From: Mustelus asterias
Taxonomy: Eukaryota
Direction of reading: 5' to 3'
Assembly: GCF_964213995.1 (NCBI RefSeq)
Contig: NC_135804.1
Coordinates: forward strand, 68,572,001-68,636,000
Length of the DNA: 64,000 nucleotides
How positions within the stretch are numbered: position 1 is the stretch's first letter; each line of letters opens with the position of its first letter. Position numbers and translations under genes: made by a program. The notes beneath the pieces are model-generated. The model worked only from the letters and a program-made list of their open reading frames with translations. It was not told where the DNA came from and made no database searches. This document shows, in pieces, positions 1 through 64,000 of the stretch.

Positions 1-1480
1 ACACTCCCCCCTGTTGTGCTAACTGGATATGGTGTCTGTTGTGCATACAATCTCAGTTCAGCTATTTCTTGGTGAACAGCCTCCAGTGCTTTTGAAGTGC
101 TGTTTCCCAGGACTGTTAGTCCACAAACAATATGATTCCTATTCTTTGCACTAATCACTCCTGCTGCCCCCCCCCTCCCCCCCCTCCACCCCCAGGGATA
201 AGGCTCCAAGGAACCCATATCCCAGTGAGGATCCCATTGTGCCCAGGGCTTCCCAGTCAGTGCAGAATTCTTTGCTGATAGCCCGAGTTACGGTTCTCCT
301 CCGAATATGCCCCTTCTGAGGGCATGGAACAGTCAGTGGTCCGATTGTTCCTACTGCAAAACGGTTTGGGAGGTTTGGTGTTTCTGTCATGTAAGTACCA
401 TTGAAGAGGAACTCATATCCCTTCTTAGCCCGGTAACATTTAGTGTCTTGATTATGAGTGTGTTCATATTGCCAATTGTTCGGTTTACTTGACTCCCCAT
501 TTGATCCCACCACCTGGTAAGTATCAAATGGGTATGTCCATTTGGCTGAGCTTACGTGAGTTCCATTGCATTGTCCACAAATAAACTGTCTTCCCGCGGT
601 TATATTCAGACATTTCTGTTCATCACAAGTGCAAGTAAACTGTCCCTTATTAACCCGACAATGTTGACAGACACACTGCGTCTGTACGCAGGAATCGTTC
701 TTAGGGACCAAGGCATAGGCACATCCCCATCCCTGCCCCATAAAACAAAGCAGATAGCTTGCAGTATCTGAACAAGATTTTCCTCCCACCTGTTGGAACC
801 TCCTGCACACAGGGTCTGTGGGGTTTACAAGTCCCACACATCTCCCCTGTATACCTCTTTTATATTTGCCAATTTGTCCCTTACAGGGTGCATCTGATGT
901 ATCTACTGTATATAAGTCATGAGGGGTCCACCCAGGGGTGGCTACAAATAGGGCTTCTACCGATTGTGTTAATGGGTAACATACAGTTTGATTCCCGTGT
1001 AAATGTATGTGAGCTTTGTAAAACAAGTTATCCTCCGATCCAGTTAAATTTACAATCGTGACAACGCCAAGTAGTACAGTTACATATGCGATTACCTACA
1101 TATTCGCAACGATCAAATATCAGACCTAACACTATAATTCATGTAATCTTTACAAGTTATATTATCTATTCACCCGTGCACACCAATCGTTCTTGCTTGC
1201 AGTCCTTGCCTATGTTGAGGAAAGCAGTTCTGTCAGTTACATTTAACTACATATCCCCCTTCCATAGAAAGCTTAGTGTGAATTAAATAACACTGGCCTT
1301 TTTTAGCTGCAGCTGGACATCCATTCATTTGTATGAAATCTTTTCAAAAGACATCGCTTTCCCCATTAAAATCACATGCCATACAGCTCCGATCTTTATA
1401 TGATGTACTCTTACATAATCTCGAATTTGATCATTTGTTTGTATGCAAGCGCCGCACCACAGTACTTCATAAAATAATTA
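1..1480 (-). pseudogene. env: Decayed ERV env: Cys-rich SU, polybasic cleavage region and the start of a gamma-type TM subunit; runs off the left edge
   Basis: ORF 151-1026 is Cys-rich and ends ...HIRRRTVTRAISKEFCTDWEALGTMGSSLGYGFLGALSLG. After a frameshifting C-run (167-193) another frame reads AAGVISAKNRNHIVCGLTVLGNSTSKALEAVHQEIAELRLYAQQT, and after a second shift QLAQQGGV (heptad repeat plus immunosuppressive-domain-like segment). The upstream limit near 1480 is approximate. Confidence 0.8.
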
Positions 1481-2280
1481 TGTCTTTATCAATACACAGT
1501 ATATAGTCTATAAATATATCATACAAAGTTGGTTGAGGCTTTTCAGGATTTGAATTTATTCTCGGGTCTATTTGGCAATGCTATACTTTATAATAAAAAT
1601 AATCAAGCGGCAGCTGTATCATACCACTTTACACATTGTAACTGTGATATCCAAACCCCTTTAATTCAAGCCGTTTCCATTTTTAAACTGAGCTCCAGAT
1701 CAAAACCCCCGCACTCTAGGAAAATAACAGGCGCTGAATCAAAATCAAAGTAAGTACAATACATACTAGTTATTTGATTAGAAACGTTTTGGTTTGATTC
1801 TTAACTGGCTAGATTTTAAGCTTTGCAGTGTTTTTATATTTGGCAAACCTTGAACAATACATGGCACATGAAATTCCGACGGCAGTATATAATTTTAACC
1901 GGTTACAGAATACTAAACTATCAGACGTTCGTAAATCGCGATATCCTGCGGACCTTAACAGTGTATTTCACTGACCTGATATATTTTAAACTGACTCATA
2001 GACAATATATTTACCTTATTTTTTGTTCCTGCTTTTCTACCTTTCCACAAAAGTACTTATTTTCTTCTCTTAACTTTTCAACTAACTCTTATAATTTCTA
2101 CTTCAAGACAAAGGAAAGAGCACATGGTTCCTTCCAAGGTTTAAATCCTTTCTTAAATTTCAATTTACTTTCCAATTTTATTTAAACTCTTTATCAAACC
2201 TACTGTTGTAAAATCACAATTAGGGTAAGAACATTAAAACATTAAAGCAAACAAAACATCCACGCAACCACTTTGTTTAA

Positions 2281-2297
2281 ACACACACACACACACA
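2281..2297. repeat. (AC)n microsatellite
   Basis: acacacacacacacaca. Confidence 0.9.
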
Positions 2298-2689
2298 TGG
2301 AAGCTTCCAACAGTCATTCCACAGCACGTCCTTTTTCATTCAAACTGGAATGTAGGTAAAACATTTAAAGAGAATACACAACGTTGATCAAGACAGTCCC
2401 TTTTATTGATCTTTCTTCCAAACTGTAAACCAAAGTAAATTCAAGAAATCTTATCACTTTAATCTTTAACAGTCTTAAAACTTCCTCCAGCCCCCCTGAG
2501 GCTAAATCGAAGTGCAAAGCACTGCACCCACTGCCTGCAACAAACAATCCACAGGAACAAACAGGCTTCAGCTCCTGTTCTCAATCTAATACAACAACAA
2601 CCACCTACATTCGACAAGCTACCAGATCACACAAACACACTGAAATACAGAAACTAAGATCTCTCCTATCCACCTCCAGGTACGCCCAC

Positions 2690-3711
2690 TAGCCCACTCT
2701 ACCAACTCATCATAATCTTGGGACATAATCACTCCCATTTTTAGGATGACCTGGTGAGCGCTGGAGAGTCCATCCTTAAAAGCCTGGATGAACGCTCGAT
2801 CCCCTCAACCTGGGTTCCCTTGTCCTGAGCACGCTGGGTATATCTGGAACAATTGTTCCCCGTATTCAGAAGCTCCTTCCCATTTTAACTGTTTTGTTGT
2901 GGTAATTCTGCTCCAGTTAGTGGGAGCATTCCCTAATACCCACTGAGTCTCTGCTTTAAACTGGGTGAAGGGTGCCCGTTGGGCATCTATCTCCGATGTT
3001 AGGGCGACTGCATGTGTCCACCGTCCTCCATTATAATCCTGTGCTGGAGGAGCGGCGGGTCCACCTGCCCCCACTTATCCGCTGGACAGGCTGCCCTGAC
3101 CAGCTGGTGTATGTCTCTCAGGTGTAATTGGTGTCCTACCCAGATTGTGTCTAATTCTTCCCAGAATTTAGTGTTTGCGCTTCTAGGTTGTAATTTACGC
3201 AGGGAAGCCATTATCTGTTGTCTCTCACCTGGGGCGAAGGGTTGATAAGTTGCCTTTAGTCGCGCATTTGTTCCCCCTCGGGTTACTGTGGCTAAGTTGT
3301 GTTCTGGCACTTCCCACTCCTCTGGGGGAGTGGTTGGTCCCTGCTGTGTGGACTCATAAGGAGGTAGAGGAACAGTTTCCCCTCTCCATTGTTTTTCTTC
3401 TAATACCTGGTTTTGCTTCTCCAGTTCCCTCACTCGGGATTCTAATTCTCTAATCCTTTCTTTATCATCTCTTCACTTCTTAGTAGAGCCGACTACTTGG
3501 TCAATTAGACCAGCTAACTGATGTGTTAACATTACTCCTATCTTCTTTGTCTTGTTTCTCTTTTCTTTATCTATCCACTCTCTCTGCTGCTCTAAGGTGT
3601 GAGAATTATCCCAGCCATCTTTTGCATTCTCTTTATTAACTCTTTCCTGTCTGTCATGTAAATTTCAATGAGGGATCCTGCAGATCCCCTTTTAACTTCA
3701 CTATCTGCCAT
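2690..3711 (-). pseudogene. gag: Decayed ERV gag-like gene
   Basis: ATG at 3711 (MADSEVK...), then a coiled-coil segment (RELEKQNQVLEEK), an LPPY late-domain-like motif and helical capsid-like segments (ORFs 2999-3433 and 2805-3074, then ...FIQAFKDGL...). Broken by stops and frameshifts. Lies downstream of LTR and PBS in the expected position. Confidence 0.6.
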
Positions 3712-4402
3712 TTCGCAGACTTCACTAACCCCGGCCACGATTACTCCCGAGTAAAGTGTGCTCTCTACCGTAGGGACTTCACTACCCCCGGCCACTATTA
3801 CAACTCTAGCACCGTGTTTCACTACCGTTACAGGATTTCAAGTTATACTCACGGCTTCCACTATTACCACCTCGGCAATGTGCTTCTCCACCAGAGTCCG
3901 GTTTAGGTCAGAGTTGATCAAGCTCCTTTTCCGCCCCGCTTTTCACAACATTGACAGTACAGTTCCCAACTTTTCAAACTTTCATGCAATCAGATAGCAA
4001 CTCTGCGTTTGTTTTCCACGACAGAGTTTGATGTTAACCGACCACTGCCACTTGTGCTTCACAATCCTAAGTGCCCTTGGTGTCTCTTGCCACACTTCAA
4101 TCTCCTGACCTTCGCATGGGAGATTCCTCCTCTGAACAACCGGTCTAAGGCAGGGTTTTGAGACAGGCACTACCTTGTCCTCTTTGTCGGTCAGCACAAG
4201 CAACAGTTACTTATCACTATCAGCAGTTAGCACTTATCACTATATCATATACAACAATACTTATTACTACAAATACCCTTTAAGTTTTTAACCCCTTAAG
4301 TTTAACCCATTGAAAACTGTATTCTTGACCTTATCTGACTCTCACAGATTCAGTGGTCTCGACCCTGGCTCCGATCGTGGCCAATCGATCTCACCAGTAA
4401 TA

Positions 4403-4423
4403 GGATCCTAGCCAATTACGCCA
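4403..4423 (-). promoter_or_regulatory. Primer binding site, degenerate tRNA-Ser-like
   Basis: Minus strand TGGCGTAATTGGCTAGGATCC lies 5 nt after the LTR-terminal CA and resembles the complement of the tRNA-Ser 3' end (TGGCGTAGTCGGCAGGATTC, recalled). Confidence 0.65.
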
Positions 4424-4428
4424 ATTAT

Positions 4429-5070
4429 TGTGGGAAAAATGCCACTTTGTGAGTCAGGCTTGAAGGTTTCAATAATACAGTTTTATTTAACGAAGTTTCG
4501 TGGAGAAAAGGCACTGGCACTCCGAAGTGCTTCCAGACAGCTACCTTCTCTCAATGAGACAATAGGAGCAGTCCATCTTTATACCATTTACACAATAGAT
4601 GGAGTGGACATCTAGCCATTTTCACATCGTTGTAATCAAGTAGGTGATCGATCGTTAAACACATCGTTATAGACAAATACGGACAGATACAGACATAAGC
4701 ATGTTAACATCGCATTGTTCTATGAATGGATACATTTCCTACGTCAGTGACTATCAATGGCTTTAGTTTCGGTCTATTCATACAGTAGTTTACAGTAATT
4801 GGTTTTCCTGGAGTTTTGTATTCCCGATTCCACCTGTAGTTAATCTCATTTACTATCCCTATTGTCCTTATCTTTAAGCCCTGGCTGGCTTCCTGTAGGA
4901 TTTGATTCCTGCATGTTTAACTTTGGGTAGCTGTCTGTCCTTTATGTTTTAATCTCAGGTGGCTGTTTGTACTGAAAGTCAGTGTCCGTTTAATGTCTCT
5001 TTCCCAGGTGACTGTTTGTGTGCCAGGCAACCATCTTATGTGTACCCATCTGTATATTTCTCCTCCTTCA
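4429..5070 (-). mobile_element. ERV 5' LTR (about 642 bp)
   Basis: Minus strand starts TGAAGG and ends CCCACA. TATAAA at 4578-4583 and AATAAA at 4482-4487 (minus) are in U3-R-U5 order. PBS abuts the inner end; CR1 sequence resumes abruptly at 5071. Confidence 0.8.
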
Positions 5071-5378
5071 GAGTGGATAATGAGCAGCTGTTCCTCTCAG
5101 TTGAAGAGTCAGTGCCAAGGGGACATAGGTTCAAGGTGAGGGGCAGGAGGTTTAGGGATGCTGTGAGGAATTCTTTTTATCCCAGAGGGTGGCAGAGGTG
5201 GGATGTCTCACATCCTTTGAAAAGTACCTGGATGAACACTGGACATATCATAACATTCAAGGCTATGGGCCAAGTGCTGGTAGATGGGATCAGATGAAAG
5301 TTCAGGTGTTGCCTATGTGTTCGTGCAGACGTGATGGGTGTAATGGCCTCTTTTGCACTGTATGATTCTACAATTCTA
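5071..5378 (+). mobile_element. CR1 LINE 3' fragment (ERV insertion target)
   Basis: RVDNEQLF...RGHRFKVRGRRF is CR1 ORF2 C-terminus, followed by the 3' tail GATGGG...ATGGCCTC...TTCTATGA. Confidence 0.8.
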
Positions 5379-5691
5379 TGATATAACATTGACATACTTG
5401 ATGTGATAGCTAATGCAAGGCACAAACTAACATTGAAAGACTACAATCCAAAACAATGTCCTTGCATAGACAGAGAGACATTTACAAACTTCGGAAACCT
5501 TCGTACTCACTCTGCCTCCGAAATGAAAGTAGCACTCTTCATATGAAAGCCTCAATGATTTTGCTTATGCAACAGTGTGCAACGAGCAGCTGTTAAGTTC
5601 TCCAGCTCCAGTCTTGAAGAATCCAGATGCATCAAATATATCTCCACACTCAACTACTCTAAGTGTTGCCTTTTCCCTCTGAGATTGTAGT

Positions 5692-7323
5692 TGATTTGAT
5701 TTGATTTGATTTATTATTGTCACATGTATTAACATACAGTGAAAAGTACTGTTTCTTGCACGCAAAACAGACAAAACATACCATTCATAGAGAAGGAATC
5801 GAAAGAGTGCAGAATGTAGTATTACAGTCATAACTAGGGTGTAGAGAAAGATCAACTTAATGCAAGGTAAATCCATTCAAGAGTCTGACAGCAGCAGGGA
5901 AGAAGCTGTTTTTGAGTCAGTTCGTACGTGACCTCAGACCTTTGTATCTTTTCCGATGGAAGAAGGTGAAGCAGAGAATGTCCGGGCTGCATGGGGTCCT
6001 TAATTATGCTGGTTGCTTTGCCGAGGCAACAGGAAGTGTAGACAGAGTCAATGGATGGGCGGCTGGTTTGCGTAATGGATTGGGCTACATTTACGACCTT
6101 TTGTAGCTCCTTGCAGTCTTGGGCAGAGCAGGAGCCATACCAAGCTGTGATACAACCAAAAAGAATGCTTTCGATGGTGCACCTGTAAAAGCTGGTGAGA
6201 GTTGTAGCTGACATGCCAAATTTCTTTAGTCTTCTGAGAAAGTAGAGGCATTGGTGGGCTTTCTTAACTATAGTGTTGGCATGGGGGGAACCAGGATAGG
6301 TTGTTGGTAATCTGGACACCTAAAAATCTGAAGTTCTCGACCCTTTCTACTTCATCCCTATTGATGTAGACAGGGGCATGTTCTCCTTTACGCTTCCTGA
6401 AGTCGATGACAATCTCCTTCATTTTGTTGACATTGAGGGAGAGATTATTGTTGCCGCACCAGTACACCAGATTCTCTATCTCATTCCTGTACTCTGTCTC
6501 ATCATTGTTTGAGATCCGACCCACTATGGTGGTGTCATCAGCAAACTTGAAAATCGAATTGGAGGGGAATTTGGCCACACAGTCATAGGTGTATAAGGAG
6601 TATAGTAGGGGGCTGAGAACACAGCCTCATGGAGCACCAATCTTGAGGATGATCGTGGAGGATGTGTTGTTTCCTATCCTTACAGATTGTAGTCTGTGAG
6701 TTAGGAAGTTCAGGATCCATTCACAGAAGGAGGTGCCGAGGCCCAGGCCACGGAGTTTGGACATGTGTATTGTGGGAATAGAAGTTGAAGGCCGAGCTGT
6801 AGTCAATAAATAGGATCTGACATAGGTGTCTTTGTTGTCTAGGTGTTCCAGGGTTGAGTGCAGGGCCAGAGAGATGGCGTCTGCTGTGGACCTGTTGAGG
6901 CGGTAGGCAAACTGTAGTGGATCCAGGTTGTCTGGGAGGCTGGAATTGATTCGTGCCATGACTAGCCTTTTGAAGCACTTCATCATGATGGATGTCAGAG
7001 CCACCAGCCCATAGTCATTAAGGCACACTGCGTGGTTTTGCTTAGGTACTGGGATGACGGTCGTCTTCTTGAAGCAGATAGGGACTTCAGATTGTTGTAA
7101 AGAGAGGTTGAAGATGACGTGAATACCCCTGCCGGCTGATCCGCGCAGGATCAGGTATCCCTTTTGGGCCAGTCGCTTTTTGTGGGTTGACCTTCGAGAA
7201 GGCTGTTTTGATATCTGCAATGATGGCCCCAGATACAGGTTCATCCAGGGCTTCTGGGGGGAGGGCATGCTCTCGCTGACGTCTTGCTCAAAATAGGCAT
7301 AGAATGCATTGAGCTCATCAGTA
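5692..7323 (-). mobile_element. 5'-truncated Rex1/Babar-type LINE, frameshifted
   Basis: RT motifs LDPLQFAYR, FIDYSSAFN, KFADDTT and the C-terminal HQCLYFLRRLKKFG...YRCTIESIL...WYG typical of the Rex1 clade; (ATCAA)n 3' tail. Confidence 0.8.
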
Positions 7324-7469
7324 CGTCCAAGGAGTTCCTTACTGAAGTGCGTCAAGTGCTGATAGCACTTAAGAACATAAGAAACATAAGAAATAGGAGC
7401 AGGAGTAGGCCATCTAGCCCCTCGAGCCTGCCCCGCCATTCAATAAGATCATGGCTGATCTGACGTGGA

Positions 7470-10400
7470 TCAGTACCACTTACCCGCCTGATCCCCATAA
7501 CCCTTAATTCCCTTACCGATCAGGAATCCATCCATCCGCGCTTTAAACATATTCAGCGAGGTAGCCTCCACCACCTCAGTGGGCAGAGAATTCCAGAGAT
7601 TCACCACCCTCTGGGAGAAGAAGTTCCTCCTCAACTCTGTCTTAAACTGACCCCCCTTTATTTTGAGGCTGTGTCCTTTAGTTTTAACTTCCTTACTAAG
7701 TGGAAAGAATCTCTCCGCCTCCACCCTATCCAGCCCCCGCATTATCTTATAAGTCTCCATAAGATCCCCCCTCATCCTTCTAAACTCCAACGAGTACAAA
7801 CCCAATCTCCTCAGCCTCTCCTCATAATCCAAACCCCTCATCTCCGGTATCAACCTGGTGAACCTTCTCTGCACTCCCTCCAATGCCAATATATCCTTCC
7901 TCATATAAGGGGACCAATACTGCACACAGTATTCCAGCTGCGGCCTCACCAATGCCCTGTACACGTGCATCAAGACATCCCTGCATTTATATTCTATCCC
8001 CCTCGCAATATAGGCCAACATCCCATTTGCCTTCTTGATCACCTGTTGTACCTGCAGACTGGGCTTTTGCGTCTCATGCACAAGGACCCCCAGGTCCCTT
8101 TGCACGGTAGCATGTTTTAATTTGTTTCCATTGAGATAGTAATCCCATTTGTTATTATTTCCTCCAAAGTGTATAACCTCGCATTTCTCAACGTTATACT
8201 CCATTTGCCATATCCTCGCCCACTCACTCAGCCTGTCCAAATCTCTCTGCAGATCTTCTCCGTCCTCCACACGATTCACTTTTCCACTTATCTTTGTGTC
8301 GTCTGCAAACTTCGTTACCCTACACTCCGTCCCCTCCTCCAGATCATCTATATAAATGGTAAACAGTTGCGGCCCGAGTACCGATCCCTGCGGCACGCCA
8401 CTAGTTACCTTCCTCCAACCGGAAAAACACCCATTTATTCCGACTCTTTGCTTCCTGTCGGATAGCCAGTCCCCAATCCACTTTAACACACTACCCCCAA
8501 CTCCGTGTGCCCTAATCTTCTTCAGCAGCCTTTTATGGGGCACCTTATCAAACGCCTTTTGGAAATCCAAAAACACCGCATCCACCGGTTCTCCTCCATC
8601 AACCGCCCTAGTCACATCTTCATAAAAATCCAACATGTTCGTCAAGCACGACTTTCCCCTCATGAATCCATGCTGCGTCTGATTGATCGAACCATTTCTA
8701 TCCAGATGCCCTGCTATCTCTTCTTTAATAATGGATTCCAGCATTTTCCCTACTACAGACGTTAAGCTGACCGGCCTATAGTTACCCGCCTTTTGTCTCC
8801 TTCCTTTTTTAAACAGCGGCGTAACATTAGCCGTTTTCCAATCAACCGGCACTACCCCAGAATGCAACGAGTTTTGATAAATAATCACTAACGCATCCAC
8901 TATTACCTCTGACATTTCTTTCAATACCCTGGGATGCATTCCATCTGGACCCGGGGACTTGTCCACCTTCAGTCCCATTAGTCTACCCAGCACTGCCTCT
9001 CTGGTAACATTAATCGTATTAATCATAGAAATCATAGAAATCATAGAAACCCTACAGTGCAGAAGGAGGCCATTCGGCCCATCGAGTCTGCACCGACCAC
9101 AATCCCACCCAGGCCCTACCCCCACATATTTTACCCGCTAATCCCTTAAACCTACACATCCCAGGACTCTAAGGGGCAATTTTCTAACCTGGCCAATCAA
9201 CCTAACCCTCACATCTTTGGACTGTGGGAGGAAACCGGAGCACCCGGAGGAAACCCACGCAGACACGAGGAGAATGTGCAAACTCCACACAGACAGTGAC
9301 CCGAGCCGGGAATCGAACCCGGGACCCTGGAGCTGTGAAGCAGCAGTGCTAACCACTGTGCTACCGTGCCGCCCCGAAGTATTTCTCCTGCTGCCAACCC
9401 TCTATCGTTAATATTTGGCATACTATTTGTGTCCTCCACCGTGAAGACCGACACAAAAAACGTATTTAAAGACTCAGCCATATCCTCATTTCCCACTATT
9501 AACTCCCCCCTCTCGTCCTCCAAGGGTCCAACATTCACTCTAGCCACTCTATTCCTTTTTATATATTTATAAAAACTTTTACTATCATTTTTTATATTAA
9601 TTGCTAGCCTAGCTTCATAGTCTATCCTTCCTTTCTTTATCGCTTTCTTAGTCTCTCTTTGTTGTTTCTTAAATTTTTCCCAATCACTTGTTTCTCCACT
9701 ATTTTTGGCCACTCTGTACGCAGCTGTTTTTATTTTAATACTCTCCTTTATTTCCTTCGTTATCCACGGTTGGTTCTCCCTTTTCTTACAATCCTTGTTT
9801 TTTGCTGGAATATATTTTTGCTGAGAACTGAAAAGGATCTCCTTAAAAATCCTCCACTGTTCCTCAGCTATCCTACCTGCCAGCCTGCTCTCCCAGTCTA
9901 CCTTAGCCAATTCATCCCTCATCCTATCATATTTCCCTCTGTTCAAACAGAGGACACTGGTTTGGGACCAAACTTTCTCCTCTTCCATCTGAATCAGAAA
10001 TTCGACCATATTGTGGTCACTAGACCCAAGAGGGTCCTTCACAATAAGATCCTTAATTCTACCTACCTCGTTACACAATACCAGATCCAAAATAGCTCGT
10101 TCCCTCGTCGGTTCCGTAACATGCTGTTCAAGGAAACTATCCCGACAGCATTCTAAGAACTCTTCCTCCATTCCACCCTTACCGACTTGAGTCTGCCAGT
10201 CAATGTGCATGTTGAAGTCCCCCATGATTATTGCCGTTCCGTTTTTACACGCATCCCTTATCTGCTTGTTTATAGCCCTCCCCACCTCAACATTATTATT
10301 TGGGGGCCTATATACCACACCTACTAGTGTCTTTCTCCCTCTACTATTCCTCATCTCTACCCATAATGATTCCACGTTTTGTTCCTCAGAGCCTATGTCA

Positions 10401-10831
10401 TCCCTCAGTACTACCCTGATATTATCTCTTATTAATAGCGCGACCCCACCACCTTTTCCTTCCTGTCTATTCTTCCTAAACGCCTGATACCCCTGGATAT
10501 TCATCTCCCAGTCCTGGTCACCTTTCAGCCACGTTTCTGTAATGGCCACTAGATCGTACCCACTTGTGCTGATTTGCACCATCAACTCATTCACCTTGTT
10601 CCGAATGCTTCGTGCATTCAGGCAAAGTGTCCTTATTCCAGTTTTTATCTGGACCCGCTTTGATGAGTCGCGAACACCCTCTCCCTCTACTCCCTTATCT
10701 AAATTACCGCCTTCATTCACTTGCACCCTCTCCTCTACAAGTAATTTTGTAATTCCCCTTACCCCTGCATCCTCCCCCCCATCAATTAGTTCCTTGATCC
10801 TAGTCAACTCTTCTAGCTCCCCTCCCCCCAA
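7470..10831 (-). CDS. CR1 ORF2 (APE endonuclease plus reverse transcriptase), split by a SINE at 9021-9376
   Basis: EN motifs LNARS, ITETW, GDFN, SDH; RT motifs DFQKAFDKV, GVPQGSVLGP, FADD. Removing 9021-9376 rejoins ...GEIL|NTINVT... into about 1001 stop-free codons. The annotated start codon is TTG. Confidence 0.9.
9021..9376 (-). mobile_element. HE1-like tRNA-derived V-SINE, full length
   Basis: tRNA-like head with A/B boxes (TAGCACAGTGG; GGTTCGATTCC), V-domain core and CR1-type tail (TTTCTATGA)n. Confidence 0.92.
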
Positions 10832-10836
10832 CCTAT

Positions 10837-11766
10837 CTAGTTTAAATTCTCCCCAGTAGCCTTAGCCAACCTAACGGCCAGGATATTGGTCCCCGTGTGG
10901 TTCAAGTTCCACCCGTTTTTTGTATACAGATCACCCCTGCCCCTAAAGAGGTCCGAATGGTCCAGGAACCTGAATCCCTGCCCCCTGCACCAGTCCCTCA
11001 GCCACACATTCATCCTCCACCTCACTCCATTCCTGCCCTCACCTTCCCGTGGCACAGGCAGTAATCCTGAGATTACTACCTTTGCTTTCCTCTTTCTCAG
11101 CTGTCTCCCTAATTCCCTGTACTCCCTTTTCACGACCCCTTCTCCCTTCCTACCCACATCAGCGGTACCAATATGTACCGCTACCTCAGGCTCCTCTCCC
11201 TCCCACCTCAGGATTTCCGGGACGCGACTAGCGACATCCTGGATCCCGGCCCCAGGGAGGCAGACCACCATGCGAGAATCCCGCCTACCTCCGCAGAAAC
11301 GCCTGTCTGTCCCCTTCACCATCGAGTCCCCGATTAATACCGCCTTCCTCCTCTTTTCCTTAGCCCTCTGAGTTACAGGGCTGGACTCCACTGCAGAGAC
11401 ACGGCCACTGCTGCTTCCCCCAGGCGGGCAGTCCCCCCCAGCAGTACTCAAGCAGGAGTACTTGTTGTGCAGGGGCAAATCCACCGGGGTGCTCTCAACC
11501 ACCCGAGCCTGACCCTTCCTGGCCGTCACCCACTTGGCCTCCTCCCGTGGCCCTGGTGTGACCACCTGATGATAGCTCTTGTCTATCACCTCCTCATTCT
11601 CCCTCATCAGCCTAAGATCCTCGAGCTGTAGTTCCAGCTCCCTAACACGGTCCCTCAGGAACCGCAGCTCGACACACCCCTCACAGATGTGGATGTCCGG
11701 GAGGCAAGATGCCTCCAGGACCTCCCACATCCTACACTGGGAACAACACACTGGTTTCACACTCAT
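10837..11766 (-). CDS. CR1 ORF1 (Zn-finger/leucine zipper plus SGNH esterase-like domain)
   Basis: CxxC...CxxC, a heptad repeat, then VLIGDSMV, LPGA, VHIGT and NLNHTG. Intact frame from ATG 11766. Confidence 0.88.
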   Translation of the reverse strand: MSVKPVCCSQCRMWEVLEASCLPDIHICEGCVELRFLRDRVRELELQLEDLRLMRENEEVIDKSYHQVVTPGPREEAKWVTARKGQARVVESTPVDLPLHNKYSCLSTAGGDCPPGGSSSGRVSAVESSPVTQRAKEKRRKAVLIGDSMVKGTDRRFCGGRRDSRMVVCLPGAGIQDVASRVPEILRWEGEEPEVAVHIGTADVGRKGEGVVKREYRELGRQLRKRKAKVVISGLLPVPREGEGRNGVRWRMNVWLRDWCRGQGFRFLDHSDLFRGRGDLYTKNGWNLNHTGTNILAVRLAKATGENLN

Positions 11767-12354
11767 ACTGGACACTTTATGTCAAGTAAGACAGTGAAAA
11801 GTTAATAAGAGTGTAAGGAAACAAAAACTCACCCCTGCTCGTCCAAGCCCTGTGAGCCAAAGCCCTGACAGCTCACTCAACTTCCCACTCACTCTGCTGC
11901 CCGCTACGATGCTGCCCGCTGTATACTTTGGTGCACTTTTAAACCCTCCAAAAACTTGATACACTTTAGTAAGGAACTCCTTGGTGAAGCATAGATACTA
12001 CACATGCACACTCTTCCTCATGAAGGTTCGGGTGGAACCACGATGTACTGAACACCTTGGGAAAATATAACTTTCTGTTGAGAGATTTTCTCAATGTCAC
12101 ATGTTCTGCTTTCAATGGCCTATTCTCATTCTTCCAGTCATCCTGATCTCTAAGATGAGGGCTGGGTGGAACTGGTTGGGCAGAGGCTTGAAGCCACCTT
12201 CATGCGAAATCGCAGTGGTAACAAAGAATTTTAGCAAAAGCCAAAACAAAACATCCAGCAAATAATCATCAAACTGTTGATGGTCTCTGCCAGCATGTAT
12301 GTATATCTACATATATATATATATAGATATACATATATGAGGGGGCAGTTAAGA

Positions 12355-15126
12355 GTCAACCGTTGCTGCATATCTGCGGCAAATGCCGCAGCCTGGAAAC
12401 CAAAATAGAATCCATATTCTCAACTTGCGCTCAGGACGCAGACCAGCTGCGAAACTCTGCCAAGCAGACGAAACAAAGGAACTACACAATCTACATGCAC
12501 ACCAAGAACAGGAAACTTGAGAAACTCGGCATCTCCACCAGCAACAACCAAGCCACCCCCAGTACCACAGTAGAAAACAGTACCACTACAGGGAAGTCCA
12601 TTGTCCACTTGTCGGACTACACACTTCAACCAGGTGAAATCCAAGTTCTCAGCCGAGTGCTCAATTTTTGACCCACCAGCAAAATAGACCACATCAGTCT
12701 CGCAGCAGACACAGAGGAATTCATCAGGCGAATGAGGCTGCGGGAGATCTTCCACAAACCCCAAGTGGCCAACAGCGAAAACAATGAGACAGCCAATGAA
12801 CTGGAACAGCCGACAGAGAGATCCGCAGTGCATCCGAAGAGGAAAGAGTCGAATTGGACCCCTCCAGAAGGCCGCTGCCCTCGACTTGACACGTATGCCC
12901 AAGCCATCAGGAGGTGTGTCAACACCAAATTCATCAGCCGCACTCACAAGACAGCCCCGAACATCACCCAAGCACAACGCAATGCCATCCGCGCTCTCAA
13001 GACCAACCGCAACATTGTCATCAAACCAGCAGACAAAGGAGGGGCCATCGTCATACTGAACAGAACGGATTACTGCAAAGAAGTGTACCGACAACTGAAC
13101 AACGAGGAACACTACAGACAGTTACCTGCAGATCCGACCAAAGAAAACACCCGTCAACTCAACACTCTGATCAAGACCTTTGATCCGGACCTTCAGAACA
13201 CCCTCCGTGCTCTCATCCCACGTACTCCCCGCGTTGGAGATCTCTACTGCCTCCCAAAGATACACAAGGCAAACACACCTGGCCGTCCCATCGTATCGGG
13301 CAATGGGACCCTGTGCGAGAACCTCTCCGGCTATGTCGAGGGCATCCTGAAACCCATTGTACAAAGAACCCCCAGCTTTTGTCGTGACACTACGGACTTC
13401 CTACAGAAACTCAGCACACATAGAGCAGTTGAACCAGGAGCACTCCTCGTCACAATGGATGGCTCGGCACTCGACACCTGCATCCCCCACGATGATGGCA
13501 TTTCTGCAACTGTCTCCGTACTCAACGCCGACAACTGCCAGTTTCAGGATGCAATTTTACAACTCATCCACTTCATCCTGGACCACAATGTCTTCACCTT
13601 CAACAACCAGTTCTTCATCCAGACACACAGAACAGCCATGGGGACCAAATTCGCACCTCAATATGCCAGCATCTTCATGCACAGGTTCGAACAAGACTTA
13701 TTCACTGCACAGGACCTTCAACCGATGCTGTACACTAGATCCATCGATGACATTTTCTTCCTTTGGACTCATGGCGAACAATCACTGAAACAACTATATG
13801 ATGACATCAACAAGTTCCATCCCACTATCAGACTCACCATGGACTACTCTCCGGAATCGGTTGCATTCTTGGACACATGCATCTCCATTAAGGACGGTCA
13901 CCTCAGCACCTCACTGTACTGCAAGCCCACGGATAACCTCACGATGCTCCACTTCCCCAGCTTCCACCCTAAACACGTTAAAGAAGCCATCCCCTATGGA
14001 CAAGCCCTCCGTATACTCAGGATCTGCTCGGATGAGGAGGATCACAACAGACACCTCCAGACGCTGAAAGATGCCCTCATGAGAACAGGATATGGCGCTC
14101 GACTCATCGATCGACAGTTGCGACACGCAACAGCGAAAAACCGCACCAACCTCCTCAGAAGACAAACACGGGACACAGTGGACAGACTACCCTTCATCGT
14201 CCAGTACTTCCCCGGAGCGGAGAAGCTATGACATCTCCTCCAGAGCCTTCAACATGTCATTGATGAAGACGAACATCTCGCCAAGGCCATCCCCACATCC
14301 CCACTTTTGCCTTCAAAGAACTGCACAACCTCAAACAGACCATTGTCGACAGCAAACTACCCAGCCTTCAGGAGAACAGTGACCACGACACCACACAACC
14401 CTGCCACAACTGCTACAAGACGTGCCGGATCATCGACACGGATGCCATCATCTCACGTAAGAACACCATCCACTAGGTACAAAGTACATACTCTTGCAAC
14501 TCGGCCAACATTGTCTACCTGATACGCTGCAGGAAAGGATGTCCCGAGGCATGGTATTTTGAGGAAACCATGCAGACACTACAACAACGGGTGAATGAAC
14601 ACCGCTTGACAATCACCAGGCAAGACTTTTCTCTTCCTGTTGGGGAGCACTTCAGCTGTCACGGCATTCGGCCTCTGATATTCGGCTAAGCATTCTCCAA
14701 GGTGGCCTTCACAACACACGACAGCACAGAGTCCCTGAGCAAAGGCTGATAGCCAGGTTCCGCACACATGAGGACGGCCTCAACTGGCATCTTGGATTCA
14801 TGTCACACTATCTGTAACTCCCACAACTTGCCTGGACTTGCAGTCTCACTGGCTGTCCTGTCTGGAGACAATAAACATCTCTTTAACCTGTGTTAATGCT
14901 CTCTCCACTCACATTGTCTGTACTTTTAAGACTTGATTAGCTGTAAAGACTCGCATTCCAATCATTATTTATTATTCTGTAAATTGAGTTTGTGTCTTTA
15001 TATGCCCTGTTTGCTGTTTATGAGCAGATCTCCCACTCACCTGACGAAGGAGCAGCGCTCCGAAAGCTAGTGGCATTTGCTGCCAAATAAACATGTTGGA
15101 CTTTAACCTGGTGTTGTTAGACTCCT
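12355..15126 (+). mobile_element. Penelope-like retroelement (RT plus GIY-YIG endonuclease) with 3' pLTR
   Basis: ORF 12732-14231 has IKPADKGGA, YCLPKIHK, GRPIVS, TAMGTKFAP, IDDIF and AFLD. A disrupted GIY-YIG region follows (NIVYLIRC...WYFEET...RVNEH, about 14500-14600). Confidence 0.9.
15037..15073 (+). ncRNA. Minimal type I hammerhead ribozyme motif (Penelope pLTR), copy 1
   Basis: UCAC-CUGACGA-A-GGAGC-agc-GCUCC-GAAA-GC-UA-GUGG. Confidence 0.8.
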
Positions 15127-15607
15127 ATCTGAAGCCAGCCAGACAAAGGAAGGATGGTCAGATTCCCCTCCCTGAAGGGAAGCCAGATGGGGATTTAAGA
15201 CAGTGATTCATGGTTATCATTAGACTTTTAATTCTTGATGTTAATTTAATTCAAATGTCATGATCTGTTGCGGTGGAGATGCGAACCCGAGTCCATCAGA
15301 TCTCTGGATGGCTAGTCAAATGACAATACCACGATGCCATCCCTGCCCTGCGTAAGGGTGCTGACTGGATCATTGAGCTCCAAAATATCAGGGCTGCTGT
15401 CAAAATTGCATTGCCTGCTAACTAAAGTCCTGATCTCGCTGACCTACACATTCCCAGCAGATGTCCACTGCAGTAAGATGGTTTGCAACTTGTTTGGCAT
15501 TGGAAGTGTACATGGGTATTGCAGATGTCATTATACAACTTGAAAGGCAACTGAACAGCTCAAAAATAGGTAGGTATAAGAGCAAATCAGTGAGCATTCT
15601 GGAATCT

Positions 15608-16500
15608 GAAACAAAAACAGAAAATACTGGAAATCTCAGCAGGTCTGGCAGCATCTGTGAGAGAGAATAGAGCCCAACATTTTGAATCTAGATGACTACC
15701 ACCAGAGCTGAAGATAATAGAATATATGGTGATATTTATACTGTTAGGGTCGGGAGGGGGGGAATTTACAATGATGTCATAGACAAAAAGAGAAGGGAAT
15801 GCAAATGGTGGGAATAAATGCTGAGCATGGTACTAATAGTGGTCCATTAAGAGACCAGAATATATAAATGGCAGAACAAAGTTAAGCAGAGTGTCAAATG
15901 GCAAACTGAGACATGTAATAGATAGCTCTAGTAGAATGGGGGGAGGAGTGACCCTAGGAGGGGAAAAAGAAGGAAAGCAAGATTGTTAAAAAAGAAACAT
16001 GGAATAAATAAAAATGAAATAACGTAAACATATATAAATCAATAAAATAAATTCAAATGAAAGGAAATAACATGAATGGAAATGGGGGGAAGGGGGAGGT
16101 TCATGCTCTGATGTTGTTGAATTCAATGTTCAGTCCGACAGGCTGTAAAGTGCCCAATTGGAAGATGAGGTGCTGTTCCCCCAGTTTACATTGGGCTTCA
16201 CTGGCGTTTTGCAGCAGGCCAAAAACGGGCAGCTGGACAAGAGAGCAGGATGGTGTGCAAGCAACAGCAAGGTCTGGGTCCTGCTTGCAGGCAGACCAAA
16301 GATGTTCTGCAAAGCAGTTTGTGTTTTGTCGCTCCAATGTATAGTACACTGCATTGGAAGCAGCAGATGCCACAGACCAGATTAAAGGAGGTGAAGTGCT
16401 GCTTCACTTGAATAGAGTGTTTGAGCCCTTGAATAATAGGTGGGGAGGAGGTAATGGGGCAGGTGTTGCACCTTCTGCGGTTACATGGGAAGATGCCCAT
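15608..16500 (-). mobile_element. Second Penelope-like family, 3' fragment (GIY-YIG plus pLTR)
   Basis: FPCNRRRCNTCP...NLVCGICCFQCSVLYIGATK...FAEHL and EEQHL-like/LQPVGLNIEF motifs; decayed terminal motif at 15610-15710. Confidence 0.75.
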
Positions 16501-16729
16501 GTCCGGCCTGCTGTCTTTCTATAATTTCACTGGTGGGATTTGGTTGATATTTGATATACTAGCTTCCGTGGCAACACTCTTACATTGTCCTGTTCTTTTC
16601 TTTAGGACACTGTGGTTCTCTGCCAAACACTCCTCCCTTCCTGTCTCTATCTTTGATTAATAAATGCAACATAATGAATGGAACAAGGAGCCTAGAGCCC
16701 CTTTGTCCTTCTGCCCATGTGGTCGAGAT

Positions 16730-18541
16730 TAATTTTCTATTCATACGTTAGGAACAAAAGAGTTGTCAGGGAGAAAATCGGACCTCTCAGGGACAAAGGA
16801 GGGGAATTATGCTTAGAACCCAAGGGAATAGGGGAGATCCTAAATGAATACTTTGCATCGGTATTCACGAAGGAGAGGGGCGTGTTAACCGGGAGTGTCT
16901 CGGAGGGAGGTGTTGACCCGTTAGAGAAAATCTCCATTACAAGAGAGGAAGTGTTAGGTTTTTTAGGGAACATTAAAACTGACAAAGCCCCAGGGCCTGA
17001 TGGCATCTATCCTCGACTGCTCAGGGAGACGAGAGGTGAAATTGCTGGGCCTCTGACGGAAATCTTTGTCGCTTCTTTGGACACGGGTGAGGTCCCTGAG
17101 GATTGGAGGATAGCGAATGTGGTCCCGTTGTTTAAGAAGGGTAGCAGGGATAACCCAGGAAATTATAGGCCGGTGAGCTTGACGTCCGTGGTAGGGAAGT
17201 TGTTGGAGAGGATTCTTAGAGACAGGATGTATGCGCATTTAGAACGAAACAATCTCATTAGTGACAGACAGCATGGTTTTGTAAGAGGGAGGTCGTGCCT
17301 TACAAATTTGGTGGAGTTTTTTGAGGAAGTGACAAAAACGGTTGATGAAGGAAGGGCCGTGGATGTCGTCTATATGGATTTCAGTAAGGCATTTGACAAA
17401 GTCCCACATGGCAGGTTGGTTAAGAAGGTTAAGGCTCATGGGATACAAGGAGAAATGGCTCGATGGGTGGAGAACTGGCTTGGCCATAGGAGACAGAGGG
17501 TAGTGGTCGAAGGGTCTTTTTCCGGCTGGAGGTCTGTGACCAGTGGTGTTCCGCAGGGCTCTGTACTGGGACCTCTGCTATTTGTGATATATATAAATGA
17601 TTTGGAAGAAGGTGTAACTGGTGTAATCAGCAAGTTTGCGGATGACACGAAGATGGTTGGAATTGCGGATAGCGAAGAGCATTATCGGGCAATACAGCAG
17701 GATATAGATAGGCTGGAAAATTGGGCGGAGAGGTGGCAGATGGAATTTAATCCGGATAAATGCGAAGTGATGCATTTTGGAAGAAATAATGTAGGGAGGA
17801 GTTATACAATAAATGGCAGAGTCATCAGGAGTATAGAAACACAGAGGGACCTAGGTGTGCAAGTCCACAAATCCTTGAAGGTGGCAACACAGGTGGAGAA
17901 GGTGGTGAAGAAGGCATATGGTATGCTTGCCTTTATAGGACGGGGTATAGAGTATAAAAGCTGGAGTCTGATGATGCAGCTGTATAGAACACTGGTTAGG
18001 CCACATTTGGAGTACTGCGTCCAGTTCTGGTCGCCGCACTACCAGAAGGACGTGGAGGCATTAGAGAGAGTGCAGAGAAGGTTTACCAGGATGTTGCCTG
18101 GTATGGAGGGTCTTAGCTATGAGGAGAGATTGGGTCGACTGGGGTTGTTCTCCTTGGAAAGACGGAGAATGAGGGGAGATCTAATAGAGGTGTACAAGAT
18201 TATGAAGGGTATAGATAGGGTGAACAGTGGGAAGCTTTTTCCCAGGTCGGAGGTGACGATCACGAGGGGTCACGGGCTCAAGCTGAGAGGGGCGAAGTAT
18301 AACTCAGACATCAGAGGGACGTTTTTTACACAGAGGGTGGTGGGGGCTTGGAATGCGCTGCCAAGTAGGGTGGTGGAGGCAGGCACGCTGACATCGTTTA
18401 AGACTTACCTGGATAGTCACATGAGCAGCCTGGGAATGGAGGGATACAAACGATTGGTCCAGTTGGACCAAGGAGCGGCACAGGCTTGGAGGGCCGAAGG
18501 GCCAGTTTCCTGTGCTGTACCGTTCTTTGTTCTTTGTTCTT
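16730..18541 (+). mobile_element. 5'-truncated young CR1 LINE with an uninterrupted RT frame
   Basis: ORF 16717-18543 has all RT motifs; (GTTCTTT)n tail. Confidence 0.92.
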
Positions 18542-18574
18542 AAGCCCTATTCGTCGCAAATGGTGATGTTGTGC

Positions 18575-18740
18575 TTGTACCCAGGCAGTGCTGCCTTCCA
18601 ATGCCAGGGCTCAGGTTCGATTCCAGCCTTTGGTGACTGTGTGTAGTTTGCACATTCTCCCCGAGTCTGCGTGGGTTTCCTCTAGGTGCTCCGGTTTCAT
18701 CCCACAGTCCAAAGGTGTGCAGGTGGATTGGCCATGCTAC
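18575..18740 (+). mobile_element. Degenerate HE1-like SINE fragment
   Basis: B box GGTTCGATTCC and V-domain GTTTGCACATTCTCCCC...CCCACAGTCCAAAG. Confidence 0.75.
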
Positions 18741-19549
18741 ATGTGCGGGATGCTTCTATGCTTGAATATGCAAATCATTAAGCTCCTCAGCAGGCCAAAT
18801 CGCCCTTCCCCCAAACGGAACAACAGAGGCGTGAAATACGTGAAAGGTCGGCATTACTGATCGTATTTTGATAGTAGAATCATGCACCATTAATCGGACA
18901 GTTTTTTGCAACATGGTTACTTTTATGAATTATTAAATTTAAAAGTGACACAGAGCAACAACATGAACAGCCAGATATTGCGCTCCATATGATTTATGTG
19001 GGGTTTGCAGCAGTCTCCCAGTCTATAGCGCGAGACCTGCAGTTTATCACTGAATTGATCGGTTACTGTACTTGAAATCTTTCAGAACTTCTACATTATG
19101 GTTCGAAATATTAACCCGTCTCATCTAAAACAGTGTAGGGTACTGAGGGGCCGTTTTTTACAGTTCTCACAATTCCTCTCTAATCAGCCGACGATGAATG
19201 CAAATTTTGCACAAATTGGTAATGGGCGAAATTATTCATTTAGTTTTTCAGAAAGACTGCCAGCAGAAAACCCCTGGTGAACAGCTCAGCAGAGAGCCTC
19301 TGGGAAATTGTACGCAAAGAGCCAAATTTCATCACAAGTTTCCTCAAAGCAGGAGGTCCTGAGGGGAGGTTGGTCCAACTGGCTTTTTCTGGCAAATGTG
19401 CAAAAGTTTTAAAAATTTCACACAACGTATATGTTCTCGGCTCAAAGACAGGATGTTGCGCCTTCATAATGACGTTTTACATTTTCCACCTTCTTACAAA
19501 CAAGCAGTCATTTCATGGACTGTCTCTCTGCTTGATCAAGTTGTTCAGA

Positions 19550-19604
19550 ATGTTGGCCAGTGTGGCAATTCCGTGCATTACTGTTCTCGGAATCATTTTC
19601 ACAG
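19550..19604 (+). CDS. Gene 1 exon 1: signal peptide MLASVAIPCITVLGIIFT(G)
   Basis: ATG, hydrophobic leader, phase-1 donor AG|GTATCT, and a 170-bp intron to the V exon. Homologous to the gene 2 leader (CxxVLGII). Confidence 0.8.
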
Positions 19605-19774
19605 GTATCTGCTCCTATTATGCTTTGTTTTCTCATTCAATCGCGTAGTTACGTATCTTTGTTTTGATGCAGCATGTTTCATTGTCCTTTACAAATATTA
19701 TCTCAACTCCTTTCCCTCACTCTTTCCCTCCTGTAATACGATATTACTATTACATTTTTACATTTTTCCCATAG

Positions 19775-20095
19775 GTCCCGGTGGAACTTCAGTCAGAGTC
19801 ACTCAGCTCCCTGAGAGAGTGAACACAATCACCGGTACGAACATTTCCTTTCATTGCTCGCTTCCTTTCTTTCAAGACGGCCCACGTGTGAATGTAAACT
19901 GGTGGAAAAAGGGTGACAATCAATATCTAAGGTCAGGACAAAATGACAGAATAATAACTGGTTTCAAGACTAAATTCAGCGGCTTTCTTCGGATAATTAA
20001 TGTAAATGTGCAGGACACAGGAGTATACTATTGCATTGTCACGCATCAAAACAAAACAGCTGGAAATGGAACTGGATCTAATTTAACAGTATGGG
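19775..20095 (+). CDS. Gene 1 exon 2: Ig V-set domain with a germline-joined J-like strand
   Basis: Acceptor tttttcccatag; VTQ...FHC...VNWW...LRI.NV..QDTGVYYC...GNGTGSNLTV; donor G|GTACGT; 321 bp, phase 1-1. Confidence 0.93.
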
Positions 20096-20480
20096 GTACG
20101 TATGAAAAAATGTAAATAAGATTCATCTGACTGCAATATTTCAAACTTCGAAACAGAGATTTTGATTTGAAGAATTCAACTTTTTAATTAATTTCAACGA
20201 TCAATTTGTACACATTCCAATTGCACTGGTGATTGCTGCATGCTGATGTATGTTGCAATGTTTCAAAAATAATGATAAAGGCGAACATTTTCTGCGAAAT
20301 GTTTGGTCCTGACGTGTATTCAACAAACAATTGAAGTTAAAATTTCCATATTGGATAAGTTGCATACCTCGGCATTAATAGACAGTGTTGGGGATCTGAT
20401 AAAGAGAACGCACATTTCTTATCCTATTTCGTGGTGTAATTCGCCTACGTTGATTGCGGAGGGCTGTGTGCTTGTATTCG

Positions 20481-20639
20481 GCCACTCACCTGAAGCCACT
20501 TACCTGAGGAAGGGGCTTGGAGCTCCGAAAGCTTGTGTGGCGTTTGCTACCAAATAAACCTGTTGGACTTTAACCTGGTGTTGTTAAACCTCTTACTGTG
20601 TTTACCCCAGTCCAACGCCGGCATCTCCACATCATGGCT
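20481..20639 (+). mobile_element. Penelope pLTR fragment
   Basis: Matches 15032-15126 (CAAATAAACCTGTTGGACTTTAACCTGGTGTTGTTA). Confidence 0.85.
20501..20537 (+). ncRNA. Minimal hammerhead motif, copy 2
   Basis: UAC-CUGAGGA-A-GGGGC-uugga-GCUCC-GAAA-GC-UU-GUG. Confidence 0.65.
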
Positions 20640-21269
20640 TCTATTCGGGCCAGCTGTTCCACTGGTTGATGGCTTATTTCTTAAGGTCATATTTTTAACG
20701 GTTGAATTACACACCGTCTAATTTGAACCAAACCCTCCTCATCTTTCACCCATCATTTTAGGCTCCAGCAAGCGTGAAATCATCCGGGTCCTTGGTGCAA
20801 ATTCTAACTAACTTGATAAATTAAACTTCCCAGATAGTTTTTAGATTCAATGGGGTGAAATTCACCCGCAGTGGAACCGCAAAATTAGCAAACATCCCAA
20901 ATTACACTGCGAGCAATGTTCTTCTGAATTAGAATAGAAGATAGGGCGAGATTTGTATTGGGCACGAACTTACTTTCTCTCGCGTGTTTCTTTTTTTTTA
21001 TTTGTCCCCATGAAAACAGTTTAAATTACAAGCAAAATACCGGCGATACGTGAGAATGTCGTCAGATTTAATTGTCACTACAGATAGTGCAATCTAAATA
21101 ACTATCCTCCCATTGCCCCACGCCAGGGTTACGTCCAACAATGGATTGGAACACACCGTTTAGCTGGTCATCGAGATCAATGGTATTAACTGTAACCGAG
21201 TTGGTGTCACACTGTTGTCTCTGAGCCACGATGATCTTGGTTCAAATCAGCCCCATATCTGACTCCATA

Positions 21270-21371
21270 TTTCCACTCCATCTGACGAAGGAACTGCGCT
21301 CCGAAAGCGAGTGTCGTTTGCTACCAAATACACCTGTTGGACTTTAACCTGGTGTTGTTAGACTCCTTACT
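21270..21371 (+). mobile_element. Penelope pLTR fragment with mutated hammerhead copy 3 (21279-21313)
   Basis: CAU-CUGACGA-A-GGAAC-ugc-GCUCC-GAAA-GC-GA-GUG; the conserved U16.1 is replaced by G. Confidence 0.8.
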
Positions 21372-21487
21372 ACGATTTTGAAGAGCAGGGGAGCTATCCA
21401 CAGTTATCCCCGAGTTATCTCCGGTGTCCAGGCCAATATTTCTCCTTCATCAACATCACAGAAACAGACGAACTGATCATGATCACG

Positions 21488-21552
21488 TTTGATTTGATTT
21501 ATTATTGTCACATGTATGAGCATGCAGTGAAAAGTATTGTTTCTTGCGTGCA
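21488..21552 (-). mobile_element. Rex1-type 3' tail fragment
   Basis: Near copy of 5700-5762 (tttgatttgatttattattgtcacatgtat...). Confidence 0.8.
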
Positions 21553-21720
21553 CGCTGTTGTTTCTGGAAATTTCCTGTTCACAGATTTGCTGCCAAATGT
21601 TCATCAGTACAAAAGTGACAGCATTTGAATTGTTCTGCATTGATTGCTGGGCGTTTGAGACGTCCGGTGGTGTGAAACGTGTTATATAACTACCAGTCTT
21701 TATATTTTTCATTGTTCTAG

Positions 21721-22032
21721 TTCCACCAACCCCATTGAAAATTAAACCTCAGCAACTTGAAACGGATCCAGCTGCACCGTTGACTCTTCTGTGCACCACA
21801 TCTCCTTTTTCCCCGAAGAATATCAGTTTCACTTGGTATAAGGATGGCACTATAACTAAAATAGGGATCAATACCATCATTAAACCCAGCACCAATGGAC
21901 TCTATGAAGCTTCCAGCCAGTTGCAAGAGGCGCAGCCTGCCCGGTCCCTAACTGTTTATACCTGTCTGGTCTTTCACAGTGCGCTCCAAATTCCAGCCAT
22001 AACCACTCACATTGTCACCTACCCAAACACAG
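21721..22032 (+). CDS. Gene 1 exon 3: Ig C1-set domain
   Basis: Acceptor ttcattgttctag; LTLLC...FSP..I.FTWYKDG...GLYEASSQL...YTCLVFHSAL; donor G|GTAAGA; 312 bp, phase 1-1. Confidence 0.93.
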
Positions 22033-23059
22033 GTAAGATTTCAGATATAATCATATAAATTTACAGTTTTGCAAAACGTTATTTCACTCAGCCTTTCGGT
22101 GCAGCCTCTTTGAAAGAGCTGTCAGATCTATTACGTCGACAGCAGCATTTCTCCCACAACCGGCAAATCAGAATCATTAGCCTTTATATCCAATTGCCTT
22201 TTGGAAATAGCTATATGAATTATTTCCAGCAAAATTTCAGGCAGTACGTTCTAAATCTTCACAATCTCGGGTTAGAAAATAATTCTCCCCACAGCCCCTT
22301 TATTATTTGACAATGGTTTTCGATTCAGAACTATTCATGAGACCCACTTTTTGCAGAACACATTTTCCCCTAATTGATAAAATACACCTGTCATAATTTT
22401 GCAAACTTTCCGTTAGATCTCACCTTAATATTTTCCTATTGTGTTGAAAAGAATCATAGTTCCAAATCTCGCCACGTAGCCGAAGGCCCTCATCCTTGTT
22501 AAACCTGGAAAACATCCTTTGTTATTCTCTCCGAGACATTGGCATTATTCCTAATATGAATTGTACACTGTACATTTGTATGACTTCCATTATACAATGG
22601 TTCTCTCGCACAGCTAATTATCCGAAAAGTTTCACTGATCAACATTTCAACTTCCCAACAACCATTTGAAGATTTATAGGTATCTCAGAATTTACATTGC
22701 CTGAGATTATCTACGTTGATTTAAGCAAAATGCACACTTTATAATTATTTGCATTAAATTGCACTTGCCAGTTGTGACCACTTTCCCTGTTCTATGAAGT
22801 GCTGAATTCTGCTGCTATCGTCATAATAGTGACCAATGTTGTAGGATTTATAATCTTCAAATTGTACTCCCATATCATATAAAGAAATAGTCCTAATGTT
22901 GAACCCAGATCCAGTCAAAAACAACAACTTACCACTGCTCTCTACTACCTATAATTTAGCCAATAATGTATCTAAAGTGCCACCGTTCATCAAATCCCAA
23001 GTGGTTATTTAAACATAATAAAAGCACCCCTCGACATTTTTATTTTGGTTCATAATACT

Positions 23060-26000
23060 TATTTTTCTTATTCATTCACAGAATGTGGATGTCGCTGGCT
23101 AGACCAGCATTTATTGCTCATCCCCAATTAGCCTTGAGAAGGTGGCGGTGAGCTGCCTTCTTGAATCACGACAATCCTTGTAGGACTGTTAGTTCTGTTA
23201 GGAGGGAGTCCCTGGATTTTGACCCAGTGACGATGAGCAAACGGCGATATAATTCTAAGTTAGGATGGCGTGTACAAATGGCGCTGCCCCATGCACCTGT
23301 GGCCTTTATACTTATAGAGGTAGACGTCGTTGAGTTTGAAAGGTGCTGCTAAGGAGAGTTTTTGCAGTGCATCTTGTAAATGTACAACCACTGCTGCAGC
23401 CATGCATGACTCCTGGTGGGGTTCTTTGAGAAAGTAAGAAGCAACGTGGATGGAGAGGAATCTGAGGATGTGTTGTACTTAGATTTCCAAAGGCATTTGA
23501 CAAAATGCCATGGTAAAGTTTCCTACCCAAAATAGGAGTACATGGTGTAGGGGGTAACACATTAGCATGAATCCAAGATTGGCTATCTAACAAGAAGCAG
23601 ACAGTAAGTATAAATTGACCGTTTTTGGGTTGGCAAAATGTGAAGAGTAGACTGTCACAGGGATTAGTATTTGTGTCTCATCTATTTCCAATTTTTGATC
23701 AATGACTTGGATAAAGGGACCAAATACACAGTTGTGAACTCTGCCAATGCCACAAAGATAGGTAGGGAAGTAGGATAGCATGTACTTGCTGAGTCGACAA
23801 AATAGCACATGCAATCATGTAAGGAAAATGTGAATGTGTCCACTTTGGCAGGAAGATTTGCAAAACAGTAAATTATTCAAATAGAGAGCGATTGCAGAAC
23901 TCTGGGGTACAGAGGGACTTGGCTGCCCTGGTGCTTGAATCACAAAAGATTAGCGTGCAGATACAATAGATGATAAAGAAGGCAGATGGAATATTGTAAT
24001 TTATTACAAGAGGAGTTGATTATGAAGGGAAGGATGTTTTGCTAAAGCTTTACAGGGCGATGGTAAGACCACATCTGGAAAACTATGTCCAGTTGTGGTC
24101 TCCATATTTATAGAAGGGTGGAAATGCTTTATAAGTTCAGAGAAGGTCCAGTCGAAGTCCACTCCTAGGGTGGGGAAAGGTTGAATAAGTTTGGCTTGTA
24201 TTCATTGCAGTTTACAAGAATGAGAGGTGATCTTACTGAAACATATGATCCCGAGGAGAATTGACAGGGTGCATGCTGAGAGGATGGTTCCCGTTGTGGT
24301 AGAGACTTGGAACCCAATTTAAAATGATGGGGTCTCCCGTTTAAGATTGGGATGAGGAGATTTGTTTATCACTCAGAGGGTCATTAGATTTTGGAACTTG
24401 TTTCCCAAGAGACGTGAAGGTAGAGTCAACGATGTCATTGTTGTAGCTGTACTGGAACAGATTGCCTCGAGGCACAAATAGTTCTGGAAATCAAGTTTTC
24501 AAGTACTGCTGCCAGAGGTTGTCAGGGCCCACAGCCTTTTCAGTATTCATCAGCTGTTTCTTGATATTGTATGAACCTGTGATGCTGGAGAGCTCAGGAC
24601 AAGCCCAAATGAATCCTCAGTTCAGGTAAGCGTTGTCTCAATCACTCGATCCTAGTATTTTGCACTGATAATTCTGTCAGTCCTGCATAATTGAGGATGG
24701 GGAAATTTGTTTATCCCCCTACTTTGTTTAGTTATTTAATTACCCACCACTATTCTCAATGATTGTGGCAGGACTACAGAGATTAGTTTTTTTTTTTTGC
24801 TTTGGGATCTCTCAGTTGTGTCTATCGGATGCTTTTTTCACTCTTTGATATGTAACTGAAACTGGTTCTTGAGCATCACCATGTTTTCACCTCATTTGGA
24901 TTGTTGCTCCTGATATTCCCTCCCGCATTGTTCACTGAACGAGGTTTGATCCCCGGGTTTGATTCCATTGGTATGGTGGGGAAACGCCAAGCCCTGCTGT
25001 TGAATATAATTATGTTGCTAATGAAGCATAATGCCCTATTGATGCCACGTTTTGAGTTTTTGAGAATTAATTCATAGAATTGGGTATCGTGGACAATGCC
25101 AGCATTTATTACCCATTCTTAATTACTATTGCGCAGGTGGTCTTGAGTTGGGTTCTTGGATTGTTGTAGTCCATGAGGTGTAGGTATACGCACCGAGCTA
25201 TTAGGGAGGGAGTTCCAGGACTTTGAACCTTCGACCGTGAAGGAACAAAGATATAATTCGATGTTAGGGTAGGGATGGCTAGGAGGAGAACTTATAAGTG
25301 TTGCTTGGTCTGTTGAAAATCTATCTCATCCAGCACAGTGATAGTGCTAGACAGCAATATTGAAGATGGACTTCATCTCCACAAGGAGTGTGCAGTGCTC
25401 ATTTCCAATACTGGCATGTGCAGATACATCTGTGTTAGATGGTTTGTTCAGACCAAGATGATTTAGGATATTTTCCCCATATTAACTGCTTCATCGTATA
25501 TTGCCAACCCAGTCTAGCAGCTATGTCCTTTAGGACACAATTAGCTCGAACCGAGGTGCTGGTTTCAAACCAGGCTTTCAGTCTATCATTGAAGTCCCGC
25601 ACCAGGGTACATTCTGTGAACTTGCCACATGCAGGGAACATTCTGTGACATTGCCACATGCAGGGTACATTCTGTGACATTGCCACTTGTTCGTCATGGA
25701 GAAATACTGATTCATCAGCTGAGGCAGGTGGTGGGGGGTTGTTGTCAGTCGGAGGTTTCCCTGTCCATCTTTGTCCCGATACCATGAGACTTAATGGAGT
25801 CAGAAGTGAATGATGAGGACTCCAGGGGCAATTCTCTCTCCTGACTGAATATCACTTGCTGCCACTTCTGATGTGCCTGCTGTGCAGTGGGACATGACAT
25901 ATCCAGGGATGGTGATGTCTGGAACATTTCCTTTAAGAAATGATTCGGTGAGTATGACTATGTCAGGCTGTTAGTTGAGTGGTCTGTGAGACAGCTCTCC

Positions 26001-26690
26001 AAGTTTTGCCACAAGCCCCCACATGTTAGTATGGATGACATCGCAGGATCAATAAGGTTGGCTGTGTTGTTGTCAGTGCAGAAATCAATGCCTGGTCGTC
26101 CGTTCGGTTTCAGTCCCCTTTGACTTTCAAGCAGTTTGTTACAACTCAGTGACTTGCTGGAACATTTCAGAGAACATTTACGAGAGAGCTTTGGGCCTGC
26201 AATTGCATGTCGGCCAGATCAGGTTTCCTTTCCTAAAGGTGAAGCATATCGGTATTTCTGACAAAATTAATTCCAAATTCTAATAATTGAATTTAAATTC
26301 CACCAACTAACTTGGTGGGATTTGAACTCATCCCCAGTGCATTAGCTTGGATCTCTTGATTGCTAGCCCAGTAATATTATCTGACACGGTTGGGATGTTT
26401 CCTCTTGTGAGTGAGTCCTGAGCTAGGGGAGACTGTTTTAAAATTAGGCGTTGTCCTTTTAGGACAAAGATTAGGATCTTTATTTTCTCCTTAAAACATA
26501 TCAACTCAGAAAGCCATTGAATATTTTAAAGATGGATGTGGATAGATTCTTGTTAGGAAAGGGAATCAAAGGTTATCGGGGTAAATGGGAATGTCGATTT
26601 CAAAACACAAACAGATCAACCAGGATCAAATTACGGAGCAGGCTCGAGGGTCAAATGGCCCACATATGCTCCTTTTTCGTATGACTGTAG
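23060..26690. mobile_element. Mosaic of old degenerate LINE fragments, including a + strand CR1 at about 23420-24420
   Basis: Decayed RT motifs (DFQRHLTK / GCVVLRF frame remnants; gtaagaccacatctgg; aatgagaggtgatctt) and repeated 3'-end blocks ccagcatttatt...cc.aatt at 23100 and 25100. Confidence 0.65.
25603..25686. repeat. Tandem repeat, about 3 x 29 bp
   Basis: cagggtacattctgtgacattgccacatg units starting at 25603, 25632 and 25661. Confidence 0.9.
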
Positions 26691-26810
26691 CCGCCTGTAC
26701 CTTAATACAAATGACCGGAAAGATTGAATGTTTGCTTTGTTTCAGAGGTTGATTATATTGAATTGAATAGTGTAGTGTTTTTATTTGTACAATTCATTTA
26801 ATTCTTGCAG

Positions 26811-26921
26811 GAGATCAGAGCACCAATTTCTTATTGATTTCTGCATCGGCAGGAGGCGGGTTCGTTCTCCTGATGTTCGGTCTCATTATTGTGAAGCATT
26901 GTGTCACAAAGAAAAATAACG
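26811..26921 (+). CDS. Gene 1 exon 4: stalk plus uncharged transmembrane helix
   Basis: Acceptor ttcttgcag; GDQSTNFLLISASAGGGFVLLMFGLIIVKHCVTKKNN; donor G|GTAAGA; 111 bp, phase 1-1. Confidence 0.9.
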
Positions 26922-27344
26922 GTAAGAAAGAATTTCTCCTTTTCACTCAAGTAAGCGCAACTTTTGAAGAGGGAGGGAGAGCGAGGGGAAACGTCCTGTT
27001 ACAGGTAAAGAGGAACTTGTTTGCAACTGAACAGTGCAAACAATATCCTGTCACACAGAAGCAGAGGTGATCACTGCTGATTATAGCCGCTTGTCCCGAT
27101 ATTTGGTGTACGTGCAATCTCTCACAGTCACTCCTGTTGGCTTCATTTATACAGATCAGGCGAGAGAAGTCAGTGATCCCCAAAGGCATATCCGCAAATA
27201 CGTAGCAAAAGTCTCGCACACAATACCCTGGGTACAACAATAGGCAAAGGGGCCATATTTTAGGGGCATTTGACTGGGGTGACGCACAGCTGCAGGTTCA
27301 AAAGACTAATAAAAAATGCCCTGAAAATCAATGATTGTCAAGTA

Positions 27345-28308
27345 TCATTTTGTCATTTTCATAAATGACCTGGATGAGGGATGGGTTGGTAAGTTTGCCG
27401 ACGACACGAAGGTTGGTGGTGTTGTGGATAGTTTGGAGGGATGTCAGAAGCTGCAGCGTGACATAGATAGGATGCAAGACTGGGCGGAGAAGTGGCAGAT
27501 GGACTTCAACCCGGATAAATTTGTAGTGGTACATTTTGGCAGGTCAAATGGGATGAAGGAGTATAGTATCAACGGTAAGACTCTTAGCAGCGTAGAGGAT
27601 CAGAAGGACCTTGGGGTCCGGGTCCATAGGGCTCTTAAATCGGCCTCGCAGGTAGAGGAGGTGGTTAAGAAGGCGTATGGTGTGCTGGCCTTCATCAATT
27701 GAGGGATTGAGTTGAGGAGTCGGGAGATAACGATGCAGCTTTATAAGACCCTCGTCAGACCCCACTTAGAGTACTGTGCTCAGTTCTGGTCACCTCGTTA
27801 CAGGAAGGATGAAGAAATTATTGAAAGGATGCAGAGAAGATTTACAAGGATGTTGCCTGGATTGGTTGGCATGCCTTATGAGGCTAGGTTGAGAGAGCTC
27901 GGTCTATTCTCATTAGAGAGACGAAGGATGAGAGGTGACCTGATAGAGGTGTACAAGATGTTGAGAGGTATAGATCGGGTGAATTCTCGGAGGCTTTTTC
28001 CCAGGGCTGAAATGGTTGCTACGAGAGGACAGGTTTAAGGTGCTGGGGAGTAGGTACAGAGGAGATGTCAGGGGTAAGTTTTTCACTCAGAGGGTGGTGG
28101 ATGAGTGGAATCGGCTGCCGTCAATGGTGGTGGAGGCAAACTCGACAGGGTCTTTTAAGAGACTTCTGGATCAGTACATGGGATTTAATAGGATTGAGGG
28201 TAAAAGGTAAGCCTATATATAGGCTTAGGCAGGTAGGGTCATGACCAGCGCAACTTGTGGGCCGAAGGGCCTGTTTGTGCTGTAGTTTTTCTATGTTCTA
28301 TGTTCTAT
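27345..28308 (+). mobile_element. CR1 3' fragment
   Basis: FINDLD, KFADDTK, LVRPHLEYC; tail (TTCTATG)n. Same family as 55280-56700. Confidence 0.9.
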
Positions 28309-28505
28309 CAAAGTTCTACAAAAATGTCTAACCCAACACCAGACATTTGAGAGTCGCAAGGAAAACGACATCATAAGACAATTCAATTGATAAATTTAAT
28401 GCTGTGAAATACATTTCTTTTTTCAAATTACTTTGTTTCAATTCACTAAGACACTAAAAATTTCCAATATTGAAGCAAAATGTTGGTCGCAAAATATTCG
28501 CGCAG

Positions 28506-28787
28506 TACGGTGGCACAGTGGTTAGCACAGCTGCCTCACAACGCCAGGGACCCGGGTTCAATTTCAAGGTCATTGCCTGTGTGGAGCGTGCACATTCTCC
28601 CGTGCCTGTGTGGGTTTCCTCCGGGTGCTCCGGTTTCCTATCACAGTCCAAAGATGTGCAGGTTAGGTTGATTTGCCCTGCTAACTTGACCTTAGCAGGG
28701 TAAATATGTGGGGTTACGGGAGTAGGGACTGGAAGGGATTGTGGTCGGTGCAGACTCGACGGGCTCAATGGCCCGTTTATTCTGCCC
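28506..28787 (+). mobile_element. HE1-like SINE
   Basis: tRNA-like head, V-domain and partial tail. Confidence 0.85.
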
Positions 28788-28841
28788 ACGCGATTTCCGA
28801 AGTAGACTCGGAAGGCACGGCCGGCATCAAAACAACTTACT

Positions 28842-29157
28842 TAGAAATCATGGAATCCTACAGTGCAGAAAGAGGCCATTCGGCTCATCGAGTCTGCACC
28901 AACCACAATCCCACCTAAGCCCTATCCCCACATATTTACCCACTAATCCATGCACCCCGGGACACTACAGGCAATTTAGAATGGCCAATCAACCTAGCCC
29001 ACACATCTTTGGAAGGTGGGAGGGAACCAGAGCACACCCACGCTGACACAGGGAGAATATGCAAACTCCACACAAACAGTGACCCCAGCTGGGATTCGAA
29101 CCCAGGTCCCTGGAGCTGTGAAGCAGCAGTGCTAACCACTGTGCTACCGTGCCGCCC
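28842..29157 (-). mobile_element. HE1-like SINE
   Basis: Matches 9021-9376. Confidence 0.88.
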
Positions 29158-29277
29158 TTCCTACTGTCAAACCTGATTGGAAACCAAACCTGTCATTTTA
29201 TGTTTTACACTGAATCTACAAGAAGTTCATTTCTCGGCTCAGTAAATGCTCATTGTAAAGTCTTCAATAATTCCTAG

Positions 29278-29321
29278 GTATGCAGAAAGATGGTGAAAGA
29301 TGTCATTATCCGGAACAGCAG
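29278..29321 (+). CDS. Gene 1 exon 5: short cytoplasmic exon GMQKDGERCHYPEQQ
   Basis: ttcctag acceptor and CAG|GTATGT donor; 44 bp. It converts phase 1 to phase 0, exactly what is needed to join exon 4 to exon 6. Confidence 0.8.
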
Positions 29322-30139
29322 GTATGTTTCTATAATTCATTCTAACACATCGCAAATGTTAATATATACAAGTGATGTAATCAATTTACGGCAATGAACG
29401 TTTACGTTTTATCCCATCGCTGCACCAATTCATTCGCAGAAACGCAATGCGAATTTTGCATTTAAGTCATTTCCGATAGATCAGAGATGCCTGAATTGTC
29501 TACCTGAATTGTAACTGTATCTGCCTGAATTGTAACTGTATCCGCTGGCTGCGAATAAGTATATTGCATAAAACTGAACATCCATTTTAATGAACAGGTA
29601 AAGAAAAAAACGATTTTATCTGTCTGTACACAGCGGGCAATGTGATGACGGCTGTACAGTATCCATTAACAAATTGCAAACTGTGTCACATGATTTCATC
29701 CGACTGTGATATTTTGAATTCAGTTTTCATCAATCTATCTCATCAAAATACGACAGCAGCAAGAATATCCATTAAGTTGTGCTCCCTCAAGAACCTAATT
29801 GGTTCATTAAAGTCTGACAACAAAGCACATCTACCGTATTTAAATGACAGACGTCCACACTGTATAGGTTAACTCTCAACTCCGTTGTGAAATTTCCGCA
29901 TATGCCCATCACCGGCTTCTCAAGACATCCAAGTTTAGGCAATCAAACGTGGCCCAGTCAGCAGATCCAGAAATTGAGAGTTAGTTCAAAATGCTATCAA
30001 AGTTGTCAGTTTTTCTTTAATGTTCCCACGCGTGCCCAGGCAATGGAACTGGAATTTGGGATCAATTTGCCACAGTGAGAATAACCACAAGGAGGCAGGT
30101 TCCAGGAAATTGGCATTCGCTCCCATTGCCTTATCCGCC

Positions 30140-30868
30140 CATCAAATAATCCAACTGAATTTGGAACAATCCCAACAAATGCAAAGGAAGAGCATTATTT
30201 AAATAGCGATATATTGGGAATTTTGGATGCACAAACGGATCTGAGTGTCCTTGTACACCAGTCAATGAAAGTGCAGATACAGGTGAAGCAAGCAGTTAGG
30301 AAGGCAAATTGACTTTATTGCAAGAGGACTTGAGTTCTGAAGTATAGATGTCTTGCTGGAGTTATACGGTGCCTTGGTAAGACCACACCTGGAGTATTGT
30401 GGACAGTTTTGTTCTCCCCACCTAAGAAAGGGTATACCTACTATGCAGGGAGTGCAGCAGAACTTCTTAGGCGGATACCGGGTTTGGTTGGACTGTCCTC
30501 TTAGGAGAGCTTGGTTCAAATTGACCTGTATTCGCTGGAAATTGGAAGGATGAGAGGAAAGCTGATTGAAACATATAAAATTCTGACAAAGCTAGACAGA
30601 CGAGATGCAAGAGAAGATGTTTTCCCTGGTTGGGGAATCTAGAATGGGGGCACAGTGTCAGTACATAGGGTCGCCCATTTAGGACTGAGATGAATAGATC
30701 TAACTTCACACAAACGCTAGCGAACCTGTGGAAATTTCTACTACAGAAGGCGATGGAGGCGAAGTCACTGAGTGTACTCAAGAAAGAGATTTTTTTAGAT
30801 TTTAATGGTTTCAATGGATATAGGGAAAAAGCATGGATGTGGCATTGAGATCGAGGATCCACCTTGGA
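30140..30868 (+). mobile_element. Degenerate CR1 3' fragment
   Basis: LYGALVRPHLEYCGQFCSPH. Confidence 0.8.
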
Positions 30869-33800
30869 AACAGAGAAAACAGAAGCAGGAGTTGGCCATT
30901 CAGCCCATCGAGCCTGCTCAGCAATTCATTTTGATTATGGCTGATCATCAAACTCAATATCCTGATCGCACCTTCCCCCATATCCCTTGATCCCTATACC
31001 AAAGAGGTATATCTAATTTCTTTTTGAAATCACCCAATCTCTGGGTGAATAAATTTCTCCTCATCTCAGTCCTAAAAGATTTATCCCATATGCTCACATG
31101 ATCACCCCTCGATCTGCACTGCCCACCATCGGGAAAATTCTTTCCGAATCTACCCTGCCTAACCCTGTTAGAATTTTATATGTTTCTATGAGATCCCCTC
31201 TCACTCTTCTAAACTCTAATGAATATAATCTTAACTGACTGAGTCTTGCCTCATATTACAGACCTGCTATCTCAGGAATCAGTCTGGTAAACATTTGTTG
31301 CGCTCCCTCTATAGCAAGAACATTCTTCCTCAGATAAGGATACCAAAACAGCACACAATACTCCAAGTGTGGCCTCAACAATGCCCTGTACAATTGTACT
31401 ATAATCAAATGCTCTTGCCATGAAAATCAACATACCATATGCCTTCTTAACTGCCTGCTCTACCTGCGCACTTACTTTCAGTAATTGATGCAGGAGGACA
31501 CCAAGGTCTCGCTGATGATGCACCCCTCAACTTACAACCATTCAAATAACCTCATATTTATCCATATTATGCTGCATATGCCACGCATATTACCACTCAC
31601 TCAGCCTGTCGAAATCACGCTGAAGCATCTCTATATCCTCTTCACAGCTCACCCTTCCACTCAACTTTGTATCATCTGAAAGCTTGGAGATAATGCATTT
31701 ATTTTCCTCTTCCAAATCATTAATATATAATGTGATCAGTTGAGGATTCCAGCACAGATCCTTGTGGCACCCGAATAGCCACTGCCTGCCATTCAGAAAA
31801 AGACCCATTATGCCAACTGTTTGTTTCCTATCTGCTAATCAGCTTTCCATCCATCTCAAGACATAACAATAATCCTATTTGTTTTAACATTACACAGTAG
31901 TCTGCTATGTGAGACCTTGCTGAAGGCCTTCTGAACGTCTAAATAAGCCACATTCACCAGTTCTCCTTGGTCAACTCTACTAGTTAGATCCTCAAAAATT
32001 CCAATAGATCCATCAGGAATTATTTCTTCTTTGTCTGATTATGCCACTGCTTTCCAAATGCTCAACTATAAAATCCAATTCTAGCAACTTCGCCAGTACT
32101 GACGTTAGGCTGACTGGTCTATAGTTCGCTGTTTGCTCTCTCACTCCCTTTTTGAAGAGACACAATTTCCAGGGCCACTTGGTTAAGAAGTCTGGAATGA
32201 ACATTATCAATTCCTGGAGATTTATCCAGTTTCAATCCCATCAATTTCCCCGAAACCATTTACCTACTAACACCGATTTCCATCAGCGCCTCACGGAAAC
32301 CTGTTTTCTCTCAGGACTTCTGGTACATTATTTCTATCTTCCTTTGAAGGCTGAAGAAAAGTATGAATTTAGTTACTCAGCCATTTCTTTGTTCGCTGTC
32401 ATGAATTCTCCCATTTCTGGTTGTAATGGGCCTACATTCGTTTTTGTGAATCTTTTTTCTCTTTCCATACTTATAGAAACTTTTAAGTCAGTTTTTATGC
32501 TTCCTGCTAATTTACTTTCATATTCTAATTTTCCCTTCTTCATCAATGCATTGGTCTTCCTTTGCTGAAAATTAAACTGTTCCCACTATTCAGGTCTATT
32601 GCTTTTTTTGCCAATTTGTATGCTTCTTCATTGAATCTTATACGATTTCCAATTTCCCGTGTAAGCTATGATTTGGCCACAGTTCCATTACTAATCATGG
32701 AATAACAGGGATAAGCAACTTAAATGCCTACCATTGCCTGTCCACTGTATTCCTTTTCAATAATACTCCCCAGTCCATTATCACCAATTCATGTCTTCTA
32801 CCATTATAGTTACCTTTATTGAGATTCTGGACCCTGGTCTCAGAATCAAACATGTCACTATCCACCTTGGCAAAGAATTCAATTATATTATGGTCACATC
32901 ACCAAGGACTTGTTCACTACTAGATTGCAAACGAATCCTTTCGCATTACACGATGCACAGCCCATGATGGCCTGTTCCTTTTTGGTTGCTCAACATATTG
33001 GTCCAGAAAACCATCCCGTATACAATCCAGACATTCTTCCTCGATCTTACTGTGATTAATTTGATGCTCCTAATCTATATGCAGGTGAAAGTCACCCATA
33101 ATCACAGATGTTCATTTAACACATGCAAATCTGATTTCCTGTCTAATGCTACTCCCAACATTGCCACTACAGTTTGCTATTCTGTATATCACATCCACAA
33201 ATGTTTTTATTCCCCCTTCGTGTTTCTTAACACAACCCATACAGATTCCACATCGTCTATGCCAATAATATCTTTCCTCAATATCATATCAATATTTTCT
33301 TTGATCAACAATACAACTCCACCATCTTTTCCTTTCTGACTGTCCTTCTTAAAGATTCAATAACCTTCCATGTTTAGTGCCAATCCTTTGTCAACTTGGA
33401 ACCATTTCTCTGTCATTCCAACTATATCATACCCGTTTACATCCATCTGTGCTACTAATTCGTTCATTTTTTTGAATGCTCTGAACGTTAGGTGAGCCCT
33501 TTTAATATTATTTGCTCATTCCCACAACTATCTTTTTACCATATTTTTACCTGAATCTGGCTCTTGATTTCTCTGCCTATCACTTTTCTTATTCTATTTG
33601 CAGTCTTTTTCCCTTGAACTTGCTTCCCCCTGCTTTGAATCCTTACTTAGATCCCCATCTCCCAGTCACTTCCCTATCACTGTAGCAAGAACCAGCCCCC
33701 CCCCCCCCCCACACCCCCCTCCCCCACTTCGAAGGAAACAAGTCCTGGTCCTGCTCAGGTCCCACCTCTCCATCCCAATGCCTCAGGAACCTGAAACCCT

Positions 33801-33990
33801 CTCCCTCACACCATATGTTTAGCCATGTATTCATCTGGCTGTTTCTACTCTGATTGGCATGTGGCACGAGTAGTAATCCTCGATAGCTATCTTTGAGGTG
33901 CTACTTTTCAGCTTGTTCCTTAGCTCCCTATATTCTGTTTATAGGACCCTTTTTTACCATTGTGATTTGTTCCAACGTGAACCACGATCA
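30869..33990 (-). mobile_element. Degenerate long CR1 (ORF1 esterase remnant through 3' tail)
   Basis: WCEGEGFRFLRHWD (ORF1), NYRPVSLTSV, YINDLEE..SKLSDDTK. Confidence 0.82.
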
Positions 33991-35042
33991 CTAGCTATTC
34001 ACCTTTGATCATATTGAATGATGGAGCAGACTCAATGGACTGCTTGTCCTACTGCTGCTCCGTTTCTGTTTTTTTATTATTCAATCGTGGGACATGGGCA
34101 TAGCTGGCTGGCCAGCATGTATTGCACATTCCTAGTTGTCCTCGCTCAGAGGGCAGTTGAGAGTCAACCACATTGCCTACTGCTCTGGAGTCACCTGAAG
34201 GCCAGACCAGGTAAGGATGCAGATTTCTTTCCTAAAGGACATTAGTGAACCAGGTGGGTTTTTCTGACAATTGACAATGGTTTCATGGTATTTAGTCGTT
34301 TCTTAATTCCAGATATTTTTATTGAATTCAAATTTCACCACCTGCTGTGGTGGGTTTTGAATCCAAAACATTAGCTGGGTTTCTGGGTAAGTAATCTAAC
34401 CATAATACCACCTGCCCCTATATTTTTTGTATTTGCCTTCAACTTTATTGCATTGATGGGGCCAGCGAGTTTGGTCAAACATGGAGAAACCTGTTGCAAT
34501 TGAGGGTACTGTGTCTGCCATATTTCCCATTTATTATAATGAATGGACAGAAATATGTTGCCATTTAGTCCATGTTTTGCAATACTCCATCAAATGCTCC
34601 ATCAAATTACTGGTCCAGGCAAGCAAGCAACATTTCAGAATATCACCCAGTCAATAGCTGAATACAATAATTATTTTTCTGTGATAGATTTTCACACTTG
34701 CTTTACATTTGTATCTCTAATTCCATTTCTTCTTCCTGCTTAATTCATCAGAGTCTAGCTTAGAGCAATGCGACGGAAATACCTATAGATAAAAAAAGAT
34801 ACACAATTAGATAATTATTATTATAGATGTCGATGTGGATATTGTGACATTGTGGATGAATTAAAGTCTCAAAGTAAGATTTATATTTAGTCTGGAAGTT
34901 CTCTGTCCTGTTGCAATATAAACTGTCTTGTCCCACATTGTGACCATTAATTGTAGATTTCTACTTGTGGTTTGTCTGAACATTGGAAGTGATCTGATTG
35001 CTGGCCAGGCTCCTTTCTCTCACCCTATGTTAATTCAATTCC

Positions 35043-35497
35043 AGTAAGAGTTTTAACAACACCAGGTTAAAGTCCAACAGGTTTATTTGGTACCAAATAC
35101 CATTAGCTTTCGGAGCGCTGCTCCTTTGTCAGATGGAGTGGAAATCTGCTCTCAAACAGGGCACAGAGACACAAAATCAAGTTATAGAATACTGAATAGA
35201 ATGCAAATCTCTACAGCCAACCAGGTCTTAAAGATACAGACAATGTGAGTGGAGAGAACATTAAGCACAGGTTAAAGAGATGTGTATTGTGTCCAGACAG
35301 GACATCCAGTGAGATTCTGCAAGTCCAGGAGGAAAGCTGTGGGGGTTACTGATGGTGTGACATAAACCCAACATCCCGGTTTAGGCCGTCCTCATGTGTG
35401 TGGAACTTGGCTATCAGTTTCTGCTCAGCGACTCTGCGCTGCTGTGTCTCATGAAGGCTGCCTTGGAGAACGCTTCCCCGAAGATCAGAGGCTGAAT
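35043..35497 (-). mobile_element. Penelope 3' fragment with hammerhead copy 4 (35100-35136)
   Basis: AEQKLIAKFHTHEDGLNRD; CCAU-CUGACAA-A-GGAGC-agc-GCUCC-GAAA-GC-UA-AUGG (G8 mutated to A). Confidence 0.88.
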
Positions 35498-36092
35498 GTC
35501 CAATTCCAACCAGGCGATAATTGCTGCAGAAATTTTCCAATTATGCTTAAAGTTGAATTTCGTAAAATAATATCAGTGGATTCCCTATTTTTGCTGTAGC
35601 ATCCATATGAATTCGACAGCGGCTCCCATCAATGGAATATAGGGAGCAACTGTGACCCCTCATTTGTTCCTTTATTTCCCTGATCAGGAGATTTCTCAGG
35701 ATTCCATTAATCTCAACAGAATACTCGGAGAAATCCCACAGCACTGAATGAAAGAATATCTTCAACCATCTATGCTGTTTCTCTCGGGATACTGCTAGCC
35801 ACCCATACAAGTATGGCCAGGAGACAAGTCGTATGTTTGTGGAATTGTACAGACAGATTTTTGTGTTTTCCTGATGCCAGATCATTAAGCAATGTTTGGG
35901 CAGGGCACCCAAATGGAAATCCGGTGGGTGGGATACCACCACCACATTTCAATGTTCGGAAAATGCGCCAAATTCTGTTCTCAGCAGTGCCTCCACCAGA
36001 TTTTCCATTCAGCGCTCAATGCTGACAATGCTTAAAGCCCAGATGGTAAATCTCTGAAACTCTGATCACCCTCGCACAAACTATTTATTTTT

Positions 36093-36938
36093 GGTAACAA
36101 GACTGGTAGAGACCCGGGCAGAAACTCCAAGTGATCTTGTAAATTTAGCCTGGACCCCAACTTTTTGTGATTTGGCAATGGTAGGAATACAAGGTGTTCC
36201 ACTCCAGGTGTGATAGCTTTTATGAAAACAAACTTTATTTAACAAGATAGTTAAAATATGACAAAAATAATTAACATAACTTTTAACAGTTGAAATACTT
36301 AAACATGATAAAATATAAATCTGAAGTTTTTTTTATTACTTCCAACTTAAGCAACAACCACAAAGGTGTATTTTTTCTTTAGAATCAGTTAGCAAGGCAC
36401 AGAGGCTGAAGTGAATTCCCACTGCTCCAGCTTTTTAATCCCTCTGGTCAGAGATACAGAGAGAGATACACGTCTTTGATTCTCAGATAGCAGCCTCCAG
36501 TGGAAAATCTGTCTTCACACAGCAGAACTCCAATGAGAGAGAGTGAGAAAACACCTCTTGCCTATTTCAGAACTCTGGAGAGAGATACCTTCAATTTCTG
36601 AAAACAGAGAGAGGGCAAAAGAGCAACTGCTGTTTTCAAATTCAAACTGCAACTGCCTTCTTTATCCTCTCTGTAAGCCTTGCCCTATCCACTCCACTTG
36701 TCAATTAACATGATAAAACACTACTCTGAAACCACAGGTATCACATCAAAGAATATCAACAATGCCCAGATTAAAACAAGTGCTCCAATAATTAGGATCA
36801 ATTAACCTTATGCAGTATCAGCAAGTGGGCTGTGAATTGTGAATAGTTGGCACATCGTAATTCGAGTTGAAGCATAAAACAGTCCCTTCAGAAGAAACAT
36901 GACACAAATACATTTCTTAAAGGCACAGTGTCGTCACG
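36093..36938 (-). mobile_element. Possible solo LTR
   Basis: Imperfect TG...CA-like ends (GTAAC... / ...GTCAC), minus-strand AATAAA at about 36235 and an LTR-like size. No clear TSD. Confidence 0.35.
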
Positions 36939-37489
36939 AGACTCAGTCCACCCTCTGGGTGCTGGTGCCGGAGGGATGGGACTCTGCCGGGATGCAATGG
37001 ACAGTAGTGATTTCATTTAATTCTGGATTCTGGGGCTGCAAATTATGGCTTATTCATATCATTCTGCAGAGGAGTACATGACAAGAGGTTTTTTTAAATT
37101 GTCTTTCAGTTCATTCAGGGAGCTGTCGAAATGTTGCCACCTTATGCTGCACCAGATACGACCAATTCCCAAAAAACTCCAAGACATCAAGAACAGGCAC
37201 CACACATCCAGGTAGGATCGAGCAAAGACGCGGAATGCGTAATTAACAAGTAGTGTATGGGAAAATACGTTTAATACTGCTTTGCTACTTCTGTTTGCGT
37301 TAGCACTAATTCTGCGAGACTCCCGCTATTATGTCAGTTATAGCTCCGTTTGGCTTCAGAGTCACAAGATTGTAGGATATAGCCTACTCAGGAGACTTGA
37401 GAGTAAAGTATAATTTGGCACTCCTGTGCATTACTGAGGGAAGTCTGCATTACCTGAAGTACCGCATTTCAAAGGAGACGTTAGACTGA

Positions 37490-37940
37490 GACTCTAGTTA
37501 TCTAGATTTGGAGCAGATTAGGCCTATACTCCCTTCAATTTAGAAGAATGAGATGGGGATCTAATTGAGGTGTACAAGTTGCTAAAAGAGATCGATAAGG
37601 TCGAAGTGGAGAGGATGTTTCCTCTTGTACGGCAATCTAGAACACGACGTCATAGTTTGAGGACAATGGGTAGCAGATTTAAAACAGAGACGAGGAGAAA
37701 TTACGGGAGTCTGTGAAATTCACCACTCAAGATTGTAATGGGATGCTGGGACATTGACTAAGTTAAGGGAAGAAGTGGACAGCTTTTTTAATTCGTAATG
37801 GTTTGAAGGGTTATGGTGAACAGGCAGGAAAGTAAATTTTGAGGCCGAGATGAGATCAGCCGTGACCATATTAAAGGTGGAGCAGGCTCGAGGGCCCGAA
37901 TTGCATATCCCTGCTCTTAGTTCTTATGATTCTTATGTAT
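37490..37940 (+). mobile_element. Degenerate CR1 3' fragment
   Basis: agaagaatgagatggggatctaattgaggtgtacaag...; tail ttcttatgattcttatg. Confidence 0.75.
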
Positions 37941-38244
37941 GATTCATATGACTCATTGGCATTATTTCGAAGAAGAGCAGGGACGTTATCCTCTGTGTCT
38001 TAGTCAATGCCTTTGTTCCCCGTCACTAAAGCAAATTATTAAGAATATATTTCTATTTGGAGGATCTTGCTCTGAACTGATTGGCTGCTGTGTTTCTCAA
38101 GTAACAACAGTGGCTGACCGCGCCATAACAAGCGTTTGAATGACAGCAAAACACGTCTCCGGGTCGGGAAATGCATTTTTGTCTATTCTAATGACAATAA
38201 AGTAAAATTGGAACTAATTATATTCCCAATCATTGATTTCACAG

Positions 38245-38412
38245 ACCAAGCAAAGACTACCCAATAATAAGCTGACGTATGCTGCTCTAGATATGATAGG
38301 ATCAAAGAAAACAGCAAAGCCAAATCATAAGGATAAAAGCACGGAATATGCTGAGCTAAAGATGGGAAAACAAAGAGCAGGAGTTATCTACACCGAACCG
38401 AAAGCCACCTGA
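38245..38412 (+). CDS. Gene 1 exon 6: cytoplasmic tail with ITIM (LTYAAL), ITSM-like (TEYAEL) and a third tyrosine (VIYTEP); stop TGA
   Basis: Acceptor gatttcacag, phase 0: TKQRLPNNKLTYAALDMIGSKKTAKPNHKDKSTEYAELKMGKQRAGVIYTEPKAT*. Absent from the ORF track. Joined CDS is 1011 nt (336 aa plus stop). Confidence 0.88.
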   Translation, partial: TKQRLPNNKLTYAALDMIGSKKTAKPNHKDKSTEYAELKMGKQRAGVIYTEPKAT

Positions 38413-41400
38413 TAATGGTGTCCAGTGCCTAACGTATGTTAGTTATGTCTATATCTAAGGACAAGCCAATTACCATGACATCGAAAATCGACAAAGTAAT
38501 AACCACTGTTCGGGGGAAAAGTGCAGGGTTCCATTTTAATAACAGGCGGCCTGGAACCATAAGCATTAATTCAGAAGTGGCGGCTACCCGTCACTGCTTT
38601 AAGAAGCTGTGGATGAAATGGATTGTAAAACCTCAAGTTTTGCTTGAACCGGCCACAGAACTCCAAGACCCAACATCTGATTGGTGTTGGCATTTGTATT
38701 TGGTATTTGCTGTTTATGTAGTTTGAGGTTTGTGCAGCTTAGGAAAGGGGTATGATTTAGCGCTCTTTCTGCGCTGATAAACCAGAGCCCGAAGATCTCG
38801 GAGAAACCAATCACCGGGTTACTTGAAAATTGGCACGAACAGCAATCCCTGGGGACAGATATAAATCCTCCTTGGACAGTAGCGCAAAACAGGTGGTAAG
38901 AATAAGCATCAGGTTTTCCTCCCCGCTCGATTTTCGATTCTAATGACGTCCGGATTTAAGGATGGGATAGCATTCAAAGGAAACGCGCAATGAATGAGCC
39001 AGAAAGAAACAACTTATGAAATATGATTTACGCTCAGCTGCTCCCAAACTCCGTCACACTGAAGTCATTTTCAAGTGTAGTCAAAATTGCCAGATTGGGA
39101 ATGTCAGTAACAGCACAGCAGGATCCCACAGATGTACGATCAGCTTACTGTTCCAGTGGTCTTTTTTGACAGATAACTATTGGCCGGGACACGAGGAGAA
39201 CGTTGTTGTTCTTCTGTAGACAGTGGAAGTCCGATGGGTGCTCTGACATAAATTCCTTCCTATCTATTGAGAGAATGGCTTGCAATTAACTTTCTTCCAT
39301 CTCCTGCAGCGAAACATCTGGTGGCACCTAACATTGCCTGACTTCATCATTGTCTCAGCTCATTTGCTGCAGACACATTCATTCATGCCTTTGATACCAG
39401 ACTAGGCTGTCCCGATTCTTGTAGTTTCCTCACATTCTATCCTGTAAAGTTGAGGTCGTTCAAAACATGGCATTCCATGTGATAGCTTCCAGCAATATCG
39501 TTCTCTTATCATTCCCGTACTGGCTAAATCACAGTGGTTCCCGGTTTCGTGATTTAAAATTCCCCAGCTTTGTTTTTGAATTCCCTCTGTCATATGTCTG
39601 CAACCTCCAACAATCCCCCAAAAGATCTGAGTTCCACTGATTCCAGCGTCTTGTTTCAACTCCAGTTACAACTATTGCCGAGGCCCAAAACTACGGGATT
39701 TTCTCTCTCCACCTCTCCGGTTCTCTTCCTCCTTTTCAGCTTTTAAAACAGTCATTCAAACCTATGCCTTCGAACAAATTTTCGTAATTTGACCTAACTT
39801 CTACACATGTGGTTGGCTGTTATTCTTTGTTTTATAAAGCTCCAGTGAAGCACCTTGGGATATTCCATTATATTAAGAATGCTCTCTAAATTTCAGTGGT
39901 GACTGTTGTTATGATGGTACTTCTTCCTGCATTCAGCTTGAAAGTTTGCACAAAAATGAATTACATATTTTTTCAAAGATAGCTAAATGCAGAATTCGAA
40001 AGGAAATCCAAGCAATAGCACCAGAGGGCAAAATATCACAAAACAAATACAAATAGTTTTGTTTTTTAGAAAATGTATTTTGGAATGTAGGGTTTTTTAC
40101 TCAGAAGATAAATAGCCATTCAAAAGGGGCAAAACAGGCGCAACCGTTAGGTGTATTACACATATGCGTCGATGATGGACTATTGGCGCGACAAGTCTCG
40201 ATGGCCGATTGGTCTTTACTGGCGTTTTTGCTTTTTTTTTACTTTGTTAATATGAATTTATCTATAACTTAATTTCCAATTTATCACTGTTATTCGAGTG
40301 TTAATATTCAGACATGAAAAGTATATGATAGATTGTATAACATGGATGTAGTTCGTTGAGTTTCTTCTTTCATAATATGTATTCTTCTTACATTATATGA
40401 AATTGTCAGGTTGTGTTCTGGTAAAGATAATGTATATCATATTGCTTTCTGAGACACTTTCATGTTGCAGTTGCTGTAACATTAAATTTGCAAATAATTT
40501 ATCAACATTCGCATCAAAAAATTGTTTAAGAAATGTAAAAATGTTAAGCAAAAATCATGCAATTGAATAACAAGATATCAGCACGAAAATTCAACCGTGG
40601 ATTAATCAGGAAGTTAAGGGTAGACTTTTTAAAGAGGTTTATGAAGTTGCATGGAATAGTGATTTGTCTTGGACTGGGAGTGTTTTGGAAACCATCAAAG
40701 GTGTTTAAAATGTTGATTTTAAAAGCGAAAAAAGTAGATTATGAGAGCAAATGAACAAGGAATATAAGAATAGTTTGGAAGCGCTGTTACAAGTGTACAA
40801 AACGCAAGAGGATAGTTATCTTAACGAGAGATTTGCTCTAGTTATATAGGGCATTGGTTCAACCACATTCTGAGTACCGTTTACAGTAAGATATAAATAC
40901 CTTGGAAGCACTTCAGAAAAGGTTTACTCGATTAATAGCTGGAATGGGTGTGTTACCTTTTGAAAAAAGACTGGACAGACGAGGCTTGTATCAGCTGGAG
41001 TTTAGAAGAGCAAGACGCGACTTGATTGAAGCATAATATCCTGAGGGGACTTGACAGGGTGGATCTGGAAAGAATGACTATTCTTGTGGGAGAATCTAAA
41101 ATTTGGGTCACTGTTTAAAAATAAGGAGTCTCCAATTTAAGGCAGCGATTAAAAAGAAATGTTTCAAGGGATGTGAGACTTTGAAATTCTCTTCCTCAAT
41201 TCAGTGTTTTGGACGTGTGCTTGAATATCTATAAGGCAGCGGTAAGAAGTTCCATGGTAAGAAATGGGGTGAAAAGGTACAAGGGGAAGGACAGAATGTT
41301 GTTTTGAGGTTAAAATCGGATTCGCAATGATCTCAATGCATTTTGGTGGAGGGGCCGAGTTACCCATTTTAGCTCCTAATTCAGTTGTTTGCAAGTTCGT

Positions 41401-42809
41401 CTTGAACAAATAGCTGGTTGTCTGTATTCACAGTAGGAAACACAAGTTGCATATCAGAAATGAAGGACAAAATTGGTGCTAAAGGCGCGCGAAACCTACG
41501 GTTATTAATAAAGCAAACAGTCAGGGCCCGAGAAAATTAAATGGATTAAAATCTGGGAAATCTTCACGCCTACACTGGAAGGTTTTAGAAGTCACGGCTG
41601 CAGAGATTCGGGACGCGCTGTCCATGAATTGTGAAACTTCCCTCGATACTGGAAAGGTGACAACAGGTTGGATGTTAATAAATATAACACCAGTAAAAAC
41701 TGGAATTGAAGCCCAAGATCAGCCATTATCGTGTTGAAGGTAATTGGCAGTTTCGATGGACCTTATAGTGTACTCCTGTTCTTGTATTATTGATCCAGGC
41801 TGTAAGATGCACATGCTGTTGTGTAAACTTTCCACAGACATCGCCGTGCAGGGCCCTAATTATTTTTGTGGGTCTTACCTGCAGAACGAGGGCTGAAGGT
41901 GTGGCGGCGTCAACTCAAGGGTCTTAAATAGATCATGAGAAACTGGGGAAAATATCAGACTGCGTTTCCTGATCTTGTGCAGTGTTTATAATATAATAAG
42001 CAAGGAAAGTGAGAATGTTTATTTTTAAAACTTGACCAATGCCGAGGCTTTTGGTGAAGCACACTAAGCTTGAAGAAATATAGAGAAATAACAGGACAAG
42101 AAAAACAAAGATGACTACGTAGTGCCTTTCAACCCCTCGGAACTACAACCCGCCCTCGCCCATTATCACTCCCCCCTCCCTCCCGCTCCACACACCCAAC
42201 TCTCCCACCCCACCCCCCGCTTACACACCCCCGAACTACCCACATCCCGAAAAAAACAAGGAAACTTTTCAAACAATAAAGTATGCCCGAAGCATTATTA
42301 TGGAACTGTAGAAAACACTTCGACTTAGTTGACCACATCATCTTCCTTCAATATTTCTTCACTTCGTCTTACTAGATTGAATGTAGTTATCGTGTTCCAT
42401 TGTTAACTATCTAATTCATAGCCAGAATATCGCCTGAATTTGACATTTCTTTCCTTGATACCCCCAAGAATCGACACTTGACATTTACTCTACTTTGACT
42501 TGCATATAACCCGTCAACAAAGCCATCCAAAAATATAGCGTTGGTTTGAACATGTACACTGGAAATGTCCGGCTGGACCTCAGTCTTCCAGTTCTCTCTA
42601 ATCCCTGTTCTTGCGCGACATCCAGTACTAGATAAGCATATATTGCCTTGGATTTGGAAGATGGAAGCTATTGCCTTGAGTCACTATTACAAACTCTATT
42701 CGATTGGTATCATTTCCACCACTCTCCCGGGCAAATGTCTGAGGCGGAACTGGACTGTCCACAAAACTTGTGACATCTTTAACCGAGAAACTATCATCTG
42801 GCAAAACAT

Positions 42810-43073
42810 CCATGGCATTATGGAATCCCTACAGGAGACCATTGGGCCCATTAAGCCTGCGCCCAAGCCCCATCCTCGTAAACTGCACGCGTTTACCCTG
42901 CTAAGCCCCATGACATTATGGTTAATCAACCTAACCTGCATATCTTTGGAGTGTGGGAGGAGACTGGAACATCCGGAGGAAACCCATGCAGACAGGGGAA
43001 GAATGTGCAAACTGAATCTGCGTCCTTGGCGCTGTGAGGCAGTAGTGCTAACCATTGTGCCACCGTGCCGCCC
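42810..43073 (-). mobile_element. HE1-like SINE (diverged)
   Basis: Head GGGCGGCACGGTGGCACAATGG and V-domain. Confidence 0.8.
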
Positions 43074-44565
43074 ATTAAGACATTTCGCAACGTTGTCCTT
43101 ACTTCAGTTCATCTGCTGATGAAACAAACCGTCAACCATCGCTGTCTAGACTGTTACAACGCGCTCCTGAACATTCTGCAATTTTGTACCCTCCGTGAAC
43201 TCGAGGTCATCTAAAACTCTGCTCTCCATGCCATTATTCAGTTTACAAGTCCAGTTCACCCATTACCCCTGTGCTAACTGACCAAATTACTTTCTGATTA
43301 AGCAATATCTCACGTTCATCTTTTTATCCTTGTTTTCCTTATCTCTGTTCTCTCCTCCGGCCAGCGCTGGATTTAGACTTGGTGAGGCCCTGAGCTACAT
43401 AAAGATTGGAGGCCCCTTGTTAAAAAGTTACACCAAAAGATCTCACAAAGGTGCGTATCAAAACAGGACCTTGGGTCGCTACAAAAAATATTGAATACAT
43501 AATTATGCCTTTTAATTATTTATTCGCAAGGTATTTAAAATGAAAAATACAAATTATTTTCAAATGAATGCATTTACTGATTACATATTTATCATTTGGC
43601 TGGCTTGATCTCTCTCATAGATTATAATATAGTATACCCTGGAAACAATACTTAAATGTAACTTTTAAAATAATTTTAAGATACATTAATACATATATAC
43701 AAAATGCTGACAAAATAAGCAATCAGGATCACTTTTATTAATATAAGTAATAATGAAATTGTTTGCAAAATCAGAAAACTGATATCAGATACAACTTAAA
43801 ACATTTTCTTTCTTGATTTCTCAAAAGCAAAATCATGAATTATGTCCTCAAATGATATGCTACGCAGCTTATCGCTTTCTATGCACATGATGCTAAGTGC
43901 AGACAGTTTGTCTTGAGACATGGTTGCTCTCAGTTCATTTTTGATTCTCTTTACCTGTGAAAATGACCGTTCTCCTGAACAATTTGTTACCATTAGGCAT
44001 AAGAATAGTTGTTATATTGCTTCCACATCAGGGAAAACTAAATGAATCTTGTCTTGGAAGATGATTTGAGACAGGTCTTTGTGGCAAATTTGTTATTTTC
44101 CTGGATAATTCTGCTTGACAAAAGCATCGAAGTGCTTCAGTTCCCCCGTAAGGTGAATATCAACATCGTTTGGATACTCATTCAACAAAGTTTCTACTGC
44201 TTCACGCAGTAGAAGCTTCTCAATCAACTGAAAATGAAATTTTGTTTGCAGCATAATTGTAGACTGGTGCTCTTCTTCTCAAGTTTGCTTCAAAGACATC
44301 GATTAGAGGTGTGAAGGATTTCACTCAAAATCTGTCTCTTGGAGACAGCTCTTCATCAGCATCAGACGCAGCTCCATCGTAGGCTTGTTTTTTTCTCACC
44401 CTCCTCCTTTTCTCTGCACACTTGTAATCTACATCAGGCAGTTTGGATTTAGCTTCTTGTTCAATATCATCAAAGTTTTCTCGAATATTTTTCACAAAGT
44501 GGGAAAGTGATATGTGCAGATTTTTACATGCCGTAAGTGCAATCTGTGGATCCTGGAGAGCCTTA

Positions 44566-44917
44566 GGGGCGGCATGGTAGCACAGTGGGTAGCACTGCTG
44601 CTTCACAGCTCCAGGGACCTGGGTTCGATTCCCGGCTCGGGTCACTGTCTGGGTGGAGTTTGCACATTCTCCTCGTGTCTGCGTGGGTTTCCTCCGGGTG
44701 CTCCGGTTTCCTCCCACAGTCCAAAGATGTGCGGGTGAGGTTGATTGGCCATGAGAAAATTGCCCCTTAGTTTCCTGAGATGCGTAGGTTAGAGGGATTA
44801 GTGGATAAAATATGTTGGGATATGGGGGTAGGGCCTGGGTGGGATTGTGGTCGGTGCAGACTCGATGGGCCGAATGGCCTCTTTCTGCACTGTAGGGTTC
44901 TATTGTTCTATGATTCT
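44566..44917 (+). mobile_element. HE1-like SINE nested in the hAT element
   Basis: Full head, V-domain and tail. Confidence 0.9.
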
Positions 44918-45284
44918 AAGACTGTCCTCGTCACTTACTGAAATCAATTTTGCAGACTTTACTTAGATAGTCCACCACCATATCCGCCATAAATTCACCA
45001 CTGTGATTTTTCAACTCTAAGAAAGTTAGAAAGCGTTCAACAGGTAAACCATCATCAGGTGATACATATCTTACTATAACATTTAGTTGATCCACGTGGG
45101 AAAGATCTGGTGTAGAGTCCACAGACAAACTGAAGTAGCCTGCTTTTCTCAAATCATCCAAAACTGATTCTCTTACTCTATTACTCATAAGCTGAATAAG
45201 TTCATCACATATTGTCTTAGACAAATATGAAGGAGACCCAGATCCTCTGTTTCCATATTGTTTTATGTGGTTGGAAAGAAATGA

Positions 45285-46872
45285 ACAAAGAACAAACAAA
45301 GACCAAAGAACAATACAGCACAGGAACAGGCCCTTCGGCCCTCCAAGCCCGCGCCGCTCCCCGGTCCAGGATTGAATCCTGAATCCAGGATCCCCGCCCA
45401 ATTTTCTAGCCTATCTACATCCTAATATCCTATCCACCGAGCTGTCCCTCACAGCTACGATGCTTTGTTCATCACAACCTATTAACTCACAGACCATGTG
45501 ATCTCCAGGGAGAGGCGAAAACCCAGAGTGAAAACCCCAGGGCCAATATGGGGAAAAGAAAATCTGGGAAATTCCTCTCCGACCCCCTGAGGCGATGGAA
45601 ACGAGTCCAGGAGATCACATTGGCCCTGATCAGAAAATGCTTCCCAACCCTATTCATTTCCACTTCTGCTTTACGAACACCATCTGAATTCCCTGCCCCT
45701 GAGACAGGTTCCCAACTATCCGCAGTCTCACTCTGTACTGGCACCAGCAAGATGATCATAGAATGAAGCCTTGAAACGAGAAACAAAGAACAATTAGCCC
45801 GCGCCGCTCCCTGGTCCAAACTAGACCACTCTTTTGTATCCCTCCATTCCCACTCCGTTCATATAGCTGTCTCAATAAGTCTTAAACGTTCCCAGTGTGT
45901 CCGCCTCCACCACCTTGCCCGGCAACACATATAGGCCCCCACCACCCTCTGTGTAAAATATGTCCTTCTGATATCTGTGTTAAACCTCCCCCCCTTCACC
46001 TTGAACCTATGACCCCTCGTGAACGTCACCACCGACCCGGGGAAAAGCTTCCCACCGTTCACCCTATCTATGCCTTTCATAATTTTATACACCTCTATTA
46101 AGTCTCCCCTCATCCTCCATCTTTCCAAGGAGAACAACCCCAGTTTCCCCAATCTCTCCTCATAACCAAGCCCCTCCATACCAGGCAACATCCTGGTAAA
46201 CCTCCTCTGTACTCTCTCCAAAGCCTCCACGTCCTTCTGGTAGTGTGGCGACCAGAACTGGACGCAGTATTCCAAATGCGGCCGAACCAGCGTTCTATAC
46301 ATCTGCAACATCAGACCCCAACTTTTATACTCTATGCCCCGTCCTATAAAGGCAAGTATGCCATATGCCTTCTTCACCACCTTCTCCACCTGTGACGTCA
46401 CCTTCAAAGATCTGTGGACTTGCACACCCAGGTCCCTCTGCGTATCTACACCCTTTATGGTTCTTCCATTTATCGTGTAGCTCCTCCCTACATTATTCCC
46501 ACCAAAATGCATCACTTCGCATTCATCAGGATTGAACTCCATCTGCCATTTCCTTGCCCAAATTTCCAGCCTATCTATATCCTTCTGTAGCCTCTGACAA
46601 TGTTCCTCACTATCTGCAAGTCCTGCCAGTTTTGTGTCGTCCGCAAACTTACTGATCACCCCAGTTACTCCTTCTTCCAGATCATTTATATAAATCACAA
46701 ACAGCAGAGGTCCCAATACAGAGCCCTGCGGTACACCACTAGTCACAGGCCTCCAGCCGGAAAAAGACCCTTCCACTACCACCTTCTGTCTTCTATGACC
46801 AAGCCAGCTCTCCACCCATCTAGCCACCTCCCCCTTTATCCCATGAGATCCAACCTTTTTTCACTAGCCTAT
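45285..46872 (-). mobile_element. 5'-truncated CR1 nested in the hAT element, with an extended composite 3' UTR
   Basis: ORF 45859-46827 RT. The transposase frame FVAKFDP|FLSNHIK is split by this insertion. Confidence 0.9.
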
Positions 46873-49800
46873 GATGGATCAAACTTAGCAACAAATTCTA
46901 ACCGGCCAAGGTAGCTGCCATTATTTGGTGATGCAAAAGTTTCATTATCTCCCCTAAAAGCTAGTCCACGTTCTGGTAATGCGCATATCACCGCAACAAC
47001 ACGCTCAAGCACATGTCTCCAGTACTGTTGTTCTGTTTTTATTTGTTCTGCTAGTCTTGAGTCCAAGATTGAACCACGCTTTCTTGTCAAGTATGTCAGC
47101 AAAGCTGTTCTCTGCTCTTCAGATTTTTCATGACATTTAATTGCAATGGGATTTCGGCAATCAGAAAAGCCACCAGAAGCTAGTGCTGCAGTTGAAGTTG
47201 AAAAGAGCTTGCCGACAAATCAGTAAACACAGCGAGTTGTTGGAGAGTGCACTAGCCATTCCCAATCGTATATTTCACCATTAACTTTTCTGGACTGAAA
47301 ACGACCTTCTGAACAATATCTATCTTGATTTTTGAATGACCGCTTTGAGTTTTCAAATGGGCGGTTCCAGCGTTCACACTCTGAAGGACCTTTAAGGGAG
47401 TTCATGAGGACCCTTAAGGGAGTATGAGACTTCATCCTCGGTTAAGACACCCCATTGACCTACATCATTGAGGTTCGTGAATTTTGTTGTTTCAACTGTG
47501 GATGTCGGCTCTGCAACGCTCACATTTGCATCACTTCCAGTGTTTTCCTCAGCTGAGATTCCAGACTCTGTTGTCTCAGTAGCAGAGGCACTAGGCTGTG
47601 GTTGTTTAGACTTTGCTGATCACCTTGGGTTTGTGGATCCTTATCTGTTTCTGGAGTAAAGCAACTGTCAACTTTTGGTAATTTTTTGAGTTGCTCTTCA
47701 AGCTGGTGCTTTCTTTTTCTTTTCTGGTATCCGCTCTTAAATGTTCTCTTCATTGTAAACCTTCTGAAATTTTGTGAGGCCCCTGCGGATTGTGAGGCCC
47801 TAAGCTGTAGCTTGTTTAGCTTATGCCTAAATCCGGCACTGCCCCCGGCCCATAATCCTCCGTGCTATCGGTACTCTCCCAGTTCTGACCCCTTGAACAC
47901 CTCCATTGCTCCGTTTTCGGCAGCCTTGACTTCGGCTGCTTGGGTCCTAAGGTCAAAAATTGCTTTCCTAAATATCTCCGACTCTCTGATTCCCTTTCCT
48001 CGTTTAAGATCCATCGCAAAGTTGGTTAAGGCTTTCTTCACAGGCCCTAACTTCGCCTTATGTTACTAGGTGTAAATTTGTGTTTCATGCCACTCTTGGA
48101 AGACATTTAGGGGCGTTTGATTATGTTAAAGGCACTATATAAATAGGGATGTTTTGTTGCTAACTCGGCCTGTGGGCGTAAAAATCATCATGACTTTAAG
48201 GGACGCATACACTTACAACTGCACCAGCGGTTTATGAATAGCAAAAATACCGATGTCATCACTCCGAAATGCTACCACGATAGTCTCGAATAAATAGCAA
48301 CAGATGGATTTCTCTGCAGAAGCAACAGGGTAAAATAATACATCTCTTACTGCTTGCCTGCACGACGTTTTACGACTTAATCTGACCTTTTACCAAAACT
48401 GGGATGTGGTTTCTGTTGAACTGATAACTGTTACCCAACATTTATTTTATCATCGTCGTTGATAGTTTTTAGAACCTCGCTGACATCAAAAACTGGGCCT
48501 ATTGCAACATAATGGAAACATTTCACATAGCTAGCAACTGTAACCACCTTTCAATGCAGATTTGATAACTAACTTATGTTCACACATCGAGAGCAATTTA
48601 ATTCTGTCTGACTTTAAATGAGTTAGTTTAACAGCTGCAACTGTCACCATGAACGATTTTATCGATCAGGTGACCGAGCTCGATTCCAAGGAAAGGGCAA
48701 GAATTTGGAGGAGACGTGTGTGGTTATTTTAGTGCAGGCTTTCACTCAACTTCACATGCTCTATGAATTTCAATACACGATCATTTTTATTTAACGTAAT
48801 CGCATAAAACAGGTGATAGAATATCGAAAGATCGATTTACATCTCGCCAATTTCTCCTTTTCGTTGCAGAAATCGCGCTGTAGTTTTACACATGTTCATC
48901 ATTTTTCGCAGTGAAACTCGGGCGGTGTCAGCTTAGCCCTCCATTACACATCAGTCTCAATTTTCCTTTCACTAAAATTAAAGGTGTAGGATTGCGCGGT
49001 GTGCAGCGTCTCTGTGTCTGTGTTCGGGCCACCTCCACGTGCCAAGGAAGGTGTGTTGTTCGGGGCCAGATGGATTGAGTATGTGCCTATAAACCCTTCA
49101 AGTAGGAAATGAGAGCGGAAGCAAATTCTGGTGGCCATATGATGGAAATAAATTGGAGCCCCTACTATTTCAATGCATAAGCGACAACGTGCACGTAAAA
49201 TTGCTAAGCAACTCCGAGTTTTTGGGTAAGTGTCCGTTGACTGGACGGATCAGATGTCCGGATCAGTATGGGTTTCATCCCCATTCTGCCCGGGTCGATT
49301 TGCCTCCGAGTAAGTAACTAAATGGACAATGTGTGGCCATTCCAATATCGCGAATTGTCTATCATAGCCCAAAGTGAAAATAATTTCCCATTGAAATGGT
49401 GCCATCCACCCAATTGGATCTCTCTTCATTTTCATTTTCTCTGATCTCTTGGGATCGAATATATGGTTAAGGACAGAAAATAAGCCAAGAATACACGCCA
49501 GATCAGCGAGAAAGAAGAACGGTTGCGGTTTCTGGTCTTTGAATTGACTGCACAGCTGGCAAAGGTGAGAAAAATGCAAAGTACTGCCGATGCTGGAAAT
49601 GTCAAATAGAAGCGAAAATGCTGAAATTCACAGTTTACGCCTGCGTAGAGAGAAACAGCCCTAACATTTCAAGTCTTTTACTCTGCCTCTCTCCCTCGCC
49701 GTAGGTGCTGCGATACCTATCACTTCCAGCTTTGGCCGAACAAAGGATACAGATATAAAGGGTTTCAACGTTTGAAACTAATTCAGTATACAAGTAACGC

Positions 49801-51419
49801 GGGTTACTCGAGGAGATTCGAAACAATTAATTTGGGAGGAATAACAGTTTGGAACTCTCAAATCTGGAACCAAATTGGGGGGGCGGGGGGGGGGCGTGGA
49901 ATGGGAAGTACATTCAGGTACAGAAAGCTGAATACCTCAGGGAACCGAGAGGAACATAGAAAATCTAAAAGACGAATTTTAAAAATAGGAAAGAAAAAGG
50001 AGTTTGAAAAATAATTGACAATGAAAGTCAAGAAAACGTAAACATGTTTGGAGTTCCATACTGAGTAACATGATAACTCAGGTAAACTCGAGCAAAAGGT
50101 TAACCTGCGTGTGGAGCTGGATTGGGTGGACATTCTTCTTACTTTATACTCGGTGTCTGCTTCACAAAACAGGACGCAATGCATAGCACCTGTGCTTCCA
50201 GTGTACCAGGATGCCAACTCAGAATAATTTCAAGTTCAGGAGAAGGCATTTTTTATTAATTGGATGTGGGAGTCGCTGGCTCGGTCAGCATTTATTGCCC
50301 ATCCCTAATTGATCTTGGGTTGAGCGGTTTGCTATGCCATTTCTGAGGGCATTTAAGAGTCAACCACATTGCTGTTTATGTGGAGTCACATGTAGGCGAG
50401 ACCAGGTAAGGGTGCAGATTCCCTTCCCTAAAAGACAAGTGCGAAATATTGGATTGCATAAACGTTGTGACAGCATGGTCCCACAGCAGAATGTGTGTGA
50501 TTTTGAGGGGAACTTGCAAGGAGACATGCTCCGATGTGATTATTGCCCATAATCCTTTTGGTGATAGAGGTCTTGATTTTAGAAAATGTTGTTGAAGTTG
50601 TATGGGTTGTTACTGTGAATGGTGCACCTTGCTGTCACTTTGCGCCTGTCGTGGACAGAGTGAATGCTTAAGGTGGCGACAGGCTGCATCAAGCGGAATG
50701 CTTTTTACTGGATGATGTCGATCTTTCTTGAGTGTTGTTGGAGTTGCATTTGTCCAAGCAAGTGAAGATAATTCCATCATACGCCTGACCTGTGACTTGT
50801 AGCTGGTAGACAGACGTTGCAAGCCAGGACGTCGGTAATTCCCCACATAACTCCCAATCTCTGATTTGCTCTTGTCGTCACGGTATTTATACAACTAGTC
50901 CAATTATTTTCAGTTCACTGTTGATCTGAATCATGATGGTACTGGGGCCTCTGTGATAACATTAAAAGTCACAGGGAGATGCCTAAATTCTCTTTACTCG
51001 AGATGTCTATTGTGTGAAGTTGTGTCACGCAATTGTCTATTTCTGTTGTGCAGGTCAGGCCTCAGAACCGTCCTGTCCTTGCGATGGGGGAATGGATAGC
51101 TTTAGTAACTAAACAGCTGTGAATGTGCGGATTGAGCAGCGAATGCCTCCAATCTTATGATGTATAGCCATTTCTGAACCGACAGCAGAATCAGTGAGTC
51201 AATAAATTAGTTCAACATCAACTTGTCAATGAACGGGCAATAAATGAAAATTGATGAAGGAATTGCAGATCCTTCGGCAAAAAGTTGGAAGAAAATAAGA
51301 GACAGGACAGGCACTGGTTCATGAAGAACACCTAAGCTTAGATATTTTAGGTGAAGGCCACAGCTGAGAAAGTTGATAGAATCTGTTTGAGTAGCGAACA
51401 AGAAGCGTAAAATATGTTG

Positions 51420-53040
51420 ACTTCTTTAGTGTATGGTCTACGTCGAGTTTGATGTGACTTTTGGCCAGATCTCACATGTCAGATTGACCAAAAAAAAGAA
51501 CCCATTATATCCAGGGAAAAGTGGCAAGTTAGTGCCAAAATTGATTCAGTGGCAGGCAACAGAGGGTAATGTTTGACTGCCATTTCTGGGACTTGAGAAA
51601 TAGTTTCCCGTGATGTTCCAAAGAGTTCAACGCTGATCCCTTTCTGTTGGTTGTAATTAACAATGACTCAATCTTAAATATTGGCGGAGGGGGCATGATT
51701 AAGAAGTTTTCAAGTAGTACAAAAACGTCTTCGTATGGTTGATTGTGTGGATGAAAAGTTTAAATTGCGGGAAAATCTAAATGGGCTCGCCAGATGGCCA
51801 GGAAACTGTTAAACGGAATACAAATGAAAAACAAGGCAAACAAACACACAATAAATAAACTCTTACTGAGAAGTATGAAGAGGAACACAGGAACCTTGGA
51901 GAATATGTCCATAGATATCTGAAATTAACAGAACAGTTAGGTAGGTAGGTTGACCATGGAGGCTTATCAAATATTATCCTTTATACGTTGGCATATCAGG
52001 GCAGGGAAGTTACGAGAGACCAGTTACCTTCAGATGTAGTATTGCTTAGAGTTCTGCTCACCACATTACAGGAAAGATCGAATCACACTGCAGATATCAT
52101 AGAGAAGGTTTAAGAAGGTGATGCTCGGAGTGAAGAATTTAAGCTATAAGGAAATATTGATTATGTAGCACAATGGTTAGCACTGCTGCTTCACAGCTCC
52201 AGGGTCCCGGGTTCGATTCCCAGCTCGGGTCACTGTCTGTGTGGAGTTTGCACATTCTCCTCGTGTCTGCGTGGGTTTCCTCCGGGTGCTCCGGTTTCCT
52301 CCCACAGTCCAAAGATGTGCGGGTTAGGTTGATTGGCCAGGTTAAAAATTGTCCATTAGAGTCCTGGGTTGCGTAGGTTAGAGGGATTAGCGGGTAAAAT
52401 GTGTGGGGGTAGGTCCTGGGTGGGATTGTGGTCGGTGCAGACTCGATGGGCCGAATGGCCTCCTTCTGCACTGTAGGGTTTCTATGTTTCTATGTTTTCA
52501 TTTGAACATAGCGGGGCGAAGGCAGCGGGGAGGAAAAGAGGGAAGATTTATTTAATGTGAACAAAATAATGAGTCGCCTAGATGGAATACATAGGAAGGA
52601 TGTATTATTCTTGGTAAACAGACCATCTTGATTTGGAACCATATCGCCGATCCTTGATTGTCACTGTCTCAAAACCTATAACTTGTGGTTGTATCTACCC
52701 CAGATGCATTGCAGCGGTAAAGAAAGTTGATCACCACCAACTTCTCTGGGACGGATGAGCAGCAAATGCCAGCCTTATCAAAGAATCTCACATCCCACGA
52801 AAGAATGAAGGAAAAGTAGAAAGGGCATGGGATTAGTCGACTTGTGAAAATGATTAGATGGCAATTGCGGAGCTGAGGGCTTGGAACTCACTGCTTGAAA
52901 TACTGGTGGCGGCAGAAAACCTCATTGCATGAAAAACTTTGATATGCACTTCAAGTAATGCAACCTTCAGAGTTACAGAACAAGAGCTGCAAGTGGGGTT
53001 TGGCTGCAGAGCTCTTTTTCGGCTTTGTATAGTAAAGAAT
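51420..53040 (+). mobile_element. Highly degenerate CR1 fragment, split by a SINE
   Basis: Remnants agagggtaatg..., ttctgctcaccacattacaggaaagat. Confidence 0.6.
52165..52497 (+). mobile_element. HE1-like SINE
   Basis: Matches 9021-9376; tail (TTTCTATG)n. Confidence 0.9.
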
Positions 53041-54321
53041 CATGAACAGTAAAATAGAGTAAATTAAACTAAAATATTTTCAAATACATCATTCATCAGC
53101 TGGACGAGTGCTGGAAGTGCTGAACATGGGGACACATGAGGTAAAAGACAAGCTCGTGGGGAAAACGGGGAAGTGTCTACAGAGAACGTAGAGTGGCGGG
53201 AAGTGTAGCTAAGGTAGCTGTGGGAGTCAGTGGGGCTACAGCAGGTAATCATTCGCAGTCTAACCCCAGAACTTGAGACAGAGAGGACGAGGGCGGAACC
53301 GGTGGTGAATTATATTCAAAGGATGTAGCGGAGGAAACTCGAAACCAGCTTAGTGAAATGATCAAGTTCAGGTTGAACGCAAAATGTAGCATCGAGACAG
53401 TGTTCCGAATACTCACCGACCAGAAAACAGAGATGAAGGTGGAATCTGAAAGTGTCTGGAACAAAAGAAAATAGTTTCACTTAACACCTGGAGAATGAGG
53501 CAAAGTTAGAGCGTATCCTGCAAAAATAAATGTTTTGTATTTGATACCAATGATGTCCAGTTAGCTTCAGACAACAACATGTTCACAGCTGGAACTCAGC
53601 TGCTCCGAGAATGTTATGTGACGTCTGAACAGCAAGCAAATGGATAAACAGCAAAGTGGATTGAATAGAAGGATAGAAACCCCGCCGTGAGGAAATCTGA
53701 CCCAAAGCTGGGAATCAACATCCCCCCCCCCCCGCCCCCCCGTCCCCGCTCACCATCACCGCCCCGCCCCACCTCCCCCCCCCCCCCCCCACCCCCCTCC
53801 CCTGCCCCATGACCTTCTTTACTGGGACATCAGTGCTTTCATGATATATTTTCTGTGAATCCGTCCCTCACAAACAATAGTGCCGAAAGGGGAGAGGGAA
53901 GGCGTGATGGTGGGGCGGGGGTGGGAGGGCGGGTGCGTGGACATTGGGGGTGGGGGGAGCGGGGAGATGTGTTTGCACGTAACTCATTTTTTCCCAAGTC
54001 CTGCGACCTTCTCTTATTGACATTGTGGCCCCGCCCATTCTATTCGCATTTAGCCACGCGTTCCAGCCTAATTTAATGAGATGAGTCAACTTTCTGTCAA
54101 ACTGCCGCTTTCCAAACGCTCTGTCATTGACGTTACAAACGACGAAAAAGAAAATAGTTTAACTTGAGCTGACGTTCCTGTTAAAGTCACATTCATAAAT
54201 CACCTCTTAAAATAGATTCCAACATTTCATGCAACAGCTCGCCAGGTCATCTATCAAACCGGGTTGTCGACGAAATACTTGCAGACTAACAGAGGTGCAG
54301 CTCATCAATAGGCTTTTAACG

Positions 54322-54367
54322 ATGTCTGCATGTCAATGCGTATGGGTCCTGGGAATTATTTACGAAG
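54322..54367 (+). CDS. Gene 2 exon 1: leader MSACQCVWVLGIIYE(G)
   Basis: Homologous to the gene 1 leader; donor AG|GTATTT, phase 1. An upstream in-frame ATG exists at 54229. Confidence 0.7.
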
Positions 54368-54437
54368 GTATTTTCCACAACAAATTGTTTTCTCCTTTAG
54401 AATCTTCTAATCCTGTTTTCTTTTTCATCCGTGTGTC

Positions 54438-54569
54438 NNNNNNNNNNNNNNNNNNNNNNNNNNNNNNNNNNNNNNNNNNNNNNNNNNNNNNNNNNNNNNN
54501 NNNNNNNNNNNNNNNNNNNNNNNNNNNNNNNNNNNNNNNNNNNNNNNNNNNNNNNNNNNNNNNNNNNNN
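54438..54569. other. Assembly gap (132 N) in gene 2 intron 1
   Basis: Run of N. Confidence 1.
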
Positions 54570-54624
54570 ATGGTTAAAGTACAATTTATTCACATGTAAC
54601 AACTACATTTTAAATATTTTATAG

Positions 54625-54936
54625 TTGCATCCACCTCGGTGTCGCAATCGCCTGAAAGCACCATTCTGATGGCAGGTTCAGACATTACCTTCCACTGCAC
54701 AGCGAACTCTGTCCAGCTTCACTCAAATGTGGATGTTTTTTGGTGGAAACTTGGCGATGAAACCTTATTAGAACCGAATTCTGATGGCAGAAAGCGATTC
54801 TTTCCTTTTAAAAGCGGAGCGACTTCTTTCCAGATCCTGAATGTCCGTGTCTCCGACTCTGGATCCTATTACTGCGGAGTGCGAGACACAGGCAGCAGGA
54901 TCCTCAATGGAACTGGATCCAAACTTGTTGTGCACG
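54625..54936 (+). CDS. Gene 2 exon 2: Ig V-set domain with a germline-joined J-like strand
   Basis: Acceptor ttttatag; VSQSP...FHC...VFWW...FQILNVRVSDSGSYYC...LNGTGSKLVV; donor G|GTAAGA; 312 bp. Confidence 0.93.
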
Positions 54937-55279
54937 GTAAGAGACATGGGGCATCTGCCATTGTAGGATGCTATATAGAAGATCAGAGGCAGTTTTGATA
55001 AATCAGGGGGATTAACATGGCAAATTTGTGAGGTTTATGGGGATAGGGCCTGGGAGGGATTGTTGTCGGTGCAGACTCGATGGGCCGAATGGCCTCCTTC
55101 AGCACTGTAGGATTCTTAATTCTGTCATCAGTGAATTGATTTCTAATGTTAATTTGTGGAAGAGGATTAGGGAACATTATTTAATGTCGGGCCTAAAACC
55201 ATACCACAATCCGCACCCATTGTTTGTTATGCATCTATATTCTACCTGTTTATTAGCACAGGGTTCCACGGCATTATTT

Positions 55280-56700
55280 AGAAACATAGAAACATAGAAA
55301 AACTACAGCACAAATAGGCCCTTCAGCCTACAAGTTGTGCCGAACACATCCCTACCCTCTCGACCTACCTATAATCCTCCATCCTATTAAGCTCCATGTA
55401 CTCATCCAGGAGTCTCTTAAAAGACCCGATTGAGTTCGCCTCCATCACCGCTGATGGCAGCCGATTCCACTCGCCCACCACCCTCTGTGTGGAAAACTTA
55501 CCCCTAACATCCCTCCTGTACCTACCCCCCAGCACCTTAAACCTGTGTCCTTTCGTAGCAGCCATTTCCACCCTGGGAAAAAGCCTCTGTGAGTCCACCC
55601 GATCTATGCCTCTCAACATCTTATATACCTCTATTAGGTCTCCTCTCATCCTAAGTCTCTCCAAGGAGAAAAGACAGAGCTCCCTCAGCCTATCCTCATA
55701 AGGCATGCCACTCAATCCAGGCAACATCCTTGTAAATCTCCTCTGCACCCTTTCAATCTTTTCCACATCCTTCCTATAGTGAGGCGACCAGAACTGAGCA
55801 CAGTACTCCAAGTGGGGTCTGACGAGGGTCTTACATAGCTGCATCATTATCCCCAGACTCCTAAACTCAATCCCTTGATTGATAAAGGCCAGCACACCAT
55901 ACGCCGTCTTAACAACCTCCTCCACCTGCGGGGCCGATTTCAGAGTCCCATGGTCCCGGACCCCAAGGTCCTTCTGATCCTCTACCGTACTAAGAGTCTT
56001 TCCCTTTATATTGTACTCCTTCATCCCATTTGTCCTACCAAAATGGACCACGACACATTTATCTGGGTTGAAGTCCGTCTGCCACTTCTCCGCCCAGTCT
56101 TGCATCCTATCTATGTCCCTCTGTAACTTCTGACATCCCTCCAGACTATCCACAACCCCACCAACCTTCGTGTCGTCGGCAAACTTACCAACCCATCCCT
56201 CCGCTTCCTCATCCAGGTTATTTATGAAAATGACAAACAGCAAGGGTCCCAGAACAGATCCCTGGGGCACACCACTGGTGACTGACCTCCATTTAGAAAA
56301 AGACCCATCTATACCCACTCTCTGCCTCCTTTGGGCAAGCCAGTTCTGGATCCACCGGGCAGCAGCCCCTTGGATCCCATGCCCTCTCACTTTTTCTAGA
56401 AGCCTTGCATGGGGGACCTTATCGAATGCCTTGCTAAAATCCATATAAACCACATCTACCGCCTTCCCTTTGTCAATGTGTTGAGTCACATTTTCGAAGA
56501 ACTCCACCAGGCTCGTAAGGCGCGATCTGCCCTTGCCAAAGCCATGCTGAGTATTCTTGAGCATACTAAACCTCTCTAAATGCTCACATATCCTGTCCCT
56601 CAGGATCTTCTCCATCCGTTTACCAACCACTGAGGTTAGACTCACCAGTCGGTAATTACCTGGGCTATCCCTATTCCCCTTCTTGAAAATAGGAACCACT
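55280..56700 (-). mobile_element. 5'-truncated CR1
   Basis: ORF 55365-56762 RT; a 17-bp tandem duplication cttgaaaataggaacca at the 5' junction (56682-56718). Confidence 0.92.
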
Positions 56701-57915
56701 ACTTGAAAATAGGAACCATTTAGATGAGGGATTTTACCTAAAAATGCCGTGTGTGGTAGCAAAAAGGATCTTGATTGACTGGCGATATGAATAGAACACA
56801 GAACATTTTTGTTACGAGGGTCTGTACTTTAGAATTCTATTTCAGAATCCTCGGGTTTGATATTCCTGTGGTACCACCTTCAAAAATTATAATAGTAAGA
56901 TTACTCAAACTGATCGGGATATGAAACCGATTAGTTCGCTGTCGATTGGAATTAATTAGAGGGCTGAATTATATAAGAAGTACTGATACCAATGACAGCA
57001 GGACGCCATTCCTCATCCGGGGTGTTTGACACATACATGGTTAAACCTTCAGATAACACGAAATCGAGTAAATTTCAGGTCGCTGGAAACACAGTCCCAT
57101 TCCGATCATTTCTGGAAATTAGATTTGATACTCGTTTGGCATATGACTTTGGAATCCAACCTGTGGATTTTACGGAGCCACTTCGTGATGTCAGACCAGA
57201 TCTATAGTTACTTTTGCTTCGTGTTAGGATTGAAACAAAAAGCTGCACTGCTCGTTCCCCTCCCCTTCGCAGTTCCACGGTTCATCCCTTCAAACGTCAA
57301 TTGTTGCCATGTCCTTCCAATCAAATTTGCAGCAATTTCCCATTTTCCCCTTTAAAATATTGAACACCATATGATTAATATTCTGCGCATTAAGATTATC
57401 GTGAAACCAATGTATCACTTTTCTTGGCTGTAAGAATTTCTCCCTTGCTACAGAAATAGAAGCCTTAACTCAATCAACTTGAATTAATATTATCTACATG
57501 AGTTTTGTTTATTTACATGGTGCGTAATCATAATGATTAAATATTTCTGAATAAATATCAAAACATATGCCTTTGTTTTTCCATTTGAAATTTGGTATTC
57601 TTGCCTTTGCCCAGATGAGTGCAAAATATGAAGCTTCCACAGCATGCTTCTTTCTCCAGGCAATATTTATTTGCGAGACCAAAACCAACCTGAATGTCCT
57701 GCGCATTACTTTCTGCTAGTTCTGTAATATTGTTCATTAGTGTTCGCATATTAGTCTACAATTTGTAATGGGAATTTAAATTTAACGTTTTGTCGTGAGT
57801 TAGTTTGGTTCCTGCGACCAAAAACCATCTGACCATCGCAAGGAAGACTGGATCTTAAAGGGGAATAAAGTACACAAGTACAAACCATCAGTGTTTTCGT
57901 TTCGCTGTTCCACAG

Positions 57916-58224
57916 CTTCCCCAGAACCCATAAGACTGATCCCCAACGTTTCCCGCACCAACTCATCTACTCGAACACTTGTGTGTAAAACGGCTGAGTT
58001 CTACCCAGAGTCTGTCACCTTCATTTGGTATAAAAACGACAGCAACATTGTGACTGGGATCAGCACCATTCAAACGGGGAACGCAGAGGGGGAGTATGAA
58101 GCTTCCAGTACTTTGGAAATGGAAGGTCCAGCTCAGAGCGGTATTGTGTATACCTGTGTTGTGTCTCACCTCACACTGCAGTATCCAATCATGGCTGTTT
58201 ACTTGGACTCCATTTCTAATTCAG
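57916..58224 (+). CDS. Gene 2 exon 3: Ig C1-set domain
   Basis: Acceptor gttccacag; TLVC...FYP..VTFIWYKN...GEYEASSTL...YTCVVSHLTL; donor G|GTAAGA; 309 bp. Confidence 0.93.
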
Positions 58225-58878
58225 GTAAGATGCCAATCTTTGTACAGATATAGCCGGTCACCGTTTGCTATGTATCCACGTTAATGTCGTTCAATCCTCT
58301 GAACTTAATTACGTTCATTTAAAGACTGGTTCGTCTTGGGGATTTGTAAAGCGGATAAAGGAGGGAAAGAGAGCGATCTATTACGAATATTATCCATTAC
58401 CCAATTTCACTCAGATTCAATGGGTTGCCATTTAACGCAGAACAAAGGAATACATGGAAAATCTTTTCACTCATGACTTTAGAATTTCCTCGTTATGACA
58501 AGCTGCTGATACCCTTGTATAGATATTCCACTTTATGAGACACATCACCCTGCACTCATGTGGCTGTAATTTTCGACATGTGCCTAGCTGTAAAATCCTG
58601 GTTTTTGTGTCAATGGAAATGCAAACGATACATGTTTATTGATGTAATACAAACAGGGGATGTAATCAGCTGATTGTGAAGTCAGAATCAATAACAGTAC
58701 CAGGTCATGTGAGTTAAAAGTCTTCGGCTCTGTTACTGAAAAATATTTGCAATATATTTTATTCAATAGACTGGTTGCGTATCACTTCCTTCAACGGGAA
58801 AATGGTAATTGATTATTCATATTAATAGCAATAATTATATTACGTTCGCTGTTTTCACTATCATTATGATTTTCACAG

Positions 58879-58992
58879 ATCCTGGGCACACTACCATTTA
58901 TCTACAGATTTCTAAATATGCAGGAGCTGTATTGATATTTCTAGCCCTGAGCGCTTTCATTATGAAGAGCTACCAACTCCGTAACTGTAATG
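58879..58992 (+). CDS. Gene 2 exon 4: stalk plus transmembrane helix containing Lys
   Basis: Acceptor ttttcacag; DPGHTTIYLQISKYAGAVLIFLALSAFIMKSYQLRNCN; donor G|GTAAGG; 114 bp. Confidence 0.88.
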
Positions 58993-59477
58993 GTAAGGAG
59001 CCAACCAAGTTGCTTATCTTTGATACAAGCGAATAATTAATCCAATCGAGAGCATACCTCCCACCACACTGTTTTAACCCAGCATTAGTACAAAAACGCA
59101 GATATTCTTTGAAGCTTTTTCCTCTCGAGCAGATATTCTGAAACGACAAAGATGAAAATAGAAATATCTTGATTAACAACGTTCATCGCATTGAGCAGGC
59201 TTCAGACCAAACTACTTCCGACAACTTGCTCTGAATACTCTGCTCAACAGCTGTGACAGATTCCACCCCAGCCGCTGAGCCAATTCATAACATTCTAACA
59301 CGATTAACGACATTCAAAATAAAAAAGTAAATCTATCGTATCTCGCATTGTTAACTGATGCTTTCTTTGAAATAAACTAATCAGTTCTTCCTTACGCCGT
59401 ATCCCATTTGTATACCAAATGTTAATAATACCCACTCATTAGTTTCTGAAATGAGTTATTTATAAACGTTTTAGCAG

Positions 59478-59518
59478 ACTACCTGTCAGACAAGAATATT
59501 CCATCCGCCCACCTATAG
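59478..59518 (+). CDS. Gene 2 candidate terminal exon DYLSDKNIPSAHL*
   Basis: A nearby phase-1-compatible acceptor (ttttagcag) giving a short tail with no ITIM. Alternative exons exist. Confidence 0.4.
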
Positions 59519-61625
59519 TGACAGGAGGCAACGAAGAAACAACATAACAGGGAGGAAAGAAAGAAATGTTCAATCTGATCCAGGAATGGAAATTTAATGA
59601 TATGTGAACTGTTCCGTTGGAACCACAACCTGAAACAAATAAATTGTCAATCGAATGAACATAAAGTAATGATTAAGGAGTAGCGATGTTTTGTTGGTTT
59701 CATTTTTGGTGATGTTTTGAAGTTTGAAGTATAAATTGCGTCTTCGGGGCCGAATGCATTTAAGGAACCTTAAGATGGGATTTCTCTGTCCTGTGATCCT
59801 CAAGGCGGCATTGGTTGAAGTTCAGTCGGATCCACTTCACCAGATATATAGTCCGAGTTGAGCGCTCTATTTCACTTCGACGCCTTTGGAAATAAAAAAG
59901 GGGCCAGGCCACGTCGAAGAACTGGTGTGATTTTCTTCTGCATTTCAAAAACGTTGGAAGAACAAAAGAAGAGAATTCTCCAAGAAGCATATCTAAATCG
60001 GTAATTTTGTACGCGCATTATTGCTTGATGTTTATATGCACTAGAGTTATTGTGCAACATCATCTAATCCCTATTTGTCCCTGTTCTGGCTTTATACATT
60101 CCCAGTCAAGTACAGAATCGAAAAGATTCCGATCGTAGTTCCGTCTACAATGGCCCATCAAACACTTCAAGGAAGGTTGCGAGTGTAGATGTAACTTGAA
60201 TCTCCCATCACATTGCCCCGTCAAACATTCCCAGAGCAGGTACAGATTTTGTATTGTGAAGTGTTTCAAATACATTGATAGTCTGTAAGAGCTGGCAATG
60301 TAAAGGTCCGGCATAAAGACACCATAAACAAAGCCAGCAGTCCCAGAGGAGTCAACCATTGGTTTAAAACGAGGTGAACATGTCTGTTGCAATAAAGTGC
60401 GTGAAGATCCGCTTTATTAAATAGTCTACCATTAGATCATGTGATTTCTCCGCAACCTCCCTCTGACGACGTGGTAAAAGACCTGAAGTTGTCAATCTAT
60501 CAGCATTGATTATGAATACATTTAACACTTGATCCTATTTAGATTCAGCTGAACAGGAAATCAGCAGATTCGAGCCATAAGTTCCAAAGAACAACAGCTT
60601 GCATTAATACACAATATTAAAACATGATCCTTAACATCGTCAAAGGTCTCAAGCACCTCGCCGGATTGTTACCAAACACATTTGGCCACAGAGCCATATA
60701 AGTCCTTACAAGGAGTGATAAAAACTTTTGCAAAGACATGTTTCAAGGGGTGTCTCGAAGGCGGAAAACATCGTTGCGTTGGACAGATTTTAGGATGGAA
60801 TTCCAGAGCTTAGAGCCTAGGCAGCTGAATGGCGAAGCGAAGTTCAAGAGGCCAGAATTGGAGGAGCACAGGTATCACAGATGTATAGAGTCACAGTCGA
60901 AGATAGATAGGGTGGGATGAGGCCATGGAGAAATTTCAAAAACGAGGTTAATTGAGGCATTGCTGAACCGTGTTCCAAGTCAGTGGGCATTGAGGTGATA
61001 ATGGAACTAAACATGTCATGTCTTAAGCGATTGGAAAAGAGTTTTGGTAGTCGCACATGTAGCATGTAGCAGCACAAAGTCACGATCCGTCCAGTTATTG
61101 GAGTCTCAATATTGAGAAAACACCCCAGCGTCATTAAAATATTATCTGAAACACTCATTGTGTGCAATATTCCGCAGCTGGAAATTTCTCCGGCATTAGG
61201 ACCATCTCCCGCTCATATCTGCGATGCATCAACAGGAGAGAGATTCTGGGAAGCTACCAATTAACAGGCCGTATCCGCATTCACGGCCGAGTTAAAACCA
61301 AGGATTAGAACAGAAATGTTGGAGACCCAAAGAGATGGCAGGCAGGACGAGCAAACTGGAAGTACCAGTGTGAGCGGCGAATACTGCAAAGGCAGAAGGT
61401 GAGTGAGAGGGCGCTTAAGAATGGGAGTAATTTCAAAAGGTTGCAGAAAGTTACTTAAGAAAGAAGGCAAGAGCTATAAGACCGAGAGGATGTTGCCCCC
61501 TGTGAGGACAATGTGATTTAGAAAACACAATCATTGCTTTTCATTTCTGTTTCATGCAACACTCTCTTGGAGCTAATTTTAAAATAAATTCGAATTCACA
61601 GACCAGGGAAGGGACGCCTGAAAGT

Positions 61626-62836
61626 AGTCATAGAGTCATAGAGTCATAGACGTTTACAGCATGGAAACAGGCCCTTCGGCCCAACTTGTCCACGCCGCCC
61701 ATTTTTTTTAAACCCGTAAGCTAATCCCAATTGCCCCCATTTGGCCCATATCCTTCTCTACCCATCGTACCCATGTAGCTATCTAAATGCTTTTTAAAAT
61801 GCAAAATTGTACCCGCCTCTGCTACTTCCTCTGGCAGCTTGTTCCAGAGGTAGTTGTAGCTCTGGACTACTACCAGGGTGGTAGAGGCGGGTACAATTTT
61901 GTCTTTTAAAAAACATTTAGGTCGTTACATGGGTACCCTTGTGTGAAAAAATTGCCCCTCTGGACACTTTTGTATCTCTCCCCTCTCATCTTAAACCTAT
62001 GCCCTCCAGTTTTAGGCTCCCCTAACTTTGGGAAAAGATATTGACTATCTAGCTGATCTGTGCCCCTCATTATTTTATAGACCTCTATAAGATCACCCCT
62101 CAGCCTCCTATGCTCCAGAGAAAAAAGTCCCAGTCTATCCAGTCTCTCCTTATAATTCAATCCATCAAGTCTTGGTAGCATCCTAGTAAATCTTTTCTGC
62201 ACTCTTTCTAGTATAATAATATCCTTTCTATAATAGGGTGACCAGAATTGCACACAGTATTCCAAGTGTGGCCTCACCAATGTCTTGTACAACTTTAACA
62301 AGACATTCCAACTCCTGTATTCAATGTTCTGACTGATGAAACCAAGCTTGTCGAATGCCTTCTTCACCATTCTGTCCACCACGTTCAAGGAGCTATGAAC
62401 ATGTACCCTTAGATCTCTTTGTTCTGTAACTCTCCCCAACGCCCTACCATTAACTGAGTAAGTCCTGCCCTGGTTTAATCTACCAAAATGCATCACCTCG
62501 CATTTGTCTAAATTAAACTCCATCTGCCATTCGTCAGCCCACTGGCCCAATTTATCAAGATCCCGTTGCAATTGGAGATAATTTTCTTCACCTTCCACTA
62601 TACCACCCATCTTAGTGTTATCTGCAAATTTACCAACCATGCCTCCTATATTCTCATCCAAATCATTAATATAAATGACAAGTAACAGTGAACCCAGCAC
62701 TGATCCCTGAGGCACACCACTGGTCGCAGGCCTCCAGTTTGAAAAACAACTCTCTACAACCACCCTCTGGCTTCTGGCAAGAAGCCAATTTTGTATCCAT
62801 TTCGATACCTCACCCTGAATCGCGTGAGATTTAACC
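61626..62836 (-). mobile_element. 5'-truncated CR1 with an internal inverted segment
   Basis: ORF 61906-62847 RT; (CTCTATGA)n tail. Confidence 0.9.
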
Positions 62837-63589
62837 ATCATCGGCAAGATGATGCATGCCGTAACCAGATAAAACCAAAATTATATACCGGTGGGAAAGA
62901 GAAATAATGAGGAATGTTGTTACGCACATCCAGCAGAATAATGAGATACATCTTGATGGTATTGGATGTAACATTTAACTGATTCGTGCTGAAGTTAAAC
63001 GTAAAACTGCACGAATACCCTAATTGTAAATGGACAATTTGCAGACATCAAGACATCAAGAGGCGTTCCACCCGAGGAATCAAACTTGTTTTCTCTTTCA
63101 GATGCCGATCATACTACAGTTTATTTCTCCTTAATTGAAATGTTTCCCATATGGTTAACACCATTTATTTGACCTTTGTTGATGACATACAGTGTAGTCG
63201 AGGGAGATAACAATTAAACTATACTGCAGAGAAAGGAGGTAGAATGGTCCTTCTTTCGAGTTCTCCAGATAACGATAAAGTGAAAATTTTGTTCCTTCTG
63301 TTAAGACACAGGCCAGAAAGTTCAAGGTGTTTTATAAAGTTAGCCAGTCCCTAAGTTTCACATTTGATTTTGGCATGCATGAGCATAAGCTGTTTCACTC
63401 CAGACATGATTCAAGACTAGGAAGCTTTTATCAAATGAAGTTCATTTCAGAACAAAGTTAAAATATATCAAAAAGATCAGCAGGCCCTAGGGGGCGGGGC
63501 CTGATGTGGCGGGGCCGAGAGGCGATCGGTGGGGGTTGGGGCTCCCGCTGCCACTCTGCACAGACATCCATGTGGGAAGTAGGGAGTAC

Positions 63590-64000
63590 AGTAAGAAGTC
63601 TCACAACACCAGGTTAAAGTCCAACAGGTTTATTTGGTAGCAAATATCATAAGCTTTCGGAGCACTGCTCCTTCGTCAGATGGAGTGGAAATCTGCTCTC
63701 AAACAGTGCAAACAGACAGAATCAAGTTGCAGAATACTGATTAGAATGCGAATCCTACAGCCAGCCAGGTCTTAAATGTACAGACAATGTGGGTGGAGGG
63801 AACATTAAACACAGGTTAAAGATATGTGTATTGTCTCCAGACAGAACAGCTAGTGAAAGTCTGCAAGTCCAGGAGGCAAGCTGTGGGGGCTACTGATAAT
63901 GTGACATAAATCCAACATCCCGGTTTAGGCCATCCTCATGTGTGCGGAACTTGGCTATCAGTTTCTGCTCAGCGACTCTGCGCTGTCGTGTGTTGTGAAG
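63590..64000 (-). mobile_element. Penelope 3' end (continues past the window)
   Basis: Close match to 35043-35460. Confidence 0.9.
63648..63682 (-). ncRNA. Minimal hammerhead motif, copy 5
   Basis: CAU-CUGACGA-A-GGAGC-agu-GCUCC-GAAA-GC-UU-AUG. Confidence 0.75.

What the first reader, a model, noticed from the sequence alone, without database searches (positions are those of the whole stretch)
19550..59518. Tandem non-rearranging V(J)-C1 receptors forming an apparent inhibitory/activating pair
Seen: two same-strand genes share the exon plan leader, V with built-in J-like strand, C1, TM, all phase 1, with no RSS at the V exons. Their C1 domains are only about 35-40% identical by hand, implying an old duplication. 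One has ITIM/ITSM motifs and the other a TM lysine. Known: V-C1 is the ectodomain plan of TCR chains and Ig light chains. Non-rearranging relatives include SIRP (V-C1-C1), PRARP-type V-C1 genes and NKp30 (single VJ), and paired receptors usually cluster. Inference: a possibly undescribed cartilaginous-fish paired innate receptor family resembling the pre-RAG antigen receptor precursor. I cannot assign orthology without a search.
Basis: partly seen in the sequence, partly recalled or inferred. Interest (0 to 1): 0.9.

Follow-up and report, generated by a model that had tools for sequence, protein, structure and literature searches.

The report
Shark germline V-C1 immune receptor genes
Two neighbouring shark genes encode antibody-like surface receptors that need no DNA rearrangement, and they belong to a large receptor family of sharks, rays and chimaeras that gene databases list under a jumble of borrowed names.

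Summary
Two same-strand genes each have a leader, a V exon with a built-in J-like strand, a C1 exon and a TM exon. All these exons are in phase 1, none has an RSS beside it, and the two genes are 39% (V) and 37% (C1) identical. The N gap lies inside the leader-V intron of gene 2 and touches no coding sequence.

The window matches Mustelus asterias RefSeq models: gene A is XP_078068150.1 ("uncharacterized", with most of V skipped) and gene B is an "immunoglobulin lambda-1 light chain-like" model.

Both belong to a multigene family. Every family-level hit whose name I looked up is from a shark, ray or chimaera. Automatic names vary: SIRP-alpha-like, SIRP-beta-like, Ig-lambda-like, tapasin-related-like, NCR3-like. 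I found no paper on it.

Lineages A and B each include sharks and batoids, so the duplication is old. The long-tailed members share a four-tyrosine, SIRP-alpha-like tail. Gene A keeps the distal ITIM and ITSM.

Gene B's TM lysine is real, but all 6 orthologues with a TM have glycine there. With ectodomains this different, the two genes are not a classical inhibitory/activating pair.

No RNA run of this species was available, so splicing rests on orthologous gene models and one hint from a contig.

The parts
19550..19604 (+). Gene A leader exon (ATG at 19550, 18 codons plus 1 base, phase 1)
   Evidence: Sequence. tblastn finds the leaders of orthologues here (P0001 residues 1-19, 74% identical).
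19775..20095 (+). Gene A V exon with built-in J-like strand (NGTGSNLTV), phase 1 to 1
   Evidence: V-set, 36.1 bits. 80% identical to the Scyliorhinus canicula model P0001. No RSS beside it.
21721..22032 (+). Gene A C1-set exon, phase 1 to 1
   Evidence: C1-set, 37.7 bits. Matches P0110 = XP_078068150.1; 100% identical over 103 tree columns.
26811..26921 (+). Gene A stalk/TM exon (uncharged TM FLLISASAGGGFVLLMFGLIIV), phase 1 to 1
   Evidence: matched by P0110 and P0002.
29278..29321 (+). Gene A small cytoplasmic exon (MQKDGERCHYPEQQ), phase 1 to 0
   Evidence: Found only through the RefSeq model P0110 (100% identical). Splice sites read.
37110..37211 (+). Gene A cytoplasmic exon carrying the decayed first tyrosine pair (PPYAAP; second tyrosine replaced by His)
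   Evidence: 100% identical to P0110; tail alignment.
38245..38412 (+). Gene A last coding exon: ITIM LTYAAL, ITSM TEYAEL, then VIYTEP and the stop codon
   Evidence: 100% identical to P0110. The motifs are kept in Callorhinchus, Heterodontus and Heptranchias relatives.
54322..54367 (+). Gene B leader exon (MSACQCVWVLGIIYE, phase 1). The RefSeq model starts at an upstream in-frame ATG at 54229
   Evidence: P0012 residues 1-15 are 87% identical. P0201 is 100% identical over 54229-54366.
54438..54569 (.). Assembly gap inside the leader-V intron of gene B
   Evidence: It starts 70 nt after the donor and ends 55 nt before the acceptor; no coding sequence abuts it.
54625..54936 (+). Gene B V exon with built-in J-like strand (NGTGSKLVV), phase 1 to 1
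   Evidence: V-set, 32.8 bits. 100% identical to P0201 over 100 columns. 64% identical to the Heterodontus model P0012.
57916..58224 (+). Gene B C1-set exon, phase 1 to 1
   Evidence: C1-set, 47.6 bits. 69% identical to P0012. In run X1 the fit of one contig starts at the exon border, with 27 unfitted letters before it.
58879..58992 (+). Gene B stalk/TM exon. The TM IYLQISKYAGAVLIFLALSAFIM has a lysine (codon 58914-58916). The RefSeq model reads on through the donor to a stop at 59034-59036
   Evidence: Orthologues have Gly at the lysine position.

Best explanation
These are two intact members of a multigene family of germline-joined V(J)-C1-TM immunoreceptors. Every family member I could name comes from a cartilaginous fish. 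The window matches the Mustelus asterias genome.

Each gene should give a type I membrane protein with a membrane-distal V domain, one C1 domain, a stalk without cysteine and a single TM. The V domain's G strand is encoded in the germline as N-G-T-G-S-x-L-x-V.

The family comes in three signalling forms:
- long tails with a SIRP-alpha-like module of four tyrosines (ITIM, ITSM-like, ITIM, ITSM)
- short tails with an arginine or lysine in the TM
- short tails with an uncharged TM

Gene A belongs to the first form. Inferred: after tyrosine phosphorylation its distal ITIM/ITSM pair would recruit SHP-1/SHP-2-type phosphatases and damp activation. Its proximal pair has decayed.

Gene B belongs to an old short-tailed lineage. 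Only the Mustelus copy has a TM lysine, which could couple it to a DAP12-like adaptor (inferred, weak).

Binding is presumably through the CDR-like loops, which are the most variable part of V across the family. The ligands are unknown.

Shown here: the exon anatomy, the domain types, the absence of RSS, the relatives and their trees, and the motifs. Inferred: expression, surface topology, signalling and ligand binding.
For: Anatomy and phases. Domains.

Identity with RefSeq models: P0110 (XP_078068150.1, M. asterias) is 100% identical on six of its eight tblastn segments, with no higher-scoring match outside gene A. P0201 (M. asterias) matches gene B.

Only two V exons and two C1 exons were found when 14 family proteins were run against the whole window by tblastn.

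Taxa:
- 6 of 6 hits elasmobranch
- 37 of 37 chondrichthyan
- 10 of 10 chondrichthyan
- 10 of 10 chondrichthyan among divergent representatives
- 7 of 10 looked up and 5 of 10 are family-level, and all 12 are chondrichthyan. Six of the other eight are from other or bony fish (a bony-fish Ig heavy chain, an MHC class II beta chain, a lungfish 'SIRP-like' protein and similar); the other two are shark proteins with 7 to 10 C1 stretches, not this family.

In a rescoring of 196 stored proteins, family C1 domains score about 49-217 bits (three models near 49-50), while the eight multi-domain or non-family proteins that I later used as outgroups reach at most 46.2 bits.

Trees: in the C1 tree gene A sits in a 13-row clade (SH-aLRT 99) and gene B in a 9-row clade (96). 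Each clade holds sharks and batoids. The V tree agrees for B (8 rows, 96) and more weakly for A (11 rows, 92).

J-like G-x-G strand: 67 of 71 family V domains have it, and 44 of those 67 have an N-G-S/T sequon where Ig and TCR have Phe or Trp.

The tail alignment shows the four-tyrosine module from Callorhinchus to sharks and rays. The SIRP-alpha motifs ITYADL and LTYADL, and the ITYADLNL...TEYASI peptide, are given in PMC5413580 and PMC5589908 (passages).

Family members with Arg or Lys in the TM and short tails are listed.

Variability peaks in the CDR1-, CDR2- and CDR3-equivalent stretches.
Against: No RNA run of this species was available. In the one read-laying run, X3, X5 and X6 behaved as DNA because their contigs also lie on introns. 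The only hint of splicing is one low-depth contig of a run merely guessed to be RNA, from a differently coded organism.

The RefSeq model of gene A lacks most of V: it uses an internal donor at 19833/19834 and a 5' exon at 15512-15571 that encodes no signal peptide. The full V isoform is therefore inferred from orthologues only.

Gene A's proximal tyrosine pair has decayed.

Gene B's lysine is not conserved.

The taxon limit rests on proteins whose names I could look up, not on all 150 listed hits. The word-based searches can miss distant bony-vertebrate relatives.

PRARP sequences could not be compared.

Confidence: 0.72

Rival explanations
1. They are true SIRP genes: cartilaginous-fish co-orthologues of SIRP-alpha, -beta and -gamma that have one C1 domain instead of two. 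Gene A would be the SIRP-alpha equivalent and gene B a SIRP-gamma- or SIRP-beta-like form.
For: The tail module of two ITIM/ITSM-like pairs resembles SIRP-alpha in motif and order. Relatives have Y-x-x-L-N-L...K-K...P after the first tyrosine, and gene A has K-L-T-Y-A-A-L-D against LTYADL.

NCBI's pipeline names many members PTPNS1-like or SIRP-beta-1-like.

The family profile hits SIRP-alpha 2wng at E = 2e-31. Its domain 3 scores 46.3 bits and shares the VPPT linker.

The Amblyraja model P0016 has V-C1-C1.
Against: The window genes have one C1 exon each.

SIRP-alpha d1-d2 scores 66.3 bits against the family profile. The lambda V-C part of 2rcj_C scores 81.5 bits and single light chains about 91-101 bits.

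SIRP V domains are not among the best 60 PDB hits of either V exon.

Lungfish 'SIRP-like' C1 domains fall with the outgroups.

The two C1 domains of P0016 are near-identical copies, so they are a recent duplication or a model artefact.

Confidence: 0.3
2. They are cartilaginous-fish orthologues of the PRARP genes, the non-rearranging IgSF genes first described in chicken.
For: PRARP is cited as a non-rearranging VJ gene family linked to the MHC (PMC10751288 passage) and is listed among joined-VJ IgSF members (PMC11599192 passage). That PRARP has a V-C1 layout is my recollection only.
Against: Nothing was tested. The PRARP paper is not held, and no PRARP sequence was available from any tool. 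No bony-vertebrate protein reached family-level scores among the hits I could name.
Confidence: 0.12
3. Genes A and B encode the two chains of a germline-encoded, TCR-like heterodimer.
For: They lie in tandem on the same strand. Each has the V(J)-C1-TM layout of a TCR chain, and they are old paralogues like alpha and beta chains.
Against: Neither stalk has a cysteine for an interchain bond.

Gene A's TM is uncharged, and the B lineage's TM is uncharged in 6 of 6 orthologues.

The Phe or Trp of the J motif, which packs in the Ig/TCR V-V interface (recalled), is an Asn in an N-glycosylation sequon in 44 of 67 family members, including both genes here.

The two tails are of different signalling types.
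Confidence: 0.04
4. One or both genes are unexpressed relics, or annotation artefacts of a repeat-rich region.
For: No RNA evidence exists from this species. The RefSeq model of gene A skips most of V. Introns and flanks are full of reverse-transcriptase ORFs.
Against: All 11 coding exons are open and have consensus splice sites in matching phases. The canonical Ig residues are intact (Cys, Trp, Y-x-C, and C-x-V-x-H in C1). V is 80% and 64% identical to orthologues in other species.
Confidence: 0.07

Closest known systems
SIRP family (SIRP-alpha/PTPNS1, SIRP-beta, SIRP-gamma)
   Same: Both are non-rearranging with a V domain that has a J-like G-x-G strand followed by C1-set domains. Both families have inhibitory, charged-TM and short-tailed forms. 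The tail of two ITIM/ITSM-like pairs has similar motifs. The family profile hits 2wng at E = 2e-31.
   Different: Here there is one C1 domain, not two. The ectodomain scores no closer to SIRP than to Ig lambda chains. The family is greatly expanded, and every member I could name is chondrichthyan. A and B are old lineages, not recent near-identical copies. The CD47 link is unknown.
Ig light chains (lambda) and TCR chains
   Same: Same V(J)-C1 layout, with V and C1 each as a single phase-1 exon. The highest per-stretch PDB profile scores are to lambda V-C (81.5 bits within 2rcj_C, about 91-101 bits for single light chains). The best full-length V matches are TCR-alpha and lambda V domains.
   Different: There is no RSS and no separate J segment; V and J are one exon. 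The genes have their own TM and signalling tail. There is no interchain cysteine. The J-motif Phe/Trp is replaced by a glycosylatable Asn.
UrIg and UrIg2 (non-rearranging shark VJ genes; PMC12227049, sections 4 and 7 read)
   Same: Both are germline-joined VJ exons followed by C1-type domains, in elasmobranchs. UrIg2 (PDB 9dmx) is the top whole-chain PDB hit of both C1 exons.
   Different: UrIg has three C domains and is secreted. UrIg2 has nine to eleven C domains (paper). The high score is a sum over three domains: per domain 59.0, 31.7 and 39.5 bits against the family profile. Carcharodon and Heptranchias proteins with 7 to 10 C1 stretches (I take them for UrIg2-like; not checked) fall with the outgroups. 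The paper does not mention ITIM or SIRP.
PRARP (Fu et al. 2019, J Immunol; only its title seen, in a reference list)
   Same: Non-rearranging IgSF genes with a joined VJ (passages).
   Different: Not comparable here: neither the sequences nor the paper were available.
NKp30/NCR3
   Same: Joined VJ domain. Some family members have an arginine in the TM and a short tail, like NKp30 (the NKp30 feature is recalled). Some members are auto-named NCR3-like.
   Different: NKp30 has no C1 domain (recalled). Both window genes have one.
Teleost NITRs and other paired Ig-like receptor families (KIR, LILR; recalled)
   Same: All are multigene families with inhibitory ITIM forms and charged-TM activating forms. 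All have variable V-type domains and expansions specific to a lineage.
   Different: Their membrane-proximal domains are not C1-set (recalled). No sequence relationship was tested here.

Membership tests
SIRP family | Ectodomain V-C1-C1 | tested here: not met
   One C1 exon per gene. tblastn with 14 family proteins finds C1 only at 21708-22037 and 57909-58337.
SIRP family | SIRP-alpha-type tail with two ITIM/ITSM-like tyrosine pairs | tested here: inconclusive
   Gene A keeps the distal pair (LTYAAL, TEYAEL). Its proximal pair has decayed (PPYAAP; Tyr replaced by His). Relatives keep all four. The similarity to SIRP-alpha was judged by eye against motifs quoted in papers, not scored by a tool.
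SIRP family | Sequence closer to SIRP than to other V-C1 proteins, and shared locus | tested here: inconclusive
   SIRP-alpha d1-d2 scores 66.3 bits against 81.5-101 bits for lambda chains; d3 scores 46.3 bits.
SIRP family | Binds CD47 | not testable with these tools
   Needs a binding experiment.
Classical paired (inhibitory/activating) receptors | Near-identical ectodomains with opposite signalling parts | tested here: not met
   V is 39% and C1 37% identical. A and B are separate clades that predate the shark/batoid split.
Classical paired (inhibitory/activating) receptors | Activating partner has a conserved charged TM residue | tested here: not met
   Lysine is present in the Mustelus gene B. 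It is glycine in 6 of 6 B-lineage orthologues with a TM.
Rearranging antigen receptor genes (IgL, TCR) | V segment ends in an RSS, with separate J segments | tested here: not met
   V runs in frame through the J-like strand to a splice donor. No heptamer lies beside the V exons, and heptamers are not enriched (13 found against 9.6 expected).
Rearranging antigen receptor genes (IgL, TCR) | V-set plus C1-set ectodomain | tested here: met
   Pfam V-set and C1-set hits above their cut-offs. The best PDB stretches are lambda V-C.
UrIg/UrIg2 | Joined VJ followed by three or more C1-type domains | tested here: not met
   A single C1 exon per gene. Architecture as described in PMC12227049, sections 4 and 7.
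PRARP | Orthology to the chicken PRARP genes | not testable with these tools
NKp30/NCR3 | Single VJ domain without a C domain | tested here: not met
   Both genes have a C1 exon. The NKp30 layout is recalled.
Chondrichthyan V(J)-C1-TM family (unnamed; defined here) | Leader, V with N-G-T-G-S-x-L-x-V strand, VPPTP or SPEP linker, one C1, TM; family-level C1 score | tested here: met
   Both genes nest in starred clades of the family.

The most novel reading that the evidence does not exclude
This family is the surviving, expanded descendant of the ancestral V(J)-C1-TM receptor lineage of jawed vertebrates. Its ectodomain still scores like an Ig lambda or TCR chain while its tail is SIRP-alpha-like. 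On that reading, SIRPs and the chains invaded by the RAG transposon would be branches of one receptor lineage, and that lineage would already have had SHP-recruiting inhibitory forms and charged-TM activating forms before rearrangement arose.
Probability: 0.15. Interest if true: 0.8.

Novelty: new variant of a known kind. Interest (0 to 1): 0.5.

Why it matters
Non-rearranging VJ-C1 genes are the material for current arguments about how antibodies and T-cell receptors began. UrIg and UrIg2 were reported in 2023 and 2025 (PMC12227049).

This is a membrane-bound V(J)-C1 family with exactly the layout of a TCR chain. It occurs in chimaeras, sharks and rays, it has inhibitory and charged-TM forms, and it hides under at least six different automatic names in RefSeq.

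If it is truly undescribed, it gives a large comparison set for V and C1 phylogenies. It would also be a candidate innate receptor system of cartilaginous fish, and a possible deep root for the SIRP checkpoint family.

For this particular window the result is more modest: two ordinary members of that family, one inhibitory-type and one short-tailed.

Tried and rejected
UrIg or UrIg2 identity was rejected. The papers describe three or nine-plus C domains, and the high PDB score is a sum over domains.

A classical inhibitory/activating pair was rejected.

A short tail exon for gene B at 59130-59156 was considered from the sequence. No homologue or model supports it. RefSeq instead reads through the donor at 58992. 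I leave it open.

RNA evidence: the single run search found no run on record as RNA. Laying X5, X6, X1 and X3 showed DNA-like coverage for X3, X5 and X6 and no exon-exon joints. Nearly all joints listed lay within, or had one end in, the repeat at about 55.1-56.7 kb.

ESM Atlas on the tail of P0163 gave no usable hit.

Literature: searches used all ten searches. None found a paper on a shark V-C1-TM or SIRP-like family. Subscription journals are mostly not held. I did not open the supplements of PMC12227049 (figures S1 and S2, table S1), which may list further VJ genes.

I did not score the SIRP-alpha peptide quoted in PMC5589908 against the shark tails with a tool, because it is not a stored sequence. 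That comparison is by eye.

Flanks: only repeat-derived ORFs were seen, so the window holds no synteny information.

Full report
**What is in the sequence**

On the + strand there are two genes with the same plan.

Gene A:
- leader 19550-19604 (MLASVAIPCITVLGIIFT, then one base)
- V exon 19775-20095
- C1 exon 21721-22032
- stalk/TM exon 26811-26921
- three cytoplasmic exons: 29278-29321, 37110-37211 and 38245-38412

Gene B:
- leader 54322-54367
- V exon 54625-54936
- C1 exon 57916-58224
- stalk/TM exon 58879-58992

Every leader, V, C1 and TM exon is bordered by AG and GT and is in phase 1. Gene A's tail exons run from phase 1 to 0, then 0 to 0, then 0 to the stop codon.

Pfam calls both V exons V-set (36.1 and 32.8 bits, cut-off 26) and both C1 exons C1-set (37.7 and 47.6 bits, cut-off 21).

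Running 14 family proteins against the whole window by tblastn finds exactly two V exons and two C1 exons. The rest of the window is mostly reverse-transcriptase ORFs.

**The gap**

The N run at 54438-54569 starts 70 nt after the donor of gene B's leader exon and ends 55 nt before the acceptor of its V exon. It is therefore intronic, and no reading frame crosses it.

The corresponding intron of gene A is 170 nt. In the assembly, gene B's is 257 nt, of which 132 are N.

NCBI's own model of gene B (P0201) joins the leader to V at exactly these two sites, and the orthologues have the same junction.

Whether the DNA is continuous across the gap cannot be known from here. I did not fill it.

**No rearrangement signals**

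Each V exon continues in frame through a J-like G strand to an ordinary splice donor. The strand reads A-G-N-G-T-G-S-N-L-T-V in gene A and L-N-G-T-G-S-K-L-V-V in gene B.

The heptamer CACAGTG occurs 13 times in 64 kb against 9.6 expected, and 15 of 100 shuffles reach 13. None is next to a V exon.

**Whose genes these are**

A HMMER search with gene B's C1 against 1.84 billion representatives gave 641 hits at E up to 0.001, of which the best 150 were listed.

One of them, P0110, is XP_078068150.1, "uncharacterized protein LOC144493123 [Mustelus asterias]". Six of its eight tblastn segments on the window are 100% identical, and the C1 and TM segments are lower only because the alignments ran on into intron. 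That match also revealed the 44-nt exon at 29278-29321, which I had not found.

P0201, [quoted passage not shown], is gene B.

So the window matches the starry smooth-hound genome, and both genes are already RefSeq predictions.

The gene A model is odd. It starts at an exon at 15512-15571 that encodes no signal peptide. It then leaves the V exon at an internal GT at 19833/19834, so it lacks most of V.

The full V exon is nevertheless open. It is canonical and 80% identical to the V of the Scyliorhinus canicula model P0001. The leader at 19550 matches the leaders of the orthologues.

**The family**

Three word-based searches and three name look-ups gave the following.
- 6 of 6 hits are elasmobranch.
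- 37 of 37 are chondrichthyan (Callorhinchus, Heptranchias, Heterodontus, Mobula, Scyliorhinus, Hypanus, Pristiophorus, Hemitrygon).
- 10 of 10 are chondrichthyan.
- 10 of 10 deliberately divergent representatives are chondrichthyan (also Stegostoma, Chiloscyllium, Narcine).
- the 12 family-level proteins looked up are all chondrichthyan. Of the other 8, two are shark proteins with 7 to 10 C1 stretches, one is a Scyliorhinus torazame hypothetical protein, two are lungfish "SIRP-like" proteins with three C1 stretches each, one is a ladyfish Ig heavy chain, one a teleost MHC class II beta chain and one a teleost Ig-like protein.

When 196 stored proteins were rescored domain by domain, family C1 domains scored about 49-217 bits, three models lying near 49-50. 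The eight multi-domain or non-family proteins that I later used as outgroups reached at most 46.2 bits.

The automatic names are a jumble:
- PTPNS1 (SIRP-alpha)-like
- SIRP-beta-1-like
- Ig lambda-1 light chain-like
- tapasin-related-like
- NCR3-like
- NCR3 ligand 1-like
- TCR beta-like
- MHC class II beta-like
- CD276 homologue

That is the mark of a family with no curated name.

Notes from this scan report many more such genes in this genome (52 notes match the words), including one 28.7 kb beyond the window. I did not check them.

**Age of the duplication**

The C1 tree had 119 rows: 109 unique family domains, 8 outgroup domains and the 2 window exons. Domains scoring under 48 bits or covering under 75 positions were left out, and duplicates were removed. 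The method was quick IQ-TREE with SH-aLRT support only.

Gene A sits in a 13-row clade (support 99) with Scyliorhinus, Heterodontus, Hemiscyllium, Heptranchias, Mobula, Leucoraja and Amblyraja.

Gene B sits in a 9-row clade (support 96) with Scyliorhinus, Heterodontus, Heptranchias, Pristis and Leucoraja.

The V tree of 73 rows agrees for B (8 rows, 96) and more weakly for A (11 rows, 92).

The A/B split is therefore older than the shark/batoid split, which I recall as being of the order of 250-300 million years or more.

Callorhinchus sequences form their own clades. The family as a whole is set apart from the 8 outgroups by a branch with support 89, which is not starred.

**Signalling parts**

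An alignment of tails shows a module that is conserved from Callorhinchus to sharks and rays:
- Y1, in x-x-Y-x-x-L, often followed by N-L...K-K...P-R-P
- Y2, in T-V-Y-A-Q at the end of one exon
- Y3, in K-L-T-Y-A-A-L
- Y4, in S-T-E-Y-A-E-L

Papers give the SIRP-alpha ITIMs as ITYADL and LTYADL (PMC5413580, passage). They give the SHP-2-binding peptide as ITYADLNLPKGKKPAP...TEYASI (PMC5589908, passage).

By eye the resemblance is close, and it probably explains NCBI's "PTPNS1-like" names. I did not score it with a tool.

In gene A the distal pair is intact (LTYAAL, TEYAEL). The proximal pair has decayed: Y1 sits in PPYAAP and Y2 is a histidine, as it also is in the Heterodontus A copies.

Gene A is therefore an inhibitory-type receptor by motif. 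Recruitment of SHP-1/SHP-2 is inferred.

Gene B has a short tail without such motifs. RefSeq reads through the donor at 58992 to a stop at 59034-59036. Some orthologue models splice on at this point, so the true end is open.

Gene B's TM carries a lysine in IYLQISKYAGAV. At that position Scyliorhinus, two Heterodontus copies, Heptranchias, Pristis and Leucoraja all have glycine, which makes 6 of 6 orthologues with a TM.

A DNA contig of run X3 that differs from the window at 21 places covers this exon. None of the differences printed falls in the lysine codon, but 22 differences were not printed.

The lysine is therefore real but specific to this lineage. Elsewhere in the family, arginine or lysine in the TM with a short tail is common. 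Examples are the Carcharodon model P0126, the Heptranchias model P0192, the Callorhinchus model P0174 and the Mobula model P0036.

So the family as a whole has inhibitory and activating-type forms. This tandem, however, is not a matched pair.

**Ectodomain features**

In an alignment of 43 family members, the invariant residues are the canonical Cys, Trp and Y-x-C of V, the two Gly of G-x-G, and the Cys, Trp, Cys and His of C1.

67 of 71 family V domains have the J-like G-x-G-x-x-L-x-V strand. In 44 of those 67 the residue where Ig and TCR have Phe or Trp is the Asn of an N-G-S/T sequon.

Neither stalk has a cysteine.

Both points argue against Ig/TCR-style V-V pairing or a disulfide-linked dimer. 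That is an inference.

Variability across the family is highest in the stretches equivalent to CDR1, CDR2 and CDR3.

**Nearest known proteins**

With single exons, the best full-length V matches in the PDB are TCR-alpha and lambda V domains.

The best whole-chain C1 match is UrIg2 (9dmx; E = 6e-21 and 4e-14), but that score adds up three domains.

With a profile of the family, the per-stretch scores are:
- lambda V-C part of 2rcj_C: 81.5 bits
- single light chains: about 91-101 bits
- SIRP-alpha d1-d2: 66.3 bits, plus d3 at 46.3 bits, with a shared VPPT linker
- UrIg2: 59.0, 31.7 and 39.5 bits

The ectodomain is thus about equally far from all three. It looks antigen-receptor-like outside and SIRP-alpha-like inside.

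**Expression**

The one run search found no run on record as RNA.

In the one read-laying run (54570-59600, starting after the gap), X3, X5 and X6 have contigs on introns as well as exons, so they are DNA.

X1 is only guessed to be RNA and comes from a differently coded organism. It has one contig inside the V exon (54681-54823, 4 differences). It has a second contig whose fit begins at 57915, with 27 unfitted letters before it. The base at 57915 equals the last base of the V exon, so this is what a V-to-C1 junction would look like.

That is a hint from one contig of depth 3.9, and no more.

Otherwise splicing rests on the agreement of the exon borders with RefSeq models in eight or more species.

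**Literature**

I read sections 4 and 7 of PMC12227049 (UrIg2) and searched it for terms. It does not mention SIRP, PRARP or ITIM.

I saw passages of PMC10751288 and PMC11599192.

The PRARP paper (Fu et al. 2019) and the first UrIg paper are not held. I saw only the title of the former, in a reference list.

Seven further searches found nothing on a shark V-C1-TM or SIRP-like family.

This covers open-access text only, and I opened no supplements.

**Verdict**

These are two ordinary, intact members of a large chondrichthyan family of germline V(J)-C1-TM receptors. The family is already present in RefSeq under misleading names and, as far as I could search, is not described in print.

The interest lies in the family more than in this tandem.

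Noticed in passing
window 15512-15571 and 19775-19833: NCBI's model of gene A (XP_078068150.1) starts at an upstream exon that encodes no signal peptide. It leaves the V exon at an internal GT after 20 codons, so the annotated protein lacks most of its V domain. This is either a V-less isoform or a model error.
   Followed up: partly
window 9215-9295, 18640-18753, 28600-28653, 42953-43009, 44646-44717, 52234-52314: The last 27 residues of the Scyliorhinus canicula family model P0001 match a dispersed repeat present at six places in this window. That model's C-terminus is probably an exonised repeat or a mis-annotation.
   Followed up: no
window 55365-56762 (- strand), inside the V-C1 intron of gene B: A 465-residue reverse-transcriptase ORF of a very high-copy repeat. 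Summed contig depths in the DNA runs reach hundreds of thousands to about two million over 55.0-56.7 kb. Similar RT ORFs lie at 7470-9125, 16717-18543, 45859-46827 and 61906-62847.
   Followed up: no
window 151-1026 (- strand): A 291-residue cysteine-rich ORF with no obvious relation to the receptor genes. It lies near other repeat-derived ORFs. I did not examine it.
   Followed up: no
proteins P0016 (Amblyraja radiata) and P0176 (Callorhinchus milii): Some family models have two C1 domains. In P0016 the two are nearly identical, which points to a recent exon duplication or an assembly or model artefact. This would mimic the SIRP V-C1-C1 layout.
   Followed up: no
proteins P0007 (Carcharodon, 'titin-like', 10 C1 stretches) and P0009 (Heptranchias, 7 stretches): Shark proteins with many C1 stretches topped the HMMER list because their domain scores add up. 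They are probably UrIg2-type genes under wrong automatic names.
   Followed up: no

What the first reader, a model, noticed from the sequence alone, without database searches (positions are those of the whole stretch)
38245..38412. Hidden terminal exon with a SIRP-alpha-like ITIM/ITSM tandem
Seen: LTYAALDM...STEYAEL with tyrosines 23 residues apart, plus VIYTEP, about 9 kb beyond the previous exon and missed by the ORF track. Known (recalled): human SIRP-alpha has LTYADLDM...SEYASV and ITYADL...TEYASI, and PD-1 has an ITIM-ITSM pair with similar spacing that engages SHP-1/SHP-2. Inference: gene 1 is an inhibitory checkpoint-type receptor, and YxxP may recruit a Crk/Nck-type adaptor.
Basis: partly seen in the sequence, partly recalled or inferred. 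Interest (0 to 1): 0.7.

Follow-up and report, generated by a model that had tools for sequence, protein, structure and literature searches.

The report
Shark immune receptor's inhibitory tail exon
This is the real, spliced last exon of a shark gene for an antibody-like but non-rearranging surface protein; its conserved tyrosine motifs likely make the protein an immune-cell brake within a cluster of about 57 related genes that likely work as on/off pairs.

Summary
The exon is real. 38245-38412 is a phase-0 last exon, with 13 homologous exons on the same chromosome, and it closes a 370-aa leader-V(J)-C1-TM-tail frame. A public contig and a RefSeq model both splice through it. It is a decayed copy of the same two-tyrosine module, so the ancestral tail had four tyrosines laid out like SIRP-alpha's, and this gene keeps the last pair. 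LTYAAL is a canonical ITIM. TEYAEL is only ITSM-like (Leu at +3). VIYTEP is more likely a leftover third repeat than a Crk/Nck site. The gene belongs to a cluster of about 57 V-C1 genes found in sharks, rays and chimaera. There, a membrane Arg/Lys and ITIM tails are nearly mutually exclusive, the pattern of paired receptors. It likely works like SIRP-alpha, but SIRP membership is not shown: one C1 only, no NSFL1C linkage, trees unresolved. SHP recruitment, ligand and cell type are untested. Databases already model these genes; I found no paper on the family in ten searches, but key papers were not held. This scan noted the same family before, in this genome and at least eight others.

The parts
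19550..19604 (+). Gene 1 leader exon (predicted signal peptide, phase 1)
   Evidence: homologous to the N-termini of RefSeq proteins P0001/P0002; no RNA check
19775..20095 (+). Single-exon V domain with germline J-like GxG end; non-rearranging
   Evidence: Pfam V-set 8e-9; 69-80% identical to catshark and horn shark models; RefSeq model P0007 cuts this exon short near 19834
21721..22032 (+). C1-set domain exon
   Evidence: Pfam C1-set 2.6e-9; FSP motif, 13 residues Cys-to-Trp and xVxH, the hallmarks listed in PMC2785349
26811..26921 (+). Transmembrane exon with no charged residue at the column where many siblings have Arg/Lys
   Evidence: helix in the model of the horn shark orthologue
29278..29321 (+). 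First cytoplasmic exon (44 nt, phase 1 to 0)
   Evidence: in RefSeq P0007 and homologous in P0009/P0010; depth in run X2 fits 41 nt of contig 14 (inferred, piece not listed)
37110..37211 (+).
   Evidence: tblastn of the horn shark tail, E 3e-9; spliced to 38245 in X2 record 14; in P0007
38245..38412 (+). Terminal exon: ITIM LTYAAL, ITSM-like TEYAEL, third tyrosine VIYTEP, stop
38413..39400 (+). 3' untranslated region, at least this long
   Evidence: X2 record 14 runs unbroken from the exon to the end of the laid stretch and has 133 further letters
54322..58992 (+). Gene 2, a paralogue: leader about 54322-54367, V 54625-54936, C1 57916-58224, TM 58879-58992 with Lys at the charged column; no tail exon found in 30 kb downstream; likely activating type

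Best explanation
38245-38412 is the spliced last exon of a leader-V(J)-C1-TM gene, and its ITIM plus ITSM-like tyrosine pair likely makes the protein an inhibitory receptor that would recruit SHP-1/SHP-2 once phosphorylated. Shown: the exon, its splice from 37110-37211, the open 370-aa frame, conservation from chimaera to requiem-type sharks, and a family of about 57 genes in which neutral membrane anchors go with ITIM tails and Arg/Lys anchors go without. Inferred: ligand binding by the V domain clusters the receptor; a Src-family kinase phosphorylates the two tyrosines 23 residues apart; the tandem SH2 domains of SHP-1/SHP-2 bind them and damp signals from ITAM receptors, probably including the charged-anchor siblings. 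The tail is built from phase-0 exons that each carry one tyrosine pair. In this gene the first module has decayed, so it would signal through one pair rather than two. The ligand and the cell type are unknown.
For: Exon real: (14 of 14 with a phase-0 acceptor; first Tyr 10-11 residues in, in 13 of 14; spacing 23 in 10 of the 12 that keep both Tyr). Spliced: (X2 record 14, 0 differences, record positions 1292/1293 adjacent across the intron; X4 record 27 fits the same joint by bin depth; X1 and X3 run through unspliced). Independent annotation: P0007, P0009, P0010. The horn shark orthologue keeps both motifs and the identical last nine residues. LTYAAL fits the ITIM definition and the SHP-2 N-SH2 preference at -2, +1 and +3, and SHP-1/SHP-2 binding sites are conserved in sharks (PMC12151841, passages). 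The four-tyrosine layout is collinear with SIRP-alpha-like proteins: spacing 23-14-23 versus 24-17-26. Paired pattern: of 55 genes, 51 gave a TM exon; 21 of 23 charged have no tail exon, 20 of 28 uncharged have one, Fisher p 1e-5.
Against: No phosphorylation, binding or cell assay. TEYAEL meets neither the strict ITSM nor the strict ITIM definition. The runs are not on record as RNA, are contigs of depth 3-5, and come from two samples of one study; the joint was read from table 8, not from the joints shown in table 5, and the link to 29278-29321 rests on depth arithmetic. Joins upstream of the first cytoplasmic exon were not checked in RNA, and the RefSeq model has no leader and a truncated V, so the full-length receptor is my prediction. 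The census is not independent (many near-copies), the charged column was chosen after seeing the data, and most tails were sought only 10 kb downstream. A first, cruder census on 66 database proteins showed no association (p 0.51). The terminal exon differs from the recent duplicate at 3 non-synonymous and 1 synonymous codon, which shows no constraint at that short distance.
Confidence: 0.75

Rival explanations
1. The exon is real but this copy is a weakened or decaying family member: the first module is lost, the expressed form may lack leader and V domain, and the protein signals little.
For: 37110-37211 has lost both motifs here, carries a TAG in the 70-Mb duplicate and has lost its AG acceptor in the 68.13-Mb paralogue. 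RefSeq P0007 lacks leader and most of V. RNA depth is low.
Against: All seven exons have GT-AG ends and give an open frame. Both tyrosine motifs of the last exon match the horn shark orthologue. Horn shark P0010 has a tail of this one module only, so a single pair is a normal family form.
Confidence: 0.12
2. The tail is a switch or adaptor platform rather than a pure brake: the TxY motif binds SAP/EAT-2-type adaptors, or VIYTEP binds Crk/Nck, giving activating or cytoskeletal output.
For: Thr at -2 of the second tyrosine; YTEP is identical in the horn shark orthologue; a third tyrosine is kept in several relatives.
Against: Pro +3 is not conserved beyond orthologues (2 of 6 and 2 of 8). The tyrosine lies 14 residues after TEYAEL, the distance at which the next repeat unit starts in three-module relatives (P0033 spacing 23-14-23-16-23; P0017). 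Thr -2 alternates with Val, Ala and Ser among paralogues.
Confidence: 0.1
3. The open frame and motifs are chance intronic or intergenic sequence.
For: The motif pattern alone arises by chance in about 10 of 100 simulated windows, and one chance copy is in this window.
Against: Paralogous exons, a spliced contig and RefSeq models in several species.
Confidence: 0.01

Closest known systems
SIRP family (SIRP-alpha / SIRP-beta1 / SIRP-gamma); PMC3716694, PMC2785349, PMC12975943, passages read
   Same: V with J-like end plus C1-set; clustered paired receptors; four-tyrosine tail in the ancestral form, collinear with bat P0136 and jay P0132; SIRP-alpha 2wng is the second-best PDB hit of the horn shark orthologue, E 3e-14; RefSeq labels many family members SIRP-alpha-like.
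   Different: One C1, not two. About 57 genes. The charged residue is mostly Arg near the outer edge of the membrane. One tyrosine pair per exon (that mammalian SIRPA carries all four in one exon is recalled, not tested). Not linked to NSFL1C. SIRP V domains score higher on MHC-chromosome V exons than on this family.
UrIg / UrIg2, shark non-rearranging VJ-C1 genes (PMC12227049, abstract and passages; PMC10751288, passages)
   Same: Germline-joined VJ plus C1 in elasmobranchs; UrIg2 is the best PDB hit, E 2e-20.
   Different: UrIg2 has ten Ig domains with Fc-like units and lies in the Ig/TCR complex, UrIg in the MHC; UrIg-like rows (my label, by domain layout) form their own branch, 100/98.
NKp30/NCR3 (PMC6514059, passages)
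   Same: VJ-type V domain; activating siblings carry a TM Arg, as NKp30 and NKp46 do for CD3-zeta/FcR-gamma.
   Different: NKp30 has no C1. This genome's NCR3-like exons lie on C8 with MHC class I, outside this family's clade.
PD-1 / CD28 family (PMC11599192 part 1 of 6 and passages; PMC12151841 passages)
   Same: ITIM followed by a TEYA motif, 23 versus 25 residues apart; GxG in the G strand.
   Different: CD28-family members have a single V and no C1; shark PD-1 is a separately described gene.
RefSeq models of the same family (P0007 LOC144493123; XP_067906080; XP_067853494; XP_007902825; XP_062923465)
   Same: Same gene or orthologues and paralogues; the exon is already in a model.
   Different: Automatic labels only (SIRP-alpha-like, Ig light chain-like, uncharacterized); P0007's 5' end differs from my model.

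Membership tests
ITIM-bearing inhibitory receptor | Cytoplasmic (S/I/V/L)xYxx(I/V/L) motif behind a TM segment | tested here: met
   LTYAAL in the spliced tail; definition from PMC12151841
ITIM-bearing inhibitory receptor | Phosphorylation-dependent SHP-1/SHP-2/SHIP recruitment and inhibition | not testable with these tools
   needs pull-down and chimeric receptor assay
ITSM (PD-1 type) | TxYxx(V/I) | tested here: not met
   TEYAEL has Leu at +3; the horn shark orthologue has TEYAQL; several paralogues have Ile or Val
Paired receptor family | Gene cluster with homologous ectodomains | tested here: met
   57 V matches (150 of 155 candidates scored) and 55 C1 matches at E<1e-6, all on C4
Paired receptor family | Both ITIM-type and charged-TM members | tested here: met
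   21 of 23 charged without tail, 20 of 28 uncharged with tail; by sequence only, near-copies not independent
SIRP | N-terminal V-set with J-like end and C1-set domain | tested here: met
SIRP | Three Ig domains, V-C1-C1 | tested here: not met
   one C1 exon between V and TM; note that a tailed-frog protein labelled SIRP-beta-1 (P0142) is also V-C1
SIRP | Four-tyrosine tail (SIRP-alpha) | tested here: inconclusive
   met in chimaera and sevengill relatives (P0016, P0052); in this gene the first pair is decayed
SIRP | One clade with sarcopterygian SIRPs | tested here: inconclusive
   V+C1 tree: joined at 61/81, unstarred; V tree: not joined, p-AU 0.25
SIRP | Location next to NSFL1C (human 20p13 arrangement, recalled) | tested here: not met
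   SEP-domain genes on C20 and C7, none on C4; the C20 one matches NSFL1 p47; no V or C1 exon in 200 kb around it while controls scored
SIRP | CD47 binding | not testable with these tools
   no CD47 sequence was recovered from the genome to test with
NCR3/NKp30 | Single V domain, MHC-linked | tested here: not met
   has C1; lies on C4, while MHC class I (140 matches) and NCR3-like exons are on C8
CD28/PD-1 family | Single extracellular V domain | tested here: not met
   V plus C1; definition from PMC11599192
UrIg/UrIg2 | Multiple C domains with Fc-like units | tested here: not met
   one C1; separate branch; PMC12227049
PRARP / tetrapod VJ-C1 genes | Orthology by tree and synteny | not tested

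The most novel reading that the evidence does not exclude
The cluster is the cartilaginous-fish counterpart of the SIRP family, which would move SIRP-type V-C1 paired receptors back from tetrapods and lobe-finned fish to the root of jawed vertebrates. The SIRP-alpha four-tyrosine tail would then descend from duplication of a one-exon tyrosine-pair module, and sharks would tune brake strength by gaining, losing or splicing these modules.
Probability: 0.3. Interest if true: 0.72.

Novelty: new variant of a known kind. Interest (0 to 1): 0.48.

Why it matters
Inhibitory innate receptors of sharks are poorly known, and one 2026 survey places the SIRP family at Tetrapoda (PMC13262535, passage). A family of about 57 non-rearranging VJ-C1 genes with brake-type and trigger-type members, present from chimaera to rays and sharks, is a candidate missing-self or pathogen-decoy receptor system. 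It also bears on the origin of antigen receptors, for which germline VJ-C1 genes are the sought relatives (PMC12227049, PMC2785349). The exon itself is modest news: a database model already holds it. What this check adds is the corrected exon chain, RNA-type support, and the modular one-pair-per-exon tail.

Tried and rejected
Direct join of 29321 to 38245: not seen; the contig and the RefSeq model go through 37110-37211. Skipping is not excluded, since horn shark P0010 has that form. No RNA holder was listed by record; the spliced contigs were the evidence used. Pfam finds nothing in the exon. CD47: the V-set search gave two unrelated Ig hits and the TM-family search rang nowhere; no evidence either way. 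PDB search with one C8 V exon at E 1e-7: 0 hits. Structure: the model of the horn shark orthologue (mean pLDDT 77, tail disordered) matches light chains and TCR by Foldseek, and B7-H6, Rst, PD-L2 and others at tied Z 14-16 by VIA-align, with SIRP-gamma at Z 13.6, rmsd 5.6, 201 aligned; this does not discriminate between families. The first charge/ITIM census on 66 database proteins was null (p 0.51) and visibly misclassified rows. Trees: 5 chosen rows (P0060, P0066, P0123, P0062, P0125) dropped out because the V domain was not parsed; an earlier 20-row tree lacked most family rows. The bat SIRP search of the genome ran with a stricter first look and may miss weak hits. Only one RSS-like heptamer was found between V and C1, inside the C1 exon. 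Literature: ten searches found no description of this family. Flajnik 2023, Ohta 2019, Ohta and Flajnik 2015 and a shark NCR3 paper were not held and may describe it; no supplements were read.

Full report
Setting. The window is G000:C4:68572001-68636000 of a 3.7-Gb genome, rich in LINE and SINE remnants. A RefSeq protein labelled Mustelus asterias is identical to the exon, so this is a shark sequence.

The observation. 38245-38412 follows a CAG acceptor, reads 55 codons in phase 0 and stops. It holds LTYAAL, TEYAEL and VIYTEP, with tyrosine spacing 23 and 14. The pattern alone is not decisive: 2 occurrences in the window against 0.11 expected, at least one in 10 of 100 simulations, and the second occurrence is antisense to the V exon. 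Homology is decisive. A genome search gave 14 matches among 19 candidates (10 at E below 0.02), all on C4 at 58.8-59.5 and 67.7-70.0 Mb. All 14 have a phase-0 YAG acceptor, 13 place the first tyrosine 10-11 residues into the exon, and 10 of the 12 that keep both tyrosines space them by 23.

The gene. Upstream lie a leader (19550-19604), a single-exon V domain with a J-like end (19775-20095), a C1-set exon (21721-22032), a TM exon (26811-26921) and a 44-nt cytoplasmic exon (29278-29321), all GT-AG and in compatible phases. With it the frame is 370 aa without stops, and it equals RefSeq P0007 over the last 240 aa. P0007 differs at the 5' end, lacking the leader and most of V. I did not check those upstream joins in RNA.

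Splicing. No run was on record as RNA. Laid on 29200-39400, run X2 gave a 1,523-nt contig whose pieces 37107-37208 and 38242-39400 are adjacent in the record, with no differences; allowing for a repeated CAG, this is removal of the GT-AG intron 37212-38244. Depth in the first bin, 0.39, equals that contig's depth over 41 nt, the length expected from exon 29278-29321; this link is inferred. In X4 a contig runs from the intron through the extra exon and has 59 more letters, which account for the depth in the last exon's bin (1.33 seen, 1.329 computed, 0.49 without). X1 and X3 cross the acceptor unspliced. The support is two samples of one study at depth 3-5.

The tail is modular. The exon at 37110-37211 is a homologue of the last exon. 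In chimaera and sevengill models the two modules give four tyrosines spaced about 23-14-23, and one chimaera model has three modules. Bat and jay SIRP-alpha-like proteins have 24-17-26, and the tails align motif for motif. Here the first module has decayed; in the 70-Mb duplicate it carries a stop and in the 68.13-Mb paralogue it has lost its AG. Horn shark models show all forms: two modules (P0009), first only (P0002), last only (P0010). VIYTEP sits where a third module would begin; its proline is found in 2 of 6 genomic and 2 of 8 database cases, so a Crk/Nck site is not well supported. LTYAAL meets the ITIM definition; TEYAEL misses TxYxx(V/I) by one residue (PMC12151841, passages).

The family. 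The V exon has 57 matches and the C1 exon 55 strong matches, all on C4. Relatives named by their sources come from catshark, horn shark, epaulette shark, sevengill, skate, manta, electric ray and chimaera. For 55 genes I fetched about 10 kb (up to 30 kb for six) behind C1 and found a TM exon in 51. Twenty-three have Arg or Lys at one column near the outer face, and 21 of these show no tail exon; 28 are uncharged, and 20 have one (Fisher p 1e-5; one tail added). Near-copies inflate this, the column was chosen after inspection, and distant tails can be missed. A cruder census on 66 database proteins was null. Gene 1 is uncharged with a tail; gene 2 in the window has Lys and no tail in 30 kb. TM arginine pairs with FcR-gamma or CD3-zeta in NKp30 and NKp46 (PMC6514059, passages). 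This layout meets the three criteria for paired receptors given in PMC3716694 (passages), by sequence.

Mechanism. Shown: exon, splice, frame, conservation, family pattern. Inferred from the ITIM/SHP paradigm: ligand-driven clustering, tyrosine phosphorylation, tandem SH2 engagement of SHP-1/SHP-2, and damping of ITAM signals. I put this at 0.75. Rivals are a weakened copy (0.12) and an adaptor or switch tail (0.10).

What it is a member of. It is not NCR3: MHC class I (140 matches) and NCR3-like exons are on C8. It is not CD28/PD-1 family, which have no C1, nor UrIg, though UrIg2 is the best PDB hit and SIRP-alpha the second. For SIRP the evidence is split. For: V-J plus C1, paired layout, collinear tail. 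Against: one C1; the NSFL1C-like gene is on C20 with no Ig exon in 200 kb; SIRP V queries and a SIRP V profile prefer C8 exons (55 and 49 bits versus 29 and 26 for the window's two V exons). Trees make the family one clade (V, 95/93, 29 rows) and neither show nor reject a union with SIRP (61/81 on V+C1, 22 rows; p-AU 0.25 on V). A coelacanth V-C1 protein with a two-tyrosine tail falls next to the family at 89/78, unstarred. The fold search does not discriminate. So it works like SIRP-alpha and is not filed as a SIRP.

Novelty. The exon is already in a database model, and RefSeq loosely labels the family SIRP-alpha-like. Ten full-text searches found no paper describing it. Several of the most relevant papers were not held and no supplements were read, so this is a weak negative. 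A SIRP review has no mention of sharks or fish (PMC12975943, term counts and passages). Notes of this scan describe the same family in this and at least eight other genomes; they are unchecked and add no support.

Noticed in passing
window 37110-37253; G000:C4:69973798-69973899; G000:C4:68134450-68134557: The penultimate tail exon ends just before the +3 residue of its second motif. Read-through supplies Ile/Val and completes the motif, whereas splicing usually supplies Thr, so splicing could toggle that motif in relatives. In this species the exon is decaying in three different ways in three copies.
   Followed up: partly
window 19550-39400 versus G000:C4:69957237-69976000: A recent segmental duplicate of gene 1 (exons 96-99% identical, intron about 95%), 1.37 Mb away; gene 2 also has a near-copy at 69.99 Mb. 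Run X4 holds a contig with the duplicate's allele.
   Followed up: partly
L060, L062, L063, L064, L068 (G000:C8:7.17-7.54 Mb): A further cluster of single-exon VJ-type V genes on the MHC chromosome, 33-46% identical to a coelacanth SIRP-like V over the matched part; distinct from the NCR3-like exons at 20.4-21.2 Mb.
   Followed up: partly
P0191 / P0140 (coelacanth) and P0150 (unnamed): Bony-vertebrate-type V-C1-TM proteins fall next to the shark family in the V tree (89/78 and 94/75, unstarred); the coelacanth one has a two-tyrosine tail. The family may not be confined to cartilaginous fish.
   Followed up: partly
L092, L072 (G000:C4:69.43 and 59.66 Mb): Two genes carry both a TM Arg and tail exons, while near-copies lack the Arg; possible intermediates between brake and trigger types.
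   Followed up: no
window 154-1095 (-) and 3002-3472 (-): Open frames that look like env and gag fragments of an endogenous retrovirus (labels by eye, not tested).
   Followed up: no
window 44328-47864 (-): Fragments resembling a hAT-type DNA transposase interleaved with SINE and LINE pieces (label by eye).
   Followed up: no
G000:C8:21.6-24.7 Mb and 31-43 Mb: A very large set of MHC class I exons, 140 matches of 150 scored, all on one contig.
   Followed up: no
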